Assembly (NCBI GenBank): GCA_044221725.1
Contig: JBGAON010000003.1
Coordinates: forward strand, 192,001-256,000
Direction of reading: 5' to 3'
DNA length: 64,000 bases
DNA from: Elusimicrobiota bacterium
Lineage (GTDB): Bacteria > Elusimicrobiota > Elusimicrobia > F11
Part shown: one piece after another, positions 1-64,000 of the stretch
How the letters are laid out: each line of letters opens with the position of its first letter
How positions within the stretch are numbered: the first letter of the stretch is position 1
Made by a program: the position numbers and the translations under genes
The notes under the pieces: model-generated
Database searches by the model: none
What the model was told of the DNA's origin: nothing
What the model saw: only the letters and a program-made list of their open reading frames with translations

Positions 1-163
1 AGCCTCTTTTGCTCCAGAGGATCTCGCGCAAAATATTGAAACCGTTTTGCACGCTGTATTTTCCGCAAAGCCCGCCACGGCGAAAGGAGTGTTCGTTCGT
101 TCGGTAACACTCAGTTCAACGATGGGCGCTGGCGTTCGGCTCGCCGCAGAAACGGCAGCGTAA
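1..163 (+). CDS. rplA: 50S ribosomal protein L1, C-terminal part (5' truncated by window edge)
   Basis: Frame from nt 2 reads ASFAPEDLAQNIETVLHAVFSAKPATAKGVFVRSVTLSSTMGAGVRLAAETAA*, matching the L1 C-terminal KP..AKG....S.TMG.G signature. TAA at 161-163. Not in the ORF track. Confidence 0.92.
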   Translation, partial: ASFAPEDLAQNIETVLHAVFSAKPATAKGVFVRSVTLSSTMGAGVRLAAETAA

Positions 164-175
164 GAGCGCGCGTGA

Positions 176-676
176 ATGGCTGATACACAAGAACCAACGC
201 TCCAACAGCCCGAACTTACCCGACGCTCCTTCCTTTTGTGGGGATGGGGCGCTTTTCTCGCATTCCTTGCTTCGTCGGCCGGATCTGTTCTCCGCTTTTT
301 CTTGCCAAACGTTCTCTACGAACCATCCCAAAAATTCCGCGCCGGCAAGGTTGTGGATTATCCTCTTGGCGTAACGATCGACAAAGCGCACCGCGTCTGG
401 ATTATTCGCAACGACCAAGGTTTGTACGCGATGTGGGCGCGTTGCACGCACCTTGGTTGCACACCGAACTGGTTTCCCGCTGAATCTCGCTTTCGTTGCC
501 CGTGTCACGGCTCCAACTTTTCTGCCGCCGGAGATGTGATCGCCGGTCCGGCACCAAAACCTCTTTGGCGTGTGCAAGTCACACAAACCCCGCAGGGTGA
601 ACTCGTCGTCGATAAAGCCATCATGGAGAATCGTCCGGGCGTGCGGGAAAAACCACCGTTCTTCATTAATGTATAG
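176..676 (+). CDS. Rieske 2Fe-2S subunit of a Rieske/cytochrome b complex
   Basis: Tat motif LTRRSFL plus TM helix; Rieske boxes CTHLGC and CPCHGS; GPAP motif. Confidence 0.95.
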
Positions 677-687
677 TACGTCCCTTC

Positions 688-2328
688 ATGTTCCAAAAAC
701 TCGATCCTAAGAAGCTTTTCGAAGATTTAACAAACACACAGGTCTGGCGCTCCATGTTCCGCGGTGGAACATGGAAAGACACGTCGCGTGACCGCGCGCA
801 ACACATTCTTGGCAATGTTTGGTTGCACTTGCATCCAGCCCGCATCCGCCGTCGCGGAGTAAAGTTTACCTACACCTGGGGTTTGGGCGGCCTTTCTTTC
901 TTCCTGTTTCTTGTTCTCACCGTGACCGGCATTGTGCTTATGTTCTATTACCGTCCAACGCCGGACTTGGCCTACCGCGATATGAAAGATTTGGAATTTG
1001 TCGTTTCGATGGGAAAATTCATGCGCAACATGCACCGCTGGTCTGCGCACACGATGGTTCTGTTTGTGATCTTGCACATGGTTCGCGTGTTTCTCACGGG
1101 GGCGTACAAAACCCCGCGCGAATTCAACTGGGGTGTCGGCGTCGTTCTTCTCGTCATCACTCTTTTCCTGTCGTTTACCGGTTATCTACTCCCATGGGAT
1201 CAATTGGCCATTTGGGCCGTTACGGTTGGAACCAACATGGCGAGCGCCTCGCCGTTTCTTGGAGCGGAAGGCCCGTTTTCAGCGTTATTGGGCGTCGGTC
1301 TTAAGAACGACGCGCGTTTCGGCCTTCTCGGTGGAACGGCGGTCGGATCCGCGACACTGGTTCGGTTTTACGTTTTGCATTGCATCGCGGTCCCGGTCAT
1401 TGCTGGTATTTTTATGATTGTGCATTTCTGGCGTATTCGCAAAGATGGATTTTCCGCAGCCCCAATCGACAACGAACCACCAACGCAAAAGATTGAAGTG
1501 TGGCCAAACCTCGTAGTTCGCGAATATCTCGGTGCAATTCTCATGTTGATCTTCTTGGTTGGTTGGTCGTTTCTTCAGAACGCACCCCTCGAAGGCATCG
1601 CGGATCCGAACGTGACACCGAATCCTTCCAAGGCGCCGTGGTATTTCTTGGGTCTTCAAGAGTTGCTCGTCTATTTTGATCCGTGGATTGCCGGCGTGGT
1701 TTTGCCGACGATCATTATGATTGGCCTTATGGCAATTCCCTATTTGGATCCGGATCCAAACCGTGGTGTCGGTTTTTATTCGTTCAAAGAACGCCCGTTT
1801 GCAAACATTATTTTCTTGGCTGGCATTTTCGCGTGGTTCGCGTTGATTGTCATCGGCACGTTCATGCGAGGACCGAACTGGCAGTGGTACTGGCCTTGGG
1901 AAAGTTGGCTTATTCACAAGGCGCCACCGCCGCCAACATCCATTATGCCGCTGGCTCTTGGCGCGCCGCTTATTGCAATTTATTTTGCGGTGGGAATGGT
2001 GCTACCGTTATTAATTAAGTGCGAAATTAACGTGAAGTCCTCTGTGAAAAAGATTTTTGGCGGTGCTTTTCTGTTGGCGCTCATTGTTGGGGTGTTACCG
2101 AGCTTTACGTTCGTGCAGGGCGCATGGGTTGGGTTTGGTGTAGGTCTTTATTTAATCATGGGCGTCATTTTGCCGACGCACTATTTGAAGGGCATCAGCA
2201 AGATCCGTTACACCGTGTGCATGGCGTTGTTGTTGATGATGATCGGCGTTTTCTTGAAGGTGACGCTGCGCCTTGGATTTAACATCAAATATATTGTTTC
2301 CATCCCACAAGTTAGCTTGAACGTCTAA
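688..2328 (+). CDS. Cytochrome b (b6-like domain fused to subunit-IV-like domain plus extra C-terminal helices)
   Basis: Heme-ligand His pairs in MHRWSAH..ILHM and [26 protein letters not shown] at the PEWY position; follows the Rieske gene. Confidence 0.93.
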
Positions 2329-2329
2329 C

Positions 2330-3640
2330 GTGAAAATAGAAAATAAATTTCTCCAAAAATTGTTCATGCTGCGCTACTTATTTTTGTGGGGCAACGTTAT
2401 TCTCTTGTTGCTTTTTGTGGCCGTGCTCGTTCGAGACAATTGCCGCGGTTGGAAAGACTATCAAGTCGAATTCAAAAAGCGTGAAGTAGCGAAAGCGCAA
2501 GAAAAAGTTAATAACGCGCCGACCTCCGAGGCGAAAGAAGTGGCCCTCCAAGAACTGAAACAAGCAAAAAAGATGCCGATTGAGGTGCGCCAGATTTGGA
2601 CTCAGGAGATGAACGCCGTTGACCGTTGCATAACCTGTCACTTGGGCTACGATCCACTTCAAAACAGTTCTCTCACCACCGAGTACAAAGAGCATCCTTA
2701 CAGTGCCACCGGTGCTTCACCGGGTTTTGATATTCATAAAGCACACAATCTCGAAAAATTTGGTTGCGTTGTTTGCCACGGCGGACAAGGTCTGGCGACC
2801 GAAGTGAAAGCCGCGCACGGCGAAGTCGAACATTGGGAAAAGCCGCTCTTGAAAGGGGTTTTGCTCGAAGCGTCGTGCGTCAAATGCCACGATAACCATG
2901 CTGATTTGAAGATCAATGGAGAGATTTATACCGCCGACATCGTTCGCGCAAAAAAATTGTTCCGCGATAACGGTTGTATCGGTTGCCATCAAGTGGGTGG
3001 TGAAGGTGGTGTGATTTCCGTCGATTTGAAAGAAGAAACGTCGAACAAGCCGCTCAGTCGAATCGATTTTTCCCACACCGGATTGGATAAAGAACAGCGG
3101 ACGCTCGCGAATTGGATTAAGGTGCACCTCGTGAAAGATCCCGTGGATGTGACGCCGGGCGATCCAACAGCATCGTTCAACACCGAACCGATTGCGCCAT
3201 CCGGCATGCCGCCCTATTTGATGTCTGAAAAAGACGCCGATGCGCTGACCGCATGGGTGTTGAGCTTGAACCGACAAGGTATTCCGCCTCAATTCTTGAC
3301 GTTGCGGCCGCCGGAAGCGGAGCCCAATATTAGTGGTGCCGTGGCGAAGGGTCGCTACGTGTATGACAAGTTTGGTTGCGCCGCATGCCACGGTGCCGAC
3401 GCGCGCGGTGGAATTCGGGATTACAATGCGCAGTACGACGTTACACCGAATCTCCGTCGTGTGGTGGGGACTTACACACGCGAAGAGATCAAATCGAAAA
3501 TTTCGGAAGGTGTTCCGTTTATCGCGAAACACGATCCCAACGGGCCGACCCCGCCGTTTTACATGCCGGCGTGGAAGTCCAAGATCAAGGGCGACGACTT
3601 AGAGAACCTCGTCACTTACTTGCAGAGCATAAAAGAATAA
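2330..3640 (+). CDS. Membrane-anchored pentaheme c-type cytochrome of the bc-type complex
   Basis: N-terminal TM helix; five CxxCH motifs (CITCH, CVVCH, CVKCH, CIGCH, CAACH); GTG start 1 nt after the cytochrome b stop. Confidence 0.92.
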   Translation: MKIENKFLQKLFMLRYLFLWGNVILLLLFVAVLVRDNCRGWKDYQVEFKKREVAKAQEKVNNAPTSEAKEVALQELKQAKKMPIEVRQIWTQEMNAVDRCITCHLGYDPLQNSSLTTEYKEHPYSATGASPGFDIHKAHNLEKFGCVVCHGGQGLATEVKAAHGEVEHWEKPLLKGVLLEASCVKCHDNHADLKINGEIYTADIVRAKKLFRDNGCIGCHQVGGEGGVISVDLKEETSNKPLSRIDFSHTGLDKEQRTLANWIKVHLVKDPVDVTPGDPTASFNTEPIAPSGMPPYLMSEKDADALTAWVLSLNRQGIPPQFLTLRPPEAEPNISGAVAKGRYVYDKFGCAACHGADARGGIRDYNAQYDVTPNLRRVVGTYTREEIKSKISEGVPFIAKHDPNGPTPPFYMPAWKSKIKGDDLENLVTYLQSIKE

Positions 3641-3682
3641 TTAGCCCTAGCTTTGCGTGGAATTTTCGATCAAGATGTAACT

Positions 3683-3760
3683 GGCTATCAGTTATCAGCT
3701 ATCGGCTGTCAGCCAGAAAGAATTTGAATATTGATAGCTGAAAGCTGAGAGCTGACAGCC
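3683..3760. repeat. Inverted pair of heptamer tandem arrays (GCTATCA-like x4 / TGANAGC x4)
   Basis: Left arm GCTATCA GTTATCA GCTATCG GCTGTCA; right arm TGATAGC TGAAAGC TGAGAGC TGACAGC; imperfect long hairpin ending 2 nt before the fixC ATG. Confidence 0.8.
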
Positions 3761-3762
3761 AA

Positions 3763-5133
3763 ATGGCCGACGACAAATTTGACGTAATTGTAGTAGGAGC
3801 CGGACCCGCGGGAACATCCGCGGCGATTACCGCTGCAAAACTGGGATTGAACGTGGTGTTGCTTGAGCGCGGCGAATATCCTGGTTCGAAAAACGTGCAA
3901 GGCGCTGTGCTTTACACGAAAAATCTCGCCGACATCCTTCCTGAATTCTGGAAAGACCCGACCGCACCGCTGGAACGTTACATCACGACCCAAAACGTGA
4001 TGATCGCTTCTGATGATTCCGCAATCCAAGTTGGTTTTCGTTCGGATAAATGGGTTCAAGAGCCGCACAACTGCTACACGATTATTCGTGTGAATTTCGA
4101 CAAGTGGTACGCGAAAAAAGCGGAAGAGGCGGGCGTGCAACTTTTTACGGGTGTCAGAGTTTCGAAAGTCCTTCAAAAAGACAAAAAAGTCATTGGCATT
4201 GAAACGAGCGAAGGAGATCAGCTCTTCGCCGATGTCGTAATCGCCTGCGATGGCGTGAATTCGATGATTGCGCAATCGATCGGGCTGATCGATGAACTGC
4301 GTTCCGATGAAGTGGCGCTCGGCGTGAAAGAAGTGCTCGCGCTTCCAGAGGGCCGAATTCAAGATCGTTTCGCTCTTGAGAAGGGGGAGGGAGCGACGTT
4401 TGAAATTTTTGGTGGCGTGACGCGTGGAATGCTTGGTTACGCATTTCTTTATACAAATAAAGAGTCCATTTCTTTTGGTGTCGGTTGCAAGTTGTCGCAT
4501 TTCCAGCGAACGAACGCGCGCCCTTATGAATTGCTTGAAGCGGCCAAGAAACATCCCATCATCCGCCGATATCTTGCCGACGCCAAGCCGATCGAATATT
4601 CTGCGCACTTGATTCCGGAAGGAGGCTATTATTCTTTGCCGCCGCTTTACACCGACGGCTTTATGATTGCCGGCGATGCTGCGCAAATGATCAATCCATC
4701 GCACCGTGAAGGTTCAAATCTCGCAATGACGGCTGGCATGCTGGCCGCCCAAACGGCCGCCGAAGCAAAAAAGAAAGGGGATTTTTCGAAAGCGACGCTG
4801 GTTGAATATCAAAGGAAGCTCGAAGCATCTTTTGTGATTCCCGATATGGAAGACCATAAAGATTTGGAACACAAAATTGAGCGCAACATGGATTTGATCA
4901 CCGTTTATCCGGAGCTGGCCGCTCGTGCGCTGTACGAATACTTTACCGTTGACGGGCGTACCAAGAAGGATGTTCAAAAAAGTATTTTCCGCCGCATCCT
5001 CAAGACGCGATCCGTGAAAAATATTGTTCGTGACGTTTGGGGAATGGTGCACGCCGATGAGAAGAAGCCAACCGTGTGGGGTCTCATCAAAGAACTTTGG
5101 AAAATGAAAAGTGCATTTAAGAGGTTTGGATAA
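3763..5133 (+). CDS. fixC: FixC-family FAD-dependent ETF:quinone oxidoreductase
   Basis: VVGAGPAG FAD motif; LLERGEYPGSKN; ACDGVNS; EYSAHLIPEGG; AGDAA; adjacent to fixX. Confidence 0.9.
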   Translation: MADDKFDVIVVGAGPAGTSAAITAAKLGLNVVLLERGEYPGSKNVQGAVLYTKNLADILPEFWKDPTAPLERYITTQNVMIASDDSAIQVGFRSDKWVQEPHNCYTIIRVNFDKWYAKKAEEAGVQLFTGVRVSKVLQKDKKVIGIETSEGDQLFADVVIACDGVNSMIAQSIGLIDELRSDEVALGVKEVLALPEGRIQDRFALEKGEGATFEIFGGVTRGMLGYAFLYTNKESISFGVGCKLSHFQRTNARPYELLEAAKKHPIIRRYLADAKPIEYSAHLIPEGGYYSLPPLYTDGFMIAGDAAQMINPSHREGSNLAMTAGMLAAQTAAEAKKKGDFSKATLVEYQRKLEASFVIPDMEDHKDLEHKIERNMDLITVYPELAARALYEYFTVDGRTKKDVQKSIFRRILKTRSVKNIVRDVWGMVHADEKKPTVWGLIKELWKMKSAFKRFG

Positions 5134-5456
5134 TGGACGAAAAAAAAACAGAGAAGATTGACGTCAATATTGACGACAAGCTCGGCATGTTGACGTACAA
5201 AGCCGACCACAGTTTTGCTCACATTAAGATCAAAGATGCATCCGCGAATAGTCCGTGCGTGACAACCTGCAAAGAAAAACCGTGCACGCAAGTTTGCCCC
5301 GCGCGCGTTTACACGTGGGAAGAAGCACAGAAGAAAATTCTCGTCGCCTACGAGAACTGCATTGAGTGCGGTGCTTGCCGCATGTTGTGCCCGTTCGACA
5401 ATATTGCATGCGAATGGCCGCGCGGCGGCTTTGGCGTGCAGTACAAATTGGGCTGA
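5133..5456 (+). CDS. fixX: FixX-family ferredoxin
   Basis: C..C..KPC..VCPA.VY, CIECGACRMLC and C-terminal WPRGGFGVQYKLG; start overlaps the fixC stop by 1 nt. Confidence 0.9.
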   Translation: MDEKKTEKIDVNIDDKLGMLTYKADHSFAHIKIKDASANSPCVTTCKEKPCTQVCPARVYTWEEAQKKILVAYENCIECGACRMLCPFDNIACEWPRGGFGVQYKLG

Positions 5457-5460
5457 CCCG

Positions 5461-5521
5461 TTTACAAAAGATTTACATTCCATTAATCCGATCTTAATCG
5501 CGCATCCATAGAATTCGCGCT
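5461..5521 (+). promoter_or_regulatory. Pho-box-like 11-bp-periodic array plus -10 element; probable leaderless promoter of the 1963-aa gene
   Basis: TTTACA 5461, TTTACA 5472, TTAATC 5483, TTAATC 5494; TAGAAT at 5509-5514; ATG at 5522 after a 7-nt spacer; no Shine-Dalgarno. Confidence 0.7.
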
Positions 5522-8500
5522 ATGGAAACGCCCCGTTTCGTTCGCGTAGTTGCTGGTTCGCTTTCGATTGTTTATCTCGCCACGAATTGCTTGTTCGCCG
5601 GTCGCGTGGAAGGGAACATCTGGCAGGAAAGGCGACCGTCGTCGGCCCCGAATGTTTTCATCCAGCGTCCCCGTATTCCTGCGGTACACACGGATCTTGG
5701 CTTGCGACGTGCGAGCATGATGGCATTGGCCCGCTTCGGCACCATTCGCAACGTTCAAAAATCCACTCATCCTTCTCCAAAAAATCCCGTGGTGCTCCAT
5801 GTTCAAGACGTTCACATGAACAGCGAAGCACAAAGAAATATTTCCGGAGCTCTTCAACAGCTGATTGACAATGAAAAGGTACGGCTGCTGGCATTGGAAG
5901 GGGCTTTTCATTCAATCGATTTAACGCCGTTTCGTAAATTTCCCGATCGAACGAGTGTTTTCAACGTTGCGGATTACATGTTGCAAGAAGGAAAAATTTC
6001 CGGTGCCATTCATGCCGCGGTCTTCGCTGAAAAAACAGTCTCGACGATTGGTATCGACGATTTTGGCCATTACAATGCAAATGTGGAAGCCGTACAAAAA
6101 TCGTTCGCGGCATCGAAAGAATTAAAACCGGAGATCCTGCGCTACGTGAACGATCTCGAAAAGAAAAAACAACAGACATTTGATTCTTCGCTGCTTCGGT
6201 TCGATAACACCGTGCAACAATATCGTAACCAGTCGCTTTCGTTGGGAGATTACGCTTCGGCGCTTTCTCGGATCGTGGATGCATCGTCGAGCGTGAAAAC
6301 ATTTCTCAAAGCACGTCGTCTCGAGTCAATCATTGATTTCTCTGCGGTCGCGCGCGCGCGTGCCGAGGCGCGTGAGAAAAATATTTCCCCGATCCATTTC
6401 CCATCGTTGATGCTTTACGATGATTACTTGCGAGCGGCAAAGTCAATTGATTCGGATGCGTTGGCGAACGAGTTGGAACACATGGAAAGCGCGGCGTTTA
6501 AAAAGCTTTCGCGAACACCGGCGGAGAGAGAGTTGATTGCGCAATCGCGCCGACTTTATCTGCTTGAGAAGCTTGTGAATTTTTCTCTGACCAAAAATGA
6601 GTGGGACGAATACGAGAACGAGCATCGTTCCGCGTGCGCTATACCTCACGAAAGGATTCAGCCGTTTGAGGCGTTTTATATGGAAGCGGAATATCGTGAC
6701 GCCGCGATGGCGATGAACTTTTTAAATCAAATCAATGAGATAAATGATGCAGACCAAAGCACCTTTGTGTTGGTCACCGGCGGCTTCCATTCTTCCGGCA
6801 TCGACAAACGCCTCGGCGACGCAGGCTGTACCGTGGTGACATTTATTCCAAAGATCACGAAGATCGACACCGTAAACGGTTCCGCGTATCTCAGTGTGTT
6901 TGCGCAAGAAAAATTTTCGCTCGATAAGCTGTTCGAAGGAGAAAAAATTTTCCTTTCGCCTTCGCCGATGTCGAAAAGCGCATTCGGATTGTTCGCCGTG
7001 CTTGTGGCGAGCGTTGCGCTGCTCACCAACGCAGTCTCCAGCGGGATTGCCGCTTCGTGGCTTCAATCAACACTGGCAATGAACGATCTTTCAATTGCAA
7101 AAGCAGGGGCGAACGCGGTGAACATTGTCTTTGGACTTTATGGCGCGCACCTTGGCATCACGTTCTTGAGCGGAGCCGCAGGGGCGATTCGGCCAGAGCT
7201 TTCTATTGCCCGCCAGAAACCGGATTTCGGTCGCTGGTTCCCTTCTTCAATTCGGGAATCACTCGAGCACTTCATGCCGTGGTTCGTGCCGCAGCACATT
7301 GCGATTCGGCGGTGGCCGCTGTGGATTGGTTACGCAATGATTGTCACGTGTGGCGTTGCGTTTCCGGTTCTTTTTTCTGAGTTTGTCTCTGTCGTTCCCT
7401 CCGAAGTGTGGATGTGGACGGGCGGTGTTGTTGCGCACGAATTTTATAACCGGCTGGCAAAAGTTATGGGTTGGCCCATGTTGACCCGTGTGGTTCTTGC
7501 CCAAGATTTTTTAACGGCCGAACAGGAACAGAGCTTGGCTCGCGAAATGGATTCAATATTCGATTCGATGTTGCCGGTGCTGCTGGATAATGAAAAAGCC
7601 CAAGATTTGTTGCTTCGTCTTCTCAAGTCCGATTTGCACAGAAGAATAAATCTGAATCTTGTCATCCAGGCGGATGTGCAGGCGCACAAAAAGGGAAAAT
7701 TTTGGATTCGGCCTGGTTTGACTGCCAAAAACAACGTTCGAATTGCAGACCTCATTCAAGTCCTAACTCGCACTCCCAGTTCCGAGCTTTATGCGCAGAT
7801 CAAAGATTGGCATGAAAAAAACAACGATCTTTCTTTGAATTTGAGGAATTTGACGTTGAGATTTTTGCACGGATTTCGAGAGCTTTCTTATTCTGAGAAA
7901 CAACAACGACAGATTTCGAATTGGATAAGAACCTATGAAGATACAAGGAACATGCTGGTACGACCTTATGTGGGCATCGTCACCGGTCTTGCAAAAAAAT
8001 TTACAAGACAAGGACTGTCAATCGATGAATTGGAATCTGAGGGCTACAGTGGATTGCTTGCGGCGGCCGAACATTATCGCGTTGGGTTTGGACGTTTCAG
8101 CACTTTTGCGACTCCATCAGTGAGAAGAAGCATGCGCGTCGCTGTGTTGCGGAAGGCAAAAGAGAACGCGCCCGAGCGCACGCTGACGGAGTCGATCGCT
8201 GGCGAAGAAATTGATTACGATTCATCGAAATACGAGGAATTATTGAAGCAGGTGTATCAATTGCCGCGGCGAGATCAATTTGTGTTGTCTCAATATTACG
8301 GATTGAATGGCCTGGACCCGGAAAAGCTTGAACAAGTGGGGCGTCGCCTGGGTTTGTCGGTGGAACGAATTCGCCAAATAAGAAACCGCGCGCTGGATAG
8401 GCTTCGAGAGCGCCTGACGTCGCCGACAGGCGAACTTCGGGAGGAAGAAGAGGGTGCGCCTATCTCGAAAAAGCTGAACAGACAGAACGTTATTGATATG

Positions 8501-11413
8501 TTGACCAACGTTTCTCCATCCGTGTTAATGTCTCATGAGGCCGATGTTTTAAGAATGATTTTCGGTATCAATGGTCGTGTGCCGCTTACAATTCAAGAAA
8601 TCTCGGAAGCCACAAAATGGTCCGAATGGCAAATTGAAAGAATCCGCGATGCGGCGCTCGATAAATTGATGAAGGCCCGTGTTCATGAGCACGCATTCGG
8701 AAGGGGGATTCTTCCTTTTCTCGCGCGTGAGTCAAGATTTCTGCGCTTGAAGGGGCATACGCGTTCCGCCTCTTTAATAGAAAACGTTGTTTTTCCTTCC
8801 CTTGAAGAGCTTGTCTTTAGTTTTGGAGCGGTTTACGTGTTCGGCGCGTACGGACTCATTATCGCACGCGTGATTCATGTGGCGTTGCATTTGCTAGGGC
8901 CGCCATTATCGGATCGTGGCGCTCAAAATGTTTTTCGAAAGCTTTTTATTCCTGTTCTTATTTCTGTTGCGCCGTTTTCCTTCCTTGGTGTTCCGAGTCT
9001 TTCTTCTTCGGTGTTTTCGGTAAGTGCGGCTTTTGATGTTGCTGCGCAGTTTTTCGAATGGCACGTTGTCTTTAATTCGCTCGTCGATTTGACGGGCGCG
9101 ACCGTCGCCAAAGCCAATTTGCCAACGAACGACGACATCGTGGGGCCGTATCGCATCCTTCGCGAAATCCGGCCGCAAAGCGCCCGAGCCGTGGCGGTGT
9201 ACGAAGCCGTCCACGTTGAGACAAACGCCAAAGTCATTCTTAAAACGTATCTTGATTTTCCAACGAATTCTCAGGAGTTTTTAAATGCGCATTCCCGTGA
9301 GGTTCGCAACCTCTGGCTGCTCACGCAAAAAGGGATCAATTTCGTTCCCAAATTAATTGATCAAGGCGTCGATTATCACGGCGCGGTTCCGCGATATTGG
9401 TTTGCGATGGAATTGGTCGAAGGGAAAACGCTCGACAAATGGCTCGCCGCCAATGCGAGCTACCACGATCGCTTGCAGGTGTTTCGAAACTTGTTGGTGG
9501 TCGTTGACCGTTTTCACCGAGAGGGATATGTTCACCTGGATCTTACGGCCACCAACATCATGGTGCTGCCAGACAATCAAGTGATGCTTATCGACGTCGA
9601 ATTGATGCAGTCGCTTGAGGTATCCCTTCAACAATTTGTGCTCGGTGCGCCCGCTTATGCATCGCCGGAAACACGGGCGGGTTTTCGGGGAGTTTATACG
9701 CGATCGGCGGATGTTTTTTCTCTCGGTGTAATACTGTTTTTAATGAGCACGGGCATGTCAAAATTGGAACGCCATCCTGCGAACGACGGGGTTTTCTCTT
9801 CGTTGGTAACTCGATATCCAGATGCGGATATATATGAATGGGTTCGCGCCGAGATCGCCAAGCAATCCCCTTGGGCAGTGTACGGCGATGTGATCTCAAA
9901 GGCACTCCGAGCCAACCCGCATTCGCGGTTCACATCCGCTCGGAATTTTCTGAAGGCCATGGACGACGCAGCGGTGCACCACGCTTTGGATGTTTCGAAA
10001 GCGATGCAAGCCATTGACCGCGCTTTTTACCTTGAAGACACAAAAGTTGTCGACGTCACAACCGCTCCTAATGATCTGATGATTTACACCGTTGAGCCGG
10101 AATGGAAAACGGGTCTTGCTTTGTTAACCCAGGAACTATCGTCGCCGCATCCTCGATTCCAACTGGTCATGCGGAATTCGAGATTAATAGGAATTGTTCC
10201 CACCGAAACGCGGCGGGATTCGAGTTTTCGGTATTTGTCTTTGGCCGATTATCAGTACGATCCTCCGGATTATTCCATTGGGCTTTCGAATAAGTGGAAA
10301 GAAATTTTGAAACAAAGCAGCGAGGACGAAGCACGCCTCGAGGAATATTTGCGATCACGCGGGCGTACCGATCGCGAGATCCAAGGCGGTCGTCTCAATG
10401 GATTCGGTGATCATTGTGTTGAACCTGCCGTGCTTGTTGATCTGGGCACGTCGATCACGCTCACATCCATTCGGTCACCTCTCGAACACCCACAGCCGCT
10501 GTTGGCGAGTCGTCGACAAGCCGAAAACTTTGTGATTCAGGTTTTGCCCACCGTCTCTTCTCCGATCGGCAAACAGAATGGCGGATACGAAAAAGCGGCT
10601 GAGGATCGGAAATACTATTTCAATGTTACGAATGTCGCGGAGACATACGATAAGAAAAACGGGCCTGGTTCGTGGAAGGGAAAGAAAAGAATTCGAGTCG
10701 TTGGCTGCGGAACCGGCTGTGACGCGGTCGCCGTGTTGGTGGGTGCAATAAATTATCACGGACATTCGATTGCTGACTTAAGGGACTATATTCGTATCAA
10801 CGAAAGAGTGCCCGAATGGGCACCGATTATCGATGCCAGTGACATAAACCCGGTGGCGGTTGAAAACACGAAGCTCACATTTGACCAACTTGGGATTTCA
10901 GCGGTCGTCTACGCGCATGTGACGGACAACTTGCTGTCTTCGATTCCAACCACGGAGCTCGCCGACGTAATAATTTGGAACATGCCATCTTATCCAGCCG
11001 ATAAATTAGCGGATCAATTGGCCGATTATGCTGATGGCGGCGCCAACGGCAAGATTGCGCTCGACATTTTAACGGAAAGGCTATCGGCGAACTTGGCCGA
11101 TGGCGGCGTGGGAATTTTTGGGAACTACCAAACGCCGGTTATTTTAGACGGAACGCAACGCGATCTTGTTCGATACAAGTTGGTTAACAGCGCAGGGGCT
11201 CGTGAGCGAGGCATGACCGTTCAAGGGGGAGGATTGTATGGCAGCCGCGAGGTCTACGTAACGCATGTGCCGTTGACCCAATCACCGGTGACGCGAATGG
11301 ATGTTGGTCTCAAGTTTCGTTTGGAACATAATCAACAAAACAATGAGCTGCCGAAAATCCCGGTCCGTCACGAGGACTGGATCGAGCGTCGCGCCATTTT
11401 GGGCGGTGCTTAG
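5522..11413 (+). CDS. 1963-aa multidomain membrane protein: N-terminal conserved domain + sigma-70-like + Ser/Thr kinase-like + SAM methyltransferase-like domains
   Basis: Signal-like N-terminus; QDVH..LEGA..RD..MA..GGFH domain; sigma region 2 (DELESEGYSGLL..FSTFA) and two region-4 HTHs; kinase motifs VILK, HLDLTATN, YASPE, DVFSLG; MTase motifs VGCGTG, SDINPVAV, IIWNMPSY; several hydrophobic blocks. Confidence 0.85.
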   Translation: METPRFVRVVAGSLSIVYLATNCLFAGRVEGNIWQERRPSSAPNVFIQRPRIPAVHTDLGLRRASMMALARFGTIRNVQKSTHPSPKNPVVLHVQDVHMNSEAQRNISGALQQLIDNEKVRLLALEGAFHSIDLTPFRKFPDRTSVFNVADYMLQEGKISGAIHAAVFAEKTVSTIGIDDFGHYNANVEAVQKSFAASKELKPEILRYVNDLEKKKQQTFDSSLLRFDNTVQQYRNQSLSLGDYASALSRIVDASSSVKTFLKARRLESIIDFSAVARARAEAREKNISPIHFPSLMLYDDYLRAAKSIDSDALANELEHMESAAFKKLSRTPAERELIAQSRRLYLLEKLVNFSLTKNEWDEYENEHRSACAIPHERIQPFEAFYMEAEYRDAAMAMNFLNQINEINDADQSTFVLVTGGFHSSGIDKRLGDAGCTVVTFIPKITKIDTVNGSAYLSVFAQEKFSLDKLFEGEKIFLSPSPMSKSAFGLFAVLVASVALLTNAVSSGIAASWLQSTLAMNDLSIAKAGANAVNIVFGLYGAHLGITFLSGAAGAIRPELSIARQKPDFGRWFPSSIRESLEHFMPWFVPQHIAIRRWPLWIGYAMIVTCGVAFPVLFSEFVSVVPSEVWMWTGGVVAHEFYNRLAKVMGWPMLTRVVLAQDFLTAEQEQSLAREMDSIFDSMLPVLLDNEKAQDLLLRLLKSDLHRRINLNLVIQADVQAHKKGKFWIRPGLTAKNNVRIADLIQVLTRTPSSELYAQIKDWHEKNNDLSLNLRNLTLRFLHGFRELSYSEKQQRQISNWIRTYEDTRNMLVRPYVGIVTGLAKKFTRQGLSIDELESEGYSGLLAAAEHYRVGFGRFSTFATPSVRRSMRVAVLRKAKENAPERTLTESIAGEEIDYDSSKYEELLKQVYQLPRRDQFVLSQYYGLNGLDPEKLEQVGRRLGLSVERIRQIRNRALDRLRERLTSPTGELREEEEGAPISKKLNRQNVIDMLTNVSPSVLMSHEADVLRMIFGINGRVPLTIQEISEATKWSEWQIERIRDAALDKLMKARVHEHAFGRGILPFLARESRFLRLKGHTRSASLIENVVFPSLEELVFSFGAVYVFGAYGLIIARVIHVALHLLGPPLSDRGAQNVFRKLFIPVLISVAPFSFLGVPSLSSSVFSVSAAFDVAAQFFEWHVVFNSLVDLTGATVAKANLPTNDDIVGPYRILREIRPQSARAVAVYEAVHVETNAKVILKTYLDFPTNSQEFLNAHSREVRNLWLLTQKGINFVPKLIDQGVDYHGAVPRYWFAMELVEGKTLDKWLAANASYHDRLQVFRNLLVVVDRFHREGYVHLDLTATNIMVLPDNQVMLIDVELMQSLEVSLQQFVLGAPAYASPETRAGFRGVYTRSADVFSLGVILFLMSTGMSKLERHPANDGVFSSLVTRYPDADIYEWVRAEIAKQSPWAVYGDVISKALRANPHSRFTSARNFLKAMDDAAVHHALDVSKAMQAIDRAFYLEDTKVVDVTTAPNDLMIYTVEPEWKTGLALLTQELSSPHPRFQLVMRNSRLIGIVPTETRRDSSFRYLSLADYQYDPPDYSIGLSNKWKEILKQSSEDEARLEEYLRSRGRTDREIQGGRLNGFGDHCVEPAVLVDLGTSITLTSIRSPLEHPQPLLASRRQAENFVIQVLPTVSSPIGKQNGGYEKAAEDRKYYFNVTNVAETYDKKNGPGSWKGKKRIRVVGCGTGCDAVAVLVGAINYHGHSIADLRDYIRINERVPEWAPIIDASDINPVAVENTKLTFDQLGISAVVYAHVTDNLLSSIPTTELADVIIWNMPSYPADKLADQLADYADGGANGKIALDILTERLSANLADGGVGIFGNYQTPVILDGTQRDLVRYKLVNSAGARERGMTVQGGGLYGSREVYVTHVPLTQSPVTRMDVGLKFRLEHNQQNNELPKIPVRHEDWIERRAILGGA

Positions 11414-11417
11414 ATTC

Positions 11418-12443
11418 TTAATCTAATTTCTCGAACTCTTTTTTTAGCAATGCGTCAAACGGCAACAAAAAAAACGACGTAAGAATCAAACCGTAAATTT
11501 GTGACCGTTTTATTTTTACGGGCCCAGTGGTCTTAAGAATGTTCGGAGTCTCACGCAATTTTTTTAGTGTTTTCATTCCGATCATAAGCGGCCACCACAC
11601 GGCGGCGCGCAATCCGAGCGAAAATTTTGGAAGCTGCGATATATACGAAAGCCCACGCTCCAAGCGAAATATCGTTTGATCAATTAGATCCACGTAAACT
11701 TTTCGAAACTCGTCTTCTTTTTTGCCAGCGATGATATCGTCGATCGCAATCCCGTCGCGGTTGAGTAACTCGGTCGGTATGTAACATCGCCCCATCTTCA
11801 GGTCTTCAGGAAAGTCCCGTAATATATTGACCATCTGAAGGCCTGTCCCAAAGATGATTCCGTCCTGGAGCATGCGGTCCGGGTTTGGAATGTTCAATAC
11901 AGGCAAGTGCGACAAGCACACGCTGGTCCAAAAACGTCCGGGTTCGCCGCCAATCCAATGGATATACGCTTCGAGTTCTTTGTCGGTGGGCATGGCTTTC
12001 GCCGACTCTGCGTCGGAACCATCAAAAATTTTCAAATCCATTTCCATGCCAGTGATCACCGCAGTGACCACCGATTGGATCAACGCTTGATTGCTGCGCG
12101 TGAGACTATTGAACCAGGCCGTGCAGCGATTGAAATTTTTCAGCAGTCTTTGTTCGTTGACTTTTGGCGTTAGATTCAGGTTGTCGAGATCTCTCAAAAA
12201 ATCGGTGAGCCGGTCGCTCGGTATCGGAAACGTCGCGAACAAACTTCGAAACTGGCCAAGCAGTTTAAGTTTCTCTGAAGTTTGCGTGGAAGGAGTGTCG
12301 GCAATCGTGTCGGCGGCACGGCACAGCAGATACCCAAGTCCCATCACGGAACGAATTTTTTTCGGAAGGATCTTGAAACTCAAATAGAAAGATCGCGAGA
12401 CGTCTTTCAGAAGACTGTTTTGTATTTGTTCAGTGAAATTCAT
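11418..12443 (-). CDS. Squalene/phytoene synthase family protein (farnesyl-diphosphate farnesyltransferase-like)
   Basis: VSRSFYLS, YLLCRAADTIAD and GLQMVNILRDFPEDLKMGRCYIP motifs. Confidence 0.9.
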   Translation of the reverse strand: MNFTEQIQNSLLKDVSRSFYLSFKILPKKIRSVMGLGYLLCRAADTIADTPSTQTSEKLKLLGQFRSLFATFPIPSDRLTDFLRDLDNLNLTPKVNEQRLLKNFNRCTAWFNSLTRSNQALIQSVVTAVITGMEMDLKIFDGSDAESAKAMPTDKELEAYIHWIGGEPGRFWTSVCLSHLPVLNIPNPDRMLQDGIIFGTGLQMVNILRDFPEDLKMGRCYIPTELLNRDGIAIDDIIAGKKEDEFRKVYVDLIDQTIFRLERGLSYISQLPKFSLGLRAAVWWPLMIGMKTLKKLRETPNILKTTGPVKIKRSQIYGLILTSFFLLPFDALLKKEFEKLD

Positions 12444-12453
12444 GCAGCGCGCC

Positions 12454-13848
12454 TTAAGCGGCTGCCGATTCTACATCAGGAAGGAAATCAATGAGCGAAT
12501 CAATTTTATCCATGTGACCGAGCGTTTTTCGAATCGAGAGTGGGAAAGGGTCTGTGCTGTTGTTCCCGAGGGCCGCCAGATTGCGCGGATTCCATGTGCC
12601 TTGAGTTGTCTTAACAAGCACCATCGGCCGCGCGATGTGTGCGAGGTTCGGCATTATCACAACGCCACGCTCGCCGGTGTTCAATTGAACGATCGTGCCC
12701 GGCGCATACAACCCATGGAACGGTAGCAGCAGTTTGACGAGAAGCTGAGGGAACTGCGTACGAGCGCGGTGGAGCGTTGTGCGGAGTATTCGATGCATCG
12801 GTACCGGCCGATGATAATGATGATCGGACACGGTTGCCCAGCTAACAAAGTCGCAAAGTCCAACGATTTGAGAAAAGATGTGCGGCTTTAGGGATCCCGG
12901 TAGCGCCGGATATCCCTGGCCGTCCGCGCCCACGTGATGTTCCAGCGCCACTCGCACAACGCTCATCGGTAATCCCTGTACACCAGCAAGAAAAGAAGCG
13001 CCATCGCGCGCGTGCAACCGAACAAATTCAATGTCGCCTTCTTTCAATTTGTGGCCGCTTGAAAATTCGGATGGCAACAGAAAACGGCCCGTATCGTGCA
13101 GCAACGCCGACAACGCCAGAATTTTCGTCGACGTCAAATCACACCCCAGTTGATGGGCAAGATAAACGCACTGAATTGTCGTATGCACCGCGTGTTGGAC
13201 CGAAAGGTTCGTCCGTGGAAAGGTTGCGAGCATGAGAGAAAAATCCATCGGACGCTGATGAACCGCGTCGACAAGTCGATCGAGCGGCAGCGCCAAATCG
13301 GCCAATGACACGGCTTGTTCCTCAATAATCTTTGTCAGTGTTTTCTCGGCCAGGACGAGCCACTCGTTGTAAATGGTCACCGAACGGTCAAAATGCGCGC
13401 GAACTGTTTTCGATTTGTCGTCGTGTTTCCTTTCTTCTTCAAGCGTGGCCTTAATATGTTCGCTTTGAAAGCCTCGGGACGGTCCGGATTTCTCCATGAG
13501 ATGTTGGCTCAGGTCCACCACCTCTTTCGTGGTAACGTTCGGCAAGAACGCCACTTTCGCAATCTTTCGTTCTTCAAAGCCGCGGAGCAAATCGTACAGC
13601 GAAAGACTTTCTTCAATGAAAAGCATGTCATCAATCACAAACAAACCGTCCACATGGTGCAGCAGAAAATCAAAACGTATGGATAGGACGTCTTGCAAAG
13701 CTTGCAAAAATTTCTGGGCTGCTTCCGTGGTGCTCGGATGGCTCGGGGAATAAAGCCTTGCGTTCTTAAACGTTGCATACCACGCACGGAGTGCCGCGCT
13801 GTATTTTTCGCGGTCGCGCTGGCGTGTGTTGGGCATCATTTCACTCAT
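12454..13848 (-). CDS. HD-GYP domain protein
   Basis: LLHDTG, HARDGA, EHH..DGQGYP; C-terminal YAPGTIVQLNTGERGVV..N....RP subdomain. Confidence 0.85.
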   Translation of the reverse strand: MSEMMPNTRQRDREKYSAALRAWYATFKNARLYSPSHPSTTEAAQKFLQALQDVLSIRFDFLLHHVDGLFVIDDMLFIEESLSLYDLLRGFEERKIAKVAFLPNVTTKEVVDLSQHLMEKSGPSRGFQSEHIKATLEEERKHDDKSKTVRAHFDRSVTIYNEWLVLAEKTLTKIIEEQAVSLADLALPLDRLVDAVHQRPMDFSLMLATFPRTNLSVQHAVHTTIQCVYLAHQLGCDLTSTKILALSALLHDTGRFLLPSEFSSGHKLKEGDIEFVRLHARDGASFLAGVQGLPMSVVRVALEHHVGADGQGYPALPGSLKPHIFSQIVGLCDFVSWATVSDHHYHRPVPMHRILRTTLHRARTQFPQLLVKLLLPFHGLYAPGTIVQLNTGERGVVIMPNLAHIARPMVLVKTTQGTWNPRNLAALGNNSTDPFPLSIRKTLGHMDKIDSLIDFLPDVESAAA

Positions 13849-15455
13849 GCGGCCCGCGCCGCGTCGCGATATTTTGTCTGGGACAACACTTGCACGGCCA
13901 CCTGTTTTAGATCAGCATCCTGAGACGATCGAGCGAAATTGAGAAGTGCGCGTTGCGATTCGTCACTCCCTATGCGGCACAACGCGCGCACCATCTCCGA
14001 TCGCACGATCTTTTGTGGGTGCGTTAAGAGGGGCGCGGATGCGGGCAAAAGCTGCGACGCACGAATGTCTCCAAGAATCATCACCAAATTGCGTGTTAGA
14101 AAAGCGGACGCGTGCGCAAGCGATTCGACGAGCACATCGGCGCCGTCTTCACGGGCGACGTTTGTCAGGAGCACGCAGAGTTTCTTGCGCATTCCCCGAT
14201 CCTGTTCGCCGTCCAGCGCTTTGACAAGACCCGGCAAGCAAGCTTTTCCTAGCGAACGGAAATAATTCGACATGTCCGTGAAGGCCGACGATTCGAGGGT
14301 GCATGAGCGCAGCGGAAATAGCACAAGGCCGATATTCTGCAAAGAGGTTAATTGTTGGCGCAGCGATGCGATCAGCGATACGGCGGGATTTTCAGTGTCG
14401 GAAGATGTGCAGGCGGTCCACGCCTCAATCGCGAGCTTGAGTGATTTCTCTTGAATCGGAACGGAGTTGCGTTCGGACATGCAGCGCAACAAAAGCGAAA
14501 GTCCGAAAATAAAGTTGCTTCCGCCTTCCTGAAGCAGCGCCGCGGCCAAGTCGAGATCTTGAGCCGCCGAGGACATCAAGCCAATGGACCGAAATTCGTG
14601 ATGTTGGTTCACTTCCTCTGTCGAAAATGCACACAAACGCGACTCCCAGTCAACTTTGCGCGTGGCCGCCGAGAATACCTTCTGAACAACGAACCGGTGC
14701 CCGAGAGCGGATTCTTTTCGGAGATTTTGCGTCGGTTCTTGATCGAGTTGTTCGCGCAGATGATTTTTTAACGACACCGGAATGGGGAAAAATTTCGAGA
14801 ATCGCTCCCATGGAAAATAACCTTCGCGGGCCGCGTTTATGAAATCGTGTAGGAATGTCTTGTGTTGGACCGGGAGTGACTTCGCCTTTTCGATTGCATG
14901 AGCGTAGAAATCAGCAAGGTTGTTCACCGTGTTCGCGTTCAGTTGCTCAACGTAACCGAAACCGTTTTGCGATTTTGGAACCAGTACCGGTGCGAAACGC
15001 TTCGTGATCGCTTCGTCGGACAGTTTTAATAGGTACGAATTTGCTGTCATCGGCACCAAGCTCACCGGTTTTGGCTCACCATCGTCCAGCAGCGTAACGA
15101 GCTTTTCGTTTTTCGAATCCGAACTATCTTTGCCGGTGAGAATGTGCAGCAATTGAAAGATATTGCGCGATTGCAGCGGAGCCTGAAATTGAATGCTGCG
15201 GTACCCGAGATTTCTCAGCAAGCCCGCGAACGAAACGGTGAGTTCCGGAAATCCAACGGGTTCACCTTGGAACAGCAGCGACCGGTTTGTAACAACAAGC
15301 TGGATGGGTTGGGGAGTTTTTTGAGTGTCTTGAAATCTTTTGACGAGGTTCTGAAGGATTTCTTCAAAAGCTTTGTTGTCTTGGTTGTAAATGTAAAACG
15401 ATCGAAATGCGCCGGCCAGCGTTGAGACGAAGCGGTTGATTGCCTGCGGATCCAT
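13845..15455 (-). CDS. HEAT-repeat-containing protein
   Basis: C-terminal HEAT-like repeats (RNLVMILGDI, HPQKIVRSEMVRALCRIG); ATG at 15455 preferred over the upstream start at 15473; ATGA overlap with the HD-GYP gene. Confidence 0.75.
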   Translation of the reverse strand: MDPQAINRFVSTLAGAFRSFYIYNQDNKAFEEILQNLVKRFQDTQKTPQPIQLVVTNRSLLFQGEPVGFPELTVSFAGLLRNLGYRSIQFQAPLQSRNIFQLLHILTGKDSSDSKNEKLVTLLDDGEPKPVSLVPMTANSYLLKLSDEAITKRFAPVLVPKSQNGFGYVEQLNANTVNNLADFYAHAIEKAKSLPVQHKTFLHDFINAAREGYFPWERFSKFFPIPVSLKNHLREQLDQEPTQNLRKESALGHRFVVQKVFSAATRKVDWESRLCAFSTEEVNQHHEFRSIGLMSSAAQDLDLAAALLQEGGSNFIFGLSLLLRCMSERNSVPIQEKSLKLAIEAWTACTSSDTENPAVSLIASLRQQLTSLQNIGLVLFPLRSCTLESSAFTDMSNYFRSLGKACLPGLVKALDGEQDRGMRKKLCVLLTNVAREDGADVLVESLAHASAFLTRNLVMILGDIRASQLLPASAPLLTHPQKIVRSEMVRALCRIGSDESQRALLNFARSSQDADLKQVAVQVLSQTKYRDAARAA

Positions 15456-15499
15456 ACATAATTGTAAGGGCACTCCGGTCGCGATGCAAGTTAAAGATC

Positions 15500-15528
15500 T
15501 TGATATCCCTGGGTTGCCCTGTTAGAAT
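15500..15528 (+). promoter_or_regulatory. Sigma-70 promoter of the small-protein/ftsH/adaptor/two-component operon
   Basis: -35 TTGATA (15500-15505), 17-nt spacer, TG extension, -10 TAGAAT (15523-15528). Confidence 0.7.
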
Positions 15529-15575
15529 CCGACGAACAAAACGTGTCACAATTTTTCGTCGAACGGGAGGACGTA

Positions 15576-15881
15576 ATGTCGCCATTTGGAAGTTCCGCTT
15601 TGCCACTGATCATCATTGCGATTGGAATCATCGGAATAATTTTGAGCTTTTTGGTTCCGGACCGGAAAAAATCTCTCATCTCGCTCGGATTGGCCGGGGC
15701 CATCATTCTCGCCGGTCTGGTTCAACTTCTCTCGCAGTCGATCACGCGCTACCAGTGGGAACGTCGCATGCGCGACATTCAGCGCGATCGCCAAGTGGAT
15801 TTGGAACAAATGCGTGAGCGCATGAAAGAGAAAGCGGGCGAAATGCCGAAACCCGGTGTCGCTCCCGAAAAGAAGAAATAA
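15576..15881 (+). CDS. Small two-TM membrane protein with charged C-terminal tail
   Basis: SD GGGAGG 5 nt before ATG 15576; two hydrophobic helices, then an R/E/K-rich tail. Confidence 0.75.
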   Translation: MSPFGSSALPLIIIAIGIIGIILSFLVPDRKKSLISLGLAGAIILAGLVQLLSQSITRYQWERRMRDIQRDRQVDLEQMRERMKEKAGEMPKPGVAPEKKK

Positions 15882-15941
15882 CTTTTCCGACACTTCCCTA
15901 CCGTTAACCATTCTCCAACCTAAGGAGCTCGTGCGTTTCTT

Positions 15942-17594
15942 ATGAACAAAGCAAAATTGAAGCTTTGGTGGGACGACAATTGGATGTCCCTTATGAAGTG
16001 GTTGTTGATCGTGCTCAGCCTTGGGCTCACGATCGTCGGCTCTTATGTGTTTTTGTTCCAACTCGAGTCCTTCCAGAAGCAATCGCTGCTCGCGAGTTTT
16101 CCTATTTATTTGTTCAACGCGGTGGTCAGCTCGCTCGTGTTTGTTTTCGGCTACCGGTACTTCATGATGGGTGGGATGTCCAAGCTGTCCTCGCAGTCAC
16201 GCAAACTCGATGCTCAATTCATAAAAATTAAGTTTTCCGACGTCATTGGCCTCGAAGAAGCGAAGCGCGAGGCGCTCGAAGTGGTGTCGCTCATTCGCGA
16301 CCGCGCGCTGGTCAAACGAATTGGTGGCAAGATCATCAAAGGTATCTTGATGCAAGGCCCGCCGGGCTGCGGGAAAACGTTGCTTGCGAAAGCCATCGCC
16401 GCTGAATCAGGGATACCGTTTCTCGCGATTTCCGGGAGTGAATTTGTCGAAGTGTTCGTCGGTGTGGGCGCTTCGCGTGTTCGGCAATTAATGAAGCGGG
16501 CACGTCTTTTGGCCGAAGCGCACGGCGCGTGCATTGTTTTTATCGATGAGTTGGACGTGATCGGACGAGCGCGATCGTTCAACGCGTTCGGTGGTTCCGA
16601 AGAAACAAACTCCACCCAAAACGAATTGTTGGTACAAATGGATGGTATTCAGTCCGGGTCCGACAAGCTGATTTTCATTGGCGCAACGAACGCGGCCGAG
16701 TCGACATTGGATCCGGCGTTGCTTCGCCCGGGTCGATTCGACCGAAAAATTTATGTTGGCAAGCCCCATCTGAAAGAACGGGAAGATCTGTTCCGTTACT
16801 ATCTCGGAAAAGTGAAAGCCGATCCCAATTTGGAAATGAAAAAGCTTGCACAGCGGACCGTCGCAAAGTCTCCAGCCGATATTGAATCGGCCATAAAAGA
16901 GTCTGCTTTAATCGCTGCTCGTGAAAGTCGCGACATGATTACGCTTAAGGATTTATCCCAGGCATTTGAACGTATCGACCTCGGGATTGCGCATCGTTTG
17001 CCCATGACCGCGAAGGAGAAGGAAACAGTCGCCACGCACGAAGCAGGCCATCTGGTTACGGTTTACAACGAGCATCCCACGCATGACGTTTTTAAAGCGA
17101 CGATTTTGCATCGCGGTGGAGCGCTCGGTCACGTGCTACCGGTACCCCGCGAGGAACAGTACACGAGGTCGAAACCAGAATTGATCGCGAACATCAAAGT
17201 GGCTCTCGCCGGGTTTCTTGCTGAGAAAATTAAATATGGAGTAACGAGCACGGGCGCCTCGTCGGATTTCGCGAACGCCCTGTCGCACGCGCAGGCGATG
17301 GTTTGGGAATACGGCATGGGCACAAGTGGCATTCTCGGTAATTATGCGATTGTTCAGAACAATCAGACCGTTTTCATGCTTTCCGAATCATTAAAGAACC
17401 AGTTGAACAGCGAAGTGCAAGCCATTCTTCATGATTGCGCGAAAGAAACCGAAGCGTTCTTGCGCAAAGAATGGGAGATGGTTGAAATTTTCGGGAAGCT
17501 CTTAATTGAAAAAGAAGAGCTGAATTACGACGAGATCGAAGAAGTCTTTGCCGCGCACGGCAAATCTCGTCCGACGCCGCCCGCCAGTCTGTAA
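15942..17594 (+). CDS. ftsH: FtsH-family AAA+ zinc metalloprotease (paralog with minimal periplasmic loop)
   Basis: Walker A GPPGCGKT, pore loop FVG, Walker B VFIDE, SRH DPALLRPGRFDR, HEAGH, GASSDF; two N-terminal TM helices. Confidence 0.9.
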   Translation: MNKAKLKLWWDDNWMSLMKWLLIVLSLGLTIVGSYVFLFQLESFQKQSLLASFPIYLFNAVVSSLVFVFGYRYFMMGGMSKLSSQSRKLDAQFIKIKFSDVIGLEEAKREALEVVSLIRDRALVKRIGGKIIKGILMQGPPGCGKTLLAKAIAAESGIPFLAISGSEFVEVFVGVGASRVRQLMKRARLLAEAHGACIVFIDELDVIGRARSFNAFGGSEETNSTQNELLVQMDGIQSGSDKLIFIGATNAAESTLDPALLRPGRFDRKIYVGKPHLKEREDLFRYYLGKVKADPNLEMKKLAQRTVAKSPADIESAIKESALIAARESRDMITLKDLSQAFERIDLGIAHRLPMTAKEKETVATHEAGHLVTVYNEHPTHDVFKATILHRGGALGHVLPVPREEQYTRSKPELIANIKVALAGFLAEKIKYGVTSTGASSDFANALSHAQAMVWEYGMGTSGILGNYAIVQNNQTVFMLSESLKNQLNSEVQAILHDCAKETEAFLRKEWEMVEIFGKLLIEKEELNYDEIEEVFAAHGKSRPTPPASL

Positions 17595-17599
17595 GCCGA

Positions 17600-18814
17600 A
17601 TGACCGACCACAATCCGCCGGACGACAAAAAGAACGATTTTGAATTTCCGTCGTTGCACGCCGATGAGCCGGCGGCTCCAAGCGAGCCTGTTGCCCCAAC
17701 TCCGGCAAGCAACCCCGAGCAGCCAAAGCCCAAACCACGTTTCGTTTTTCCGAAGGAAAAGATTCAAGATTGGGTTTTAAAGAACAAATCGACGGCGCTT
17801 TTTCTTGGCTTTGTAGTGATTGCTATCGGCATGTACGGCATCAAAAAGTTGCGCGGAAACGGCGAAGGAAAAGTCGACAACGTTGAATCAACGAGCGCGC
17901 AACCGGACGAGATTCCGGTCAACGCGATCGAAGCAAAGCTTGGGCGCTTCCAGGACACGATTAATGCGGTTGGAACGTTAAAAGGCGAAGCGGAAATCGA
18001 GCTGCGGTTCCAAGTGGACGGCCGCATCGAAGAATTGAATATCACGCCGGGTCGCAAGGTTCACCGTGGAGAAATTCTCGGGCGACTGAGCGAACGCGAC
18101 GCCATGCTGAAAGTGCAACGCGCAAAGAACGAACTGGAACAAACCGAAAAACTTTATCAATTGGGAGGCGTCTCCAAGACGAAACTGGACGAATCGCGTT
18201 TGAATCTCGATGTCGCGCAATCGGAACTGGACAAAACCCGCTTGGTGGCCACGCGCGATGGAATTGTGGGAGAGCGTGAGGCGGATGTCGGAGAATTTGT
18301 GACGCCCCAACGAAAGGTGTCCACACTCGTATCTATAAAGCAGGTGCTCGTGAAGGTTGGCATTATCGAGAAGCAGGTGGATAAGGTGTATCCCGGACAA
18401 AAAATGCTCGTAACGGTGGACGCGTATCCTGGAAATATTTTCGAAGGAACGATTGAAAGCATTTCGCCCATTATCATTGGTGAAAGCAAAACGTTCGAAA
18501 TCACGGCCAAAATTCCGAATCCCGATAGCCTTTTGTTGCCGGGTATGTTTGCGCGCACGCGCGTCATTACGTACGAAGCGGATGACGCCATTTCGGTTCC
18601 GAACGACGCTCTGATCAAATCCAACACGGGCTTCCAGTTGTTTGTCGTGAACAAAGACAACGTAGCGGAAGCGCGCGATGTTCAAGTCGGTTACGTTTCG
18701 ACGGAAAACACGCAGATCGAATCCGGTTTAACAGCGGGTGAAGTGGTGATTGTGCAGAAACCACCCGAGCTAAAAGCCGGCTCCAAAGTAAAAATTATCG
18801 AGGTTCAAAAATAA
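17600..18814 (+). CDS. RND efflux periplasmic adaptor (membrane fusion protein)
   Basis: Pro-rich cytoplasmic N-terminus, one TM helix, lipoyl/hairpin region, LLPGMFAR, VPNDAL, GLTAGEVVIV. Confidence 0.92.
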   Translation: MTDHNPPDDKKNDFEFPSLHADEPAAPSEPVAPTPASNPEQPKPKPRFVFPKEKIQDWVLKNKSTALFLGFVVIAIGMYGIKKLRGNGEGKVDNVESTSAQPDEIPVNAIEAKLGRFQDTINAVGTLKGEAEIELRFQVDGRIEELNITPGRKVHRGEILGRLSERDAMLKVQRAKNELEQTEKLYQLGGVSKTKLDESRLNLDVAQSELDKTRLVATRDGIVGEREADVGEFVTPQRKVSTLVSIKQVLVKVGIIEKQVDKVYPGQKMLVTVDAYPGNIFEGTIESISPIIIGESKTFEITAKIPNPDSLLLPGMFARTRVITYEADDAISVPNDALIKSNTGFQLFVVNKDNVAEARDVQVGYVSTENTQIESGLTAGEVVIVQKPPELKAGSKVKIIEVQK

Positions 18815-20268
18815 AGCTTCAACCCCGCCTAACGCTCTTCACGATTTCTCTGGTGCTGGCTGTTGTGGCCATCACGGGCCTCTCGACTGTCTTTACTCTT
18901 CGCCATTTTCTCCGCGGTGAGATGCATCAAAGCCAAGAAACTTGGTTCGCAAATTTTCGCGGCGCCTGCACGGATGCGGTTTATCTCGGCGACGATCTCG
19001 CCATTCAAGCAACGAGCGAGTCGCTGGAGAAATCGGTTCCTGAACTGGCGTACGCCGTGTTTATCGACGAATCGCGCGGCGGCATTCAATTGGGCGGGCT
19101 GGAGAGTTTGCAGCGGTTTAAAAAACTTTCGCCGCGGTGTGCCACAGATGAAAAATCCGGTACGAGTCCGATTGTCCGTGAAAGCCAGTCCGGAGAGGAG
19201 AAATGGCTGCATTACTGTGAGCCGCTCACTGAGGTCAACGTCCGTGGTGACCGAATTAACGGCATCGTTTTCCTTGGGTTCAATGTGAACCTCATGGAAG
19301 CGCGGCTGGAATCGATCATCGATCGTATTTGGCCGAAACTCCTGTGGAGCATGTGCCTTGTTTTGATTGTGGGTCTGATGGTCGCGTTCTTTCTGGCCAA
19401 GAAATTAACAGGCCCGATTTCAAATTTAACCGAAGGTGCCAAAGCCATCGGTGAAGGGCACTGGGACACGCGCATTCCGGTCGAGAGCGCCGATGAGCTG
19501 GGGTTTCTCGCGCACGAATTTAATTTGATGGCGATGAAACTAAAAGAGTTTGATCAATTGAAAGATGACTTTGTGTCATCGGTATCGCATGAGCTTCGTT
19601 CGCCACTCGCGGCGATATCCGGTTACGCGGAACTGTTACGAGGGAAACCCATCGAGGACATTGCTCCGGACAAAAGAGAGAAAGCGCTTTCCATTATTCA
19701 GGAAAGCACAAGCCGGCTTGCGCACTTTATTAATGACATTTTGGATTTGGCGAAGCTGAAGTCGGGGCACGTCGAGGTTCGCCGAAAGCCGTTTCGTTTG
19801 CGCACGGTGGTCGAGGAAATCGCGGGCCTTTTTCAGCCATTGCTCGAGAAAAAGGACATCAATTGCTTCGTCGATATTCCGGAATCGGTCCCGAGTTTGT
19901 TGGTTGACGATGAAAAGATCCGCCAGGTCATCACAAATCTTCTTTCAAACGCCTTGAAATTTACCCCTTCTCAAGGCAAAATCAGAATAATTGCGAGAAA
20001 TCAGACCGATTTCGTGCAGATTTCTGTCGAAGACACCGGTATGGGAATTCCCGACGATCAGAAAGAAGCGGTTTTTGAACGTTTTCGTCAGGTTAAAACG
20101 TCCACCACGGCGGTCACGGGGCAAAAAGGAACCGGGCTGGGTCTCGCGATTGCAAAAGGAAATGTCGAAGCACACGGCGGACGAATTTGGGTTGAGTCGG
20201 AATTGGGAAAAGGAACGAAAGTGCATTTCACAATTCCGATGACTCCAACTCCTGACGCGAATGTTTGA
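18811..20268 (+). CDS. Membrane sensor histidine kinase (HAMP-HisKA-HATPase)
   Basis: Two TMs, HAMP (DELGFLAHEFNLM), SHELRSPL, NLLSNALKFT, DTGMGI, GTGLGLAI. Start uncertain: GTG 18853 in the track, or ATA 18811 with SD GAGGT. Confidence 0.9.
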   Translation: MKLQPRLTLFTISLVLAVVAITGLSTVFTLRHFLRGEMHQSQETWFANFRGACTDAVYLGDDLAIQATSESLEKSVPELAYAVFIDESRGGIQLGGLESLQRFKKLSPRCATDEKSGTSPIVRESQSGEEKWLHYCEPLTEVNVRGDRINGIVFLGFNVNLMEARLESIIDRIWPKLLWSMCLVLIVGLMVAFFLAKKLTGPISNLTEGAKAIGEGHWDTRIPVESADELGFLAHEFNLMAMKLKEFDQLKDDFVSSVSHELRSPLAAISGYAELLRGKPIEDIAPDKREKALSIIQESTSRLAHFINDILDLAKLKSGHVEVRRKPFRLRTVVEEIAGLFQPLLEKKDINCFVDIPESVPSLLVDDEKIRQVITNLLSNALKFTPSQGKIRIIARNQTDFVQISVEDTGMGIPDDQKEAVFERFRQVKTSTTAVTGQKGTGLGLAIAKGNVEAHGGRIWVESELGKGTKVHFTIPMTPTPDANV

Positions 20269-20299
20269 CAACATCCGTATAAGTCGTAAGAGGTGAAAA

Positions 20300-20992
20300 T
20301 TGGCCAAAAAAAGAATTCTCATAGTTGATGACGAAGTCCAGATCTGCCAGCTCGTCAAAGACATTCTCGAAGAGAATGGATACACCGCCACCACCGCGCA
20401 TTCGACGGACGAAGCATTCCAAAAATTAAAAGTCACTCTGCCCGATATGATTTTGCTCGACGTACGGCTTCCCACCATTGGCGGTCTCGAATTTTGTCGT
20501 CAAATCAAACAAGACATTCGCTCGCGTCGCGTTCCGGTCATTATGCTCACGGTTCAAGACACCGAAACCGACAAGGTGATCGGACTCGAAGTGGGCGCCG
20601 ATGATTATCTCACGAAGCCGTTTGGAAACCGCGAACTTTTGGCCCGCATCAAGGCGGTGTTCCGTCGCGTCGAGATGAACAAGTCGGACGAATCTTCCGT
20701 TCTAAAAATTGGTCCCATGGAAATTGATATGGACATGCACGAGGTCAAATACAAAGGCAAAGACCTCATGCTCACCCCGAAAGAATTTGAGCTGCTCGTT
20801 GCGCTTGCGAAAAACAAGAACAAAGCGCTTCGTCGAGAGGCGCTCATGTCCACCGTGTGGGGCTATGACTATCCGGGAACCCTCGGCACCATCGACGTGC
20901 ACATCCGGCACCTGCGAAAGAAATTGGGCGAGGCGGGTCGCTACATAAAAACTCTCATCGGCGTGGGGTATCGCTTGGATGAAAAACTCTAA
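20300..20992 (+). CDS. OmpR/PhoB-family response regulator
   Basis: Receiver IVDDE..LLDV..GADDYLTKPF; winged helix LTPKEFELL..IDVHIRHLRKKLG..GVGY; TTG start after SD GAGGTG. Confidence 0.93.
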   Translation: MAKKRILIVDDEVQICQLVKDILEENGYTATTAHSTDEAFQKLKVTLPDMILLDVRLPTIGGLEFCRQIKQDIRSRRVPVIMLTVQDTETDKVIGLEVGADDYLTKPFGNRELLARIKAVFRRVEMNKSDESSVLKIGPMEIDMDMHEVKYKGKDLMLTPKEFELLVALAKNKNKALRREALMSTVWGYDYPGTLGTIDVHIRHLRKKLGEAGRYIKTLIGVGYRLDEKL

Positions 20993-22139
20993 GCCGTCCG
21001 CCGACTATGGATCTTCTGTAACACCAACCGCCGCCGCATCGCTGCACGACAACCGAATTCTCATTGTTGATGACGAGGCTCCATCCCGCGATCTCTGCAA
21101 AATATTTCTCGAATCCGATGGTTACGAAGTTGAAACCTGTGGCTTGGCCCAAAAAGCCATAGCGTTATTGCAGTTAAAGCGGTTTGATTTGGTTTTAACG
21201 GATCTTTCGATGCCGGACTTGGACGGCGTCGAACTCGTCAAGCAAGTGAAGTACCATTATCCGTCCACGAACGTGATCATCATGACCGCTTACGGTTCCG
21301 TCGCCTCCGCGGTCGAGTCCATGCGCTCCGGCGCCTACGACTACATCACCAAGCCTTTCCCCCGCGATTTGCTGCTCGCCACGATCCGGCGCTGCCTCGA
21401 AAGTCACAACTTAAAGCGCGAAATTTCGAAAATGCAAACCGAGCTTTTACAGAAAGAGCGTTTGGCCGCGGTCGGTTCAATGGCCGGTGCGATCGCACAC
21501 CGCATGCGCAATCCGTTATCGATTATTCAGATGTGCGCGCAATATTTGGAAGGGCATTTGTCGTCGAATCCGGAGCATTTGCAAATCCTTCAAGCGATTG
21601 AAGAGAAGGTGAAGGTGCTCGAACAGTTGACGCGCGATTTCGTGGAATATTCGCGCGCTTCGCGCATTCGCAAATCACCCGAGCGCGTGGAAAAGTTGGC
21701 CGATGAAGTGATCAAGAACTGCGACGCCCGCTGCAAAATTCAAGGTGTCGAAATTATTCGTCGCTATCAACCGCAGCTTCCGGCGATTCAGGTCGACGCT
21801 GATTTGATTCGAGAAGTGATTACGAACATTATCGACAACGCGCTAGAGGCAATGAAAGGTCCCGGCAAAATCCTGGTCGCGGTCGACCTCGATCGGACCT
21901 TGAAAAATATTTTGCTCACGATCACGAACTCCGGAGGCGTTCTGTCTCCGGACCTCGAAGAAAAAATTTTTGAACCTTTCTTTACGACCAAGGAAACCGG
22001 TATGGGGCTGGGTCTGGCCATTGTGAAACAAGTCATCGAAGGTCATGCCGGTCAAATCAAAGCGGCGGGCGATCCAAAAACAAACACGACGTCTTTTCGA
22101 GTTCTGTTGCCGATTCGAGTCGAGGGGGAAAAAGCGTAA
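20979..22139 (+). CDS. Cytoplasmic receiver-histidine kinase hybrid with atypical motifs
   Basis: Receiver IVDDE..LTDLSMP..KPF; H-box AHRMRNPL; NIIDNALEA; FEPFFTTK..GMGLGL. Confidence 0.88.
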   Translation: MKNSKPSADYGSSVTPTAAASLHDNRILIVDDEAPSRDLCKIFLESDGYEVETCGLAQKAIALLQLKRFDLVLTDLSMPDLDGVELVKQVKYHYPSTNVIIMTAYGSVASAVESMRSGAYDYITKPFPRDLLLATIRRCLESHNLKREISKMQTELLQKERLAAVGSMAGAIAHRMRNPLSIIQMCAQYLEGHLSSNPEHLQILQAIEEKVKVLEQLTRDFVEYSRASRIRKSPERVEKLADEVIKNCDARCKIQGVEIIRRYQPQLPAIQVDADLIREVITNIIDNALEAMKGPGKILVAVDLDRTLKNILLTITNSGGVLSPDLEEKIFEPFFTTKETGMGLGLAIVKQVIEGHAGQIKAAGDPKTNTTSFRVLLPIRVEGEKA

Positions 22140-23491
22140 TGGCCTCCAAAGGACGCGTGTTGGTTGTCGATGATGAGCCGCAGGTGGGCATGATTTTTTC
22201 GAAGGTGCTCGAGGCTGCCGGATACGAAGTTGTCGCTGCGGAATCCGGTGAAGAAGCGCTTAAAAAAATGAACACGAAGCCGAATGTTGTTTTCTTGGAC
22301 ATAAAGTTGCCGGGCATGGACGGCGTCGAAACGCTTCGGCGGATTCGTAAAAACGCGCCGGACCTTCCGGTCGTCATGATGACCGCGTATCAAACGGTGG
22401 ACTCCGCGGTCGAAAGTATGCGTCTGGGCGCCTGCGATTATTTGATCAAGCCGCTCGATAACAGCCGCATCAAAGAAGTCGTTCGGCATGCGTTGCTCGT
22501 TGGCGGTGCGCCGACGTTGTCGGCCGACGTGTCGATAAGCCCCGGCGAAATGGTTGGTAAAAGTGCGGCGTTTGATCTCGCTCACAAACTTATTACCAAG
22601 GTAGCACCGACCGATTTAACCGTTCTTTTGCTCGGAGAATCGGGAACTGGTAAGGAACTGACCGCGCGCGCTATTCACTTGGCATCCAAGCGTGCGAGCA
22701 AGGCGTTTGTTCCGGTCGACTGCGCGGCGCTTCCGGAAACATTGATGGAGTCAGAGCTTTTCGGTTACGAAAAGGGGGCGTTTACGGGCGCTGACGAGTC
22801 GCGCGCCGGTCGTTTCGAAATGGCCGACGAGGGCACGCTTTTTCTCGATGAAATCGGAAATCTCTCAATGTCTGTGCAAGCGAAGTTGCTACGGGTGCTG
22901 CAAGATCCGTCGTTTGTTCGGCTCGGTGGACGCAAGCAGGTGCGCGTGAACACGCGCGTTGTGTGCGCAACGAACAAAGATTTGGAAGCGGCGTCGAGCC
23001 GCGGAGAATTCCGTGAGGACCTTTATCACCGCATCAAAGTTTTCACGATCGAACTGACGCCGCTCCGGAATCGTCTCGACGATATCCCGATTCTCGTGAG
23101 TCATTACCTGCAGAAATACACGCGCGAAATGAACACGCCGATGAAAAAAGTAAGCAACGCCGTGTTGGACATTTTTCAAAAATACCGTTGGCCTGGAAAT
23201 ATCCGCGAATTATCAAACGCGATCCGAAGCGCCGTCGTGCTCGCCGACAACACAGTCGAAGTGGAGCATCTTCCGACAAGCATTCGGTTTTCGCAGCAGA
23301 AAGGCAGCTCGTCGAAGCCAGCGACGTCCGATGCAGCGCTTAAAGACGTCGTCAAAAAAGTGGAGCGCGAGCATATCGCTGCAACTCTTAAAAAGACCGA
23401 CTGGAACAAACACGAAGCCGCTAAAATCCTCGGCATCGACTCAAAAACCCTCACGGCAAAGATCAAAGAGCACGGTCTCACGAATAGTTAG
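22139..23491 (+). CDS. NtrC-family sigma-54-dependent response regulator
   Basis: Receiver; GESGTGKE; ESELFGYEKGAFTGA; FLDEIG; WPGNIREL; Fis-type HTH. Confidence 0.94.
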   Translation: MASKGRVLVVDDEPQVGMIFSKVLEAAGYEVVAAESGEEALKKMNTKPNVVFLDIKLPGMDGVETLRRIRKNAPDLPVVMMTAYQTVDSAVESMRLGACDYLIKPLDNSRIKEVVRHALLVGGAPTLSADVSISPGEMVGKSAAFDLAHKLITKVAPTDLTVLLLGESGTGKELTARAIHLASKRASKAFVPVDCAALPETLMESELFGYEKGAFTGADESRAGRFEMADEGTLFLDEIGNLSMSVQAKLLRVLQDPSFVRLGGRKQVRVNTRVVCATNKDLEAASSRGEFREDLYHRIKVFTIELTPLRNRLDDIPILVSHYLQKYTREMNTPMKKVSNAVLDIFQKYRWPGNIRELSNAIRSAVVLADNTVEVEHLPTSIRFSQQKGSSSKPATSDAALKDVVKKVEREHIAATLKKTDWNKHEAAKILGIDSKTLTAKIKEHGLTNS

Positions 23492-23495
23492 AAAC

Positions 23496-23517
23496 CGCTT
23501 CGAAATGAGGCGTTTTT
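23496..23517 (+). terminator. Possible intrinsic terminator
   Basis: CGCTTC-GAAAT-GAGGCG stem (one G-U pair) followed by TTTTT, just after the NtrC-like stop. Confidence 0.45.
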
Positions 23518-23635
23518 GGTGACTTTCCGTCGATAATTCCCTGGTAGCCCGTCGGCACCTCCCTCATACTTAAGAAACACGTATCGAACTGTAGTGGTAT
23601 TGCTTCTGACGGGCTCGGGAGTCCACCAGCTTTGA

Positions 23636-23702
23636 TTCAGCGTATCTTAACCCGACCTTAAGGCATCCTTAATCCCACGCTGTTACGATTCTGTTACATC
23701 GT
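23636..23702 (+). promoter_or_regulatory. Pho-box-like 11-bp-periodic array plus extended -10 upstream of the giant gene
   Basis: TTCA 23636; TTAA 23647, 23658, 23669; TGt-TACGAT with hexamer at 23684; second TGTTAC 11 nt later; ATG 23703; no SD. Confidence 0.72.
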
Positions 23703-26700
23703 ATGAAAAGAATTTATTCGATTGCCGTTTTATTGTTTTTCGGCGCGCCGGCGTTTGTTTTGGCGCAAACGAAGACGTGGGTCGGCCTTGGGAGCGATAA
23801 CAATTTCGGCACCGCGAACAATTGGTCCCCTTCTGGAGTGCCTGCCTCTAACGACGTTCTGCTTTTCGATGGTTCCTCGAACAAACCCTGCCGGCTTGAA
23901 CCCGTTAACGGGACAGCGCTCACAATTGCTGGTCTGACGAGCGTTTCGAATTCAACGGTCACGATCACGCTTGCAGCGGATCGTCGCCTTGTCGTGAACG
24001 GCGATTTCAATTTGTCCAGCGGAACATTCATTGCCGACGGCTTCCGCATGGATATTCAAGGGAATTGGACGACGTCAAAAGATTCGGTTTTTAATTGCAA
24101 AACCTCGACCACAATTTTTACGGGAACGACCGTTTCGAATATTGAGGGCTCAACGACGTTTTACGCGTTGCAATCCACGCAGGCCGACAAACTCTTAAAT
24201 TTTGCGCCGCTCTCGCGGACGACCGTCTTGAACATGGTGAACTTTCAAAACGTTTCGCTGCAATGTTTCGATCCGCTATTGACCCGTCCTTGGTACATCG
24301 TGTTTTTGGGAACCGATCAGACATTGAACAACGTGACGGTGGGAAATTCGAACGCATCGCTCGGCGCGACGATGGTCGCCGATGCCGCGAGCACGGATGC
24401 GGGAGGAAACCAAAATTGGGCATTCTGGTCCGCTCCACCGGACCCTGTTGGTAACCTCCGTGTGTACAAAGAATCTCAAATCGGTCTCACCTGGAGCTCC
24501 CCATTGGGTGGCGCCGACATTTACGAAATTCGTATCTCGCCCAATCCGATCAACGACACGAACATTGCTGACGCATCGGTCGCGAAGATCATTCTCTCTG
24601 GTTCCAAGCAGCCTGAGACCTTCGCGGTTTCTCTCACGGGGCTGTCGTTTAACGGCAGTTATTATGCGGCCGTACGTTCGCGTCGCAGTGCGGGACAATG
24701 GAGCGGATTAGCGACGGGTGGCCCGGCAGAAGCAGGAATATTTGCGAAGCATTCCGACTTTGGATTGCCGAACGACATGTTAAATCCAATCTTGAAAATA
24801 GCCGATTTCAATTCCGATGGTGTTTCAGCAATCGCAGGCGGTCATTTTATGGACATCGCCATCGCCGGTACCGTGGCTGGCGTGCCCACGTTGCGCGTGT
24901 TTCGGTGGGATCCAAACGCGGCGCAATACGTCAAAGCGTTTGAACAATCAGAATCGGGATCGTCTCCGATGCTCGAATGGGTTGATCTGAACAACGACGG
25001 CAATTTGGACTTGATTTATGGCGACAGCAACTCAACCAAAATTTTCTTGAACCAGGGAAGCGGCGTTCGCACGCCGGCGTTCGTCGATGACAACGGAGTT
25101 TATTCTGGATCTTTACCGGCGCTAAGCGAAGGAACATTGGCGGTGGGCGATGCGAACAACGACGGCCGAATAGATTTGGCATTCATTGGAAAGACCAGCT
25201 CGCAAGACACGCCGACCGTGCGGTTGATTATCAGTAACGGCACAGCTCTTTCGTACGTGAACACGCCGCTCGACGGGACGACGATCACAAACGGGTCGAT
25301 TGCGTGGGGCGACGCCAATCGCGATGGTAAAGAAGATTTGCTGGTGGTTGGCAACGAATCGCTGATGTTGTTGCGCAATCTTGGTAACAATCAGTTCGAT
25401 AAGCCCTGGAGTACGAATGGACTATCGGCGTCGGCGGCGGCGTGGATCGACATGGATCATGATGGATTGCTCGATTTCGCGGTGCTCGGAAAACAAAACG
25501 GGAATCCAAAGATTTTGGTGTACCGCAACACGACGCAGCAGGGGATTCCGTCGTTCGATACGCCGTTCGATCTAGAGCCCGGTTTGTTCGCTGGGGATTT
25601 CCAACAAGCGGTGTTGGCGTGGGGGGACATCAACAACGACGGCTGGTCGGATTTGCTGGTGATGGGTTCGGATGGAACGAACCGCCATCTGATCGCTTTT
25701 CTGAACAACGATCAAGGTGCAAATCCGGTTCAATGGACGAAGATTGAACCGCTCGGGGCGCAGCGTGGCCTGGACAACGGATCCCTCGCGTTCGGCAATT
25801 TCGATGGCGATGGACAAAATAACAATGGAGATCTCGATTTTGTCGCGGCCGGTTTCGACGGCTCGCGTCCGAGACTTTACGTTTTTGAAAACTTGACGTT
25901 CTCCGCGGTTGGAAATGTTCCGAACGCGCGTCCCGCTGCACCGACCGCCCTTGCGAACTCGACAGACGGGGCGAACATTTCGTTCGCCTGGCAATCTCCC
26001 ACCAACGACGAGACGAGTGGAACCGGAATGATGTTTCAGATCCAAGTGGCCACCGTTTCTTTTGCCACGAATCCGACGACGTTGACGGTGCCCGGTGTTC
26101 ATGGCAGTCCGCTCATCGGAAATTATCCGAGCGCATTTCTTGATGACACACAACGCGGCGTAAAACTCTCGCTCGAAGACGGAACCTCCTACTATTGGCG
26201 TGTGCGCGCAATTGATTCGGCGTACGCGCAAGGCGCCTACACCGAACAGGGGCCCGTCTATTTGCCGCCCGTTCCACCGAACAATATCACCGATCTCCTA
26301 GCGGTTAGCGGCGCTCAGATTTCGCTCACATGGACGGCGCCAAGCGCGCGCGGCGACGGACTGGCGCGCGTGAAGGGATACGAGATTTACAAATCAAACA
26401 CGGACCCCGCGGTGCCGATCAATGTCGCGTCGCCCAATTGGACGCTGTTGCTTAACACGACAAACACGGTTTTGGATCCAGGGAAAATTCAGGAAATGAC
26501 CGTCACAGGTTTAACGCCGAACACAAATTATTGGTTTGCGATTCGCGCGTACAACGACAAAACATTCGCGGTGCTTCCAGGCACGGCGAGCGCCACGGCT
26601 GGACACTATCAACTCGCCGATGACAAATTGGTGCTTTCCTCGGCGACCTCCCGCGGTTCCGTCGCATGGGGCGACATCAACAACGACGGCTATTTGGATT

Positions 26701-29700
26701 TTGTTGCGGCCGGCAATCACGGTACCGTGGACACCCGCGTATACCTTTACAATCCGAACACGAAGAAATTTTCGCTCGGACAAACCTTGACCGAACAAAT
26801 GGATGACGCATCGGTGGCCATGGCCGATTATGATCAGGATGGTTTTCTTGATCTTGCCGTAAAGGGTCGACTCCTTCCGAACTCTGCCACGTCCAATCGC
26901 GTGTTCATTTATCGGAACAAAGGAAACAATCAAACTCCGACGAGCCAATTTTTCGCGCCAATCGATTCGCGCAGCATCGATCCCAATTTTGACACCGGAA
27001 CCTTCGGTGAGATTAAGTGGGCCGATTACAACGCCGATGGCACGCAAGACCTTATTGTGTTGGGCCCGATTTCCGGTTCGTTCATCGGACTTACCGCGTT
27101 ACGCAACGATGACGTTGACCATTCGTTTTCACCGGTATTGTTATCCAGCGAAACCGCGGGCACGATTGGCGGATCGATGGCGTGGGCGGATGTTGACAAT
27201 GACGGAGATTTGGATGTGGCGATCGCTACCTCACGCAACACGTCCGTGCTCATGAACGATGGAAATGGAAATTTCACGAAGAAATGGGCATCCGAGGGAC
27301 TTGCGGGTTCCGCTGTGGCCTGGGGCGATTTTGATAACGACGGCTTTTGGGATTTGGCGGTTTCCGGTTACGCGTCGGCGGCGGCGCAAGCGCGACTAAA
27401 AGTTTTTCCAGGCGACGGCGCTTTCAATTTCGATATGCGAACCATGACGATGTCGACCGGCACGTATTCCGGAAGCTCGCTCGCCGGAATGCTCGCGTGG
27501 GTGGATTTGGACAACGACGGTTACCCGGAACTTATCGCGTCGGGGCAGACCTCCACAAAACCCACCGATCCGAAACGGTTCATGATTTTCTCCAACAAGT
27601 TTGCGTCGACACCTGCGAATCCTTTGCAGATTGTCGAGCATCCGTTCGGAAAGGATTTCGGCGTCTATAACGGTGGCTTGGCCGCCGGAGATATGGGCAA
27701 CGACGGCGACGCCGATCTGCTTCTGCTGGGACTTCAATCCACCTCAAGCGGTGCCGATATCCAACGATTGGCGTTGCTCGAAAATTTGCAAGCAGACGCG
27801 GGTGTTGGTTCCATTAACTGGGCGCCGCCCACGAACAACTTGAGCACCACGTTCGACTCTGTCTCGGGAATCGTTACGTTTCATTGGAACGTGCCCGCCG
27901 CGCCAGCCGGCGTTGATAGCGCGCTCGCGCGCGGTCTCTCCTACAATTTGACCGTTACGAATCTGTCGACGGGGAAAATTGTTGTTTCGTCGGCCATCGC
28001 GACGCCACTTCTCGGAAATTATTTAACGCATGGACAGAATTCTGTGGCGTGGTCGCTTCATTTGCCGGACGCGACAAGTTATCAATGGCGTGTTCAAACT
28101 GTGGATCCGTCGCTCCACCGAAGCGCATTTTCCGCGGCCCAAACTGTCACGGTTCCCGCAATTCCTCCGGCGCCCGTTACCGATTTGTCGGCGACCGCCG
28201 GCGCCCAAGTACGTCTCACGTGGACGGCGCCCGGAGACGACGGACAAAGTGGAACCGTCACGAAGTACCGAATTTATTTCTCTCCCAATTCGTTCGCTAA
28301 CGTGACCGATGCGGGCGTTTCGCTTGTGGCAATCGCAGCGGCCGGTGCAAATCCGCCGTTCGTGCGCGGGGGGCTCACCGAATCTCGCGACATCACAGGC
28401 CTTGTTCCTGGAACGCTCTATTATTTCCGCGTGCTCGGCGAAGACCGCAACGGCGTTGTTTCTAATTTGCCGAACAGCATCGCTTCGGCAAAGGCCACTC
28501 ATTTCAGTTCGGAACTTGTAACCGGTTTCACGGGAATCGCCGAAGGCCAGCTCGCAATCGGTCAGCTTAACAACGACGCGCGGTTTGATGTGGCCGAGAT
28601 CGGAATGGGACCGTCCGCCTTGGCGTTCCATGCTCTCATCGGTCAAGCGGCCGGAGGATTTTCCCAGACAACCATCGGTGCGGGTCTGAAGGACAGCGCG
28701 CTTACGCTCGTGGACATTGACCGCAACGGAAGTATCGACGCGCTCGTTTCCGGACTGGATACCAATCAAAATCCAACAACAAAACTTTATTTGAACACGA
28801 ACGGCACATTCACTGGTTCGAATATAGCGCTGCCGGCGATGAGCCGCGGCGGTTATGCGGTTGGTGATATCGATAATGATGGCGATTTGGACATTGTTGC
28901 GGTGGGTGCTGGTGTGAACGGTGTCCGACTCTACGAAAACGTCAACATGAACAACGCCTTCCAAATCAACACCGCGAAAAAACTTTTCAATGTGTCCTTC
29001 TCGTCGGGGGCGGCGGTTGCGTTGGCCGATGTGGATGGCGACGGAACGCTCGATATCGTGGTGGCGGGTTTCGACGGCACGCGCGCGCGCTTCATGGTTC
29101 TCAAACAAACCAACGGCGTATTCTCAATTTATAACGAGCCTTTCGGCCCGTTGGATGGTTACACAAACGCTTCGCTCTGCTGGGCGGACGTAAATCTCGA
29201 TGGCAAATGGGATTTGGTTGTCAGCGGTCAAAGACAAGGTGCGAATTCCGAAATCGCGATTTTTGAAGGGACCGGCAATCCTGCCACGCCGTTCATCTAC
29301 CATCCGTTCAACACGCCGGGAACCAGCCAACCGTTGAATTCGGGGAATTCCGGTGCGGGCGCGCTCGCGGTGGGCGATATCAATAACGATGGATATCCGG
29401 ACATCACGGTCGCGGGGCTCGATCCGCAAGCGAACAAAGGCCGCTTGTTTGTTTACTTAAACAGCGGCGCCGCTTTGCCCGCGGGTGCAATTTCCTGGAG
29501 TGTTGAAGAACCGTTGGGGCCGGGCTTTGGATTGACGAAGGCATCGCTGGCGCTGGCCGATGTTGATAACGATGGTGATTTGGATCTGGTCGCAATGGGC
29601 TTGGACAATTCGTCGAAACGCGTCGTGAAATATTTTAAGAACCTTCAGGTCGAAAGCGGTTTGCCCGCGAACGCGGCGCCCACGCAACCGGCTCTGAGCT

Positions 29701-32700
29701 ACACCGTGAACGGCGCGCTTGCGACGTTCCGTTGGGACATTGGAAACGCCAGCGAAGTGGATAAGAAAGCGCTCACCTACGATTTGGCGATCACGTATCG
29801 CACCGGCGGTAACACTTACACGATGGTTTCGCCGCAACAAGCGACGCCGATGCAAGGCAACACGCCGATGATTGGTCTTGGTAACACGGCATCCATTTCT
29901 CGCACGCTCGCGCTCAAAGACAACACCACCTATTTCGTAAAAGTCCGATCGATTGATGCGGGACTTCGTGCGAGCGCGTGGTCGAACGAGGTGAGTGTGG
30001 ATTTGTCGAACGTGCCGCCCGGGAACTTCATCGACTTCGCGGTAGCGCCCGCGGCCAAAGCAGAATTGACCTGGACGGCGCCCGGCGGTGATGGTGCGGT
30101 CGGGCAACTCCAGAGCTACGACATCCGCCGATCGAATCAGCCGATCGATCCGGCAGATCTTACGGCGTTCCTCGCGCTGCCCCAAATCCCAAATATTCCG
30201 ACACCGAAAGTGGCCGGTCAACCCGAATCCGTAATGGTCACGGGTCTCGTCACCGGTACCCAATATTATTTTGCGATTCGCGGATACGATGGGACCGGTG
30301 GTTATACGAGTATCGCTACCGCGAATGTTGCGGCGGGCGCGCTCAAGCTGGTTCAAACATTAACGGGGCTCGGTGACACGGCGATAACGGTGGCCGATTA
30401 CAACCGCGATGGTATGAAAGATTTGTTGCTCGCCGGCGATGACGGCGTTCAAGCGTGGAAGGGAAATGGCACGACGTTCACATTGGACTCGCAAGCGAGT
30501 TTTCCTGGACTTCAATCGCCGGCGATTGCCGCGCTCGATTGGGATACCGATGGCAAAATCGACTTTGTCGCGGCCGGCAATCAAACGAACAAGATTGCCT
30601 ATATATATAGGAACAACACGCCAAACAGTCCGGCGTTTGCGACCGTTGTGGGATCATCGATCACCGGATTTACCGAAGGTTCGTTCGCGTGGGGCGACGC
30701 GAACCGCGACGGTGATATGGATCTCGCGGTGGCCGGAAACGGTCTCGATGGAATTTATCTCTATTCAAATGTTTCGCGAGCAAATCCAACGGCACCGTTC
30801 GTTGGTGTGAAAATTTCGAGCGTGGCGTTGAACGGCGGCGCGGCGCTCGCGTGGGGCGATATTGATAACGATGGTATTCCGGACTTGATTGCGACCGGTG
30901 CGGACAGTTCGTTCGTTCCGCGTCTCATGGTGTTGCTGGGTACGGGCAACGGTAACTTCGCAGCTCCGATCGACGTGTTCGTGACCGACGGTTATCGCGA
31001 AGCGGGCGTGGTTGTGACGGACTTTAACGGCGATGGTTTGCCGGATATTGCCATCACAGGTCGTCGTCGCACGGGTCCCTTCACGCAGTTGCTCGCAAAT
31101 CAATCGACGCCGGGCGCCGTTCAATTCAGCGTGTCAAATTTGCCGGCGAGCGGTTTGTCCTCCGGCACAAACGAAACGAGTGGCATTGCGGCCGGCGATT
31201 TGAACAACGACGGAAAAATTGATTTGGCGGTCTCCGGCGTGGATCAGAGCGGAAGCGCGCGGTTAATTATTTATTTGAATCGATTGCCGAGCGCCTGGGA
31301 AATTGTTGAACCGCTGGGACGAAACCAGGGACTATCGAGATCCCGTCTGGCGTTTGTCGATCAAGACGGCGACGGCGATCTGGAGCTCGTTGCGACCGGT
31401 GTCGACGCGCAAAACAACAAGAAACTTCTCGTGTTCAAAAATGAATCCGTTGAAAACGTGGGCCCGAATGGCACGAACATTCGTCCGAACGCGCCCACAT
31501 TGAACGCTCCAAGTTTGAGTGGAAACCAGATTTCATTGACGTGGACGAAGACGTCCGACGCCGGCGTGGCAAATACGCAGACGCCTTCCGATGCGATGAA
31601 TTACGATCTCGAAGTTCTCGAAGCGCCGAACGGCAATCCGACAAACACGAGCGTGTATCTAAGCACCGCGGTGTCGTCGCCATACGCTGGAAATATTTCG
31701 CCAAAGCGCGGTGCGACGCTTTCGTATGTGCTTATCGCGCGCGACAATCACACGTATTCCGCGCGTGTGCGCGCGGTCGACGCGGGGCTGCTGCCCGGCG
31801 TTTGGTCAAACACGCAATCGCAACTCATCGGAATTATTGATCCGGCGCAGATCACCGATCTTACGGCGGTAAGCGGCGCCCAAGTGAATCTCCGCTGGAC
31901 CGCGGTTGGCGCCGACGGAAACGTCGGGACGGCCTCTTCCTATATTTTGCGGTATTGGACGTCGGGAAGCTTTGACACCGGGACAACGGTGCCGTTGCCG
32001 GCGCCCAAATCGGCGGGAGCGACCGAATCGACCGTTGTTACGGGACTTCAACCGAATCAAACCTACTTTTTCGGAATAAAGGCCGTGGACGAGAACGGTC
32101 ATGCCTCAGCGCTTAGCAACACACCCAGCGCCATGGCGGGTTTGTTTGAACTCGCGCAAGAATTGCCGGGGCTTCGCTACGGCGCTGCGGCGATGGGACG
32201 CGTGTTCGATAACAACAATCAGTTTGTCGCGCTGGGATCGAGCGGGGCCGGCGTGGGCCAAGCGCTCGTTTATGGAATGACGAACGGCCAATTTGTTTTG
32301 AAGCAAGATCTCAACAAGCAGCTTCTCTCCGGCACAGCAGCCTGGGGCGATTACAACGGTGACGGGAAATTGGATCTCGCGATCGGTGGAACCGAAAAGT
32401 TTTTCTCATCCACACAAACGCGTCTGTATTTCTTCCGCAACAGCGGAACGCAACTCGTTGAAGACACGGCGCTCGCGCTTAGCTTTCAGCCGACGAGTCT
32501 CGCGTGGCGCGACTACGATAACGACGGTGATCTTGATTTGCTCGTGAGCGGTCAGACGTCCGTGAGCACGAAATTCACGCGCGTGTACGAAAATCGCAAC
32601 GGCACGTTTGTTCAAGTGTGGGAAAAACAAATCGCAGGAGCCGCGGCGTGGATCGATGAAGACAAAGACGGTTGGCCGGACATTTTGATTTCCGGAAACG

Positions 32701-35700
32701 GATTCCAGGCGAACTCCAGCAAGACCTCCGTTTACAAAAACGTTCTTACCTCTCAGCCAACCGTGTATTTTTCGGAATCGCTTTCGACCGAAACCATTAG
32801 CGCGACGCTCCAAGGCGCGGTGGCCGTTGGGGATGCGAATCGCGACGGAATGTCCGACATCGCGATGACGGGCACCGATCAGGCGGTGCCGTTGAAGATT
32901 TTCCTAAACACATCGAACGGCTTTAGCGTGAACGCGCCGCTCGACCTCGGCATCAGTCTAAGTTCGGCCACCATGGCGTGGGCCGATTTGAATCACGATG
33001 GCTGGTCCGATCTTGTGGTGTCCGGTTTCGATGCAAACGTGAATCGCGCGCGTTTGCTTGTGTACCTGAACAACAACGGCGCGTTTGGCGTGCCGTTCGA
33101 GCCGCTCGGTGAGAATGCGTTTGCAGGCGGTCTCGCGCTCGGAAACGTGGACGGCGACGCCGACATCGATGTGGTGGCGTCTGGTGAAGCAGCCGGTGGC
33201 GCTGCGCGCCTCACGTATTTAAAAAATGTGTTGCTCGATCGCGGAGGGAGCACCAACGCGGCGCCCGGAACGATAACGACCTCCGCGCCGAACGTTAACG
33301 GCACGAATTTGATTCTTAACTGGAACATTCCGACCGATGATCACACGCTGAGCTCCGCGATAACGTACGGCGTGCGCGTGGCGACCATGCCGCTCGCAAC
33401 GGCAAATTCTTTCGTGAAGAGCTTCGTTGCCGCATCGCCGTTCGTCGGAAACGCCGATATCAATTCAGCGACCGTGCGCGTGAGGGATGGCCAGACGTAT
33501 TATTGGAGCGTGCGCGCGATCGACGGTTCGTTTGTCGAGGGACCGGAAGCGGTTGGTCAGTCAATCACAGTGAATGGCATTCCTCCGGGAAATATTTCGG
33601 ATCTCACGGCGACCACTGGCCTCCAAGCGAAGCTCAGTTGGACCGCGCCCGGCGCCGACGGAAATGCGGGCACAGCAACCTCGTACGATTTGCGTTATTG
33701 GCAAGACGGCGGCAGCTATGCGACCGGTACGCCCTATTCAATTCCGGCACCGAAGCCCGCCGGAACCGCGGAATCCGTCGGGATCAACGGACTTAAACCA
33801 AACGGTGTTTATTATTTCGCGCTGCGGGCGATTGACGATGGGGGGCTCGCATCGAGCGTCAGCAATATTTCGTCGGCCACCGCTTCGAGCTTTGGAATCG
33901 CCCAATCATTCTTCGGAAATGGCGTTGGTCTCGAGTCCGCCGGTTTGGCCGCGGGCGATGTGAACAACGACGGCAATCTCGACTTCGTGATGGTCGGTGC
34001 ATCGGGAACCGTGTCCCTCACGCGCGTGTACGAGTCGGATGGGAACGGTGGTTTCACGATCATCGACAAAGATAATCTTTCGAATAATTTTGTGGGGCTT
34101 CAAAACGCCGCGGTCGCTGTTGGTGACATGGACAATTCGTTTGGTTGGCTCGACTTCGCCATCGCCGGGCGCGGAACAAACGGCGAGTCGCTAAAAATTT
34201 ATCGGCAGGTAAGCGCGAATCAGTTCGCGAAAACGGATTTGGATCAATACGGTGTTGTTGATGGATCGTTGGCGTTCGGCGACGTTGACGGGGACGGCAA
34301 ACCGGATCTCGCGATCATGGGGCAGAACGCATCGGGCACGGTTTATCGTTTGCTGGTGCTTCGCAACAGCGGCACCGGTTTGGTCCACGATCCGAACTGG
34401 GACCTAAGCGCCAGTTCCGGTGTGGCCCAAGGACAAATCGCGCTGGCCGACATGGACAACGACGGAAAATTGGATCTTGTTGTGCTCGGTCGTCGCAACA
34501 CAGCGCCGTTCACTTCAAATCTGAGAATTTTCCCGAACACCGGAAATACGGCACAGCCATTTGCCGGCGGCATCAATGTCGAAGATATTAGTTTCTCGTA
34601 CGGAAGCATGGCCACTGGAGACGTCGACAACGATGGCGACCTGGACGTGATCGTCAATATTTCGGCGCAACCGCGGCTTTACAGAAACAAATTCTCTCAA
34701 ACGGGCGTGCTCGGTTTCGATATCAACAAACTCGGGTTGCCGTCCTTGCGTAACGGTCAAATCGCGTTCGCCGACTGGAACAACGACGGATTCCTGGACA
34801 TTGCGATGTCGGGCGTGTCGGGCAGCACGCGGAAGTTGATGGTGGTGCCACAATCCGTGGTGGGCGGACAAGCGTTTGGGTTCGACTTGGCTCAAGCCCA
34901 AGAAATTCTGGGGCCCAATCAAGGACTGGAAAATTCGTCTTTGATCTTTGGTGATTTCGACAACGATGGTGACGCCGATTTGCTCGTGACCGGAAAGGAC
35001 AACAGTTTCCCGGTGTCTCGCCAATTTTATTTGTTGAAAAATCTCGACATCGATTCGTCCATAAATCCGGGACGATCCAATCCGAAGCCGACGGCGCCCA
35101 ATTTGGCGAGCGTGGCTTACAATTACGATGGTTCCATCCTAAGAATTCGTTGGGACGCATCGAGCGATCAGAACGCAGCGGGAGCGTCATCGGCCGACTC
35201 TCTTTCGTACTCCATTGAAGTGAAGTCCGGCGATGGTTCGGCCACGTTCTTGTCCGGCGCGTACGGAACGCCGCTCTTCGGTGATTTCATTCGCCCGCAC
35301 AAAGTGGGGAACAAACTCGAATATCAAATGCGCGTGTTGCCGTTTGGTCAAACCAATTACAACGATCGTTCGGTTCGAATTCGCGCGATCGACACAAGCT
35401 TGCAAGCGGGGCCGTGGTCGTCCGTTTCCACGGTGGTCTTGAACAAAGTCAGCGCACCGCTTAACCCGCAGGGTGCGGCGAACAGCTTCGACAAAATCAC
35501 ATGGTCGTGGGATCCGCCGACGGTTACCGAAGGTTTGCTTGGTTACCGCGTCACGAAACTTGACGGCACTCCGGTGTCGCCAAACCTTCCTTCGGATGTG
35601 ACGTCGTGGCAAGAGTCGCAACTTCTTTCGAACACAAACTATTCCCGCCGCATCGAAGCGTTCAACGCCATCATGAGTTCCGCTTCCACGTCCGTTACCA

Positions 35701-38700
35701 CGAAAACATTGGACCGCGTGTTCGCCGGCGCGCCGGACGCGCCGACGAATCTTTCTGTCGCGTTGCCGACGGGTGCCACGATTTACGATCAGCTTGCCCT
35801 CGCATGGCAAGACGCGAGCCCATCGAGTCCCGATCGTCAGGCGGAAGGTTATAACGTCGAGCGTGCCACGGCGGCGACCGGGCCGTACACGCAAATAGCG
35901 ACGGTGATTCCCGCGGCGCTCACTTACGTGGATGGTGGCCTGACCGCAAACGCTTCTTATTATTACCGCGTGTTCGGTTTCAACGGCACCGGCGGTGGCG
36001 TCAGCAGCGCGTCCAGCGTGTCGGGCCGACGAACGCGGCAACAGAAACCGGTTACGCCGCTTTTCCAAAATGTTTATTCGAGCTCGATGACGATTCGCTG
36101 GAACACGGCGAACAGTGTCGGAACCCGTTTTGAAATATGGGTTTCGACGGACGCTGGTTTCTCGGAGTACGCGCCAACGATTGCGACGCAACTCACGAAC
36201 GCCCCGACCATGCAGGCCACCATTAACAATCTCACCGCGCTGACGACATTCTACGCACGAGTTCGCACGTTGAGCGACAGCAGCGATCTGCCGGCGGTTG
36301 ATGCCGATTTTGTTTTGGTGCCGGGCTTTGCGGTAACGCTCGCGCCGGTGATCACGCTCACGAAGCCCGCCCTTACATCGGTGGGCCCGCTTTTTGATCC
36401 GCAGCTGTATACGCAGTTGCAAGCAACGTGGACCGCTGTCACGAACGCGCTCGCTTACAGTTTGGAACGCAGCCTGACGCCCACAATCGGATTTTCTGTC
36501 GTCGCAACCGCGAACGCACCGGCGTTGACCGCGGTTGATCCGGGTCCGCTTTCGCCGGATAAGATCTATTACTACCGCGTGCGAGCAATCAATGGAGCGA
36601 ACGTGTCTCCGTATTCGGACGTTGTGAGCACCCGCACAAAATCGGCGCCCGTGGATGCGTGGTTGACGTACGACGTGAATATCTCGAGCCTCATCGCACG
36701 TTGGTCCCGCCACGGGAATCCGTCGTCGGTCTCGTATCAGTTGATCCGTTCCAGCCGCAATTTCACCGAGCCGCTGTTCACTTTGTTGCAAACATCCACC
36801 GACAACGCCACCATCAATTCGCTGACGCCGAACACCACCTACGCGTTCCGAATTCGGTCTGTGAACACAAACGGGATTCCTTCAACGTTGGACTACAGCG
36901 ATGTTCAAACGAAAACCGTGGTGACACTGGCGAAGATTCCGACACCACTGTCCTATCCGGCGGTTGGCGCGAATTTTGTGACGGCCGCCTGGGACGCCGG
37001 AAATCCAGCCAACCCGACAGGAACGGTTTATACGGTGCAGTTGGCGTTGGATGCCGGATTTACGAGCAGCGTCATTCAATCGACGACGGCGTTCACTCAA
37101 TTCACTTTCTCCAATCTTGCGAACGAAACTGTTTATTTCGGCCGAGTGAAAGCCACGAACCATGCGGGTATGGACACCGCGTGGGCTTTGCTGAACAGCA
37201 CGATGACGTTGTCGTCGGCGTATGAGATCAATCCGCCCACCAATCTCCTGCTTACCGTAATTTCGGCGCACGCGATGAATCTTGATTGGCAAGATAACTC
37301 CTCAAACGAAACAGCGTTTGCGATCGATCGAAGTCTAAACGGTTCGTTGTGGACGCTCGCCGCCACGTTGCCGGCCAACACACAAACCTATTTGGATCAA
37401 ACGGGGCTTTTGGCCGATACCTCCTATTATTACCGCGTGCGCGCGCTGAACGACGCCATCAGCTCGCAAGCCTCGAACGCACTGTTTGATGTGACACTCG
37501 CCGAGCCGCCGGCCTTCTTTACCGGCGGTCTCACGGTCACAACGACATCGCTCAACGCTGTGTGGGGGCCGGCCGGCAATCCGACGTCCACGCGTTACGA
37601 AGTGCGTTGGGCCAGCGCACCCTTCGCAAACTTTACGTTTGCTCCGCTCGTGACGAACACCGTTTACACGATCCCCAGTTTGCAAGTGAACACCACGTAT
37701 CAAGTTGACGTTCGCGCGTGGAATGGTGATGTCCCGTCCGTGCCAACCGCGTTCGTGAATCTCGGCACGCGCGCCACACTGGCCGTGTCTCCGAGCGCCA
37801 CGAGCATCACGCCGATTTACATCTCCAGTGTTGTCGCGAACTGCTCGCCGAACGAAAATCCGGCGGGCACGCGGTACGAGTTCGTCGCGTCGCTCAATTC
37901 CAATTTTTCGACCACCGATGCTTTCCTGAGCACGATGCCCGCTTCGAACGCTGTCGCGATCGACGGCTTGGCCGGGGGAACCACCTATTATTTCCGCATG
38001 CGAGCGATTAACCACGGTGGCGTTCCGACCAGTCCATGGGTGCTGTTTGGCACGCCGGATCTTGTTCGAACGAACGACGCTCCTATTTTGACGTCAACAT
38101 CACCCGCCAATCCTCATTTTGTTTTTGTGGCGAGCACCACTCTTAATTTGGCGTGGGACCCTACCAACAACGCCGATGATTATCGCCTGCGTCGCCGAAT
38201 GAACGGCGGATCGCCGGTGGAGTTTCTGACCGGAAGCGTTGCCACGAATTTTACCGATGGTCTTTCGTCGGTGCTTACGCCCAACGCGTCTTACAGTTAT
38301 CAGGTGACCGCGTTAAACGGCCCTTACAGCACGTTGCCGTCCGTCGAAATAACCACGGTCACGTTGGCCGCGATTCCTGGGGCGCTCCAAAGTTTGAGCG
38401 TGACGCCGACGAGTCTTATCGTCACGTGGGATCCCGCGAACAATTCTCAAGGGACCAAATACACGGTGCAGGTTGATCCGATCACGAACGGAACGCCGAG
38501 CACGACGTTCCGCGATGTCTTTTTGCCGAGCGCAACAATCAGCGGACTCACGCCGAACACGACCGTCGAAATTCGCGTGCAAGCGGTGAACATATTGGGA
38601 GCGCGCACATCGTTTGTGTTCGTGGTGTCAACGGTAACGCGTGCGAATCTGCCGATCAATGTCACGAACAACGTTTCGATCAACGTGGCGACCGTCACGT

Positions 38701-41700
38701 GGAACGCGAATTCAAACCCGACCGATACGCGTTACGAAATGAATGTGAGCGCTGGCGACACGATGAATCCGAACACGCAGATTTATTTCAACGTCTCGAC
38801 ATCCACGCGTGCGGTGTTGAACGGTTTGTCCGCGAATTCCACGTACACGTACACGATTACCTCGATCAATCGCGCGGGCGACCGAAACGCAAGCTTGCCG
38901 ATTACGTTTACGACGCAGCCATCGCCTGTGACCAGTGGATCGCTCACGGTATTCGTCACCTCGGCGACCGTGGACACGCTGACGGCCGGGTCCAATCCGC
39001 CCGACACCATTTACCGGTTTACCGCCCGCGATCTTTCGACGAATATTATTTCGCAAACGCAAAGTGCCTCGTTGCCGCTCACGATTCAAGGACTTCAATC
39101 GAACACGACGCACGCGTTCTCGCTGAACGCGATTGGTCGCACGGGATCCGTTTCAGCGGTGTACGCGTTCGCGAACCGAGCGACGCTCGCGAACGCACCA
39201 GGGGCGGGCGGTATTACGAACGTGGGAACGAATTTTGTGCAGAGCTCGTGGACCGCCAACGGCAATCCCGGTGGTACGATTTACGAATTGGAAGCGGTCC
39301 CGGTAGGCACGCAAACTGAAATTTTCGCGCCGCGCACCACTCAGCTGATCGCTCAAGTGTCGCCGCTCAATACGAACACGTCCTATGACATGTACGTGCG
39401 TGCCGTGAACCGCACCGGCATGCTGACCCCTTGGACGCTTTTGGGTACGACAACAACGCTGACGGCGAACGCCGTGGTGGGTGTACCGACGAACGTCGCG
39501 GTTCGTCCGCCGCTCGACCTTGTGACGACACCGGAACTCGATCTTTCGTGGTCAGCGCCCGTCGCGGTTCCAGGAGTTCCGGATCCGGTCGGTTATGATA
39601 TTTTCCGTGATAACAACGGCGTGCTCACGCAGATTGGTTCCGTTGCGGTCGCGGGGCCACTGACGTTTGTGGACACGGGATCGCCATCCGCGCCGATGCT
39701 TCCGAACTCTATTTATTCGTATCGCGTCGCGGCACGCAGCGCGGGCCAGAACCCGGTGCTCAATTTCTCGAATCTCGTTTCCTCGGCAACATACGCCGTG
39801 AAACCCACGGTGTCAGCGACGGTGTCATCGTCGACAATTACAACCGTTAAATTTTTCTGGGACGATAACGTTAACCCGAACACGCCAACGTATCGCGCGG
39901 AGCTTTCCGCGGACAACTTCCAGACGGTCCTCGCGCAACAAGCGGTTTCGCAAAAAACTGCAATATTTGTGGGGCTTCAACCGAACACATCCTATTACGC
40001 GCGCGTTCGCACGATCGGATTAATGAATATTGAAACTGCGAACACGGCGATCGGGATTCAAGTGACATTGGCGACGCGCGCGATCGCCGGTGTTCCGCCG
40101 TTCGGGACGGTCACATCGAATTCAATTCAGGCCAACTGGTCCAGCACGAATCCGTCGGAGACGAATTTCCTCGTTGAAACATCGTGGAGCAATGGCGTCG
40201 GCCCGTCGGTCACGACGTCGAACCCGAACACGGCAACGGTCGGATCGCTTTTCCCGAACACAAATTACACGGTCACCGTCACGGCGCTCAACCGCGTTGG
40301 TGTGCCATCGTTCCCTCCGACGTTGTTGGGTACCGTGAAAACTGGAGCAAGCGTCTTCATTTCTTCTCCAACGGATCTCATTGTTACGCGGCCCGCCGGT
40401 GGGGAAACCGATCGTTTGTTGTTGGCGTGGCAAGACAATTCCAGCGGCGCCGCCGAGGAAGATTCGTTTTCGATTTTCCGTTGGTCGGCGAACGAGTCCG
40501 TGACAGAAGTGGGGCAAGTGCCGGGCGTGGCGGGCGCTGGAAATCAGCTCACTTACACGTCCACAAATTTGTTGCCGAACAAAAATTATTTCTTCTTTGT
40601 CGTGGCGCGCAAAGGCGCCGAGTTGTCGTTGCCGTCCAATAATGCGAACGCTACGACCTGGGCCGCCGTGCCGCAATGGGCACCGGTTGCGCTGTCGCGC
40701 ACCGACAAATCGATCACGGCAACCTGGACCCCGGATACGAACCCACTCGGTACGCGTTATCGCCTCGAAGTTTCATCGGACAATTTTGCGACGCCGTTTG
40801 TGATTGCATCGAGCCAAACGGTTGGCTTTACGGCCACGATCAATGGGCTTTTGTCGAATGCGGTTTATTCGGTTCGCGTGTCAGCGATTGATCCGGTTCA
40901 AGGATCGTTCGCTATTCCGGTGTTGAGCACCAACACGCTGGCCGCCGTGCCGTTGCCGGTGCTCGTCGGCGACGCGTTTGAAGATTTTGTGAGTTCGATC
41001 ACGGCGCACTGGTTCTCGAATGAAAATGTAACTGACACGGCCTACACGCTAAAGGCGTATTCGGATGCTGCGCTTGCGAACCAAGCGGGATCGGTTGTCG
41101 TTAATCAAACGCAAGGAACGATTAACGGTCTCGCGGCCAACACGACGTATTGGTTCACCGTGAAAGCCGCGAACCGCGACGGCGGTTTCTCGCCAATTTT
41201 CAACCTGGGCCCGAGCGTCACGTTGCCGAGCGCGTTTTTGTTGTCCGCCACCCCTCCGGCGGATAACGTTTTGTGGCGTGGACGCAATGTGCCGGTCGGT
41301 AGTTCGTTTGCGTTCGCAACAGACGCGTTTGGCAATCCGTCGCACGCGGCGTATTTGCGGTATTTATGGATAAAAGATCAGCCGTCGTTCACGTGGCCTT
41401 CCGACGATAACCAGGACCTCGTTCCAAATATCTGGCGCGCTGGTGACGGCGACCGCGTGATCGTTGCGTCGGAGACCGGCGTGTATTACCTGCAGGTAAA
41501 AGCCTACAGCTGGGCGAACGAAGGAAATCCCGAAACGGAAAAATCGTATGGTCCGTTCAATGTCGATGTTGATACGCCGACGCCGAACCCCGAAGTGATC
41601 GCCAATGTGGTTCGCGCGACAAACGCGTTGACTTGGGTTGGCTCGGTGGCGAGCGATCCAACGCCGCCCACGGGAGCCGGCTTGGCGTCACAAGCGTATG

Positions 41701-44700
41701 GCTGGACGTTCGGTAACGGCGCAGAAAAATTCCAAACGGAAAGCTCTTCGGTGACCGCCGGATTGTCGGCGAACACGGCGTACACGATGGCGTTGCGAGC
41801 GCGCGACAACGCGGTGCCGGCAAATATCACTGAGCCGGCCGCGATAACCGCCGCCACGAGCCAAAATCTGCCGACCGGAATTGTGGCCAACGAAATTCAA
41901 ATGACGAGCGCGACATTTACGGTGCAAGGCACCTTCCCCAACGTGACGGTCGGGCGTTCTGGAATTCAGGTGAAGATGGTTTCGAATGGCAACGAAATAT
42001 TCTCGAGCACGGTTCAATCGACGGTCGTAACGGTGGAAGGTTTGCGCGGCAATGTGACGTACGATGTTTTCGCGCGTGCCTTCAATCAAGACGGTTTCCC
42101 GACGGATTGGACAACTCCGATTAGCACGACCACGCGCGGCACGCGGCCGGATATCACGGCCGACAAACCGCCGTATCCGCCGGCGGTGTACCCGGGTAAC
42201 ACGTTGGTTCGCTTCGCCGACAAAGGCGCGTTCCAACGCGGCGAAGTCGCCTACTACAAATTCCTCGTGACACCGTACAATTACGAGCCGGACTCGCTGA
42301 CGTTCTCGACCGGCGCCACGCGCGTGGACGCGGGATCGTGGGCGTATCTGTTTGTGCGCAGTCAGGTTTCGTACGTTCATATTCGTAGTTACGACGTATC
42401 GAACCGGTCCTTGCCCGGCGATTATTTGATGCTGGGCCCCTGGGTCATTGATGCCGATGCACCGCGCATTCTTGGTGTGTCGTCGGCCACCGTCACGGGC
42501 ACGACGAGCATGACGTTCACGATTGGTGAATCCGAAGATGTGGGGCTGGCCGGTTTCCCAGCAAATCCGTTTTCGTTTGATAACGGTGCCACGTGGGTTT
42601 CTCAAAATGTTTTGGTGCGCGAGGATTTAACAGCGAACACCTCGTACTTTGCGGACATTCTCGTACGGGATGCGGTGGGGAACGTTTCATCTCCGGCGAT
42701 TCATTTGGCCGCGTACACATTCCAGAATATTCCCACCGGTGTCACGGTGACGAGCCGTTCCGGAAATCACGTTGTGGTGGCGGCGCAAGGCGCATTCCCG
42801 AATGTGGAAACCGCACTTTCCGGATTGCAGTTTGACACGATGCCGCCCGGTCCGACCCAGCCGTGGTTGCAAGTAAATTCGGCCACGTTTTCGTTCCTGT
42901 CGTTTAATAGCTCGTATTCGGTGACCGCCAAAGCGCGCAACGCCGATGGAACCGAAACGGCGCTCAGCCCCGAAACTGTTGTGTGGACGTTGGCGAAACC
43001 GCCGCGCCTTGTCGCTGTGCAAGGCGTTGAACGCGAGTGGGCAAAAAATCCTCTGTTCAAATTCCGAGCGCTCGAACTTCCCGGTCTGTCCACGTACGAT
43101 CACTTCCGCATCGCATGGAGCACGAATCCGACCTACGCGTTCAATGGAACGCTCCGGGAACAGGATTGGGCGCCGCGCGCGTTAACGGACGAATTTGTTA
43201 CGACCGCGACGGTATCGGGTCGTTGGTATTTGCACTTTGTATCGGTGAATCGCACCGGTGACATAGCGTTCGCTGACCCGGCCGACCGACTTTCGTGGTT
43301 TGGATACGATGTGGAAGCGCCGTCCCCGAACCCGGCACAATTTGGAACACCGGTTCCGAGTTCCAATTTGATCACGTGGTTCGCGTCGAACGTGACGACG
43401 GACACGCTGTCCGGTTTGAACAGCTCTCCTTATATTTGGAATTTCATCGGCGGTGCGAACGGCGGCGATACGTTCACGGCGGATCCGAGCTCAACGACGT
43501 TCGCGCTCACACCAAACAAACTTTATACGCAAATGTTGCGTGTGCGCGATGCGCTGGGCAACACGGCCGATGCGGTGCAGCAATCCACCTACACGCTCGC
43601 CGCCACACCGAGCACGTTCAATTCGTTCCGCGTGTACAAAACATCGGTCACCGCGGAGTGGTTAACGAATCTAAATCCGGCCGGCACGATCTTTACGTCC
43701 CAGATTTCCGTCGATGGTGCGTTCGCGTCGGTGTTTGAGACCTCGCGCACGGTGGCGAACGCGGCCACGTTTGGAGCGGCACCGGCGCCCGGAGCGCTCA
43801 ACGCGAACACAACCTATTACGTGCGTGTGCGCGCCGAAAACTTTGCGAATATTCCGACCGCCTGGATCGTGCTTGGAACCGTGACCACGCGGCCCGACGC
43901 GCCGTCGGTCGTCGTATCAACGAACAGCGCGGCGCCGTACAACCCCGCGCTCATCGGTGGCGCGTTCGCGGTGGGAACAACATTTACCGGTGTGAGCGAG
44001 ATTCCTCTGGGGACGTCCATCGAATATTACCGCTGGGTGTGGGATAGAAATCCGACGTACGGATCCTTCTCCGGTCTCGAAGACCGCGTTGATGCGTCGC
44101 GACCGCTGATCAGCACCTCGCCGGCCGCCGGCGGCGATTACTATTTGCACGTCGGATCGTTCCATGGCGGAACAATACCGTTCGATGAAGTCATTCAGAG
44201 CGTGAACATTGGTCCGTTCCACGTATTTGGTCAAACCGGAAGCAATCCGGTCGCGCAGGCGGTGGAAATTTCCTCGACTAGTGTTCGGTGGCGCCAAAAT
44301 CACGCGAACGGTTCGAATTTCGTGGATGCGAATTGTGCGACGAGCGGTGGGTACTACGGATTCCAACTCGAATCGGGCACCACGTTTTGGACGTGCCCCG
44401 ATCCGGTGAATCCTTCGATTATCGATTACGTGACGACGGCGTTGATGCCGAACACGACCTACACGATGAACGCTTACTTGCGCGACAGTTTGGGGAATAT
44501 TACGGGGCCCGCTTCCGCCACTGCCGCAACGTTGCAAACAACACCAACCGGGGTGACCGCTTCCAATATTTGGACGTCGAGTATGTCGCTCACGGCGCAG
44601 GGAAATTTCTTTAACACGGGCGCCGGCACCGGAGAATTTCAATTTACGATCGCGCGCGGACTTTCGGTGATTCAGTCGCCGTGGTTGCCGACACCTTCCT

Positions 44701-47700
44701 GGAATGTGCCGGGCGGCACATTGGAAGCAAACTCCCGTTACAGCGTGACCGTCAAAGCGCGCAATCGCACCGGGAACGAAACCAACACCTCCGCTCCTAT
44801 TATTGTGGTGACGCTGGCCGAAATTCCGGACGCCCAAAAAGTGCGACCGGCGCTCGATGCGGACGGAAACCCGTTGTTTGTTGCTGGCGGTTATTATCCG
44901 CTCGGAACGAATTTTACTTTCGTGAACAATGCCGGCTGGGCGAGCCCCGAAGGCAAAGTTCAGTATTACCAAGTGATCGCGGACACGAATCCCACCGTTG
45001 CAGATCTCAACCTATTCAATAATTCCAACATCACGACGCGCTGGGACAGCGTCGACTATTCCACGCGGCCCACGGTTTCTGGCAGTTATTACGTGCACGT
45101 CCGTTCGTATAACAGTGCCAATGTTGGCGGTCCGGTTTATAACTTCGGTTTCTTGTCGCTCGATGGAATCGCTCCGACGCCGAACCCGATGCAGCTGGAT
45201 CACGTGGACGTGTACACGACGAGCGTGACGTGGGTCGCTGCGGCCGCACAAGATGAAGTGGGCGGTTCTGGGCTCTCGGCGTCGCCGTACAATTTCGATT
45301 ATCCGAACGATGTTTGGCGCACGTCGCCGTCCTTCACGAGCAATCTGAACCTTTTAAATTTGCCAATCGATCCGAACACGCAAGTGTCCATCAACTTGGC
45401 CGCGCGTGATAACGCCGGCAATGCGACCACGCCGCTATTCGCTTCGACATTCACATACGCGGTGCGCCCGCAACTCGTGGGAGGCGTCAGTATCTTCACC
45501 TCGTCGGCCACGCTGACATGGGACGGTTTGCGAAATTCGAGCTTCACCGTCTATCAGATGGGCGCTTCGCAATCGGCCGATATGTCGAACGCCACGATTC
45601 AAACAATCGGCACGAACGTGAGCTCTGGCACGATCACCGGCCTGCAAGCGGCGACGGCGTATTACATTGGCGTGCGCGCCGTGAATTTCTATGGACACGC
45701 GACCGAATGGCGCGTGGCGCAAGCGGGCATGACCGACGACACGATTCTTCCACCGGCGATCACATCGCTCAACCTGTTCGACACAAAGGCCGACATGACA
45801 TGGGTTTCGTTAAGCCCAGCGGGTTCGACGTTTGAGGTTTTGTCGAACACAGGCACGATACTTGACACGACCCCGGCCCCTCAGAATATTGGCTCTGTGC
45901 TCACGTACCGGTTCCAGCCGCTCACGGCCAACACAACGTACACGTTCGGCGTGCGCGCGCACACGCCGAACAATTTGATCAGTGTTTACAGTTCGTCCGT
46001 TGGTGTGACGCTCGCGACCGCTCCGGTGAACGGATCGTTGACGATTTTTGTCTCCTCGGCGTCCGCATCGTGGACCGAAGGACCGAATTTGATTCCTGGT
46101 GAAACGCTCTATGAGCTGCGCGCGTCGCTCGCGAGCACGCTGGATCAGCCGGCCGACAAAAAAGTTTTTGTTCGCGGAACGAGTGGAATGGTGACGGGCC
46201 TCTCGCCCGACACTTCCTATTATTTCGCGGTGCGCGCGATCAATCACGCTGGCGTGCCAACCGCGTGGCTGAATTTGGGATTTGCTCCGACACCGGTGTC
46301 GCCGCCGGTCGCACCGTTTAGTTACACGGGCCTCACGCCGTCCGCCGTGAACGTTGGTTGGGGCGACGGTGGAAATCCGGCCACGGTTCATTATGTTATC
46401 CAACGTTCGCGCGACAATTTCCAAACCGTGGACGACTCTTCCGACACGTTCGTGACGCCATGGGCCAACACGGGTCTCATGTTTAATACCACGTATTATT
46501 TCCGCGGAAAATCGATCGGTCGCTTGTCGTCGACGAATTTCGTGAGTTTCGGTTCGGTCGTCACGTTGGCAACCGCGCCGGTGCCGGGCACGCTCACGCC
46601 GTTTGTGAATCGAATTGATGTGACGTGGACATCCAACAACAATCCGGCGGGAACCGTTTATTTTGCCGAAGCATCGGAGACGCCGAGCTTCACGTCGGGG
46701 CTCCGAAGCTCGAGCACCACCGGCTTGCAAACCACCATTGAAGGCTTGGCCCCCGACACGACCTATTATGTTCGCGTGACCGCCGTCAACTTTGCTGGCG
46801 CAGCAACAACACCGTCGGTATTTGGTGCGCCCACAGCAACTCTTGCGTACACGCCGGTACAGCCGTCACTGCTCGCGAAATGGACCGCTGGCGCCCTGAA
46901 AAACAATGTGATTGTCACGATCAGCGCCGGCGATTTGAATCCGATCCAAACGCTCTACGCGATTTACAACGCCAACGCGAACGTTTATTTGTCCGGCGAT
47001 GGAAACGGCGGAACGTCGGCGTCACCGGTGTGGTTCTCGCGCGACGATTGGAGTCGCGATTTGAACGGCACGACAACTGGTGTGTTGCGGGGCACGCATG
47101 GAAACGTGCCGGCGTGGACGGATTACAGCTACCGCGTGCTCGCGAAAAATCAAAATGGAGTTTTGACCGCGCTCTCGAGCACGAGCACCGTTCGAACCGT
47201 GCCACAAAAACCGGCGCTCGCGGCGGCGGTACTTAACAACGACGAAGTGCAGCTCAGCTGGGGCGCTATGGGCTCCATCGGTTTCCAGGCGTACGTGTCG
47301 CTCGACGGCGTAAACTTTGTTCCATACTTCGATTCGGTGCCGGTCGGAACCACGGTTCATTACATGATTCCGCCCGCGAACGGAACGACCACGTACATTC
47401 CGGCGGGTCTTACCGAAACGCGTCATGACGTTGATGGCGGCACGCCCGCGGATGCGTCACCGCTCGCGTACGTCAGTGCGACCTCGACGACGATAAAATT
47501 CCAGTGGACGCCGGTCGCGAATCCCGAGGCCGCCACGATTCGTTACTACAAATTGGCCGGTGTGGGCGTGTTCGATCAACAAGGCGAACCGTCGGATATT
47601 CTCCCGGCGCAAGTGCAACCCATCATTAAGAGCTATGACATCTTTGGAGAAAAAGGCAACGTGCCGGGCTACGTCTATCCGGCGTTGCCGCCGGGCCCCA

Positions 47701-50003
47701 CCGGGGATGTGACGGGCCTCACACCAAACACAAAGCTAAACGTGCGCGTGCGCGCTCGCTCGTCGGACGATATTACGGGTCAGGTTTCGGCGGCGGTGGT
47801 TGCGTACTCGTTGGCGAACATTCCCAATCAGCTCGTGGTCGCCCCGGGCTTTGATGAATCGCACGGCGCTTTCTTAAACATCGATTTCTCGTCGAACGGC
47901 AACTCGACGCCGACCGAGTACGCGGTGCGGATGGTGCAACGCGACTACGAAGTGCTTTCGTCGAGCTGGGTCGACAATGTGGGTGGCGTTCTCGGCACGC
48001 CGACATGGTTGCCACAAACGCATTGGATCCACACGCATCTGCGCACAGCGACAACCTATTATTACGAGGTTTACGCGCGCAACGGGTCCGGCATTCAGGC
48101 TGGACCGTCCACGATGGGTTCCGGCGTAACGGTTTCGTTGCCACCGCCAAGCTTGCTGCGTGGAAAAGGCTTTTCACCGACGGAAATTAACTGGATGTGG
48201 AAAGACAACGCGACCGACGAAGCCGGCTTCCGCGTGATCGCGAATGTTAACGGCACGCCAACCGTGATGGCCGAACGGTTGTTCTCCGATCCGCAGAACG
48301 GAACTCCCGACGGAGTAAATGTTGTCGAAACCGGACTCGCGGGCCCGAACCGTCCGTACACGCGCACCGTGGTCGCGTTCACGGCGCGAGGCAACAGTTT
48401 GCCGTCAAACGAATTTACCGCGTACACAATGGCCACCACGCCGGACGTCGAGTCGACGAACCACCAAGCGAGCGTGCTCAGTCAGGAAATCAAATTCAAA
48501 TTTAAAAACAACCTGCCGTTTGGTGAAGGCACCGCGGCCTACTACCGCGTGAAATTTACGACGGCGACGACCTACACGTTCATCGGCAACGAAGAGCGTT
48601 GGGACGACCCGGCGCAGGTGAAAGAATTTACGCGCGACATCGTGGCCAGTTACACCACGTGGTACCTGCACGTGATGAGCTACAACCAAAACAACGATCC
48701 GTCGATCGCGAAACCGTTTGGTCCGTATCCGCTGTTCCAAGACGTTGTTCCACCGGAAGTGAGCGACCTCACGCAAGATGGTTCCAGTGCGTTTAACGGA
48801 GCGCGCCCCGTGTCGGAAGCGCCGATTGGTCAGCGGCAGTATCCGCTCCAGGACGTGTCGTTTGCCGCCTCCATTCCGTGGGCGCCCGTCGTGAACAGCG
48901 TGCACGTCATTGTGACGAAGCGTTTGGAGCCGACAACGTTAACTCCGGCAAACGTGGTCGTGACCGCAATCCAAGACAATCACAGTCAGCCGGTCGTGAC
49001 GCAGCCTGTGATCACTTACACGGTTACTTACGACGATGCGTCGAAGCAGGTTCATGTGCTTTTCTCGCAATTGCCGGCGGGTTATTTGCTTGATCTCACG
49101 TTCAACGCCGGCGTAAAAGATTTGGCCGGCAATTCGTTCGCGAAAGATTTCCATTACCTGTTCCGCACGTTCTACGACAAAGACAAAGAAAACGTGTTTG
49201 TGTTGAACGATGTGCCAGGCCAGCAGAAAACCACTCTCACGTTTGCGCCGAAGGCGCTCGGTGAATCGGGCTCCATCGGCGGCGAAGGAAGTCCCAAAGA
49301 TTTTGCGTACGGTTACGACGTGGGCGCATTAAACATCGCCACGCAAAAACTCGTTCGCGCGGGCGGCGATCAAGCGTTGCCGTTGTCGCTGCGCTATGTC
49401 GGCGGGTTTGGTCCGTCGCGCGCTCGAATGAGCGGCGAGCTTCAGAGTGGTATGACGATCAGCATTCCGTACCGCGACGATAACAACGATGGAATCATCG
49501 ATTCGGTCGCGAACGCGCCGGTTTCGGAGGGGGGGCCGCAAAGCCAAGATGGTTACGCGACCGCATCCGCGCCGATTCGCGTGGCCACGCTGCAACTGAT
49601 GGTGTTTGACGAAGACCATCAGATCTGGGTGAAGGTGCCGGGCGCCATCGTCGACAAACAAAACAAAGTTGTGCGCGGCACCGTATATCGAATGGGTGTG
49701 TTCGGCGTCGTTGGATCGCCGTCAAACGATGTTTCAAATTCGTACGCGTACCCGGTTCCGTTTGTGGCCTCGAAAGACAGCACGATCAAATTTATCAACC
49801 TACCGGATGATGGAACGATCCGCGTCTACACGGCCGAAACGGGTCAGCTTGCGAAAGAAATTCAATTCGCGCCGGGCCACCCGGACCCGATCGAGTGGGA
49901 CGTGAGGAACGAAAGCGGCGAAGCGCTTGGTTCCGGTGTTTATCTGTATCAGATCAAGTCCGGTGGGAACACGAAGAAGGAGAAAATTGTTATCGTCAGG
50001 TGA
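23703..50003 (+). CDS. 8766-aa giant secreted/surface protein: FG-GAP (VCBS) beta-propellers, FN3/Ig stalk, T9SS-type-A/FlgD-like C-terminal domain
   Basis: Sec signal MKRIYS..VLA; many WGDxNxDGxxD repeats; FN3 motifs (L.PNT.Y...VRA.N); Ig-like GVKDLAGN domain; C-terminal YAYPVPF..IRVYT..W..RN..G..LGSGVYLY..KIVIVR. One open frame of 26301 nt. Confidence 0.92.
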   Translation: MKRIYSIAVLLFFGAPAFVLAQTKTWVGLGSDNNFGTANNWSPSGVPASNDVLLFDGSSNKPCRLEPVNGTALTIAGLTSVSNSTVTITLAADRRLVVNGDFNLSSGTFIADGFRMDIQGNWTTSKDSVFNCKTSTTIFTGTTVSNIEGSTTFYALQSTQADKLLNFAPLSRTTVLNMVNFQNVSLQCFDPLLTRPWYIVFLGTDQTLNNVTVGNSNASLGATMVADAASTDAGGNQNWAFWSAPPDPVGNLRVYKESQIGLTWSSPLGGADIYEIRISPNPINDTNIADASVAKIILSGSKQPETFAVSLTGLSFNGSYYAAVRSRRSAGQWSGLATGGPAEAGIFAKHSDFGLPNDMLNPILKIADFNSDGVSAIAGGHFMDIAIAGTVAGVPTLRVFRWDPNAAQYVKAFEQSESGSSPMLEWVDLNNDGNLDLIYGDSNSTKIFLNQGSGVRTPAFVDDNGVYSGSLPALSEGTLAVGDANNDGRIDLAFIGKTSSQDTPTVRLIISNGTALSYVNTPLDGTTITNGSIAWGDANRDGKEDLLVVGNESLMLLRNLGNNQFDKPWSTNGLSASAAAWIDMDHDGLLDFAVLGKQNGNPKILVYRNTTQQGIPSFDTPFDLEPGLFAGDFQQAVLAWGDINNDGWSDLLVMGSDGTNRHLIAFLNNDQGANPVQWTKIEPLGAQRGLDNGSLAFGNFDGDGQNNNGDLDFVAAGFDGSRPRLYVFENLTFSAVGNVPNARPAAPTALANSTDGANISFAWQSPTNDETSGTGMMFQIQVATVSFATNPTTLTVPGVHGSPLIGNYPSAFLDDTQRGVKLSLEDGTSYYWRVRAIDSAYAQGAYTEQGPVYLPPVPPNNITDLLAVSGAQISLTWTAPSARGDGLARVKGYEIYKSNTDPAVPINVASPNWTLLLNTTNTVLDPGKIQEMTVTGLTPNTNYWFAIRAYNDKTFAVLPGTASATAGHYQLADDKLVLSSATSRGSVAWGDINNDGYLDFVAAGNHGTVDTRVYLYNPNTKKFSLGQTLTEQMDDASVAMADYDQDGFLDLAVKGRLLPNSATSNRVFIYRNKGNNQTPTSQFFAPIDSRSIDPNFDTGTFGEIKWADYNADGTQDLIVLGPISGSFIGLTALRNDDVDHSFSPVLLSSETAGTIGGSMAWADVDNDGDLDVAIATSRNTSVLMNDGNGNFTKKWASEGLAGSAVAWGDFDNDGFWDLAVSGYASAAAQARLKVFPGDGAFNFDMRTMTMSTGTYSGSSLAGMLAWVDLDNDGYPELIASGQTSTKPTDPKRFMIFSNKFASTPANPLQIVEHPFGKDFGVYNGGLAAGDMGNDGDADLLLLGLQSTSSGADIQRLALLENLQADAGVGSINWAPPTNNLSTTFDSVSGIVTFHWNVPAAPAGVDSALARGLSYNLTVTNLSTGKIVVSSAIATPLLGNYLTHGQNSVAWSLHLPDATSYQWRVQTVDPSLHRSAFSAAQTVTVPAIPPAPVTDLSATAGAQVRLTWTAPGDDGQSGTVTKYRIYFSPNSFANVTDAGVSLVAIAAAGANPPFVRGGLTESRDITGLVPGTLYYFRVLGEDRNGVVSNLPNSIASAKATHFSSELVTGFTGIAEGQLAIGQLNNDARFDVAEIGMGPSALAFHALIGQAAGGFSQTTIGAGLKDSALTLVDIDRNGSIDALVSGLDTNQNPTTKLYLNTNGTFTGSNIALPAMSRGGYAVGDIDNDGDLDIVAVGAGVNGVRLYENVNMNNAFQINTAKKLFNVSFSSGAAVALADVDGDGTLDIVVAGFDGTRARFMVLKQTNGVFSIYNEPFGPLDGYTNASLCWADVNLDGKWDLVVSGQRQGANSEIAIFEGTGNPATPFIYHPFNTPGTSQPLNSGNSGAGALAVGDINNDGYPDITVAGLDPQANKGRLFVYLNSGAALPAGAISWSVEEPLGPGFGLTKASLALADVDNDGDLDLVAMGLDNSSKRVVKYFKNLQVESGLPANAAPTQPALSYTVNGALATFRWDIGNASEVDKKALTYDLAITYRTGGNTYTMVSPQQATPMQGNTPMIGLGNTASISRTLALKDNTTYFVKVRSIDAGLRASAWSNEVSVDLSNVPPGNFIDFAVAPAAKAELTWTAPGGDGAVGQLQSYDIRRSNQPIDPADLTAFLALPQIPNIPTPKVAGQPESVMVTGLVTGTQYYFAIRGYDGTGGYTSIATANVAAGALKLVQTLTGLGDTAITVADYNRDGMKDLLLAGDDGVQAWKGNGTTFTLDSQASFPGLQSPAIAALDWDTDGKIDFVAAGNQTNKIAYIYRNNTPNSPAFATVVGSSITGFTEGSFAWGDANRDGDMDLAVAGNGLDGIYLYSNVSRANPTAPFVGVKISSVALNGGAALAWGDIDNDGIPDLIATGADSSFVPRLMVLLGTGNGNFAAPIDVFVTDGYREAGVVVTDFNGDGLPDIAITGRRRTGPFTQLLANQSTPGAVQFSVSNLPASGLSSGTNETSGIAAGDLNNDGKIDLAVSGVDQSGSARLIIYLNRLPSAWEIVEPLGRNQGLSRSRLAFVDQDGDGDLELVATGVDAQNNKKLLVFKNESVENVGPNGTNIRPNAPTLNAPSLSGNQISLTWTKTSDAGVANTQTPSDAMNYDLEVLEAPNGNPTNTSVYLSTAVSSPYAGNISPKRGATLSYVLIARDNHTYSARVRAVDAGLLPGVWSNTQSQLIGIIDPAQITDLTAVSGAQVNLRWTAVGADGNVGTASSYILRYWTSGSFDTGTTVPLPAPKSAGATESTVVTGLQPNQTYFFGIKAVDENGHASALSNTPSAMAGLFELAQELPGLRYGAAAMGRVFDNNNQFVALGSSGAGVGQALVYGMTNGQFVLKQDLNKQLLSGTAAWGDYNGDGKLDLAIGGTEKFFSSTQTRLYFFRNSGTQLVEDTALALSFQPTSLAWRDYDNDGDLDLLVSGQTSVSTKFTRVYENRNGTFVQVWEKQIAGAAAWIDEDKDGWPDILISGNGFQANSSKTSVYKNVLTSQPTVYFSESLSTETISATLQGAVAVGDANRDGMSDIAMTGTDQAVPLKIFLNTSNGFSVNAPLDLGISLSSATMAWADLNHDGWSDLVVSGFDANVNRARLLVYLNNNGAFGVPFEPLGENAFAGGLALGNVDGDADIDVVASGEAAGGAARLTYLKNVLLDRGGSTNAAPGTITTSAPNVNGTNLILNWNIPTDDHTLSSAITYGVRVATMPLATANSFVKSFVAASPFVGNADINSATVRVRDGQTYYWSVRAIDGSFVEGPEAVGQSITVNGIPPGNISDLTATTGLQAKLSWTAPGADGNAGTATSYDLRYWQDGGSYATGTPYSIPAPKPAGTAESVGINGLKPNGVYYFALRAIDDGGLASSVSNISSATASSFGIAQSFFGNGVGLESAGLAAGDVNNDGNLDFVMVGASGTVSLTRVYESDGNGGFTIIDKDNLSNNFVGLQNAAVAVGDMDNSFGWLDFAIAGRGTNGESLKIYRQVSANQFAKTDLDQYGVVDGSLAFGDVDGDGKPDLAIMGQNASGTVYRLLVLRNSGTGLVHDPNWDLSASSGVAQGQIALADMDNDGKLDLVVLGRRNTAPFTSNLRIFPNTGNTAQPFAGGINVEDISFSYGSMATGDVDNDGDLDVIVNISAQPRLYRNKFSQTGVLGFDINKLGLPSLRNGQIAFADWNNDGFLDIAMSGVSGSTRKLMVVPQSVVGGQAFGFDLAQAQEILGPNQGLENSSLIFGDFDNDGDADLLVTGKDNSFPVSRQFYLLKNLDIDSSINPGRSNPKPTAPNLASVAYNYDGSILRIRWDASSDQNAAGASSADSLSYSIEVKSGDGSATFLSGAYGTPLFGDFIRPHKVGNKLEYQMRVLPFGQTNYNDRSVRIRAIDTSLQAGPWSSVSTVVLNKVSAPLNPQGAANSFDKITWSWDPPTVTEGLLGYRVTKLDGTPVSPNLPSDVTSWQESQLLSNTNYSRRIEAFNAIMSSASTSVTTKTLDRVFAGAPDAPTNLSVALPTGATIYDQLALAWQDASPSSPDRQAEGYNVERATAATGPYTQIATVIPAALTYVDGGLTANASYYYRVFGFNGTGGGVSSASSVSGRRTRQQKPVTPLFQNVYSSSMTIRWNTANSVGTRFEIWVSTDAGFSEYAPTIATQLTNAPTMQATINNLTALTTFYARVRTLSDSSDLPAVDADFVLVPGFAVTLAPVITLTKPALTSVGPLFDPQLYTQLQATWTAVTNALAYSLERSLTPTIGFSVVATANAPALTAVDPGPLSPDKIYYYRVRAINGANVSPYSDVVSTRTKSAPVDAWLTYDVNISSLIARWSRHGNPSSVSYQLIRSSRNFTEPLFTLLQTSTDNATINSLTPNTTYAFRIRSVNTNGIPSTLDYSDVQTKTVVTLAKIPTPLSYPAVGANFVTAAWDAGNPANPTGTVYTVQLALDAGFTSSVIQSTTAFTQFTFSNLANETVYFGRVKATNHAGMDTAWALLNSTMTLSSAYEINPPTNLLLTVISAHAMNLDWQDNSSNETAFAIDRSLNGSLWTLAATLPANTQTYLDQTGLLADTSYYYRVRALNDAISSQASNALFDVTLAEPPAFFTGGLTVTTTSLNAVWGPAGNPTSTRYEVRWASAPFANFTFAPLVTNTVYTIPSLQVNTTYQVDVRAWNGDVPSVPTAFVNLGTRATLAVSPSATSITPIYISSVVANCSPNENPAGTRYEFVASLNSNFSTTDAFLSTMPASNAVAIDGLAGGTTYYFRMRAINHGGVPTSPWVLFGTPDLVRTNDAPILTSTSPANPHFVFVASTTLNLAWDPTNNADDYRLRRRMNGGSPVEFLTGSVATNFTDGLSSVLTPNASYSYQVTALNGPYSTLPSVEITTVTLAAIPGALQSLSVTPTSLIVTWDPANNSQGTKYTVQVDPITNGTPSTTFRDVFLPSATISGLTPNTTVEIRVQAVNILGARTSFVFVVSTVTRANLPINVTNNVSINVATVTWNANSNPTDTRYEMNVSAGDTMNPNTQIYFNVSTSTRAVLNGLSANSTYTYTITSINRAGDRNASLPITFTTQPSPVTSGSLTVFVTSATVDTLTAGSNPPDTIYRFTARDLSTNIISQTQSASLPLTIQGLQSNTTHAFSLNAIGRTGSVSAVYAFANRATLANAPGAGGITNVGTNFVQSSWTANGNPGGTIYELEAVPVGTQTEIFAPRTTQLIAQVSPLNTNTSYDMYVRAVNRTGMLTPWTLLGTTTTLTANAVVGVPTNVAVRPPLDLVTTPELDLSWSAPVAVPGVPDPVGYDIFRDNNGVLTQIGSVAVAGPLTFVDTGSPSAPMLPNSIYSYRVAARSAGQNPVLNFSNLVSSATYAVKPTVSATVSSSTITTVKFFWDDNVNPNTPTYRAELSADNFQTVLAQQAVSQKTAIFVGLQPNTSYYARVRTIGLMNIETANTAIGIQVTLATRAIAGVPPFGTVTSNSIQANWSSTNPSETNFLVETSWSNGVGPSVTTSNPNTATVGSLFPNTNYTVTVTALNRVGVPSFPPTLLGTVKTGASVFISSPTDLIVTRPAGGETDRLLLAWQDNSSGAAEEDSFSIFRWSANESVTEVGQVPGVAGAGNQLTYTSTNLLPNKNYFFFVVARKGAELSLPSNNANATTWAAVPQWAPVALSRTDKSITATWTPDTNPLGTRYRLEVSSDNFATPFVIASSQTVGFTATINGLLSNAVYSVRVSAIDPVQGSFAIPVLSTNTLAAVPLPVLVGDAFEDFVSSITAHWFSNENVTDTAYTLKAYSDAALANQAGSVVVNQTQGTINGLAANTTYWFTVKAANRDGGFSPIFNLGPSVTLPSAFLLSATPPADNVLWRGRNVPVGSSFAFATDAFGNPSHAAYLRYLWIKDQPSFTWPSDDNQDLVPNIWRAGDGDRVIVASETGVYYLQVKAYSWANEGNPETEKSYGPFNVDVDTPTPNPEVIANVVRATNALTWVGSVASDPTPPTGAGLASQAYGWTFGNGAEKFQTESSSVTAGLSANTAYTMALRARDNAVPANITEPAAITAATSQNLPTGIVANEIQMTSATFTVQGTFPNVTVGRSGIQVKMVSNGNEIFSSTVQSTVVTVEGLRGNVTYDVFARAFNQDGFPTDWTTPISTTTRGTRPDITADKPPYPPAVYPGNTLVRFADKGAFQRGEVAYYKFLVTPYNYEPDSLTFSTGATRVDAGSWAYLFVRSQVSYVHIRSYDVSNRSLPGDYLMLGPWVIDADAPRILGVSSATVTGTTSMTFTIGESEDVGLAGFPANPFSFDNGATWVSQNVLVREDLTANTSYFADILVRDAVGNVSSPAIHLAAYTFQNIPTGVTVTSRSGNHVVVAAQGAFPNVETALSGLQFDTMPPGPTQPWLQVNSATFSFLSFNSSYSVTAKARNADGTETALSPETVVWTLAKPPRLVAVQGVEREWAKNPLFKFRALELPGLSTYDHFRIAWSTNPTYAFNGTLREQDWAPRALTDEFVTTATVSGRWYLHFVSVNRTGDIAFADPADRLSWFGYDVEAPSPNPAQFGTPVPSSNLITWFASNVTTDTLSGLNSSPYIWNFIGGANGGDTFTADPSSTTFALTPNKLYTQMLRVRDALGNTADAVQQSTYTLAATPSTFNSFRVYKTSVTAEWLTNLNPAGTIFTSQISVDGAFASVFETSRTVANAATFGAAPAPGALNANTTYYVRVRAENFANIPTAWIVLGTVTTRPDAPSVVVSTNSAAPYNPALIGGAFAVGTTFTGVSEIPLGTSIEYYRWVWDRNPTYGSFSGLEDRVDASRPLISTSPAAGGDYYLHVGSFHGGTIPFDEVIQSVNIGPFHVFGQTGSNPVAQAVEISSTSVRWRQNHANGSNFVDANCATSGGYYGFQLESGTTFWTCPDPVNPSIIDYVTTALMPNTTYTMNAYLRDSLGNITGPASATAATLQTTPTGVTASNIWTSSMSLTAQGNFFNTGAGTGEFQFTIARGLSVIQSPWLPTPSWNVPGGTLEANSRYSVTVKARNRTGNETNTSAPIIVVTLAEIPDAQKVRPALDADGNPLFVAGGYYPLGTNFTFVNNAGWASPEGKVQYYQVIADTNPTVADLNLFNNSNITTRWDSVDYSTRPTVSGSYYVHVRSYNSANVGGPVYNFGFLSLDGIAPTPNPMQLDHVDVYTTSVTWVAAAAQDEVGGSGLSASPYNFDYPNDVWRTSPSFTSNLNLLNLPIDPNTQVSINLAARDNAGNATTPLFASTFTYAVRPQLVGGVSIFTSSATLTWDGLRNSSFTVYQMGASQSADMSNATIQTIGTNVSSGTITGLQAATAYYIGVRAVNFYGHATEWRVAQAGMTDDTILPPAITSLNLFDTKADMTWVSLSPAGSTFEVLSNTGTILDTTPAPQNIGSVLTYRFQPLTANTTYTFGVRAHTPNNLISVYSSSVGVTLATAPVNGSLTIFVSSASASWTEGPNLIPGETLYELRASLASTLDQPADKKVFVRGTSGMVTGLSPDTSYYFAVRAINHAGVPTAWLNLGFAPTPVSPPVAPFSYTGLTPSAVNVGWGDGGNPATVHYVIQRSRDNFQTVDDSSDTFVTPWANTGLMFNTTYYFRGKSIGRLSSTNFVSFGSVVTLATAPVPGTLTPFVNRIDVTWTSNNNPAGTVYFAEASETPSFTSGLRSSSTTGLQTTIEGLAPDTTYYVRVTAVNFAGAATTPSVFGAPTATLAYTPVQPSLLAKWTAGALKNNVIVTISAGDLNPIQTLYAIYNANANVYLSGDGNGGTSASPVWFSRDDWSRDLNGTTTGVLRGTHGNVPAWTDYSYRVLAKNQNGVLTALSSTSTVRTVPQKPALAAAVLNNDEVQLSWGAMGSIGFQAYVSLDGVNFVPYFDSVPVGTTVHYMIPPANGTTTYIPAGLTETRHDVDGGTPADASPLAYVSATSTTIKFQWTPVANPEAATIRYYKLAGVGVFDQQGEPSDILPAQVQPIIKSYDIFGEKGNVPGYVYPALPPGPTGDVTGLTPNTKLNVRVRARSSDDITGQVSAAVVAYSLANIPNQLVVAPGFDESHGAFLNIDFSSNGNSTPTEYAVRMVQRDYEVLSSSWVDNVGGVLGTPTWLPQTHWIHTHLRTATTYYYEVYARNGSGIQAGPSTMGSGVTVSLPPPSLLRGKGFSPTEINWMWKDNATDEAGFRVIANVNGTPTVMAERLFSDPQNGTPDGVNVVETGLAGPNRPYTRTVVAFTARGNSLPSNEFTAYTMATTPDVESTNHQASVLSQEIKFKFKNNLPFGEGTAAYYRVKFTTATTYTFIGNEERWDDPAQVKEFTRDIVASYTTWYLHVMSYNQNNDPSIAKPFGPYPLFQDVVPPEVSDLTQDGSSAFNGARPVSEAPIGQRQYPLQDVSFAASIPWAPVVNSVHVIVTKRLEPTTLTPANVVVTAIQDNHSQPVVTQPVITYTVTYDDASKQVHVLFSQLPAGYLLDLTFNAGVKDLAGNSFAKDFHYLFRTFYDKDKENVFVLNDVPGQQKTTLTFAPKALGESGSIGGEGSPKDFAYGYDVGALNIATQKLVRAGGDQALPLSLRYVGGFGPSRARMSGELQSGMTISIPYRDDNNDGIIDSVANAPVSEGGPQSQDGYATASAPIRVATLQLMVFDEDHQIWVKVPGAIVDKQNKVVRGTVYRMGVFGVVGSPSNDVSNSYAYPVPFVASKDSTIKFINLPDDGTIRVYTAETGQLAKEIQFAPGHPDPIEWDVRNESGEALGSGVYLYQIKSGGNTKKEKIVIVR
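24432..35445 (+). repeat. Six ~600-aa FN3 / FG-GAP propeller / FN3 modules within the giant ORF
   Basis: Module starts (PP..I.DL....Q..L.WTAP-like) near 24432, 26271, 28161, 30012, 31836, 33579; diverged at the DNA level. Confidence 0.8.
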
Positions 50004-50007
50004 CGCT

Positions 50008-50334
50008 ATGAAAAAAATTACACTCGCATTTGCTGCTCTTGCCTTAAATTCGCTGGTTTTTGCGGAGCCCCATCCGTATCCGGTTCCTTTCACTCCGAGT
50101 CGAAACGCGGCCCACACCGCCATCACGTTCACCGATCTCGCGGGGGATGGTCGTATCCGGATTTACACCATCGACGGAAAATTGGTGAATGAGATCGGTA
50201 TCGCCCAGGGGCAACTCACCGTGGATTGGCCCGCCACAAATTCCAAAGGGGAAAAGGTGGCCACCGGCGTCTACATCTACAACATCGAGACGGGCGGCAG
50301 CTCCACGCAAGGGAAACTCGTCGTTATTCGCTAG
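50008..50334 (+). CDS. Signal peptide plus stand-alone T9SS-like/FlgD-Ig C-terminal domain (108 aa)
   Basis: ATG 50008, 4 nt after the giant gene stop; MKKITLAF..VFA then HPYPVPF..IRIYTIDGKLV..W..TNSKGEKVATGVYIY..GKLVVIR, paralogous to the giant's C-terminus. Confidence 0.88.
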   Translation: MKKITLAFAALALNSLVFAEPHPYPVPFTPSRNAAHTAITFTDLAGDGRIRIYTIDGKLVNEIGIAQGQLTVDWPATNSKGEKVATGVYIYNIETGGSSTQGKLVVIR

Positions 50335-50719
50335 GTTGGCTAAGTTTCTTTAAAAGTTGTCCGAATTCCTTTTTGGTCATTCTGTGTTCTGCGATTTTTA
50401 TCATTGCTTCATAAAGCATTCGTTTCGGATCTTCGACATCGATTTCATTTAATTCCAGAAAGACCAGTGCAGCAGCAAGCGCTGTCCTTTTGTTTCCGTC
50501 AAGAAAAGGCTGATTTTGTGCTATGTGAAACGCGTAGGCGGCCGCCATGTCCTGTAGCGAGTCATGTAGAAATACGCCAGTGGACGTGGCTTGCGGAACC
50601 ATCATCGCCGATTCAAGAAGTCCCAGATCACGAATTCCGGCGCTTCCGCCGAAAACCTCGAGCTGTTGTTCGTGAAGATCCAGAATCTCGGCGAGCGTAA
50701 GAAAGAGCGGCTCGTTCAC
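50324..50719 (-). CDS. doc: Doc/Fic-family toxin of a type II TA system
   Basis: FGGSAGIRDLGLLESA; Fic-like motif NQPFLDGNKRTA; ATGA/GTGA-type 4-nt overlap with the antitoxin. Confidence 0.88.
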   Translation of the reverse strand: MNEPLFLTLAEILDLHEQQLEVFGGSAGIRDLGLLESAMMVPQATSTGVFLHDSLQDMAAAYAFHIAQNQPFLDGNKRTALAAALVFLELNEIDVEDPKRMLYEAMIKIAEHRMTKKEFGQLLKKLSQPSE

Positions 50720-50943
50720 TTAGCCAGATCCTCAAATGTTTTGTGATGGCGCTTCATGATTTTTGCCGCGGCCTTTTTGAATTTCTCTTCCCGCTGGGCA
50801 TCCTTAATGGGTGAAACGATGAGATTTTTCCCGTCGGTGCTCAGTTCCAGGGGCGTGTCCATTGATATCTTCAATATATCGAGAATTGGTTTATCAATGA
50901 TAAGCGCTGCGCTGTTGCCATGTGCCGTTAAATGCTTGACCAT
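50716..50943 (-). CDS. AbrB/MazE-family antitoxin (75 aa)
   Basis: MVKHLTAHGNSAALIIDKPIL..LIVSP; SD GGAGG upstream of ATG 50943; upstream of doc. Confidence 0.88.
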   Translation of the reverse strand: MVKHLTAHGNSAALIIDKPILDILKISMDTPLELSTDGKNLIVSPIKDAQREEKFKKAAAKIMKRHHKTFEDLAK

Positions 50944-50974
50944 AAAACCTCCCAAATGAAGTCCTTCGGATGGA

Positions 50975-51012
50975 AGTATATAGGATACACAAAGGATATA
51001 CAATGGATACAC
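50975..51012 (-). promoter_or_regulatory. TA operon sigma-70 promoter overlapped by three direct-repeat operators
   Basis: -35 TTGTAT (51003-50998), 17 nt, -10 TATACT (50980-50975); GGATAYAC repeats at 50983, 50994, 51005 (11-bp period). Confidence 0.75.
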
Positions 51013-51222
51013 CCAGGGAAGGGCGGCTGCTTCGTAATATCGGCGGGAACCTGTAGATGGTCTCAAAAGGACTGGCGCTGCCGGCGAATCTCCAGACTTT
51101 CTTGCGGTTAGACGAGCTGCCGAGATTCAATTAAGGTATTTTGAAGCGGCCGAGATATCGTTCGAATGATCCTCAGTGCTGCATAATAAGCTGTCTTTTC
51201 AGGCTATTTTTGGTGGCCTTTT

Positions 51223-51286
51223 TTAAGCCCTTCTTAACCTCGTCTTAAAGCGCCCTTAATCCAGCCTTGTTACAGTTTGGTTACAT
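51223..51286 (+). promoter_or_regulatory. Pho-box-like 11-bp-periodic array plus extended -10 upstream of the PorV-like/TolC/RND operon
   Basis: TTAA at 51223, 51234, 51245, 51256; TGt-TACAGT with hexamer at 51271; second GTTAC 11 nt later; ATG 51287; no SD. Confidence 0.75.
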
Positions 51287-53266
51287 ATGAACCGGACCGC
51301 GCGCATGCCTCTTATTCCTAATCTCATCGTCCTTTTGTTGGCTGTCTGTTTTCTCGCAGGCTCGGCGAACGCCGGGGCGGGAAGCACCACAGCCAATTTC
51401 TTGAAGATTGGAACCGGCGCGCGTGGCGCGGCCATGGGCGATGCGCACGTGGCGCTCACCGACGACGTTAACTCGCTCTACTGGAACCCCGCCGGACTCT
51501 CCGCCATGCGTTATCAAGAAGTGACGTTCATGCATTACGACCTCGTTGAGAGCATTCGCTACAACCAGGCCGCCTACGCGCGGCCCAGCGCATACGGAAC
51601 GTTTGCCGGTGGCGTGAACATTTTGGACTACGGAAATATCAAAGGCTACGACTCGGGTGGCGTGCAGGCGTCGGATGTAAACGCGAAAAATATGCTCTTC
51701 ACGGGGTCGTGGGGAAAACGGTTCATGGAAAAGTCGCCGCTTGCCGGCGGCGTGAACGTGAAATATCTCAGCTCGGATTTGGCGGGCTACAAAGCCTCAG
51801 GTGCGATGGTCGACCTGGGGCTTCTTTATCCCATTGAGAGTGGAAAATTGCGGGGCCTCCGGCTTGGTGCGAATTTGAGAAACGTCGGTCCGTCGATCAA
51901 ATACGATCAGACGGGTTCGCCACTTCCGCGTCAATTTGTGCTCGGCGCCGGTTTTCTCGCGCTCGGCGGAAATCTCGCGGTGGATTTGGACATGATCTCG
52001 CCGAAGGGCGAAAACGCTTATGTGGCGACGGGCCTTGAATACGCGCTTTTTCAAATTCTCCGTTTGCGTGTGGGTTACAACGGCGCCACGAACTTTGTCG
52101 GAAACGGAATCACCTACGGAATGGGCTTGCGGTTCACGCAGTGGAACATCGATTACGCGTTCGTTCCGTTTGGAGATTTGGGGAACACGAATCGCATCAG
52201 CGTCGGCGTGCGATTCGGTCACGCGATGCAAATCCAGGCGGCCGATGTGCAAGTCGAAAATTCGTACCGCTTGGCGGAGCGTCAGTACGCGTCCGGTCAA
52301 GGCGTGCAAGCCTACAGCACGTTGAACGAGCTGCTGTTGATTGCGCCGTGGCACAAGCCGTCGGTTGAGCTCAAAGCCAAGATCGAGAAACAATTTGAGG
52401 AAATGTCGGCGTCGAAAAATCAAGCGCGCATGGAATCTGAAATCGCCGAAGCGTTCACTGACGCAAAAGCGGCGTTTGATCGCGACGAACTCGTTGAAGC
52501 GAAGAAAGGTTTCGAAACAATACTCCGGTTGCAACCGAACCATGTGGGATCGAAAGTGTATCTCGAACGCATCCAAAACCGTTACACGAGTTTGGCTCAA
52601 GAATCCTTCAAGCAGGGCATGAACTATTACGCGGTGGGCGACTACGTAAAAGCGATCGCCGCGTTCGAAAAAACGCTCACGATTGACCCGTCGCACGCCG
52701 ACGCGAAGGCTCAACTTGAAAAGACGAAACAAGTGCAGGTCGACACGAACAAACGGCAACAGGAGCTTGAACTTCTCGCCGGCGCAGGGGAAGCTTACAA
52801 GGAGGGCCTCGCGGCCTACCAGAAGAACGATCTCGAAACGGCTCTCGTGAAATTCGAAGAGGTGCAAACGAAAGTTCCGCAATACGAGGAAGTGGGACGT
52901 TACTTGACGCTGACGAAAACCACGTTGGCGGGTGTCTTGTACGAACAGTCGCAAGTCCACATGGACAACGGCCAGCTGGACGAAGCCGTGAAGAAACTCA
53001 AACGAGCGAACGAATTGTCGCCGGAGGATCAAAAGATAAAGACCGGTCTCGATGCGGCGCAGCGCGATCTCGGTATCAAACGCGCCGAAGAATCAAAGAA
53101 ACTTTACAAAGATGGTTTGGAGGCGTACTTGAGCGGCCAAACGAAGAAGGCGGAAGAACTCTGGAAAAAATCACTCGAGCTCGACTCGACGAACGAGGAA
53201 GCGTTGCAGGCCATCTCAAAACTTGAGGAACAAAAGAAGTACACGAAGCCCGACGAGGGGAAGTGA
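51287..53266 (+). CDS. PorV/PorQ-like (UPF0164) outer-membrane beta-barrel fused to C-terminal TPR repeats
   Basis: Signal peptide; FLKIGTGARGAAMGDA..SLYWNPAGL; barrel end IDYAFVPFGDLGNTNRISVGVRF; then TPRs (GDYVKAIAAFEKTLTIDPSH). Confidence 0.85.
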   Translation: MNRTARMPLIPNLIVLLLAVCFLAGSANAGAGSTTANFLKIGTGARGAAMGDAHVALTDDVNSLYWNPAGLSAMRYQEVTFMHYDLVESIRYNQAAYARPSAYGTFAGGVNILDYGNIKGYDSGGVQASDVNAKNMLFTGSWGKRFMEKSPLAGGVNVKYLSSDLAGYKASGAMVDLGLLYPIESGKLRGLRLGANLRNVGPSIKYDQTGSPLPRQFVLGAGFLALGGNLAVDLDMISPKGENAYVATGLEYALFQILRLRVGYNGATNFVGNGITYGMGLRFTQWNIDYAFVPFGDLGNTNRISVGVRFGHAMQIQAADVQVENSYRLAERQYASGQGVQAYSTLNELLLIAPWHKPSVELKAKIEKQFEEMSASKNQARMESEIAEAFTDAKAAFDRDELVEAKKGFETILRLQPNHVGSKVYLERIQNRYTSLAQESFKQGMNYYAVGDYVKAIAAFEKTLTIDPSHADAKAQLEKTKQVQVDTNKRQQELELLAGAGEAYKEGLAAYQKNDLETALVKFEEVQTKVPQYEEVGRYLTLTKTTLAGVLYEQSQVHMDNGQLDEAVKKLKRANELSPEDQKIKTGLDAAQRDLGIKRAEESKKLYKDGLEAYLSGQTKKAEELWKKSLELDSTNEEALQAISKLEEQKKYTKPDEGK

Positions 53267-53267
53267 T

Positions 53268-54695
53268 GTGGCGAACCGTTTTAAGATTATCGTCGTTCCC
53301 GCGAAAGCGGGAACCCCGGTCTCAAACTCTGGAATAAGGTTTAAAGCCTGGATTCCCGCTTTCGCGGGAATGACGGTTGTTTCGATAGTGAGTTTGCTCC
53401 TCTTATTCTCACTATCTCTCCCGTTGCGAGCCTCGCTGCAAACTCCCGAAGATAAAGTTCTCGGCAAAGCGTTTGCCGCGTACATGGATGGTGCGAACAA
53501 ACAAGCGCAGAGCTACTTTGAAGAAGCGCTGCGAATTAATCCGAAAAACAAAGCGGCGCAACAGGGGCTTGAGAAAGTAAAAATCCGACTGAAGAAAGCC
53601 GAAGATGAGAAAAAGGCCCGCGCGATCCAGCTCTCAAAATCGAAATTAAAAGAAGGCCGCGAGCTCATGAAAACCGGAGACGTCGTTGCGGCCATCGATT
53701 CGTTTCACTCCGCGCTCGACGCGTCACCCGATTTCAAACCCGCCAAGTCCGAGCTTGAATCAGTCAAAAAGAAAATGACCGCGCTCGCCGAGAAAAAGAA
53801 ACTGAATCTTTCTTCGTGGTCATACGCGCGCGGCGTGATGGCCTATATGGACCGCGATTGGGCGAAGGCCTATCGCATTTGGTCCGAACGCTCCCAATTG
53901 GAACCGAACAACGTCGCGCTCGCGAACGCCACAGCACGCGCCGAAAACAATTTCAAGAAGATGATGATCGCCGAACAAGAAGATTTTTTCCGCCGCGGCG
54001 CGCGCGCGTTTTATGAGCAAGGCTTGTACAAGGAAGCGCAAACCTCGTGGTCAAAGGTGCTCGTGTTGCGCCCGGATGATCAGGAGGCGCTCGAGGGCAC
54101 CGCGCGTTCGCAAGAAGCGATCCTTCGAGCCACCGGGAAAGGCCGGGCCGACGAGTCGCATGATCTGTTGGAGCAAGGGTTGCAGGCTTATGCTTCGCAA
54201 GATTGGCGAAAGGCGCTCACGATTTTTGAACAGTTGGCGGCGCTCGACCCGGATTTCACGACCGCGAACGACTACATAACAAAGGTTAAAGCACAGTTGA
54301 ATTCGAACACGTACGCACCGACGTATGTTTCGTCAGGAGAAAGCCTGTTCCGAAACAAGCGCGCGTCCAATCAAGGAAACGAAGCGGTGAAAGTGCCAGA
54401 CAAACTTGAAAATTATGCGGACAGCAAACGCGAACTTGAGTCGCAATTGAAACGCGACCCGTCGAACATCAACATTCAGCGCGAATTGGACCGCGTGAGC
54501 AAAGAACAAGAAGACCAAAGCGAAAAAATTTACAAGGAAGGGCTGATCGCGTACTCCCAAGGGAACCGTTCGGCCGCAATCCAACAATGGAAGCAAGTGC
54601 TCGTAATTAATCCCGATCATAAAAAAGCGCTGGCCGCTCTGAAGAAAGCGCGTGCCGAGGAAGAACGCACGACGGAACCGGAGACCGCGCAGTGA
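53268..54695 (+). CDS. Exported TPR-repeat protein
   Basis: GTG 53268 after GAGGGG (alternative ATG 53370); hydrophobic signal; multiple TPRs (FEEALRINPKN, WKQVLVINPDH). Confidence 0.85.
   Translation: MANRFKIIVVPAKAGTPVSNSGIRFKAWIPAFAGMTVVSIVSLLLLFSLSLPLRASLQTPEDKVLGKAFAAYMDGANKQAQSYFEEALRINPKNKAAQQGLEKVKIRLKKAEDEKKARAIQLSKSKLKEGRELMKTGDVVAAIDSFHSALDASPDFKPAKSELESVKKKMTALAEKKKLNLSSWSYARGVMAYMDRDWAKAYRIWSERSQLEPNNVALANATARAENNFKKMMIAEQEDFFRRGARAFYEQGLYKEAQTSWSKVLVLRPDDQEALEGTARSQEAILRATGKGRADESHDLLEQGLQAYASQDWRKALTIFEQLAALDPDFTTANDYITKVKAQLNSNTYAPTYVSSGESLFRNKRASNQGNEAVKVPDKLENYADSKRELESQLKRDPSNINIQRELDRVSKEQEDQSEKIYKEGLIAYSQGNRSAAIQQWKQVLVINPDHKKALAALKKARAEEERTTEPETAQ
53292..53375. repeat. 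REP/RPE-like palindromic element (two inverted TTCCCGCGAAAGCGGGAA units) in frame within the TPR gene
   Basis: GTCGTTCCCGCGAAAGCGGGAACCC ... GGATTCCCGCTTTCGCGGGAATGAC; 84 nt; translates VVPAKAG..WIPAFAGMT. Confidence 0.88.
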
Positions 54696-56689
54696 GAATT
54701 CGATTCGCAATCGTCGGTTTCTTTTTGGCCGCGCCGGTGTTCGCTCAAGATGTGGCCGTTCAGTCGTCGACGCCGACGACTTCCGCTGCTGTTGTGTCGT
54801 CCTCTCCTACGGTTTCCGCGCCTCGTTCCACGGATTTGCAGGAGTCCACGCCCACCGCGATTGCCACACCGCCCGTGTTAACCGTTTTACCTTCGTCCAC
54901 ACAAAACGCGGCCGGACCGGCCATCCTTGAAAAGGTTTCAATCGACGACGCCGGTAACCGGCTTCTCGTGTTAATTCAGACAAACAAACCGGTGCAGTGT
55001 TTTGTGTTTGAGAAAAAAGATCCGCCGGCGCTCTTTGTGCAATTTGTGGACACGGCCGTGTACGCGTCGGGCGACCCGATTCAAGTGGTGGGAACCGATC
55101 CGCTTTCCGAAATTCGCTACGGTTACGCGAGTTTTCACGATGCGACGTCGGCCAACCGCAATCGCAACGACAAATTTCCGCTTGAGTACTTGGAATTGAA
55201 ATTGAACCGTTCGGTTTTCTATCACGTGCAACAAGAGGGCTGGGTGGTGGTTGTCGGGCTCGATCGCACGACGTCGAAAGTGGATGTGCCGGATTTGGAT
55301 TTCCGTTTTGAAAAAGCGAAATACGAAGGCGCGTCGAATTTGCCGCCGAACCCGCGCATCGATGATTTTGTGACGACGTCGCAAGCGAACAGTCAGCTGC
55401 TGACCGTGTCGCGCGGGGAAGTTGAATTGGCGAAGTTCCGTGTCTCGGAAGCGCGCCGCGCTCTTTTTCCGGCGCTCACCGCGCGCGCGAGCGACACGCA
55501 TGGAAAAGAAGCCAATCCGTTTCCGAGCCAAATTTTCGAAGGATTCGAAGCCACCACCTACAAGCGCGAAGAATACGGAGTTCAGGCGACGCAGCCGTTG
55601 TACGAATCCGGTCGCGTGTACGGCGCGTACAAGCAAGCGAAGCTAAACCGGCTTATGGCAACCGAGAATCTGCGAAAGCAAGCGCAGGATCTCACCTACG
55701 AAATGAAAAAAGCGTACAACACGCTCTTGAAAAATCAGGCGATACTGCGCGTTCGCCGCGAACTCGTGGCGCAAGGCGAGCAATTGAAAGACATGGTGCG
55801 CAAAAAACATCAGCTTGATCTCACGTCAAAATCCGAAGTGTTGAACGTGACCGCGCAAGCCGATCAAGCGGTGTACCAATTGACTTCGGACGAGCAAGAT
55901 GTGGCGCTCGCGCGACTCGTGGTCATTTCGCTTTTGAATCAAGCGGAGCCCGTTCCCGATCCGGTGCCTGGCGCGCTGTCGTTCGCGCGGCTCAGCTTCA
56001 ATATCGAGTCCATCATCAATTGGGCGCAAGAGCACCGGCCCGATGTGCGTATCGCGACGCTGAACGCCGAGCTCGCCAAGTACAACATGAAAGCCGCCAA
56101 AGGTGACAACCGATTGAAAGTGGATGCGTCGGGATTTTTAGGGAAAGCCGGTGCCGCGTTTGAAGGTGACGATTTCCAGCTCGAAACCGCTTGGAACGTG
56201 GGACTGAAAATTTCTCAGCCGTTCGCTGGCAACACATTGCGCGGTTCGTTTACGAAGGAGCACACGGCGCCGGACCTTGGCCAAACGTTTGTCACCGATT
56301 CGCAGCAGCGCACGGTGGAGCTCGGAATCTTGGACGCCATTCCTCAAGTGTCCAACGCGCAACAGTCGCAACTTCAGTACGCGCGCGCGAAAGCGGAGTT
56401 GGTCGAAGCCAGCCGCAAAGCCGAATTTGAAGTGCGCCAAACTTATTACAATCTCGAAAAATCAGCGCGGCAGTTGGATGCGGTGCGCCAAGATTTGAAA
56501 TACCGTCAAAAGGATCTCGAAATTACACGGGAGAAAGTGAAACTCGGTCTGTCCGAACTGTCGCAGCTCATGGCGGCAGAAGTTGCGTACGCGCAAGCAC
56601 AAATCACCGAACAGGACGCGCTGTCGGCCTATAATATTGCGCTCGCCGATATGGACCGTGTCGCTGGCGCTGAAGTCGTGCGAGAATGA
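54692..56689 (+). CDS. TolC-family outer-membrane channel with N-terminal Ser/Thr/Pro linker and AMIN-like domain
   Basis: Signal peptide; STP-rich stretch; ILEKVSI..VLIQT..DPPALFVQF (AMIN-like); OEP repeats (ARRALFPAL, QPLYESG, HRPDVRIA, YNIALADMDRVAG). Confidence 0.85.
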   Translation: MRIRFAIVGFFLAAPVFAQDVAVQSSTPTTSAAVVSSSPTVSAPRSTDLQESTPTAIATPPVLTVLPSSTQNAAGPAILEKVSIDDAGNRLLVLIQTNKPVQCFVFEKKDPPALFVQFVDTAVYASGDPIQVVGTDPLSEIRYGYASFHDATSANRNRNDKFPLEYLELKLNRSVFYHVQQEGWVVVVGLDRTTSKVDVPDLDFRFEKAKYEGASNLPPNPRIDDFVTTSQANSQLLTVSRGEVELAKFRVSEARRALFPALTARASDTHGKEANPFPSQIFEGFEATTYKREEYGVQATQPLYESGRVYGAYKQAKLNRLMATENLRKQAQDLTYEMKKAYNTLLKNQAILRVRRELVAQGEQLKDMVRKKHQLDLTSKSEVLNVTAQADQAVYQLTSDEQDVALARLVVISLLNQAEPVPDPVPGALSFARLSFNIESIINWAQEHRPDVRIATLNAELAKYNMKAAKGDNRLKVDASGFLGKAGAAFEGDDFQLETAWNVGLKISQPFAGNTLRGSFTKEHTAPDLGQTFVTDSQQRTVELGILDAIPQVSNAQQSQLQYARAKAELVEASRKAEFEVRQTYYNLEKSARQLDAVRQDLKYRQKDLEITREKVKLGLSELSQLMAAEVAYAQAQITEQDALSAYNIALADMDRVAGAEVVRE

Positions 56690-59600
56690 AACTCGGAACA
56701 TTGTTCGTTAAGCGCCCAGTGATGACTTCCATGGTCTTCCTGGGCATTGTCATTTTTGGACTCATCTCCTGGATGAATCTCCCTCAAGAATTGTTCCCGA
56801 ATATTTCCGTGCCGCAACTCGTGATCATCACAAAATATCCGAACGCGGCGCCCGAAGAAATCGAAAACCTGATCACGAAGCCAATCGAAGAAGGTGTCGG
56901 TACGGTGCCGAATTTGCGGCGTGTGCGGTCGATCTCGAAAGAAGGTATCTCGGCCGTGAAAATGGAATTCGCTTGGGGCACCGACATGGGCTTTGCCCAT
57001 TTGGCCACGCGCGAAAAATTGGATCGCATGAAAGACCGGCTTCCCCAAGAAGCCGAGGAACCGATCATTAAGCGCGTGAACCCGTTCTCTCATCCGGTCA
57101 TGATCATTAGCGTCACGGGAAAACTTGATTTGCCGGTCATGACGAAGTTATCCGAAGACATCGTGAAAAAGAAGCTGGAGAAAACCGATGGCGTTGCCTC
57201 GGTTATGATTTCCGGCGGACAGAAACGCGAAATTCTCGTTGAAGTGGACCGCGGCCGTTTGGACGCGAGTCACGTATCGTTGCCAATGGTTGTCGAATCC
57301 ATTAAGAACGCGAACTACGATTATCCGGCTGGCACCACGCAGGGGAAGGTCGTCGAGTATCTCGTTCGCACGCACGGCCGATACACGAAGATCGAAGACA
57401 TCGGAAAAACCATCGTGCAAGTCGAAAACCCCGAGATCGATCCGGTGTACAAATGGAAAAGGCGCGAAGACAAAGACCACAGCAGCGCGCCGATGGACCA
57501 ACGGCTAATTCCGCTCGCCAACATTGCCGAGGTAAAGGATTCGCTGCAAGACAAAACCAGTTATTCGCGTTACAATGGAAACGAAAACATTTCGATCTCG
57601 ATTCAAAAGCAAGCGGAAGCGAACACCGTTGTGGTTTCGGACGCCGTGCGCGAAGCGCTTGCCGAGTTAAAAAATTCGCTGCCGAGCGATTTCAATATGC
57701 AAGTGATTTACGACGAATCGACGTACATCACCGACGCGCTCGCGAACATGCGAAACAACATTATCGCCGGCGGTATTTTGGCGTTCATTGTGTTGTTTGT
57801 TTTTCTCGGCGATTTGCGCGACGCGTTGTTCGCGGGTCTCGCTATCCCGATTGCGATCCTTGTCACGCTCATCACGATGTATCTGACGGGCTTCTCTATC
57901 AACATGCTCACGTTGGCCGGGTTGGCGCTTTCGGTCGGAAGCATGTCCGACTGTTCGATCTGTATGACCGATAACATTACGCGACATCACCGCGAGTTTA
58001 AAAAGCCGCTGGTGGAAGCTGCCGTCGACGGCTCGAACGAAATGGTGGGCGCGATGCTGTCATCCACGCTCACGAATATCGCCGTGTTCCTGCCGCTGTT
58101 GTTTGTGAGTGGCATCGCTCAACAGTTGTTCCAAGGGCTTTTTATGGTCACGATTTTCACGAACTTTGCGTCGTTGTTCGTGTCGATCACGTTCATTCCA
58201 CGCATGGCCGCTTATCCGTGGGATTTGTCGCCTATCATGCGCCGCTTCCCGTGGCTTGGAAAAATTATTTTGACCGATGACAAACAGAAAAAAATCAACT
58301 CGCAATACGAACGGCTGCTCGGATACTCGCTTGATCATCCGAAAGCGGTTTTTAAAATTGTGCTTATGGGCCTCGCACTTTCGGTGTTGATGCTGGTTTG
58401 GACGCCGCGCGTGTTCATGCCGAAAATGGACCAAGGTCAATTTATGTTGCAGCTCAACATGCCGATCGGCACCAGGCTCGAAGTAACAAACGGCGTCGCG
58501 CGGAAAATTGAATCGATTCTCGGAAACTTTACGAACGTGAACATGTCGGTCACGGTCGGTTCCGCACAAGAAGACGAAGAGATCGATGCGCTGCAATCGC
58601 ACCAGGCGCAGGTGGCCGTGACCGTTGATCTCAACAAAGGTTTGACCACGAACGACGTGATCGATAAATTTAAAGCGCTCGCGAAACGCGAAAATTTGGA
58701 AGGCGGGCAGCTTACGTATTTGTTGCAAGACAGCCCGCTGCGCTCGGCGCTCGCCGGGGGTGCGCCGGTCGAAGTGGAAGTAAAGGGAAACGATCTGGCG
58801 CGACTTAAAATGCTGTCGGACGAGCTTGTTAAGAAATTGGATGACGATCCTTATTTGTTTGGTGTGCAGACGTCGTTCGCTTTGCCATCGCGGGAAACGC
58901 AGGTGCTCGTCGATAAAGACCGCGCGTCGGCGTACCAGTTGTCCGTGGCGGACATCGCCAAAACGGCGCTCATCGCGATCAAGGGAATGGTGGCCACCAA
59001 ATTTAAGGATGGCGGAGATGACATCGATATCCGCGTGCGCTTACGGAAAGTGGACCGCGAGAACAACGAAAGCATTCGCCAGCTTGCTTTGCGCTCGCCG
59101 CAACGCAACGTCATGGTTCCGTTGAACGACGTGGCCCAAATTCTGCCCGGCACCGGCGCCAGCGAAATCCGCCATTTGGATCAACAGCGCGCGTTCGTTG
59201 TGACGGCCGAAGTGACGGGAGCCAGCTCAGCAAAAGCCATCGAACACGTTCAAAAGATTATCAGCGGGTATCGTGGTTACAAAGATTATGTGATCGAGCT
59301 CGGCGGCGAGAGCCGTCGCATCGCCGAATCTTTCTCGAGTCTTAAATACACCTTCGTATTGGCTATATTTCTCATCTATATGATCATGGCCGCGCAGTTC
59401 GAATCGGTGGCTCAACCGATTATCATCATGACGACGGTTCCGTTATCCGTCGTGGGCGTGGCGGTAACGCTCTTCATCACGAACATGCCGCTGTCGTCGG
59501 TGGCCGCGCTCGGTGTCGTTATCTTGGCCGGTATCGTGGTGAACAACGGTATTGTGCTCATCGATTACATCAACGGCCTCATCGCCGATGGCATGGACGT

Positions 59601-59862
59601 GCGCGAGGCGATTATTCGCGGGAGCTTGGGTCGCATTCGCCCCATTTTGATGACGATGTTCACCGCGGTTCTCGGTTCGGCGCCGCTCGCGCTTGGGCTC
59701 GGTCAAGGCGATGAACTTGCACAGCCATTGGCCGTTGTAACGTTCGGAGGGTTGTTCATATCGACATTTTTAACGCTGTTCATCATTCCATTGCTCTACT
59801 ATTTGCTCGAACAATGGCAAGCCAAACGCGCGCAGATGCAGGGAGAAGGGGTGGCCGCGTGA
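56686..59862 (+). CDS. RND (AcrB-family) permease 1
   Basis: FVKRPV..ELFPNI..PEEIENLITKPIEE; INMLTLAGLAL; AAQFES; RIRPILMT; PLAVVTFGGL. Confidence 0.94.
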   Translation: MKLGTLFVKRPVMTSMVFLGIVIFGLISWMNLPQELFPNISVPQLVIITKYPNAAPEEIENLITKPIEEGVGTVPNLRRVRSISKEGISAVKMEFAWGTDMGFAHLATREKLDRMKDRLPQEAEEPIIKRVNPFSHPVMIISVTGKLDLPVMTKLSEDIVKKKLEKTDGVASVMISGGQKREILVEVDRGRLDASHVSLPMVVESIKNANYDYPAGTTQGKVVEYLVRTHGRYTKIEDIGKTIVQVENPEIDPVYKWKRREDKDHSSAPMDQRLIPLANIAEVKDSLQDKTSYSRYNGNENISISIQKQAEANTVVVSDAVREALAELKNSLPSDFNMQVIYDESTYITDALANMRNNIIAGGILAFIVLFVFLGDLRDALFAGLAIPIAILVTLITMYLTGFSINMLTLAGLALSVGSMSDCSICMTDNITRHHREFKKPLVEAAVDGSNEMVGAMLSSTLTNIAVFLPLLFVSGIAQQLFQGLFMVTIFTNFASLFVSITFIPRMAAYPWDLSPIMRRFPWLGKIILTDDKQKKINSQYERLLGYSLDHPKAVFKIVLMGLALSVLMLVWTPRVFMPKMDQGQFMLQLNMPIGTRLEVTNGVARKIESILGNFTNVNMSVTVGSAQEDEEIDALQSHQAQVAVTVDLNKGLTTNDVIDKFKALAKRENLEGGQLTYLLQDSPLRSALAGGAPVEVEVKGNDLARLKMLSDELVKKLDDDPYLFGVQTSFALPSRETQVLVDKDRASAYQLSVADIAKTALIAIKGMVATKFKDGGDDIDIRVRLRKVDRENNESIRQLALRSPQRNVMVPLNDVAQILPGTGASEIRHLDQQRAFVVTAEVTGASSAKAIEHVQKIISGYRGYKDYVIELGGESRRIAESFSSLKYTFVLAIFLIYMIMAAQFESVAQPIIIMTTVPLSVVGVAVTLFITNMPLSSVAALGVVILAGIVVNNGIVLIDYINGLIADGMDVREAIIRGSLGRIRPILMTMFTAVLGSAPLALGLGQGDELAQPLAVVTFGGLFISTFLTLFIIPLLYYLLEQWQAKRAQMQGEGVAA

Positions 59863-60728
59863 AATACCTCGTTTTGCTGGGCCTACTAGCCTTTTCGCCC
59901 GGCTGCAAACCGACCTACAAACAGGAAACGCTCCGCGAAAGCGTAAAGATGCTCGCTCAAAAAGAATACGGTTTGGATGTGGAAGTGAAACAAATCGGAA
60001 AAACGCTCGGCCTCCGCTTCAAAGTTAAGAATTTGCTAAGCGAACTCTATTCCGGTGACGACGACATTTATAAGAAGATGAACGGACTTTTTACGGTGCT
60101 CGTTCGTGTCGTGTTGTCGTCCGACGTCGCTCCCGACTTTATCGTGCTCGATGTGACCGACGAAGACAATCCGCAGTTCCATTTGGTGTTCACGCGCTAC
60201 GAGGAAGACTTGCGCAAGGCCATGGCCGAAGCCTTATCGTACACGCAATCCCAGGACCGTTTGCTCGAGGAATTTGTGATCGGCGGCCGCCATGTTCCGT
60301 TCGATCCGCAAGAAATGGATTTGGTGCGGCTTATGATGATGGCCATGGATTCCGGCCAAGGCAAAATGACCGACACGTCTTCGTTTGAGCTGGAAGAAGT
60401 TCGATTTAATGATTTCGTCGCGCGCGTGGTGGAAAACACGATGCGCCGAACGTTGCGCGAACAAAAAGAAGTGAACAAGCAAGCGGTCGTGCGCGAAGTG
60501 AAAGCGTCGTTTGACGAAATGCCGGGCCGCCGCGGTCAGTTTAAAGTTCTGCTTGATATGGTGTCCAAACCGAGTACGCCGCTTTCGCCGCTGTTTCTTG
60601 AGGAAACAGTTTTTCCAATGGTCACAAAAGAAGTTACGGCGCTTTTTAAAAGTTACCGCTTTAGCGATTTTTCAGGCATTGCGGTGATCGAGAAGAATTC
60701 GGGAAAAATATTGACGACAGGTACTTAG
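59859..60728 (+). CDS. Probable lipoprotein of unknown function (289 aa)
   Basis: GTGA overlap with the RND1 stop; MKYLVLLGLLAFSPG-C lipobox-like N-terminus. Confidence 0.72.
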   Translation: MKYLVLLGLLAFSPGCKPTYKQETLRESVKMLAQKEYGLDVEVKQIGKTLGLRFKVKNLLSELYSGDDDIYKKMNGLFTVLVRVVLSSDVAPDFIVLDVTDEDNPQFHLVFTRYEEDLRKAMAEALSYTQSQDRLLEEFVIGGRHVPFDPQEMDLVRLMMMAMDSGQGKMTDTSSFELEEVRFNDFVARVVENTMRRTLREQKEVNKQAVVREVKASFDEMPGRRGQFKVLLDMVSKPSTPLSPLFLEETVFPMVTKEVTALFKSYRFSDFSGIAVIEKNSGKILTTGT

Positions 60729-60750
60729 TACTTCGTACGCCGTACCTTTT

Positions 60751-63700
60751 ATGTTCTTAACAACTCAATCCATCAACCGCCCCATCGGAACGCTCATGGT
60801 CGTTCTCGGCGTTTGTCTGGGGGGCGTCGTCGGCATGTTTTATTTGCCGGTCGACATGATGCCGAACGCCGAGTCGTCGCAAGTGACCATTTACGTGGGT
60901 GTGCGTGGCGGCATGCCCTCCGAAGACATTGAGCATCTGGTGACCGAACCCATTGAAGAAGCGGTGGCCACGATGTCGGGGCTCAAAGAAATTCTTTCCA
61001 CGTCGAAAAAAGACCGCAGCACGATCACGCTCATGTTCGAAGATTCGGACAACGTGAAGCGCGCGCAACTCGAAGTATCCGAACGGCTTGCGCGCATCAA
61101 GGGCAAGTTGCCGCGCGAAATCGAAAAACCCATCGTCGCGCGCTACAATGAAAATGACCATCCAATTGTAATTCTCAGCGCCACGTCGTCCGTGAAAACG
61201 CCCGAAGTGATTCGCTCGCTCATTGAAAAAGATTTGAAACCCTTGCTCGCGCGAGTGCCCGGTGTTGGCAACGTCGAGATCACCGGTGGCCGTCAGCGCA
61301 AAATTCTTGTGGAGTTCGAAAAATCAAAACTGGAAATGCACACGCTGTCGATTCTTGATGTGATCCGTGAGCTCGGCCAATCGAACGTGTCATTGTCCTC
61401 CGGAAAATTTGATTCGGGGCGTGACGCGTGGTCCGTGCAGTTGATTGGTGATTTCAAATCGCTGGACGAAATGCGCGAGCTTGGCGTTTCGATTACGAAA
61501 CAAGGTTCTCGGATTCGGTTAAAAGACATCGCGACGGTGCGCGACTACTACCTGGAACCCGAATCGTACGCGCGCATCAACAACCAGCCGTCTGTGTCCA
61601 TTTACGTTCAAAAAGAGAGCGGCGCGAACACCATCAAGTCGGCGCAAGAAGTTTTGCGCACGGTGGGCGAATACCAAAAGACGCTTCCGAAAGATATCGG
61701 CATCGGCGTCTCGATTGATCAGTCGGTGGCGATCAAGCAAGCCATTTCCGATGTGCGCGGAGCGTTGACCGAAGGAGCGCTCCTCACGGCGTTTATTTTG
61801 TGGCTGTTCTTGCGCCGCATGAAACAGGTGGGCGTGATCATTCTTTCGATTCCGGTCGCTGTGCTCGGCACCTTCTTCGTGATGTTGTTGCACGGCGTGT
61901 TCATGGAAAAAATGGGCAACCCGCCGATGTTCACGATCAACGTGATGTCGCTTTTGGGTGTGGCGCTCGGTATTGGGCGCATGGTGGACGACTCGATCGT
62001 CGTGTTCGAAAATATTTTGCACCGGTATCAACAACACGTGCGCGAAGGTACCGCGTTTAACAAAGTCGAAGTGGCCATCGATGCGACGCGCGAGATGGCG
62101 CTCGCGGTGGCGTCGTCCACGCTAATCCTGGTTGTGATCTTTGTGCCGATTGTGCTTTTTAGTGAAGACATTCGGCGGCAGTTTGCCGACGTGGCGTTTA
62201 CCGTGATCGTTTCGTTGTTGTGCTCGCTCGTGATGGCAATCACGATCATTCCGCTGCTGGCTGCGCAACTTAAGGTCACATCAGGCAAGTCCGATACGTC
62301 CGACATGTTCGAGTGGGAACGGAAGTTCGGGGAATGGCGAGCCACCAAATGGGCCGCATTTCGAGCGAATATGGAATCGCCACCGCCCGACGGGAAAGGA
62401 ATGGCGCTGCGCATCGCCAAGATCGCCCGAACAATCATGAATTCGAGTCTTGTTCGCAACACGCGCCGTCTTTTTCATAGAGGGAAAGGCGATTTTTCGT
62501 GGTCACGATTGATTCGTCACTCCGAGGCGTGGGCTGTACGAAACAGAAGGTACGTGATGCTCGGCGTGGTCGCATCGCTCGTGATCTCTGTCGCGATCTA
62601 CATGAAGTTGCCCAAGGAATTTTTGGGCAGCGGCGGCAAAGACGAATTCATTATCTTCGTCGAACTGCCTTCCGGTTCAAAACTCGATGTGTCGGACAAG
62701 GTGGTCACCGCGGTCGAAAACGAAATCAACGCGTTGCCCGAGGTGAAGCAGGTCGTGAAAACCGTGTCGTCGCGCGTCGAAGGGTGGTCGTCCAAAATCT
62801 ACGTGACACTGAACAAGGGATTTGAGCGCACGCGGACCGCTGAAGACATTATCGGGGCGCTTCGCCCCAAATTGAAAACCATCGGCGCGCAATACGAGGC
62901 GTTCATTTATTTCTCGGAAGCGTCGAGCGCCAAAGAATTGACCGTCGATTTGTTTGGCAAAGACTATTTGCAGCTGCGCGATTTGGCGGTTGAAACCGCT
63001 AAGCGCATGCAGCAAGTGCAGGGCCTGCGCGACGTAAAATTGCGTTACAAACCGGGGCAACCCGAAATCCGTATGGACGTCGATCACGAACGCGCGGCGC
63101 TCTTCGGGCTCAACTCCAAAGACATTGCGGACACGCTGCACGCCGAAATCCGCGGCTTGCGAGCGACGTACTTCAATGCGGGCAACGAACAAGTGGAAAC
63201 GGTGGGCCGGCTTTCCGAGGAAGACCGGCGCACCGTCGACAATTTAAGCAATCTCACGCTTCTGTCGAACACGCGGCGTCGGAATGTGGTGCCGGTCATG
63301 CAAGTGGTGGAAGTCGGTCACGGGTTTACTCCGAGCGAAGTGTGGCGCCGGAACAAGGAGCGCGTGATTCAAGTGTCGGGCAATCGCGACAAATTGGCGC
63401 TCTCAACGGCTGTCGAAAAAGTCCAACGCGCGCTCAAAGACATGCACGTGCCCGTCGGTTACCATTACGAATTCGGTGGCGACTATCAGAAACTCGTGAA
63501 AAGCGAAAAAGAATTTCTGTACGCGTTCATTGTGATGATGACGCTCGTGTACATGGTGCTCGCGTGTTTCTTTGAGTCCTATTCACAGCCGTTCCTGATG
63601 TTGCTCACGTTGCCGCTCGCCACCGCCGGATCCATGCCGGCACTTTTGCTGACAAAAACGTCGGTCAACATGGGCGTGTACATCGGACTCCTGATGTTGG

Positions 63701-64000
63701 GGGGAACCGTGACGTCGAACGGGGTCATTCTTATCGATCGACTTAATTCCGTGCGGAAAACGCGCAGTCTTTACCGCGCCGTTCTTAAATCCGGAATCGA
63801 ACGGTCGCGCCCGATTTTTATGACGTCTCTCTCGACGATCGCGGCAATGCTGCCGCTCACATTTGAAAAAGGCGAATCCGCCGATTTGTGGGCGCCGCTG
63901 GCTCTAACCGTCGTCACCGGCATCGCGCTCTCGTCGGTGCTAACGCTGCTCGTGATCCCCGCGGCGTATGTCATGTTGGAAGACATCAAGAAGTACTTCG
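60751..64000 (+). CDS. RND (AcrB-family) permease 2 (3' end just beyond the window)
   Basis: Frame from ATG 60751: MFLTTQSINRPIGTLM..VTEPIEEAV; MVDDSIVVFEN at 61981; FESYSQPF; RSRPIFMT; last TM LLVIPAAY at the window end. Absent from the ORF track because no stop codon is in the window. Confidence 0.92.
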   Translation, partial: MFLTTQSINRPIGTLMVVLGVCLGGVVGMFYLPVDMMPNAESSQVTIYVGVRGGMPSEDIEHLVTEPIEEAVATMSGLKEILSTSKKDRSTITLMFEDSDNVKRAQLEVSERLARIKGKLPREIEKPIVARYNENDHPIVILSATSSVKTPEVIRSLIEKDLKPLLARVPGVGNVEITGGRQRKILVEFEKSKLEMHTLSILDVIRELGQSNVSLSSGKFDSGRDAWSVQLIGDFKSLDEMRELGVSITKQGSRIRLKDIATVRDYYLEPESYARINNQPSVSIYVQKESGANTIKSAQEVLRTVGEYQKTLPKDIGIGVSIDQSVAIKQAISDVRGALTEGALLTAFILWLFLRRMKQVGVIILSIPVAVLGTFFVMLLHGVFMEKMGNPPMFTINVMSLLGVALGIGRMVDDSIVVFENILHRYQQHVREGTAFNKVEVAIDATREMALAVASSTLILVVIFVPIVLFSEDIRRQFADVAFTVIVSLLCSLVMAITIIPLLAAQLKVTSGKSDTSDMFEWERKFGEWRATKWAAFRANMESPPPDGKGMALRIAKIARTIMNSSLVRNTRRLFHRGKGDFSWSRLIRHSEAWAVRNRRYVMLGVVASLVISVAIYMKLPKEFLGSGGKDEFIIFVELPSGSKLDVSDKVVTAVENEINALPEVKQVVKTVSSRVEGWSSKIYVTLNKGFERTRTAEDIIGALRPKLKTIGAQYEAFIYFSEASSAKELTVDLFGKDYLQLRDLAVETAKRMQQVQGLRDVKLRYKPGQPEIRMDVDHERAALFGLNSKDIADTLHAEIRGLRATYFNAGNEQVETVGRLSEEDRRTVDNLSNLTLLSNTRRRNVVPVMQVVEVGHGFTPSEVWRRNKERVIQVSGNRDKLALSTAVEKVQRALKDMHVPVGYHYEFGGDYQKLVKSEKEFLYAFIVMMTLVYMVLACFFESYSQPFLMLLTLPLATAGSMPALLLTKTSVNMGVYIGLLMLGGTVTSNGVILIDRLNSVRKTRSLYRAVLKSGIERSRPIFMTSLSTIAAMLPLTFEKGESADLWAPLALTVVTGIALSSVLTLLVIPAAYVMLEDIKKYF

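Follow-up and report, generated by a model that had tools for sequence, protein, structure and literature searches.

The genes of a 64,000-nt window of an Elusimicrobiota bacterium (GCA_044221725.1, contig JBGAON010000003.1, 192,001–256,000 of the forward strand; genome 94% complete) belong to two systems and not to one. The first is a pump module, in which a TolC-family channel, a periplasmic adaptor and two RND permeases make up one co-inherited pump; genomes keep and lose it together with a family of QDxH-headed mosaic proteins, whose genes cluster with it. The second is a phylum-wide SprA/PorV/CTD route, to which a PorV-TPR protein, a giant surface protein and a CTD-only protein belong. 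Profile matches and coordinates bear out the gene inventory of the preliminary description of this DNA (FtsH-like protein, adaptor, four signalling genes, giant, and a PorV/TPR/TolC/RND/lipoprotein set), in which these parts had been read as a single envelope-spanning machine. All window features given below by position are on the forward strand.

The pump module

RND1 (56686–59862) and RND2 (1095 aa; 60751–64000, its end lying 38 bases beyond the window) are full-length ACR_tran permeases (729 and 667 bits, cut-off 28). The adaptor (17600–18814) scores 200 bits with TIGR01730 (cut-off 94.9) and the channel (54692–56689) matches OEP. Of the earlier name AMIN-TolC the second half stands, whereas the N-terminal extension is AMIN-like only below threshold (Pfam E=0.081). 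With permeases, cognate adaptor and outer-membrane factor all present, the pump fits a tripartite RND system of the HAE1 type, a kind that normally exports small molecules. At the proton-relay positions (AcrB numbering), the equivalents of D407 and R971 are kept in both RNDs, the D408 position of RND1 is a cysteine, and the K940 position is N or S, as it is in several single RNDs of Elusimicrobiota. The solved structure nearest to RND1 is MdtB (E=4e-95); the MdtB and MdtC equivalog cut-offs are missed (384/1584 and 370/1774 bits).

In trees, where clade membership refers to the RNDs whose sequences were retrieved, RND1 and RND2 each form a clade of their own (support 1.0), and the window adaptor groups with in-operon adaptors (support 0.99). 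The assignment of this adaptor to the distant TolC/RND pair is supported by these trees and by relatives in which the genes form one operon. In genome G043 the order is TolC-adaptor-RND1-FtsH-lipoprotein-RND2, all six genes and orf112 being on one strand; since the operon is compact there, the split in the window arose by rearrangement, and the RND pair has this adaptor as its cognate one. Further PF16576 genes of the genome were rejected as alternative adaptors, since they sit in operons of their own. In family f4 the adaptor is fused to a receiver domain.

The FtsH-adaptor operon has a plain sigma70-type promoter (TTGATA-17-TAGAAT; 15500–15528), present too in G002 and G007. Its products include orf112 (15576–15881), a small two-TM protein kept next to FtsH/lipoprotein in f1, f4 and f18, and the short FtsH paralogue (15942–17594). 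The latter has the AAA+ motifs and M41 zinc site (Walker A/B, FVG pore loop and HEAGH intact), lacks a periplasmic domain, its TMs being some 10 aa apart, and reaches 454 of the 600 bits set for the canonical FtsH equivalog; a canonical paralogue lies on contig C3. Since this FtsH retains its protease site and is oriented towards the cytoplasm, a role as export motor is unlikely. Downstream of the adaptor are a HAMP histidine kinase, an OmpR-type regulator, a receiver-kinase and an NtrC-type regulator (18853–23491).

The orphan lipoprotein (59859–60728) has two alpha/beta domains and a near-invariant Cys16, and in other families its gene is usually directly downstream of FtsH. Its match to a PrgK domain (ring-building-motif; Z=8.6, rmsd 3.4, 85 aligned) is tied with unrelated KH/OsmC-like folds. 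Outside Elusimicrobiota, scanning with one distant homologue turned up just one locus, a weak one; a cluster look-up returned only Elusimicrobia and one Bacillota label. Short FtsH and lipoprotein both accompany the pump, and gene-neighbourhood maps show that the linkage of the three, as first proposed, is retained across Elusimicrobiota; of the 18 genomes in which FtsH was mapped, 15 have it at most 20 kb from a pump gene. FtsH of the short clade is found in 34 of 41 class genomes, many lacking pump or QDxH genes, and FtsH and lipoprotein persist after loss of both in G042, G057 and G171.

Co-inheritance with the QDxH family

The mosaic protein (1963 aa; 5522–11413) is one of 26 QDxH/GGFH-headed paralogues in the genome. 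It consists of a signal peptide, an EreA/ChaN/Tiki-fold head (aa ~60–478) and TM modules, followed by sigma70 regions 2 and 4, a kinase-like domain and a weak methyltransferase-like end. The predicted fold of the head is closest to ChaN (Z=9.5, rmsd 5.9, 196 aligned), then EreC (Z=8.3) and HopBA1 (Z=8.1); the top rows all belong to the EreA/ChaN/Tiki superfamily (Z 8.1–9.5, rmsd 4–6), with Foldseek E-values of at least 0.015. The modelled fold and the conserved His/Glu/Arg/His positions (invariant residues D96, H98, E126, R392 and H423) suggest kinship with the EreA/ChaN/Tiki-TraB superfamily, from which the head differs in a large helical insert and in lacking a sequence match to solved members, nothing under E=0.037 having been found among solved structures. 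The TM modules of the mosaic protein gave no Pfam match, and iterative searches seeded with them recovered only themselves; in one QDxH paralogue, Rce1-like TM modules were found below the cut-off (Pfam E=0.001 and 0.0016). HxxxN motifs number 16 in 48,194 residues versus 26 in 778,307, and a C-terminal Ala ends 21 of the 26 QDxH proteins versus 19 of 155 other long proteins. A signal peptide common to QDxH and pump-adjacent non-QDxH giants is weakly indicated: 6 of 8 relatives rank in the top 41 of 2007, and the giant downstream in the window's genome is outside the top 60. Complex prediction of the mosaic head with the lipoprotein scored 0.00 (controls not folded). The mosaic gene was rejected as a fixed part of the locus, its slot being empty in three of the four family relatives mapped and holding a different paralogue in the fourth.

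The module of TolC, adaptor, two RNDs, short FtsH and lipoprotein is conserved across two classes of Elusimicrobiota. The whole block is conserved in G002, G004 and G008, and the other class has compact TolC-adaptor-RND-RND operons with FtsH/lipoprotein. QDxH genes directly adjoin module genes in five genomes (G079, G181, G173, G077 and G024), and paralogous pump operons in G025 and on contig C5 of G002 end in a tube-type giant. Downstream of RND2 in the window's genome, a small opposite-strand ORF is followed by an 8369-aa giant whose promoter is the top scorer of the QDxH class.

In a phylum sample of 251 genomes the pump occurs in 64 of 74 QDxH carriers and in 3 of 177 others, counts that are uncorrected for kinship and stand after 10 single-RND operons were moved out and G051 in; the raw RND1 threshold (E ≤ 1e-150) had given 14 pump-only genomes, 10 of them with single-RND operons outside both clades. 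The lipoprotein was present in 69 of 73 QDxH carriers. Co-occurrence of pump and mosaic-protein family, suggested beforehand, is seen again as joint decay within genus g59 (small genomes, n=21): both are intact in six genomes, an intact pump is found in none of the 12 without an intact QDxH head, broken relics of pump and/or QDxH remain in G153, G195, G149 and G138, and an intact head without an intact pump occurs in G089, G195 and G215.

This tracking argues against an ordinary drug pump. Least likely of all the explanations, and highly improbable, is a common multidrug pump whose genes were scattered by giant-gene insertion, the associations being inherited by chance. Giant genes are indeed common (seven ORFs >7900 aa in the genome), QDxH genes occupy varying slots and kin are not independent, but the linkage survives several gene orders in two classes, pump and QDxH decay together inside g59, and links of this sort are not seen for the generic single-RND pumps that these genomes also have.

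The SprA/PorV/CTD route and the promoters

As the preliminary description had it, CTDs are carried by the 8766-aa FG-GAP/FN3 surface protein (23703–50003), whose tail matches the type-A model TIGR04183 with 30.1 bits, and by the CTD-only protein of 108 aa, which has a signal peptide (50008–50334; 32.3 bits, cut-off 23 for both). The PorV/PorQ-family barrel fused to TPR (51287–53266) scores 171 bits with NF033709 (cut-off 90) and stays below the PorV equivalog (93/250 bits); it is followed by an exported TPR protein (53223–54695), which adjoins TolC in f1, f4, f10 and f15. Absence of sprA was correctly stated for the window; elsewhere in the genome, an SprA-like gene lies on contig C4 (1799 aa, E=1.6e-31, 108/200 cut-off bits). 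SprA-like genes occur in 44 of 46 genomes tested (39/41 and 5/5), also in families without pump, lipoprotein or QDxH gene. The genome has 27 PorV-like genes, and 19 of 22 CTD genes have a PorV-like neighbour of their own. GldM and GldN had no match in the 94%-complete genome and GldK/GldL stayed below cut-off, in searches in which no control genome passed the cut-offs either. A GldK match on C4, below cut-off and in unrelated gene context, was discarded.

These proteins resemble the Bacteroidota type IX secretion system in their type-A-like CTDs, PorV-family barrels and SprA-like gene. They differ in the low SprA score, in the many PorV-like paralogues mostly paired with cargo and, as far as weak controls allow, in the lack of motor or ring genes. 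In the account of type IX secretion given in part of PMC10994853, PorV binds the CTD inside SprA and the GldLM motor extracts it. A phylum-wide SprA-like/PorV/CTD set without recognisable motor conflicts with the restriction of T9SS to FCB phyla, outside which its genes are stated to be absent in a passage of a 2024 paper (PMC11285876).

The PorV-TPR, CTD giant and CTD-only genes join the pump cluster in some families only. PorV-TPR lies in the TolC operon in f1, f10 and f15 and within the cluster in G024; it is unlinked in G031 and missing beside most modules of the other class, most of which adjoin no PorV or CTD giant. Since the CTD cargo has its own SprA/PorV route and these genes are mostly absent from other-class modules, a single machine that also displays the adhesin is unsupported. 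In that machine the RND/adaptor/TolC complex and FtsH would stand in for the absent PorLM motor and drive export, via PorV/SprA, of both the CTD adhesin and the mosaic cargo. The Gld results, the linkage of PorV-TPR to TolC and the promoter boxes common to units in f1 are what it would explain, but with SprA-like genes so widespread, families without the pump included, and CTD genes so often paired with their own PorV, we consider it very improbable.

The promoters of the mosaic gene (5460–5521), the giant gene (23647–23702) and the PorV-TolC-RND operon (51223–51286) all have TTAA and TTAC repeats with an 11-bp period, the last TTAA lying 15 nt before a TANNNT box. In the mosaic promoter the order is TTAC,TTAC,TTAA,TTAA, with a TAGAAT −10 box 7 nt before the ATG, which suggests a leaderless gene; in the other two, three (giant) or four (PorV operon) TTAA boxes precede two TTAC boxes over the −10 box. 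Scored with a matrix built from other genomes, the three reach 42.2, 20.0 and 17.6 bits; the matrix has 31 matches in the genome, covering 22 of the 26 QDxH genes. It finds no match at the FtsH-adaptor operon; in the other class, the QDxH and TolC genes inspected have no such boxes in front of them, and in G077 and G144 the pump operon, in canonical order, has a plain sigma70-type promoter. In the window's family, then, pump operon and QDxH genes have promoter boxes in common; the one promoter architecture claimed for the three units holds for the boxes, but not for their order, nor outside the family, nor for the FtsH operon. The OmpR-type regulator is a candidate binder of the TTAA/TTAC boxes. 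Reads from three RNA runs and one of unknown kind form short contigs of depth 2–6 throughout positions 5001–25000; they span the divergent intergenic region at the same depth and may be DNA carry-over.

Possible cargo of the pump and known systems

We favour, at a probability a little short of even, the reading that the pump genes in the window are a rearranged version of a module specific to the giants of Elusimicrobiota with a QDxH head and the related ones of tube type. By means of a signal peptide the giants would enter the inner membrane, the Tiki-fold head lying on the periplasmic side and the enzyme domains being placed between the TM modules; the CAAX-protease-like TM modules, and perhaps the head, would cut the chain; and a proton-driven RND1/RND2-adaptor-TolC complex would export the released pieces across the outer membrane. 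The cytoplasm-facing FtsH protease, with the lipoprotein as periplasmic partner, would serve turnover or trimming of the membrane-bound remainder rather than drive export. The genes for PorV-TPR, the CTD giant and the CTD-only protein would represent the separate SprA/PorV route and share with the module only neighbourhood and, in the window's family, regulator.

Pieces of giants are thus the favoured cargo; the alternative is a small molecule. It is quite conceivable, if rather short of an even chance, that the cargo is a small molecule or lipid (the giants' enzyme product, a signal or a host-derived toxin), exported within the same host- or prey-contact programme, and that the pump never handles the giants; it would be co-regulated and co-lost with them, FtsH and lipoprotein being general quality control of large membrane proteins. 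The HAE1-type sequences, with D407/R971-equivalents kept as in single RNDs of Elusimicrobiota, and the canonical pump operons of G077 and G144 agree with this. Module genes, on the other hand, repeatedly adjoin giants in distant families and after duplication, and lipoprotein and FtsH are interleaved between RND genes (window, G043), an arrangement that drug pumps are not known to have.

Exceptions to the association exist on both sides. No pump orthologue was found in f5, despite 15–18 QDxH matches per genome (G015, G032 and G038), FtsH and lipoprotein, the genome of G032 being one contig; the pump is present in G101 and G158, where no QDxH match occurs. These cases, like the HAE1-type look of the RNDs, speak against a protein cargo and fit a small-molecule one.

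The heteromeric HAE1 pumps MdtABC-TolC and MuxABC-OpmB likewise have two RND permeases, one adaptor, one TolC-type channel and an adjoining two-component system. The window pump differs in falling far below the MdtB/MdtC cut-offs, in its interleaved FtsH, lipoprotein and TPR genes, in tracking giant proteins and in the adaptor-receiver fusion of f4. Precedents for a processed cargo, in the parts of a review (PMC8277102) on such transport, are MacAB-TolC, a TolC pump that picks up peptides in the periplasm after their export by Sec, and Dispatched, an RND-family protein releasing lipidated Hedgehog. MacB, however, belongs to the ABC transporters and its cargo reaches about 10 kDa, and Dispatched is eukaryotic, without adaptor or TolC; the only periplasmic protein cargo of tripartite pumps named in those parts is small peptides, through MacAB and not RND, which counts against the protein-cargo proposal as the resemblance of both RNDs to ordinary HAE1-type permeases does.

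A bolder form of the favoured reading, which we regard as unlikely, is a new protein secretion system: an RND heterotrimer-adaptor-TolC complex with dedicated FtsH and lipoprotein would export processed enzyme domains of giant polyproteins that cleave themselves, or deliver them into the cell of a host or prey. Dozens of giants would supply sigma factor, kinases, sugar enzymes and WD40 repeats, a common signal peptide and a tail ending in Ala being their marks, and the phylum would have this system besides an SprA/PorV route without recognisable motor.

The giants of Omnitrophota (Archaeovorins and giants with a hollow beta-tube) have a signal peptide, many TM helices and metabolic enzyme domains (bioRxiv 2023.11.21.568195), as the Elusimicrobiota QDxH giants have signal peptide, TM helices and enzyme domains; unlike the latter, they are reported beside type II/Tad systems. 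The main text of both Omnitrophota papers mentions neither RND nor TolC. Clusters resembling the QDxH head and the lipoprotein are most frequent in Omnitrophota and Elusimicrobiota (ESM Atlas leads).

The gene set points to machinery handling giant enzyme-carrying membrane proteins. A short named set of genes goes with one family of giant proteins in gene order, inheritance and decay, and through it the route of Elusimicrobiota and Omnitrophota giants to the envelope, and their role, become testable questions. If the pump does move protein pieces, it would be a case of protein export by an RND pump.

The pump module and its distribution

All of the genes named in the preliminary description were found in the window (C5:192001-256000 of genome G000; 2.82 Mb, 94% complete). 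Genome-wide tallies gave six RND genes, 26 proteins with the QDxH/GGFH head, 22 with the same C-terminal CTD, 27 PorV-like genes, one SprA-like gene (C4) and seven ORFs of >7900 aa. Two flanking stretches (176-5456 and 11418-15473) lie outside the module; they hold FixC/FixX-like genes in a Rieske/cytochrome b/cytochrome c operon, together with genes for squalene-synthase-like, HD and HEAT proteins.

The proposed pairing of the adaptor with the distant TolC and RND genes is upheld by the RND and adaptor trees and by compact operons in relatives, and the separation seen in the window is therefore a rearrangement. In a tree of the full-length RNDs that were fetched, RND1 and RND2 fall into separate clades, both with support 1.0 and both excluding the single-RND operons, and the window adaptor clusters with in-operon adaptors (support 0.99). 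The remaining adaptor genes of G000 each lie within their own operon. TolC-adaptor-RND-RND operons occur in G047, G077, G079, G097, G101, G104, G144, G156 and G213 of the other class, which we infer to be Endomicrobiia and to include genus g59, a group of small-genome symbionts; the order in G043 is TolC-adaptor-RND1-FtsH-lipoprotein-orf112-RND2, orf112 being a small two-TM protein. The window order is kept entire in G002, G004 and G008, with adaptor-to-TolC gaps of 61, 19 and 18 kb, respectively. A survey of 40 relatives recovered close adaptor and TolC orthologues in families f1 (10/11), f4 (4/4) and f10 (3/3), and those of RND2 in 10, 4 and 2 genomes of these families. Gene neighbourhoods and trees show TolC-adaptor-RND1-RND2 to be co-inherited, with FtsH and the lipoprotein mostly linked, in two classes.

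In f4 a response-regulator receiver domain precedes the adaptor within a single fused protein (L049:11403-13100 in G031; G024:C3). G002 carries two extra pump operons (L219 and L222; contigs C11 and C5), one after a CTD/PorV pair and with a 1587-aa RND2, the other before a tube-type giant.

FtsH lies within 20 kb of some pump gene in 15 of the 18 genomes mapped, and is unlinked in G020, G035 and G077. The lipoprotein gene is immediately downstream of FtsH in f4, f5, f10 and the other class, and between the RND genes in f1. The short-FtsH clade was found in 34/41 class genomes, frequently near signalling and pilus-like genes (the latter label being our own reading of the sequences) and without a pump, and FtsH and the lipoprotein persist in G042, G057 and G171, from which pump and giants are gone; both observations argue against exclusivity to the pump. 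In pump-less families the short FtsH sits among receiver/kinase and pilus-like genes (L079-L084, L091, L092). Its ATPase and protease motifs are intact, and it lacks a periplasmic domain. Since the established topology of FtsH places degradation on the cytoplasmic side, this protein would degrade there and could not drive cargo through TolC. The predicted structure of the lipoprotein (pLDDT 88.7) shows two alpha/beta domains; against solved structures PrgK scored no better than unrelated folds.

The QDxH proteins and their link to the pump

The QDxH paralogues share a signal peptide and a head, predicted to adopt a ChaN/EreA/Tiki-like fold, followed by TM modules, some resembling CAAX proteases, which alternate with cytoplasm-type domains. 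The window copy (1963 aa; 5522..11413, plus strand) contains sigma70 regions and a kinase-like domain whose motifs are altered from the canonical ones. The best 80 loci matched for its family all carry Elusimicrobia/Elusimicrobiota record titles, Ca. Obscuribacterium magneticum included. Pfam matched 10 of 16 other paralogues, with domains including DHQ synthase, adenylate kinase, hexokinase, PP2C, beta-CASP, WD40, phosphorylase and glycogen synthase. C-terminal alanine ends 21 of the 26 QDxH proteins of G000. These proteins may self-cleave, and the Ala-ending tail might serve as an FtsH-type tail signal.

Across 251 phylum genomes QDxH matches were obtained in 73, the lipoprotein in 85 and RND1 (E <= 1e-150) in 77, the RND1 search scoring three candidates per genome and tree placement covering the fetched RNDs. 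The raw table (63 both, 10 QDxH only, 14 pump only, 164 neither) became 64/10/3/174 on correction, 10 of the 14 pump-only genomes having single-RND operons and G051 gaining QDxH genes under a better profile. Among the 10 QDxH carriers without an RND1 match, module genes are split or broken in G044, G213, G195 and G153, while G185 has a fragment at the end of a contig; the pump is apparently absent from f5 genomes G015 and G032, and likewise from G038. In genus g59 (21 genomes) six have head and pump intact, three an intact head with the pump broken or not found, one both broken, two a relic of one and nine neither (Fisher p 0.0015, uncorrected). QDxH or tube-type giants directly adjoin module genes in G024, G025, G077, G079, G173, G181, G192 and G002:C5, and follow RND2 in f1 and f10. 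Comparative genomics gives good support to a functional tie between the module and the QDxH giants.

The tail of the 8369-aa giant after RND2 (L001:1550-20000) ends in Ala, and two promoter forms are stacked at its gene; an NCBIfam search of its first 2765 aa gave no match.

Promoter architecture

A TTAC,TTAC,TTAA,TTAA pattern precedes 58/76 QDxH loci in other genomes versus 34/1999 genes in G000. The matrix built from those 58 loci found 31 sites in G000, covering 22/26 QDxH genes, the downstream giant, the 8766-aa CTD giant and the PorV-pump operon; the FtsH operon had no site. The single architecture proposed for mosaic, giant and PorV operon stands as regards shared boxes and the 15-nt spacing of TTAA from the -10 box, but in the CTD-giant and PorV promoters the TTAC boxes are reordered and overlie the -10 box. 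It is therefore possible that activation is shared and the second (TTAC) box used oppositely. The reordered form is kept in G002, G004, G007 and G008, and was not seen before equivalent operons in G020, G035, G024 and G233, nor before the other-class genes inspected.

About nine genes at G000:C5:570000-605000, many with export-like N-termini, have TTAC repeats alone in front of them and may constitute a second regulon of this box. Full QDxH-class promoters directly after short QDxH genes and before non-QDxH genes (G000:C3:793565 and C2:130412) may be relics of gene shuffling.

The PorV/CTD arm and the nature of the module

The adhesin arm, proposed as part of one machine, is separate from the pump module. 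SprA-like genes occur in 39/41 and 5/5 genomes, including families without pump or giants, and 19/22 CTD genes adjoin a PorV-like gene of their own. PorV-TPR lies within the pump operon in f1, f10 and f15, is ~200 kb from TolC in G031 and is missing next to most other-class modules. The genome-wide search for T9SS core genes yielded the SprA-like gene (L072; G000:C4:344418-349817; 1799 aa), single-copy in 44/46 genomes examined, but in the G000 genome no motor/ring gene matched over its cut-off, in a search with weak controls.

Between the CTD-only and PorV genes lie a Fic/Doc gene and, upstream of it, a small ORF (50324-51066, minus strand), which we take to be a toxin-antitoxin pair. This insertion is missing in G004 and G008, and three QDxH genes occupy the slot in G002. 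Early in the TPR ORF a palindrome-like repeat (~53290-53370) is in frame; the true start of this ORF probably lies downstream of the repeat.

The literature covered, including the accessible parts of bioRxiv 2023.11.21.568195, bioRxiv 2026.06.07.730766, PMC11573180, PMC11285876, PMC12419801, PMC10994853 and PMC8277102, yielded no description of a TolC-adaptor-RND-RND/FtsH/lipoprotein module; preprint supplements and subscription papers, among them Elusimicrobia genome papers, may mention the genes.

The core of the original idea holds and reaches across the phylum, while its adhesin arm drops out. That the module constitutes a new protein secretion system appears rather unlikely. It is a variant of the tripartite RND pump, tied functionally to the giant proteins on good genomic evidence, and its candidate substrates are pieces of those proteins or a small molecule.

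Follow-up and report, generated by a model that had tools for sequence, protein, structure and literature searches.

Three genes lying far apart in the window (the whole 64-kb stretch of DNA analysed here) are preceded by tandem repeats that look like a Pho box, and the question raised by this locus is what reads these repeats and for which genes. In E. coli and Bacillus, the PhoB and PhoP boxes are 11-bp direct repeats that take the place of the -35 element. An earlier note on this DNA had proposed one regulon under one regulator, possibly tied to phosphate starvation, with leaderless or short-leader mRNAs and with the response regulator encoded at position 20300 (R1) as a candidate reader. 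Judged from sequence, an uncultured Elusimicrobiota lineage uses these repeats as a genuine promoter code; the code contains two types of box, for which two different regulators are the most probable readers.

Boxes, spacing and starts

The positions of boxes, hexamers and ATG codons reported previously all hold on re-reading of the window sequence. The boxes start at an exact 11-bp period (5461/5472/5483/5494, 23636/23647/23658/23669 and 51223/51234/51245/51256), a TAnnnT hexamer begins 15 nt past the start of the last box in each case (TAGAAT 5509, TACGAT 23684, TACAGT 51271), the ATG follows the hexamer after 7, 13 and 10 nt at sites 1, 2 and 3 respectively, and inspection of the sequence revealed a Shine-Dalgarno (SD) motif at none of the three starts. 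GTTAC pairs are present at 23682/23693 in site 2 and at 51269/51280 in site 3. Two box types can be told apart, the A box (G/T-TTAC) and the B box (TTAA), with registers offset by one base. The claim that the three promoters share one geometry stands for the spacing and the hexamer distance, but not for the boxes, since the first box of site 2 (TTCAGC at 23636) is weak, leaving three good ones, and the promoters are of more than one design: site 1 is A-A-B-B, whereas sites 2 and 3 consist of a B array and an out-of-register A pair over the -10 (Table 1). The pattern is well above chance level, as TTAA-N7-TTAA occurs six times in the window, always within the three sites, against an expectation of 0.57, and none of 100 window shuffles reached this number.

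Table 1. Features of the window, together with R2, which lies elsewhere in the same genome
Feature	Position	Strand	Remarks
Site 1 A-box pair	5461..5477	+	TTTACA twice, 11-bp period; candidate R2 co-activator site (assignment inferred)
Site 1 B-box pair	5483..5499	+	TTAATC twice, in phase with the A pair, replaces -35; candidate R1 site (assignment inferred)
Site 1 -10 hexamer TAGAAT	5509..5514	+	15 nt after last B box and 7 nt before the start codon; leaderless start predicted
1963-aa target of A-A-B-B class (site 1)	5522..11413	+	N-terminal head domain, sigma-70 regions 2 and 4, protein kinase domain
HAMP-HisKA-HATPase sensor kinase	18853..20268	+	Directly upstream of R1; presumed R1 partner by adjacency; not PhoR
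R1, OmpR-family response regulator	20300..20992	+	Recognition-helix region from ~20888; candidate B-box activator
Site 2 weak upstream unit TTCAGC	23636..23641	+	In phase, under box threshold
Site 2 three B boxes	23647..23674	+	11-bp period
Site 2 A-box pair	23682..23698	+	GTTAC twice, 13 nt past last B; over -10 TACGAT (23684-23689) and predicted start; candidate repressor site
8766-aa surface-type protein (site 2 target)	23703..50003	+	Fibronectin III and FG-GAP repeats; without head domain; B-plus-downstream-A class
Site 3 four B boxes	51223..51261	+	11-bp period
Site 3 A-box pair	51269..51285	+	Over -10 TACAGT (51271-51276); candidate repressor site
659-aa PorV/PorQ-family barrel with TPR repeats (site 3 target)	51287..53266	+	Without head domain
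R2, OmpR-type response regulator	C2:273275-273979	-	On another contig than the window; follows a Cache-HAMP kinase

The same arrangement recurs over the host genome (2.82 Mb in 5 contigs, 94% complete). Pairs of CTTAA are most numerous at 11 bp, with 33 compared with 0-7 at each other spacing between 5 and 36, and pairs of TTACA likewise (29, compared with 0-8 at other spacings). A matrix derived solely from the three window sites scored above 18 at 26 genome loci, compared with 0-3 in three shuffles. A refined two-box matrix, trained on the same genome that it scans, found 50 arrays scoring at least 18 over the whole genome, compared with 0-4 in five shuffles by blocks, and for 45 of the 50 an ORF of at least 100 aa starts within 130 nt. 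In a simple ORF set, 20 of the 36 ORFs of at least 1500 aa lie behind an array, against 25 of the 2364 shorter ones, which supports a shared regulon that is rich in giant genes.

Within the arrays, order and spacing are equally regular. Among 25 A-A-B-B promoters, the C typical of the A box is present in boxes 1 and 2 (25/25 each), TT opens boxes 3 and 4 in all 25, the AA typical of the B box is found in most, and few hexamers are intermediate between the two types; the A pair stands ahead of a B pair at a single gap only (14 cases, none at the other 24 gaps). Of 38 B-ending arrays, 21 have TAnnnT starting at +15 or +16 from the last B box, with 0-3 cases at other offsets. Direct repeats of 11-bp period over the -35 position, at a fixed distance from the -10, are what defines a promoter of the OmpR/PhoB family, and the earlier assignment to this type is upheld. 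In 18 of the 25 A-A-B-B promoters the first in-frame ATG or GTG comes 26-30 nt after the last B box, and just 2 of the 25 have an SD-like word, so these mRNAs would fit the leaderless or short-leader starts predicted before. The window stretch is represented in four metatranscriptome runs of one study by short contigs of low depth, too shallow for starts, strand or level.

Promoter classes and their targets

The A-A-B-B promoters belong mostly to one group of genes. A profile of the head domain that these genes share, seeded with 14 array targets, matched 26 ORFs in the genome, of which 25 have an array scoring at least 18 (A-A-B-B in 22) and the 26th has a B array. The four array-bearing head genes not of the A-A-B-B design have B-rich arrays; at three head genes no clear A pair lies upstream in such an array, which means that A is dispensable in some cases. 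The head domain is N-terminal and exported, and the proteins that carry it are giant and enzyme-bearing: their later parts include glycogen synthase, phosphorylase, hexokinase, adenylate kinase and dehydroquinate synthase domains, and further beta-CASP, PP2C/FHA, GGDEF, WD40, kinase and sigma domains. In relatives, with the own-genome loci L105 and L120 left out, a head gene lies behind 23 of 28 A-A-B-B loci and the -10 is at +15/16 in 23 of 29 A-A-B-B sites. Locus L357, which is the same gene as L346, was dropped.

Sites 2 and 3 are members of a second class, B-B-B(-B) followed by an A pair 13 nt past the last B, to which the promoter of a gene for an 18,006-aa protein on contig C2 also belongs. 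This class was found at 22 sites in 10 of 41 genomes, all of family f1, and never led to a head gene (0/22). Its 22 targets (7 relatives of the PorV-type protein of site 3, 6 of the 18,006-aa family, 5 of the site 2 family and 4 others) make up about six orthologous groups, and hence the sites are not independent. The PorV-type gene of site 3 opens a same-strand run encoding TPR, OEP and RND proteins. At all 22 sites the final T of TAnnnT is kept inside the first A box, compared with 5/29 and 3/29 in upstream A boxes (L105 and L120 again left out), and thus the -10 beneath the A pair looks constrained; the second GTTAC, lying beyond the -10, is kept at the 22 sites of 10 genomes by a search pattern that required it. 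A site lying on a working -10 is the usual place of a repressor, and because the A pair of this class sits on a seemingly working -10 it may be read as a repressor site. With two box types and two promoter classes that have different target sets, the proposal of a single regulator with one logic was not borne out. A third class, located for the most part in a single 35-kb region of contig C5, comprises 12 promoters that have only A boxes, of a C/T-TTACA variant; the strict triple of this variant was found in one genus only.

The strict A-A-B-B pattern was present in all 11 genomes of family f1 and all 3 of family f10 and in 0 of 26 other genomes, with none for the reversed control. In the phylum as a whole it was found in 16 of 401 genomes, namely this one, 7/7 of f1, 6/9 of f10 and 1/1 each of f20 and f23. 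Absence of the strict pattern is not absence of the array, because the three f10 genomes that do not have it do have A pairs ahead of 24 of their 30 head genes, along with B boxes that are weaker. Head genes occur in multiple copies in f1, f10 and f4. In f4 they are many and the strict pattern is absent; an A pair lies upstream of 17 of the 27 (the counts of f4 and f10 leave out the head loci of G044 and G048), and the -10 is at +15/16 in 15 of these 17. Box 3 in f4 reads TTTAGG, TTTAAG, TTGAAG or TTCAGG and has TTAA in 0 of 17, a change which represents one lineage and a single event. The spacers between boxes vary freely, while the boxes and their spacing hold across families. Two genomes of another class, 92-93% complete, have strict sites (seven in G048, whose array targets include non-head genes, and one in G044). 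Triples of B boxes alone, seen in f11 and in scattered genomes, are not accompanied by R1 or head genes and are probably the sites of other regulators.

Candidate regulators and proposed mechanism

Nine OmpR-type regulators, including R1 and R2, are encoded in the host genome. The closest relatives of R1 are from Elusimicrobiota. Close orthologues of R1 were found in 10 of 11 f1 genomes and 3 of 3 f10 genomes, those of R2 in 11 of 11 (one partial) and 3 of 3, and both regulators are present in three further f10 genomes. The trees were quick or FastTree runs with outgroup regulators sampled in part, on a sample of 75 listed places of f1, f10 and f11 plus a partial set of other families drawn from 289 matches; among those sampled, the R1 and R2 clades (support 99 each) contain exactly the f1, f10 and f4 rows. 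The f4 proteins are distant orthologues (FastTree, support 99 each; identity 44-45%), and the genes around f4 R1 are similar in order and size to those around R1. A restriction of R1 and R2 to f1 and f10, drawn from identity, was dropped when the tree yielded these f4 orthologues. A candidate cognate regulator with receiver and Trans_reg_C domains is co-distributed with the boxes in f1, f10 and f4, with exceptions in four genomes. G001 (87% complete) keeps B boxes and R1 was not found in it, G322 (270 contigs) keeps A pairs and R2 was not found in it, both being incomplete assemblies, and among the four OmpR-type genes each of G048 and G044 there is no R1-clade gene, only R2 sisters. R2 of G361 looked broken and was initially taken for a natural loss, an interpretation that we dropped as another frame encodes an intact helix and the A boxes are retained.

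In f4 the recognition helix of R1 has been rewritten and that of R2 nearly kept. Because the R1 helix and box 3 change jointly there while the R2 helix and the A boxes stay, R1 is assigned to B and R2 to A; this strengthens the case for the 20300 regulator, now as the likely B-box binder. The R2 DNA-binding domain has 8hml, 8hig and 8hih as its best PDB matches. In the host genome neither the R1 operon nor the R2 operon has an A/B array in front of it. At two Elusimicrobiota loci, L025 and L026, A and A-A-B-B arrays lie ~2.7 kb before R1, and at L025 these head a kinase-regulator-R1 operon, which suggests feedback on the R1 operon there, not so in the host genome. KdpE-like regulators, which local TTAA-like repeats adjoin, are patchy in f1 and were rejected as a general reader.

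Our preferred explanation, to which we give a probability of roughly 0.6, is that R1 activates from B boxes and that R2, on A boxes, co-activates where these lie upstream and represses where they lie over the -10. The arrays would be sigma-70 promoters in which head-to-tail sites for OmpR-family regulators replace the -35, with R1 on the B boxes next to the -10, where it would contact RNA polymerase, and R2 on the A boxes. At A-A-B-B promoters an R2 dimer would lie directly upstream of an R1 dimer and in phase with it, so that the two signals might be jointly required or be additive. Such promoters would drive the head-domain giants, which carry domains of metabolic and signalling enzymes, for the most part by way of leaderless mRNA. 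The B-B-B(-B) promoters would drive surface-type giants and PorV-type barrels, and since their A pair covers the -10 and the start, R2 would block this R1-driven expression. In this way R2 activity could switch the cell from one export programme to the other, with a pair of sensor kinases governing two opposed gene sets.

Alternatives and known systems

A phosphate-starvation regulon run by R1 as a second PhoB/PhoP, which is what the appearance of the window sites had suggested, is very improbable. The host has a phoB-phoR-porin-pstSCAB-phoU-DUF47-pit operon on contig C3 with its own regulator and PhoR-like kinase; this PhoB (C3:145713) forms a separate clade, outside which R1 and R2 lie. The region ahead of phoB has four TGTCA-type units, three of them at 11-bp spacing and the fourth displaced from phase by one base; another TGTCA-type pair precedes the porin gene. 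On the A/B model the pho promoters score from -3.1 to -7.4, compared with at least 18 for the arrays, and there is no A/B array before phoB, the porin gene, pstS or DUF47/pit; for a Pho regulon, pstS and phoU would be expected among the motif hits. The PhoA (PF00245) and PhoD (PF09423) families were not found in the 94% complete genome, nor was a phosphate transporter or alkaline phosphatase among the array targets searched in Pfam. The points in favor of phosphate come from R1 itself. Its top NCBIfam match is PhoB, below the cut-off (R1, R2 and the host PhoB are all under the TIGR02154 cut-off), and regulators of other phyla that share its helix, retrieved by a search seeded partly on that helix, are often located beside pst genes; two to four phased TTAA boxes precede pstS at 7 of 9 other-phyla loci with pstS in view, and two phased TTAC at 0 of 9. 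The Pho-like look of the arrays is likely to stem from R1 having the helix type of these pst-linked TTAA-box regulators, whose DNA-reading surface it seems to share while serving other genes.

A single OmpR-type regulator could in principle occupy all the boxes, A and B being versions of a single half-site that depend on position, much as GlnR has its a and b sites, and the other regulator a bystander. A and B do lie in one continuous 11-bp register, G048 has A-A-B-B-like arrays with R2-like candidates only, and the a and b sites occupied by four GlnR protomers differ from each other (PMC10235972, in the text available). We nevertheless consider this unlikely, given that the GlnR order is a-b-a-b and not a-a-b-b, that there are A pairs lying out of register on the -10 as well as arrays with B boxes only, that intermediate hexamers are few, and that f4 changes only the downstream boxes, along with the R1 helix. 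Two readers with another pairing or sign are quite unlikely as well: R4, another OmpR-type regulator, or a non-OmpR factor would read one of the boxes, or the downstream A pair would activate or simply be a conserved extended -10. R4 is present in 11 of 11 f1 genomes, the A-only variant with its strict triple in one genus makes a third reader plausible, and R2 was not found in G322 nor R1 in G001; against this, the sampled rows from f10 and f4 include none of the R4 clade, yet both have A boxes, and the second downstream GTTAC, kept at the 22 sites (the pattern required it), lies beyond the -10. It is extremely improbable that the upstream sequences are non-working relics of the duplication of giant genes. 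Most A-A-B-B targets are indeed paralogues with a common head domain, but unrelated genes carry the same boxes, and it is the boxes and spacing, not the free-varying spacers, that hold across families.

If R1 reads B boxes and R2 reads A boxes as we propose, two named regulators and two short boxes give opposite predictions for two gene sets, which purified proteins could address without a culture of the organism. Giant multi-domain exported proteins of Omnitrophota and Elusimicrobiota have been proposed to serve predation or host association (bioRxiv 10.1101/2023.11.21.568195; PMC11573180), and the available text of the latter places Elusimicrobiota among the bacteria richest in huge proteins, which are poorly characterised. 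The word 'promoter' is absent from the main texts of both sources, which, as available, describe no regulation, and a search by title and start of abstract, with most subscription papers outside its reach, found no published regulation of the giant genes of the two phyla. It is conceivable, although doubtful, that R1 and R2 form the lifestyle switch of a probably predatory or host-attaching lineage. R1 alone would then turn on the surface giants and PorV-type barrels in a state of search or attachment; with R2 also active, an in-phase R2-R2-R1-R1 tetramer on the DNA would turn on some two dozen head giants, with their glycogen, kinase, nuclease and sigma domains, and R2 would shut the surface set off in a state of feeding or growth. 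If this were true, the promoter code would allow hundreds of giant genes in these families, as yet unannotated, to be assigned to a life stage by their sequence only.

The arrays have features in common with several known systems. Like the Pho regulon they use 11-bp repeats for the -35, and their B boxes and the R1 helix resemble the pst-linked TTAA-box group; however, the host pho operon uses another regulator and TGTCA, and the arrays have two box types and giant exported proteins as targets. The PmrA/BasR and QseB boxes are TTAA-core direct repeats at 11 bp before the -10. The B boxes are alike in core, period and position ahead of the -10, but R1 and R2 score 160 and 161 bits with NF007928 against a cut-off of 330, a second box type is present, and no lipid A modification targets were seen among the array targets. 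A literature search found no published TTAA-box consensus.

The box of the actinobacterial regulator GlnR, GTnAC-n6-GTnAC in the available text of PMC10704036, resembles the A pair, and PDB 8HML and 8HIH, two of the best matches of the R2 DNA-binding domain, are GlnR, four protomers of which are arranged head-to-tail around the -35 (PMC10235972, in the part available). In contrast to R2, which has an adjacent Cache-HAMP kinase and a proposed place in the order A-A-B-B, GlnR is described there as one orphan regulator that reads a-b-a-b and serves nitrogen genes; none of the annotated array targets is a nitrogen-assimilation gene. At the toxT promoter of Vibrio cholerae two winged-helix regulators act together, one beside the polymerase and ToxR as the upstream co-activator, which represses ompT (PMC6733452, as far as its available text goes), and this would be analogous to the roles proposed for R1 and R2. 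ToxR and TcpP are however membrane proteins about three turns apart at one promoter, whereas here two soluble regulators would abut in phase at more than twenty promoters. The array regulon is a member of neither the ToxR/TcpP nor the GlnR, Pho or PmrA regulons. We know of no close case of a whole regulon in which the sites of two different OmpR-family dimers abut in phase, and such sites, if the proposed pairing is true, would represent an unusual design.

Giant genes near tandem arrays and regulators

The giant gene of the first site, which carries the exported N-terminal head domain found in most A-A-B-B targets, has an export-like signal at its N terminus and contains sigma-70 regions 2 and 4 together with a protein kinase domain. 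Just past the window end, a pair of tandem arrays, a B array (TTAA boxes) followed by A-A-A-B-B (the A box being G/T-TTAC), precedes a gene of 8369 aa that is without the head domain and gave no Pfam match in a search of its first 4999 aa. R2, the OmpR-type regulator proposed to read A boxes, and its kinase are met head-on by the end of an 18,006-aa gene, for which no Pfam match was obtained in the approximately 11,500 aa searched.

Positions of the genes, arrays and promoters discussed (C1 to C5, contigs of the genome under study)
Feature	Position
Head-domain giant gene	window 5522-11413
Tandem array pair	C5:256549-256690
18,006-aa gene	C2:219210-273230
R2 and its kinase	C2:273275-275539
Orphan HAMP histidine kinase and its four-B array	C2:23151-24763
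Four-B array	C3:188839-188920
PKD-repeat proteins	C3:576756-589692
Repeats behind KdpE-like regulators	C3:96001-96043; C1:240843-240886
A-only promoter cluster	C5:570596-604749
TGTCA-type pairs	C5:518891; C5:344342; C5:351041; C4:605798

Further B-box arrays and similar repeats

An orphan HAMP histidine kinase is headed by a four-B array and could be a feedback link in the circuit of R1, the proposed B-box reader. The array on C3, among the best four-B arrays, has an ATG without SD and no ORF of at least 60 aa directly behind it; its product may be a small protein or an RNA. A variant of class 2, the class whose A pair covers the -10 behind the B boxes, is seen at two proteins with PKD repeats, one of which carries a type IX-type C-terminal sorting domain: here the B boxes are followed by an A pair placed immediately downstream of the -10. 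KdpE-like regulators also have TTAA/GTAA-like 11-bp repeats of their own directly behind them, where these precede small downstream genes.

A-only promoters and TGTCA-type pairs

The clustered A-only promoters on C5 lie ahead of an operon with a type II secretion/pilus ATPase, an RHS protein matching SpvB and TcdB_toxin_midN, a protease, a gene of transglutaminase-like type and several small proteins that are exported. This stretch may be a contact-weapon island controlled by a third reader. Pairs of the TGTCA type, the repeat of the pho operon, also occur away from that operon, one of them preceding a 3457-aa gene and two lying near regulator R5; these pairs are either further PhoB targets or sites of R5 or of another regulator, R3.

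Follow-up and report, generated by a model that had tools for sequence, protein, structure and literature searches.

Locus and gene

The window analysed here is a 64,000-nucleotide stretch of Elusimicrobiota DNA, in which a single uninterrupted reading frame on the forward strand (5522..11413) encodes a polyprotein of 1963 aa, in agreement with the single-frame mosaic that had originally been described. The polyprotein gene, together with its own promoter, lies between convergent genes for a fixX-like ferredoxin and a squalene/phytoene synthase, with 4 bp between its stop at 11413 and the convergent synthase gene. In 5/5 kin, congeners included, the polyprotein gene is absent from this locus, the synthase gene is kept, and the ferredoxin and synthase genes abut (from an overlap to a 13 bp gap). 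The locus acquired the gene as a whole only recently, and inspection of the insertion borders by eye revealed no flanking repeat.

It is very improbable that the frame is a misassembly, a danger to which the original prediction had itself pointed, or a neutral accumulation of pieces of decaying genes. The exact domain architecture is a singleton in homolog searches (only ~8,000 candidates were scored in each), and the sigma and kinase motifs are degenerate, as decay would have it. Against this, the frame runs stop-free for 5.9 kb, a single contig covers the whole gene without joints, and near-identical pieces of it occur in sequencing runs of three other studies, some of them crossing domain junctions; other genomes show the same grammar of cassettes and modules, and relatives' modules and cassettes are under purifying selection. 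The ORF is real. Contigs from an RNA run also contain pieces of the gene, although such contigs are no proof of transcription.

Upstream of the gene lies a four-repeat element, TTAC-N7-TTAC-N6-TTAA-N7-TTAA (5462..5497, forward strand), which matches exactly here and is common to the genes of the family described below. Between -30 and 170 bp of the called start, the element is exact in 14/26 family genes and present with at most two mismatches in 22/26, as opposed to 5/1778 other genes; the repeat spacing was taken from this gene and then fitted, so that the count over 26 genes is not blind. Sequence inspection also found a -10-like hexamer, TAGAAT (5509..5514, forward strand), whose position 7 nt upstream of the ATG suggests a leaderless transcript.

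A constant chassis with changing cargo

The protein begins with a signal-peptide-like N-terminus, identified by hydropathy, followed by the motif [NSG][LFIVM]WxER (5522..5630, forward strand), which was counted in 104/150 Met-starting family proteins and in 0/1778 other ORFs. Hydrophobic blocks start at aa 9, 487, (535), 607, 1097 and 1141 on the Kyte-Doolittle scale, bearing out the signal-like N-terminus and TM blocks noted earlier; the block at aa 487-505 (6980..7036, forward strand; Kyte-Doolittle 2.17) is a predicted transmembrane helix behind a conserved head.

This head (5765..6976, forward strand) was modelled (pLDDT 86) as a parallel beta-sheet core with flanking helices, and the model places it in the TIKI/EreA/ChaN superfamily fold, with a ~200-residue helical insert. 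VIA-align of the model returned ChaN (Z 8.9, rmsd 6.0, 181 aligned), EreC (Z 8.1, rmsd 3.7, 162 aligned), HopBA1 (Z 7.7) and BcR135 (Z 7.7), and the top four Foldseek matches were EreA-type, but with E>=0.017; the assignment is made because five superfamily members stand among the top six, the individual Z values being modest. PF04187 (ChaN family) matches 15/26 paralog heads at E<=1 and gives 19.2 bits, under the curated cut-off of 27.7, and a search of PDB sequences with the head profile returned nothing relevant.

The active site of the TIKI superfamily consists of 2His/2Glu plus a conserved Arg (PMC6254334). In the head, D96, H98, E126, R392 and H423 are unchanged across 26/26 paralogs, and by the order and spacing of residues along the sequence it appears to keep this set, with Asp for the first Glu. 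The head has in common with the superfamily (ChaN 2g5g, EreC 6xcq, BcR135 2rad, HopBA1 5t09, PMT C2 2ebf and RRSP) both the fold and, by this order and spacing, the constellation of acid-x-His, Glu, Arg and His, including with RRSP (E3900-E3930) a distance of 30 residues from the first acid to the Glu (PMC6254334). Unlike these members, it has Asp in place of the first Glu and the helical insert, falls below the Pfam cut-off, and serves as a constant N-terminal chassis.

There are 26 paralogs in the genome, this protein included, and 9,639 clusters in a public library. They have in common the signal-like N-terminus, the head, an Ala-ended tail and the four-repeat promoter, while the cargo differs; the comparison shows a constant chassis bearing interchangeable cargos. 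Together with the absence of the gene in 5/5 kin, this upholds the original prediction of a polymorphic polyprotein behind a common exported N-domain, for which a comparison of cargos between paralogs had been proposed. A fixed housekeeping architecture, the outcome that would have spoken against it, was rejected, since both paralogs and relatives differ in cargo. The amphipathic tail (11366..11410, forward strand) was recognised by family comparison: its last residue, Ala, is also terminal in 21/26 paralogs, as opposed to 8.8% of 1778 other ORFs, and in 79/140 external proteins, fragments counted in. The possibility that the tail copies the tmRNA tag of this genome was rejected on comparison, though both end in Ala.

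For several cargos (DHQ synthase, adenylate kinase, glycogen synthase, phosphorylase and beta-CASP) the genome also has a separate, stand-alone gene, others are receiver, GGDEF and PP2C/FHA domains, and some members carry extracellular types (GH18, dockerin and S8). Other head-bearing frames reach 10,000-11,800 aa, and head look-alike clusters occur in Omnitrophota. The protein belongs to a very large, lineage-wide family from uncultured Elusimicrobiota, whose members could plausibly be modular polyproteins, a reading that we hold with some reserve. The family was not found in 58/58 genomes of one bacterial family of the same class, and is therefore dispensable for housekeeping there. The original prediction had overlooked the promoter and, in the protein itself, the TIKI-fold head, the CPBP-like modules and the C-terminal Ala motif.

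The sigma cassette

Behind the head, a sigma cassette (7487..8419, forward strand) comprises a region 1.2-like part, a ~125-aa non-conserved region, region 2, a short linker and region 4. It begins at ~aa 664 with the region 1.2-like part, earlier than had been noted. Both Sigma70_r2 (aa 812-878, nt 7955-8155; E 8e-9) and Sigma70_r4 (aa 913-963, nt 8258-8410; E 3e-13) match above the Pfam cut-off on the forward strand, and TIGR02937 gives 67 bits against a cut-off of 42.9. Two tandem region-4 HTHs had been claimed, of which the first is this match; the second is a degenerate HTH (aa ~1003-1049, nt 8528..8668, forward strand) that stays at 17.8 bits (E 0.0024), under the cut-off of 24.1. The impression that the sigma-coding part is AT-rich holds only in part: the stretch then noted has a GC content of 0.489, against 0.499 for the whole ORF, and the AT-rich portion, 7487-7936 (0.427), lies just upstream; the head is low as well (0.474).

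Group 1/2 sigma factors possess region 3 and, in region 2.3, a Trp-Trp melting pair. The cassette, whose best PDB matches are RpoS, SigA and RpoD, has in common with the Group 1/2 sigma-70 factors RpoD and RpoS the region 1.2-like start, region 2, and a region 4 with ERIRQI. In contrast to them, it is without region 1.1 or 3 (35 residues separate regions 2 and 4), has a novel non-conserved region and an extra region 4, carries TPS in place of TWW, with loss of the aromatic melting residues, and is embedded in a membrane polyprotein. An origin from RpoD is likely, judged by sequence: an alignment that took in region 1.2 and the first part of the cassette's non-conserved region was seen for a single cassette (E 2.5e-7), and the non-conserved region gave no match among 24 RpoD-like sequences (best E 0.024).

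The cassette is homologous along its length to five cassettes of two proteins of relatives, L142 and L143 (E 1e-14 to 1e-18). L142 reads head-[module-sigma]x3-module-tail, its first cassette likewise having an extra region 4, and L143 holds two further module-flanked sigma cassettes; this repetition speaks for the modular polyprotein proposed below. The sigma cassettes have a dN/dS of 0.31-0.50, and in a tree the six are grouped at 83/80 on long branches, a grouping that is not firm. The cassette type occurs in 3/401 genomes only, which are the three behind the profile, and sigma-region homolog searches gave this protein alone (a weak negative, with ~8,000 candidates each and a limit on length).

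Kinase and probable methyltransferase

The C-terminal half carries an atypical, non-RD Hanks-type kinase domain (9143..9990, forward strand), with a Pkinase match above the Pfam cut-off (aa 1225-1473, nt 9194-9940, forward strand; E 3e-19), so that both sigma region 2 and the kinase of the original prediction stand. Hanks-type kinases have a catalytic Lys, an alphaC Glu, a catalytic Asp and Asn, a metal-binding Asp and an APE motif. Here K1241, E1260, D1340, N1345, D1358, SPE and D1397 are retained, and VILK, REV, HLDLTATN, DVE, ASPE and DVFSLG line up with the genome's own kinase; the atypical features reported earlier, namely the lack of a Gly-rich loop, HLDLTATN, and DVE for DFG, were all seen. 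Related kinase cargos occur in two family members, L144 and L145, of which L145 retains the Gly loop.

The kinase is followed by a ~170-aa domain and a probable class I SAM methyltransferase (10076..11221, forward strand; GCGTG at 10703, DIN at 10841 and NMPSY at 10979). Residues 1519-1868 are common to the paralog L020 at 25%, and the methyltransferase part is also common to L145 (E 1.5e-9), the GxGxG, DIN and WNMP motifs being retained in these two homologous cargos (3/3 homologs); class I SAM methyltransferases have GxGxG, an acidic motif II and an NPPY-like motif IV. The region has no Pfam match, and against the PDB it gives weak methyltransferase matches (E 0.5-1.2). The original assignment, which the retained motifs support and Pfam does not, is therefore kept as that of a probable, HemK/MTS-like domain. 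A homolog search with the linker and methyltransferase returned nothing among ~8,000 candidates, a weak negative with a limit on length.

CPBP/Rce1-like membrane modules

The sigma cassette is flanked on both sides by CPBP-like modules, the second of which precedes the kinase. Module 2 (8783..9097, forward strand; E1095, E1096, H1123, H1181 and N1185) is found by a leave-one-out module profile at E 5e-5 and has the EE of EExxxR, but Ser in place of the Arg. Module 1 (7247..7486, forward strand) is short, degenerate and assigned at motif level (FxxxH592, H639xxxN643), FxxxH being the name of the motif for the water-bridging His of CPBP proteases. The leave-one-out profile covers aa 586-653 of it at E 2.6. 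A separate profile for short modules stayed at its three seeds and, when built without this protein from the two short L143 modules, missed module 1.

Neither module of this protein is matched by PF02517. Across the family, it matches 10/37 modules at E<=1 (best 2.7e-6), reaches 34.7 bits in P0107, above the cut-off, and finds matches within long family frames of relatives; the best matches in the own genome (19.8 and 18.8 bits) both lie within one paralog. Among 106 modules the Glu is kept in 98 (92%), the two His in 106 and 105, and Asn/Asp in 104, the conservation of HxxxN being partly circular because the profile was seeded on HxxxN matches. The second Glu of EExxxR is found in 14/98 modules and the Arg in 6-7/98. 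The membrane blocks are, by these residues, divergent CPBP/Rce1-like modules in which proteolysis is putative. A module structure model (pLDDT 75.6) returned generic helical bundles (Z<7) and no Rce1 match in structure searches, a module search of the Atlas gave no usable match, and the module profile found nothing relevant among PDB sequences.

The family modules have in common with CPBP, or type II CAAX (Rce1-like), proteases such as MmRce1 and the myxosortase MrtX the Glu, the His, the HxxxN, the small helical membrane domain and, in some of them, a PF02517 match (PMC11980579). They differ in being embedded in up to 4-5 copies per chain, reduced to a core, and mostly without the second Glu and the Arg; they would act in cis.

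Proposed cutting, predicted topology and possible site of action

On the basis of hydropathy and charge, the module flanks are predicted to be cytoplasmic in 93/97 modules. From the signal-bearing head to the first module, 26/87 proteins have no hydrophobic segment and 44/87 have one, while 2/138 Ala-ended proteins are without any hydrophobic segment after the head, one of them carrying a PRK/uridine-kinase domain. We cautiously favour a polyprotein that is cut at its modules and whose cargo is active in the cytoplasm of another cell, a reading that is plausible but far from secure. The four-repeat promoter would co-induce the family, the signal and head would steer the chain out of the cell, and the chain would lodge in a membrane with its module flanks towards a cytoplasm, where the modules (or the head) would cut it and free two fragments, one with the region-3-less sigma factor and one with the kinase and methyltransferase. 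Of the possible sites of action, the cytoplasm of a host or prey cell is favoured; there the sigma fragment would occupy the RNA polymerase core, likelier as a competitor or promoter-redirecting factor than in the role of a normal initiation factor, and proteins of the host would be targets of the kinase and methyltransferase.

Cutting by the modules is supported because the Glu, His, His and Asn are kept, PF02517 matches some family modules, and module copies have a low dN/dS (0.13-0.37); it is weakened because EExxxR is mostly lost, a module is detectable in only 88/254 family sequences, and no cleavage motif is conserved behind HxxxN across family modules. A further point against the reading is that no module lies between the kinase and the methyltransferase. 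A foreign cytoplasm is supported because module flanks are cytoplasmic, yet some members have no helix between head and module, and because several cargos are redundant and the family is dispensable in the 58 genomes above. It is weakened because 44/87 have a hydrophobic segment before the module, some cargos are of extracellular types, and markers of the T3SS, T4SS and T6SS were missing (no FHIPEP, VirB4-type or VipB match in a genome that is 94% complete). A T2SS-like operon that carries a partial repeat site (G000:C5:570656-578542) was rejected as export route, its secretin not tracking the family, which weakens this reading as well. An ATP/ADP translocase was not found in the genome by a search that gave no control match either. 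Of the original prediction of an effector, the variable-cargo polyprotein stands, while reprogramming remains conjecture, there being no T3SS, T4SS or T6SS marker, immunity gene or melting aromatics.

The foreign-cytoplasm reading is also weakened because the topology of this protein fits the cell's own inner membrane (signal, head outside, TM 487-505, even-numbered modules, cargo inside). Signalling in the own cell, with a periplasmic sensor or hydrolase head and with the sigma factor, kinase and methyltransferase freed or activated inside by regulated intramembrane proteolysis, is a somewhat unlikely explanation. It would suit the cytoplasmic module flanks and the receiver, GGDEF and PP2C/FHA cargos and would require no unknown export machine, and a CPBP-clan protease acting on an anti-sigma factor is known in PrsW; however, members exist without a helix from head to module, or without any helix, metabolic cargos are redundant, cassettes evolve fast, and a cassette type in 3/401 genomes, whose gene congeners lack at the locus, is unlike a stable regulator.

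Rather doubtful is an uncut, membrane-anchored multi-enzyme scaffold or coat, in which the modules would anchor the chain without catalysis and would be the joints at which recombination shuffles cargo. No positions of the module are better kept than the four catalytic-type residues, and a sigma factor between two membrane modules of a 2-kaa chain would presumably reach RNA polymerase and DNA only poorly. On the other hand, EExxxR is incomplete, a CPBP protein without catalytic function is reported (PMC13692083), the module copies of one protein resemble each other more (up to 93% aa identity) than do the cassettes between them (39-40%), and a scaffold is the published reading for long SP+TM proteins of Omnitrophota (10.64898/2026.06.07.730766; 10.1101/2023.11.21.568195).

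The foreign-cytoplasm reading may extend, doubtfully, to an effector platform of Elusimicrobiota and Omnitrophota, in which co-regulated polyproteins would enter host or prey, insert in a membrane, cut themselves via CPBP modules and release cargo. If true, the platform would be undescribed, with dozens of co-regulated effector polyproteins per genome and with captured housekeeping-type enzymes and sigma factors taking over host metabolism and transcription, and a bacterium would hand a sigma factor to another bacterium, as phages do.

Relation to known systems

Polymorphic toxin systems likewise have a constant N-terminal trafficking region and variable downstream domains, but also an adjacent immunity gene and C-terminal or orphan cassettes, neither of which is present at this locus, whose toxins form a known class (PMC3482391). 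The cargos here lie within the chain and are mostly of regulatory or metabolic types instead of nucleases. Another parallel is given by the MARTX-type toxins (PMC6254334). These are autoprocessing and multi-effector and likewise have a constant trafficking N-terminus and variable cargo, and internal processing would be a further common trait; Pfam finds neither their RTX repeats nor their cysteine protease domain in this protein.

The closest parallel in build is offered by the long SP+TM multi-enzyme proteins of Omnitrophota, including the Archaeovorins (10.1101/2023.11.21.568195; 10.64898/2026.06.07.730766; PMC10066038), which are likewise mosaics that start with a signal, contain TM blocks and carry enzymes of cytoplasmic type; methyltransferases, kinases, glycosyltransferases, WD40 and receiver domains have been described in them, and post-translational cleavage has been suggested. 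Those giants have at least 10,000 aa and a C39/S8 peptidase or SecA-DEAD domain, whereas the present protein has 1,963 aa and, by Pfam, none of those domains, and in its family a single chassis is used by dozens of paralogs in each genome. Text searches found no CAAX, CPBP, Tiki or sigma in 10.1101/2023.11.21.568195 and no CAAX, CPBP, polyprotein, sigma or cleav in 10.64898/2026.06.07.730766, and the string ChaN occurs in these preprints in unrelated words only. Transcription as a target, at which the repeated module-flanked sigma cassettes hint, is not discussed in the cited papers. The long mosaics of both phyla carry cytoplasmic enzymes behind export signals. The grammar of head, module, cargo, Ala tail and promoter extends to thousands of unannotated proteins, a member of 2 kaa is small enough for cloning, and a module of 110-130 residues makes the polyprotein question directly testable in E. 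coli.

Integrity and domain content of the gene

The proposed polyprotein gene (window 5522-11413, + strand) is real, and the original prediction of a mosaic gene stands: a single frame is open over 1,963 codons, and a 23.6-kb contig of the run that is probably its source spans 4800-12400 with zero differences. The read check for misassembly listed no joints, and in runs from three other studies short near-identical pieces were found in 28, 23 and 21 of 30 bins, some of the listed pieces bridging the head/TM, module 1/sigma, module 2/kinase and linker/methyltransferase junctions and the gene end (4 of the 22 listed runs were compared). The genes for ferredoxin and squalene/phytoene synthase that flank it abut in all five kin, of which two are congeners and three belong to other genera; the promoter and ORF have thus come in as a single 5.96-kb unit, and no immunity gene lies within this insert.

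Sigma region 2 (aa 812-878), the first region 4 (aa 913-963) and the protein kinase (aa 1225-1473) all score above the Pfam cut-off, as had been read from the sequence by eye, while the second of the two proposed tandem region-4 domains (aa ~1003-1049) falls under it. The kinase is atypical, as proposed, in that the glycine loop is absent, although the catalytic residues are kept. The proposed class I SAM methyltransferase is probable, with motifs GxGxG, DIN and WNMP kept in two homologous cargos and no Pfam profile match in the region; when its three-row profile was compared with PDB structures, methyltransferases were found at E 0.5-1.2, behind an unrelated endonuclease (E 0.42). Kinase and methyltransferase cargos recur apart from each other in family members L144 and L145 and in paralog L020.

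A conserved head with variable cargo

In the 2.82-Mb genome, 26 ORFs of 775-8,862 aa share the N-terminal ~400 residues, and these paralogs have little in common beyond the head, which bears out the suggestion of polymorphic cargo behind one shared N-terminal domain. Pfam cargo (E<=1e-4) is carried by 12 of the other 25 paralogs and by none of the remaining 13, and includes DHQ synthase, HD, adenylate kinase, 2-hydroxyacid dehydrogenase, hexokinase, GH18, phosphorylase, glycogen synthase, PRK/uridine kinase, PP2C with FHA, WD40, beta-CASP and GGDEF. Among external family proteins (51 of 140 scanned), the cargos include deaminase, receiver, radical SAM, NUDIX, SNF2 helicase, S8 peptidase, dockerin, glycosyltransferases and small methyltransferases, with sigma domains in three. 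The head profile matched 9,639 clusters (50% identity), and all 78 GTDB-genome loci kept from the best 80 of 220 are labelled Elusimicrobiota. The head was found in 62 of 201 genomes of this phylum, often in at least 8 copies each, and in 0 of 58 genomes of one family within it; its Atlas look-alikes include Omnitrophota clusters.

Three further signatures mark the family. An N-terminal WxER motif is present in 104/150 family proteins versus 0/1778 other ORFs, and a terminal alanine in 21/26 paralogs versus 8.8% of other ORFs. The four-repeat element (TTAC-N7-TTAC-N6-TTAA-N7-TTAA), matched exactly at 5462, lies with at most 2 mismatches upstream of 22/26 family genes versus 5/1778 others.

In a search of 48,161 chains with the head model (pLDDT 86), the six best structural matches included ChaN, EreC, HopBA1 and two BcR135-type chains (Z 7.6-8.9); PMT reached Z 6.4, and Foldseek ranked EreA-type chains first with weak E-values. 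Residues D96, H98, E126, R392 and H423 are invariant and match in order and spacing the catalytic set of RRSP (E3900, H3902, E3930, R4001 and H4030; PMC6254334). Because of these TIKI-type matches and this residue set, the head is predicted to be, probably, an active TIKI-superfamily hydrolase.

Membrane modules and sigma cassettes

The membrane blocks are probably more than simple anchors. When grown from 12 seeds, a profile found 106 modules in 73/262 sequences, which conserve a Glu (92%), two His (100% and 99%) and an Asn or Asp (98%); at looser coverage there are 134 in 88/254 sequences, a set that includes truncated frames and maybe duplicates. PF02517 (Rce1-like) matches 10 of 37 modules and no other family matches more than one, and it scores above cut-off in external protein P0107 and within long head-bearing frames of relatives. 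In CPBP proteases the active site has been described as made up of the first Glu, one His and the HxxxN motif (PMC11980579). Module 2 of the study protein keeps E1095, E1096, H1123, H1181 and N1185 and is recovered by a profile excluding it (E 5e-5), while module 1 gave only a weak second match to a profile excluding the study protein (E 2.6). Against catalysis, the second Glu and the Arg are absent from most modules, no conserved cut-site motif follows HxxxN in the family, and structure searches with the module model matched no Rce1 structure. Module copies are 48-93% alike in amino acids versus 39-40% for the cassettes between them, as expected if modules double as recombination joints.

The sigma cassette opens at aa 664 with a region-1.2-like helix, which a ~125-residue insert separates from region 2; a 35-residue linker then leads to region 4. 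It is repeated in two relatives: L142 (2,469 aa; L142:4195-11604, - strand) has the head followed by three module-sigma pairs, then module four and the tail, while L143 (L143:4714-12048, - strand) has two cassettes; all five copies contain the insert. Each lies between modules, beginning 20-30 residues past HxxxN, and in one of them region 1.2 scores above the Pfam cut-off. When five candidates per genome were scored, this cassette type was found in 3 of 401 genomes, the same three that built the profile; other sigma cargos occur in family proteins P0022, P0083, P0016 and P0117. The cassettes diverge much faster than RpoD and, judged by dN/dS of 0.31-0.50 within L142, where dS is close to saturation, are under purifying selection. 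The L143 cassettes have more canonical region 1.2 and region 2 residues than the window's copy, which has TPS where TWW is expected in region 2.3 and ELESEG for DLIQEG in region 2.2; because of these substitutions, and from general sigma biochemistry, this copy may be better at core and -35 DNA binding than at promoter melting.

Topology and site of action

Judged by charge bias, both module flanks face a cytoplasm, be it the producer's or another cell's, in 93/97 cases. By hydropathy, 44 of 87 family proteins have a hydrophobic segment that separates the head from their first module, 17 are borderline and 26 have none. By inspection L142 is among those lacking it, and two of the 138 proteins with an Ala end show no hydrophobic segment anywhere past the head. 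In the study protein, helix 487-505 could reconcile an exported head with cytoplasmic flanks in the producer's own membrane, which would suit regulated proteolysis of the polyprotein in the producing cell; the 26 members without a segment speak against this reading, which seems rather unlikely. In members without the helix, Sec export by the producer would keep sigma factors and enzymes that depend on ATP out of the cytoplasm, and several cargos are redundant with stand-alone genes in the same genome. Because of the helix-less members, this redundancy and fast cargo turnover, we tentatively favour action of the cargo in another cell, ahead of own-cell proteolysis and of an uncut scaffold, which we consider improbable.

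Two points weaken the reading of action in another cell: the topology was read from hydropathy, and T3SS, T4SS and T6SS markers of an export machine were sought in the genome and none found. The T2SS/type IV pilus ATPase gave 11 strong matches. A T2SS-like operon (L181:4597-12540; G000:C5:570596-578542) encodes GspE, F, pseudopilins, a PilN-like protein and a secretin and has a partial four-repeat site. It was rejected as the export route, as it does not track with the family and its closest secretin match among 200 genomes sits in a head-less genome.

Relation to known systems

The multi-enzyme long proteins of Omnitrophota, with signal peptide and TM segments, are alike in working, and cutting by C39 or S8 domains has been suggested for them (10.1101/2023.11.21.568195; 10.64898/2026.06.07.730766; PMC10066038; PMC11573180), but the study protein lies outside the length and domain limits given there. 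The layout is also like that of polymorphic toxins (PMC3482391), but the study gene has no immunity genes. Neither a TIKI-headed, CPBP-punctuated family nor its sigma cargo is described in the mostly open-access literature searched, although the supplementary domain catalogues of both preprints may list such domains.

Neighbouring and other large genes

Upstream, 176-5456 (+) encodes Rieske, cytochrome b and multiheme cytochrome c proteins, then fixC- and fixX-like genes, which reads as a bc-type complex coupled to ETF-quinone oxidoreductase. Downstream, an HD-domain and HEAT-repeat gene pair (12454-15473, -) lies between the squalene synthase and small membrane-protein genes; because it is absent at this position in kin loci L137, L139 and L140, it would be a second variable insert beside the polyprotein gene. 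Elsewhere, a transposase-like ORF, recognized by eye (G000:C2:188164-189129), lies between two tandem family genes, and the upstream regions of two family genes share sequence before the promoter, which may be a trace left by the movement of family genes.

An 18,006-aa ORF (L023-L026; G000:C2:219210-273230), in the vicinity of pilus/secretion ATPase genes and of a tandem set of four family genes, has zero Pfam matches at E<=1e-4 across four pieces. Directly beyond the window, an 8,369-aa protein (L027:301 to L028:10107; G000:C5:256705-281814) has the exact four-repeat promoter, a signal like that of the family and a tail that ends in Ala, but neither a head match nor a Pfam hit, and reads as a second chassis type. 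Within the window, 23703-50003 (+) encodes a secreted FG-GAP/fibronectin-III protein of 8,766 aa. Its FlgD-Ig-like tail is repeated by the small ORF 50005-50334, after which comes a PorV-like/TPR gene (51287-53266); the tails and the PorV-like gene read as T9SS-like parts beyond Bacteroidota. Two short genes between the giant and PorV-like genes (50324-51066, -) are, by eye, presumably a Doc/Fic toxin and an AbrB-type antitoxin. Both large genes at this locus have a weak four-repeat site upstream (3 mismatches).
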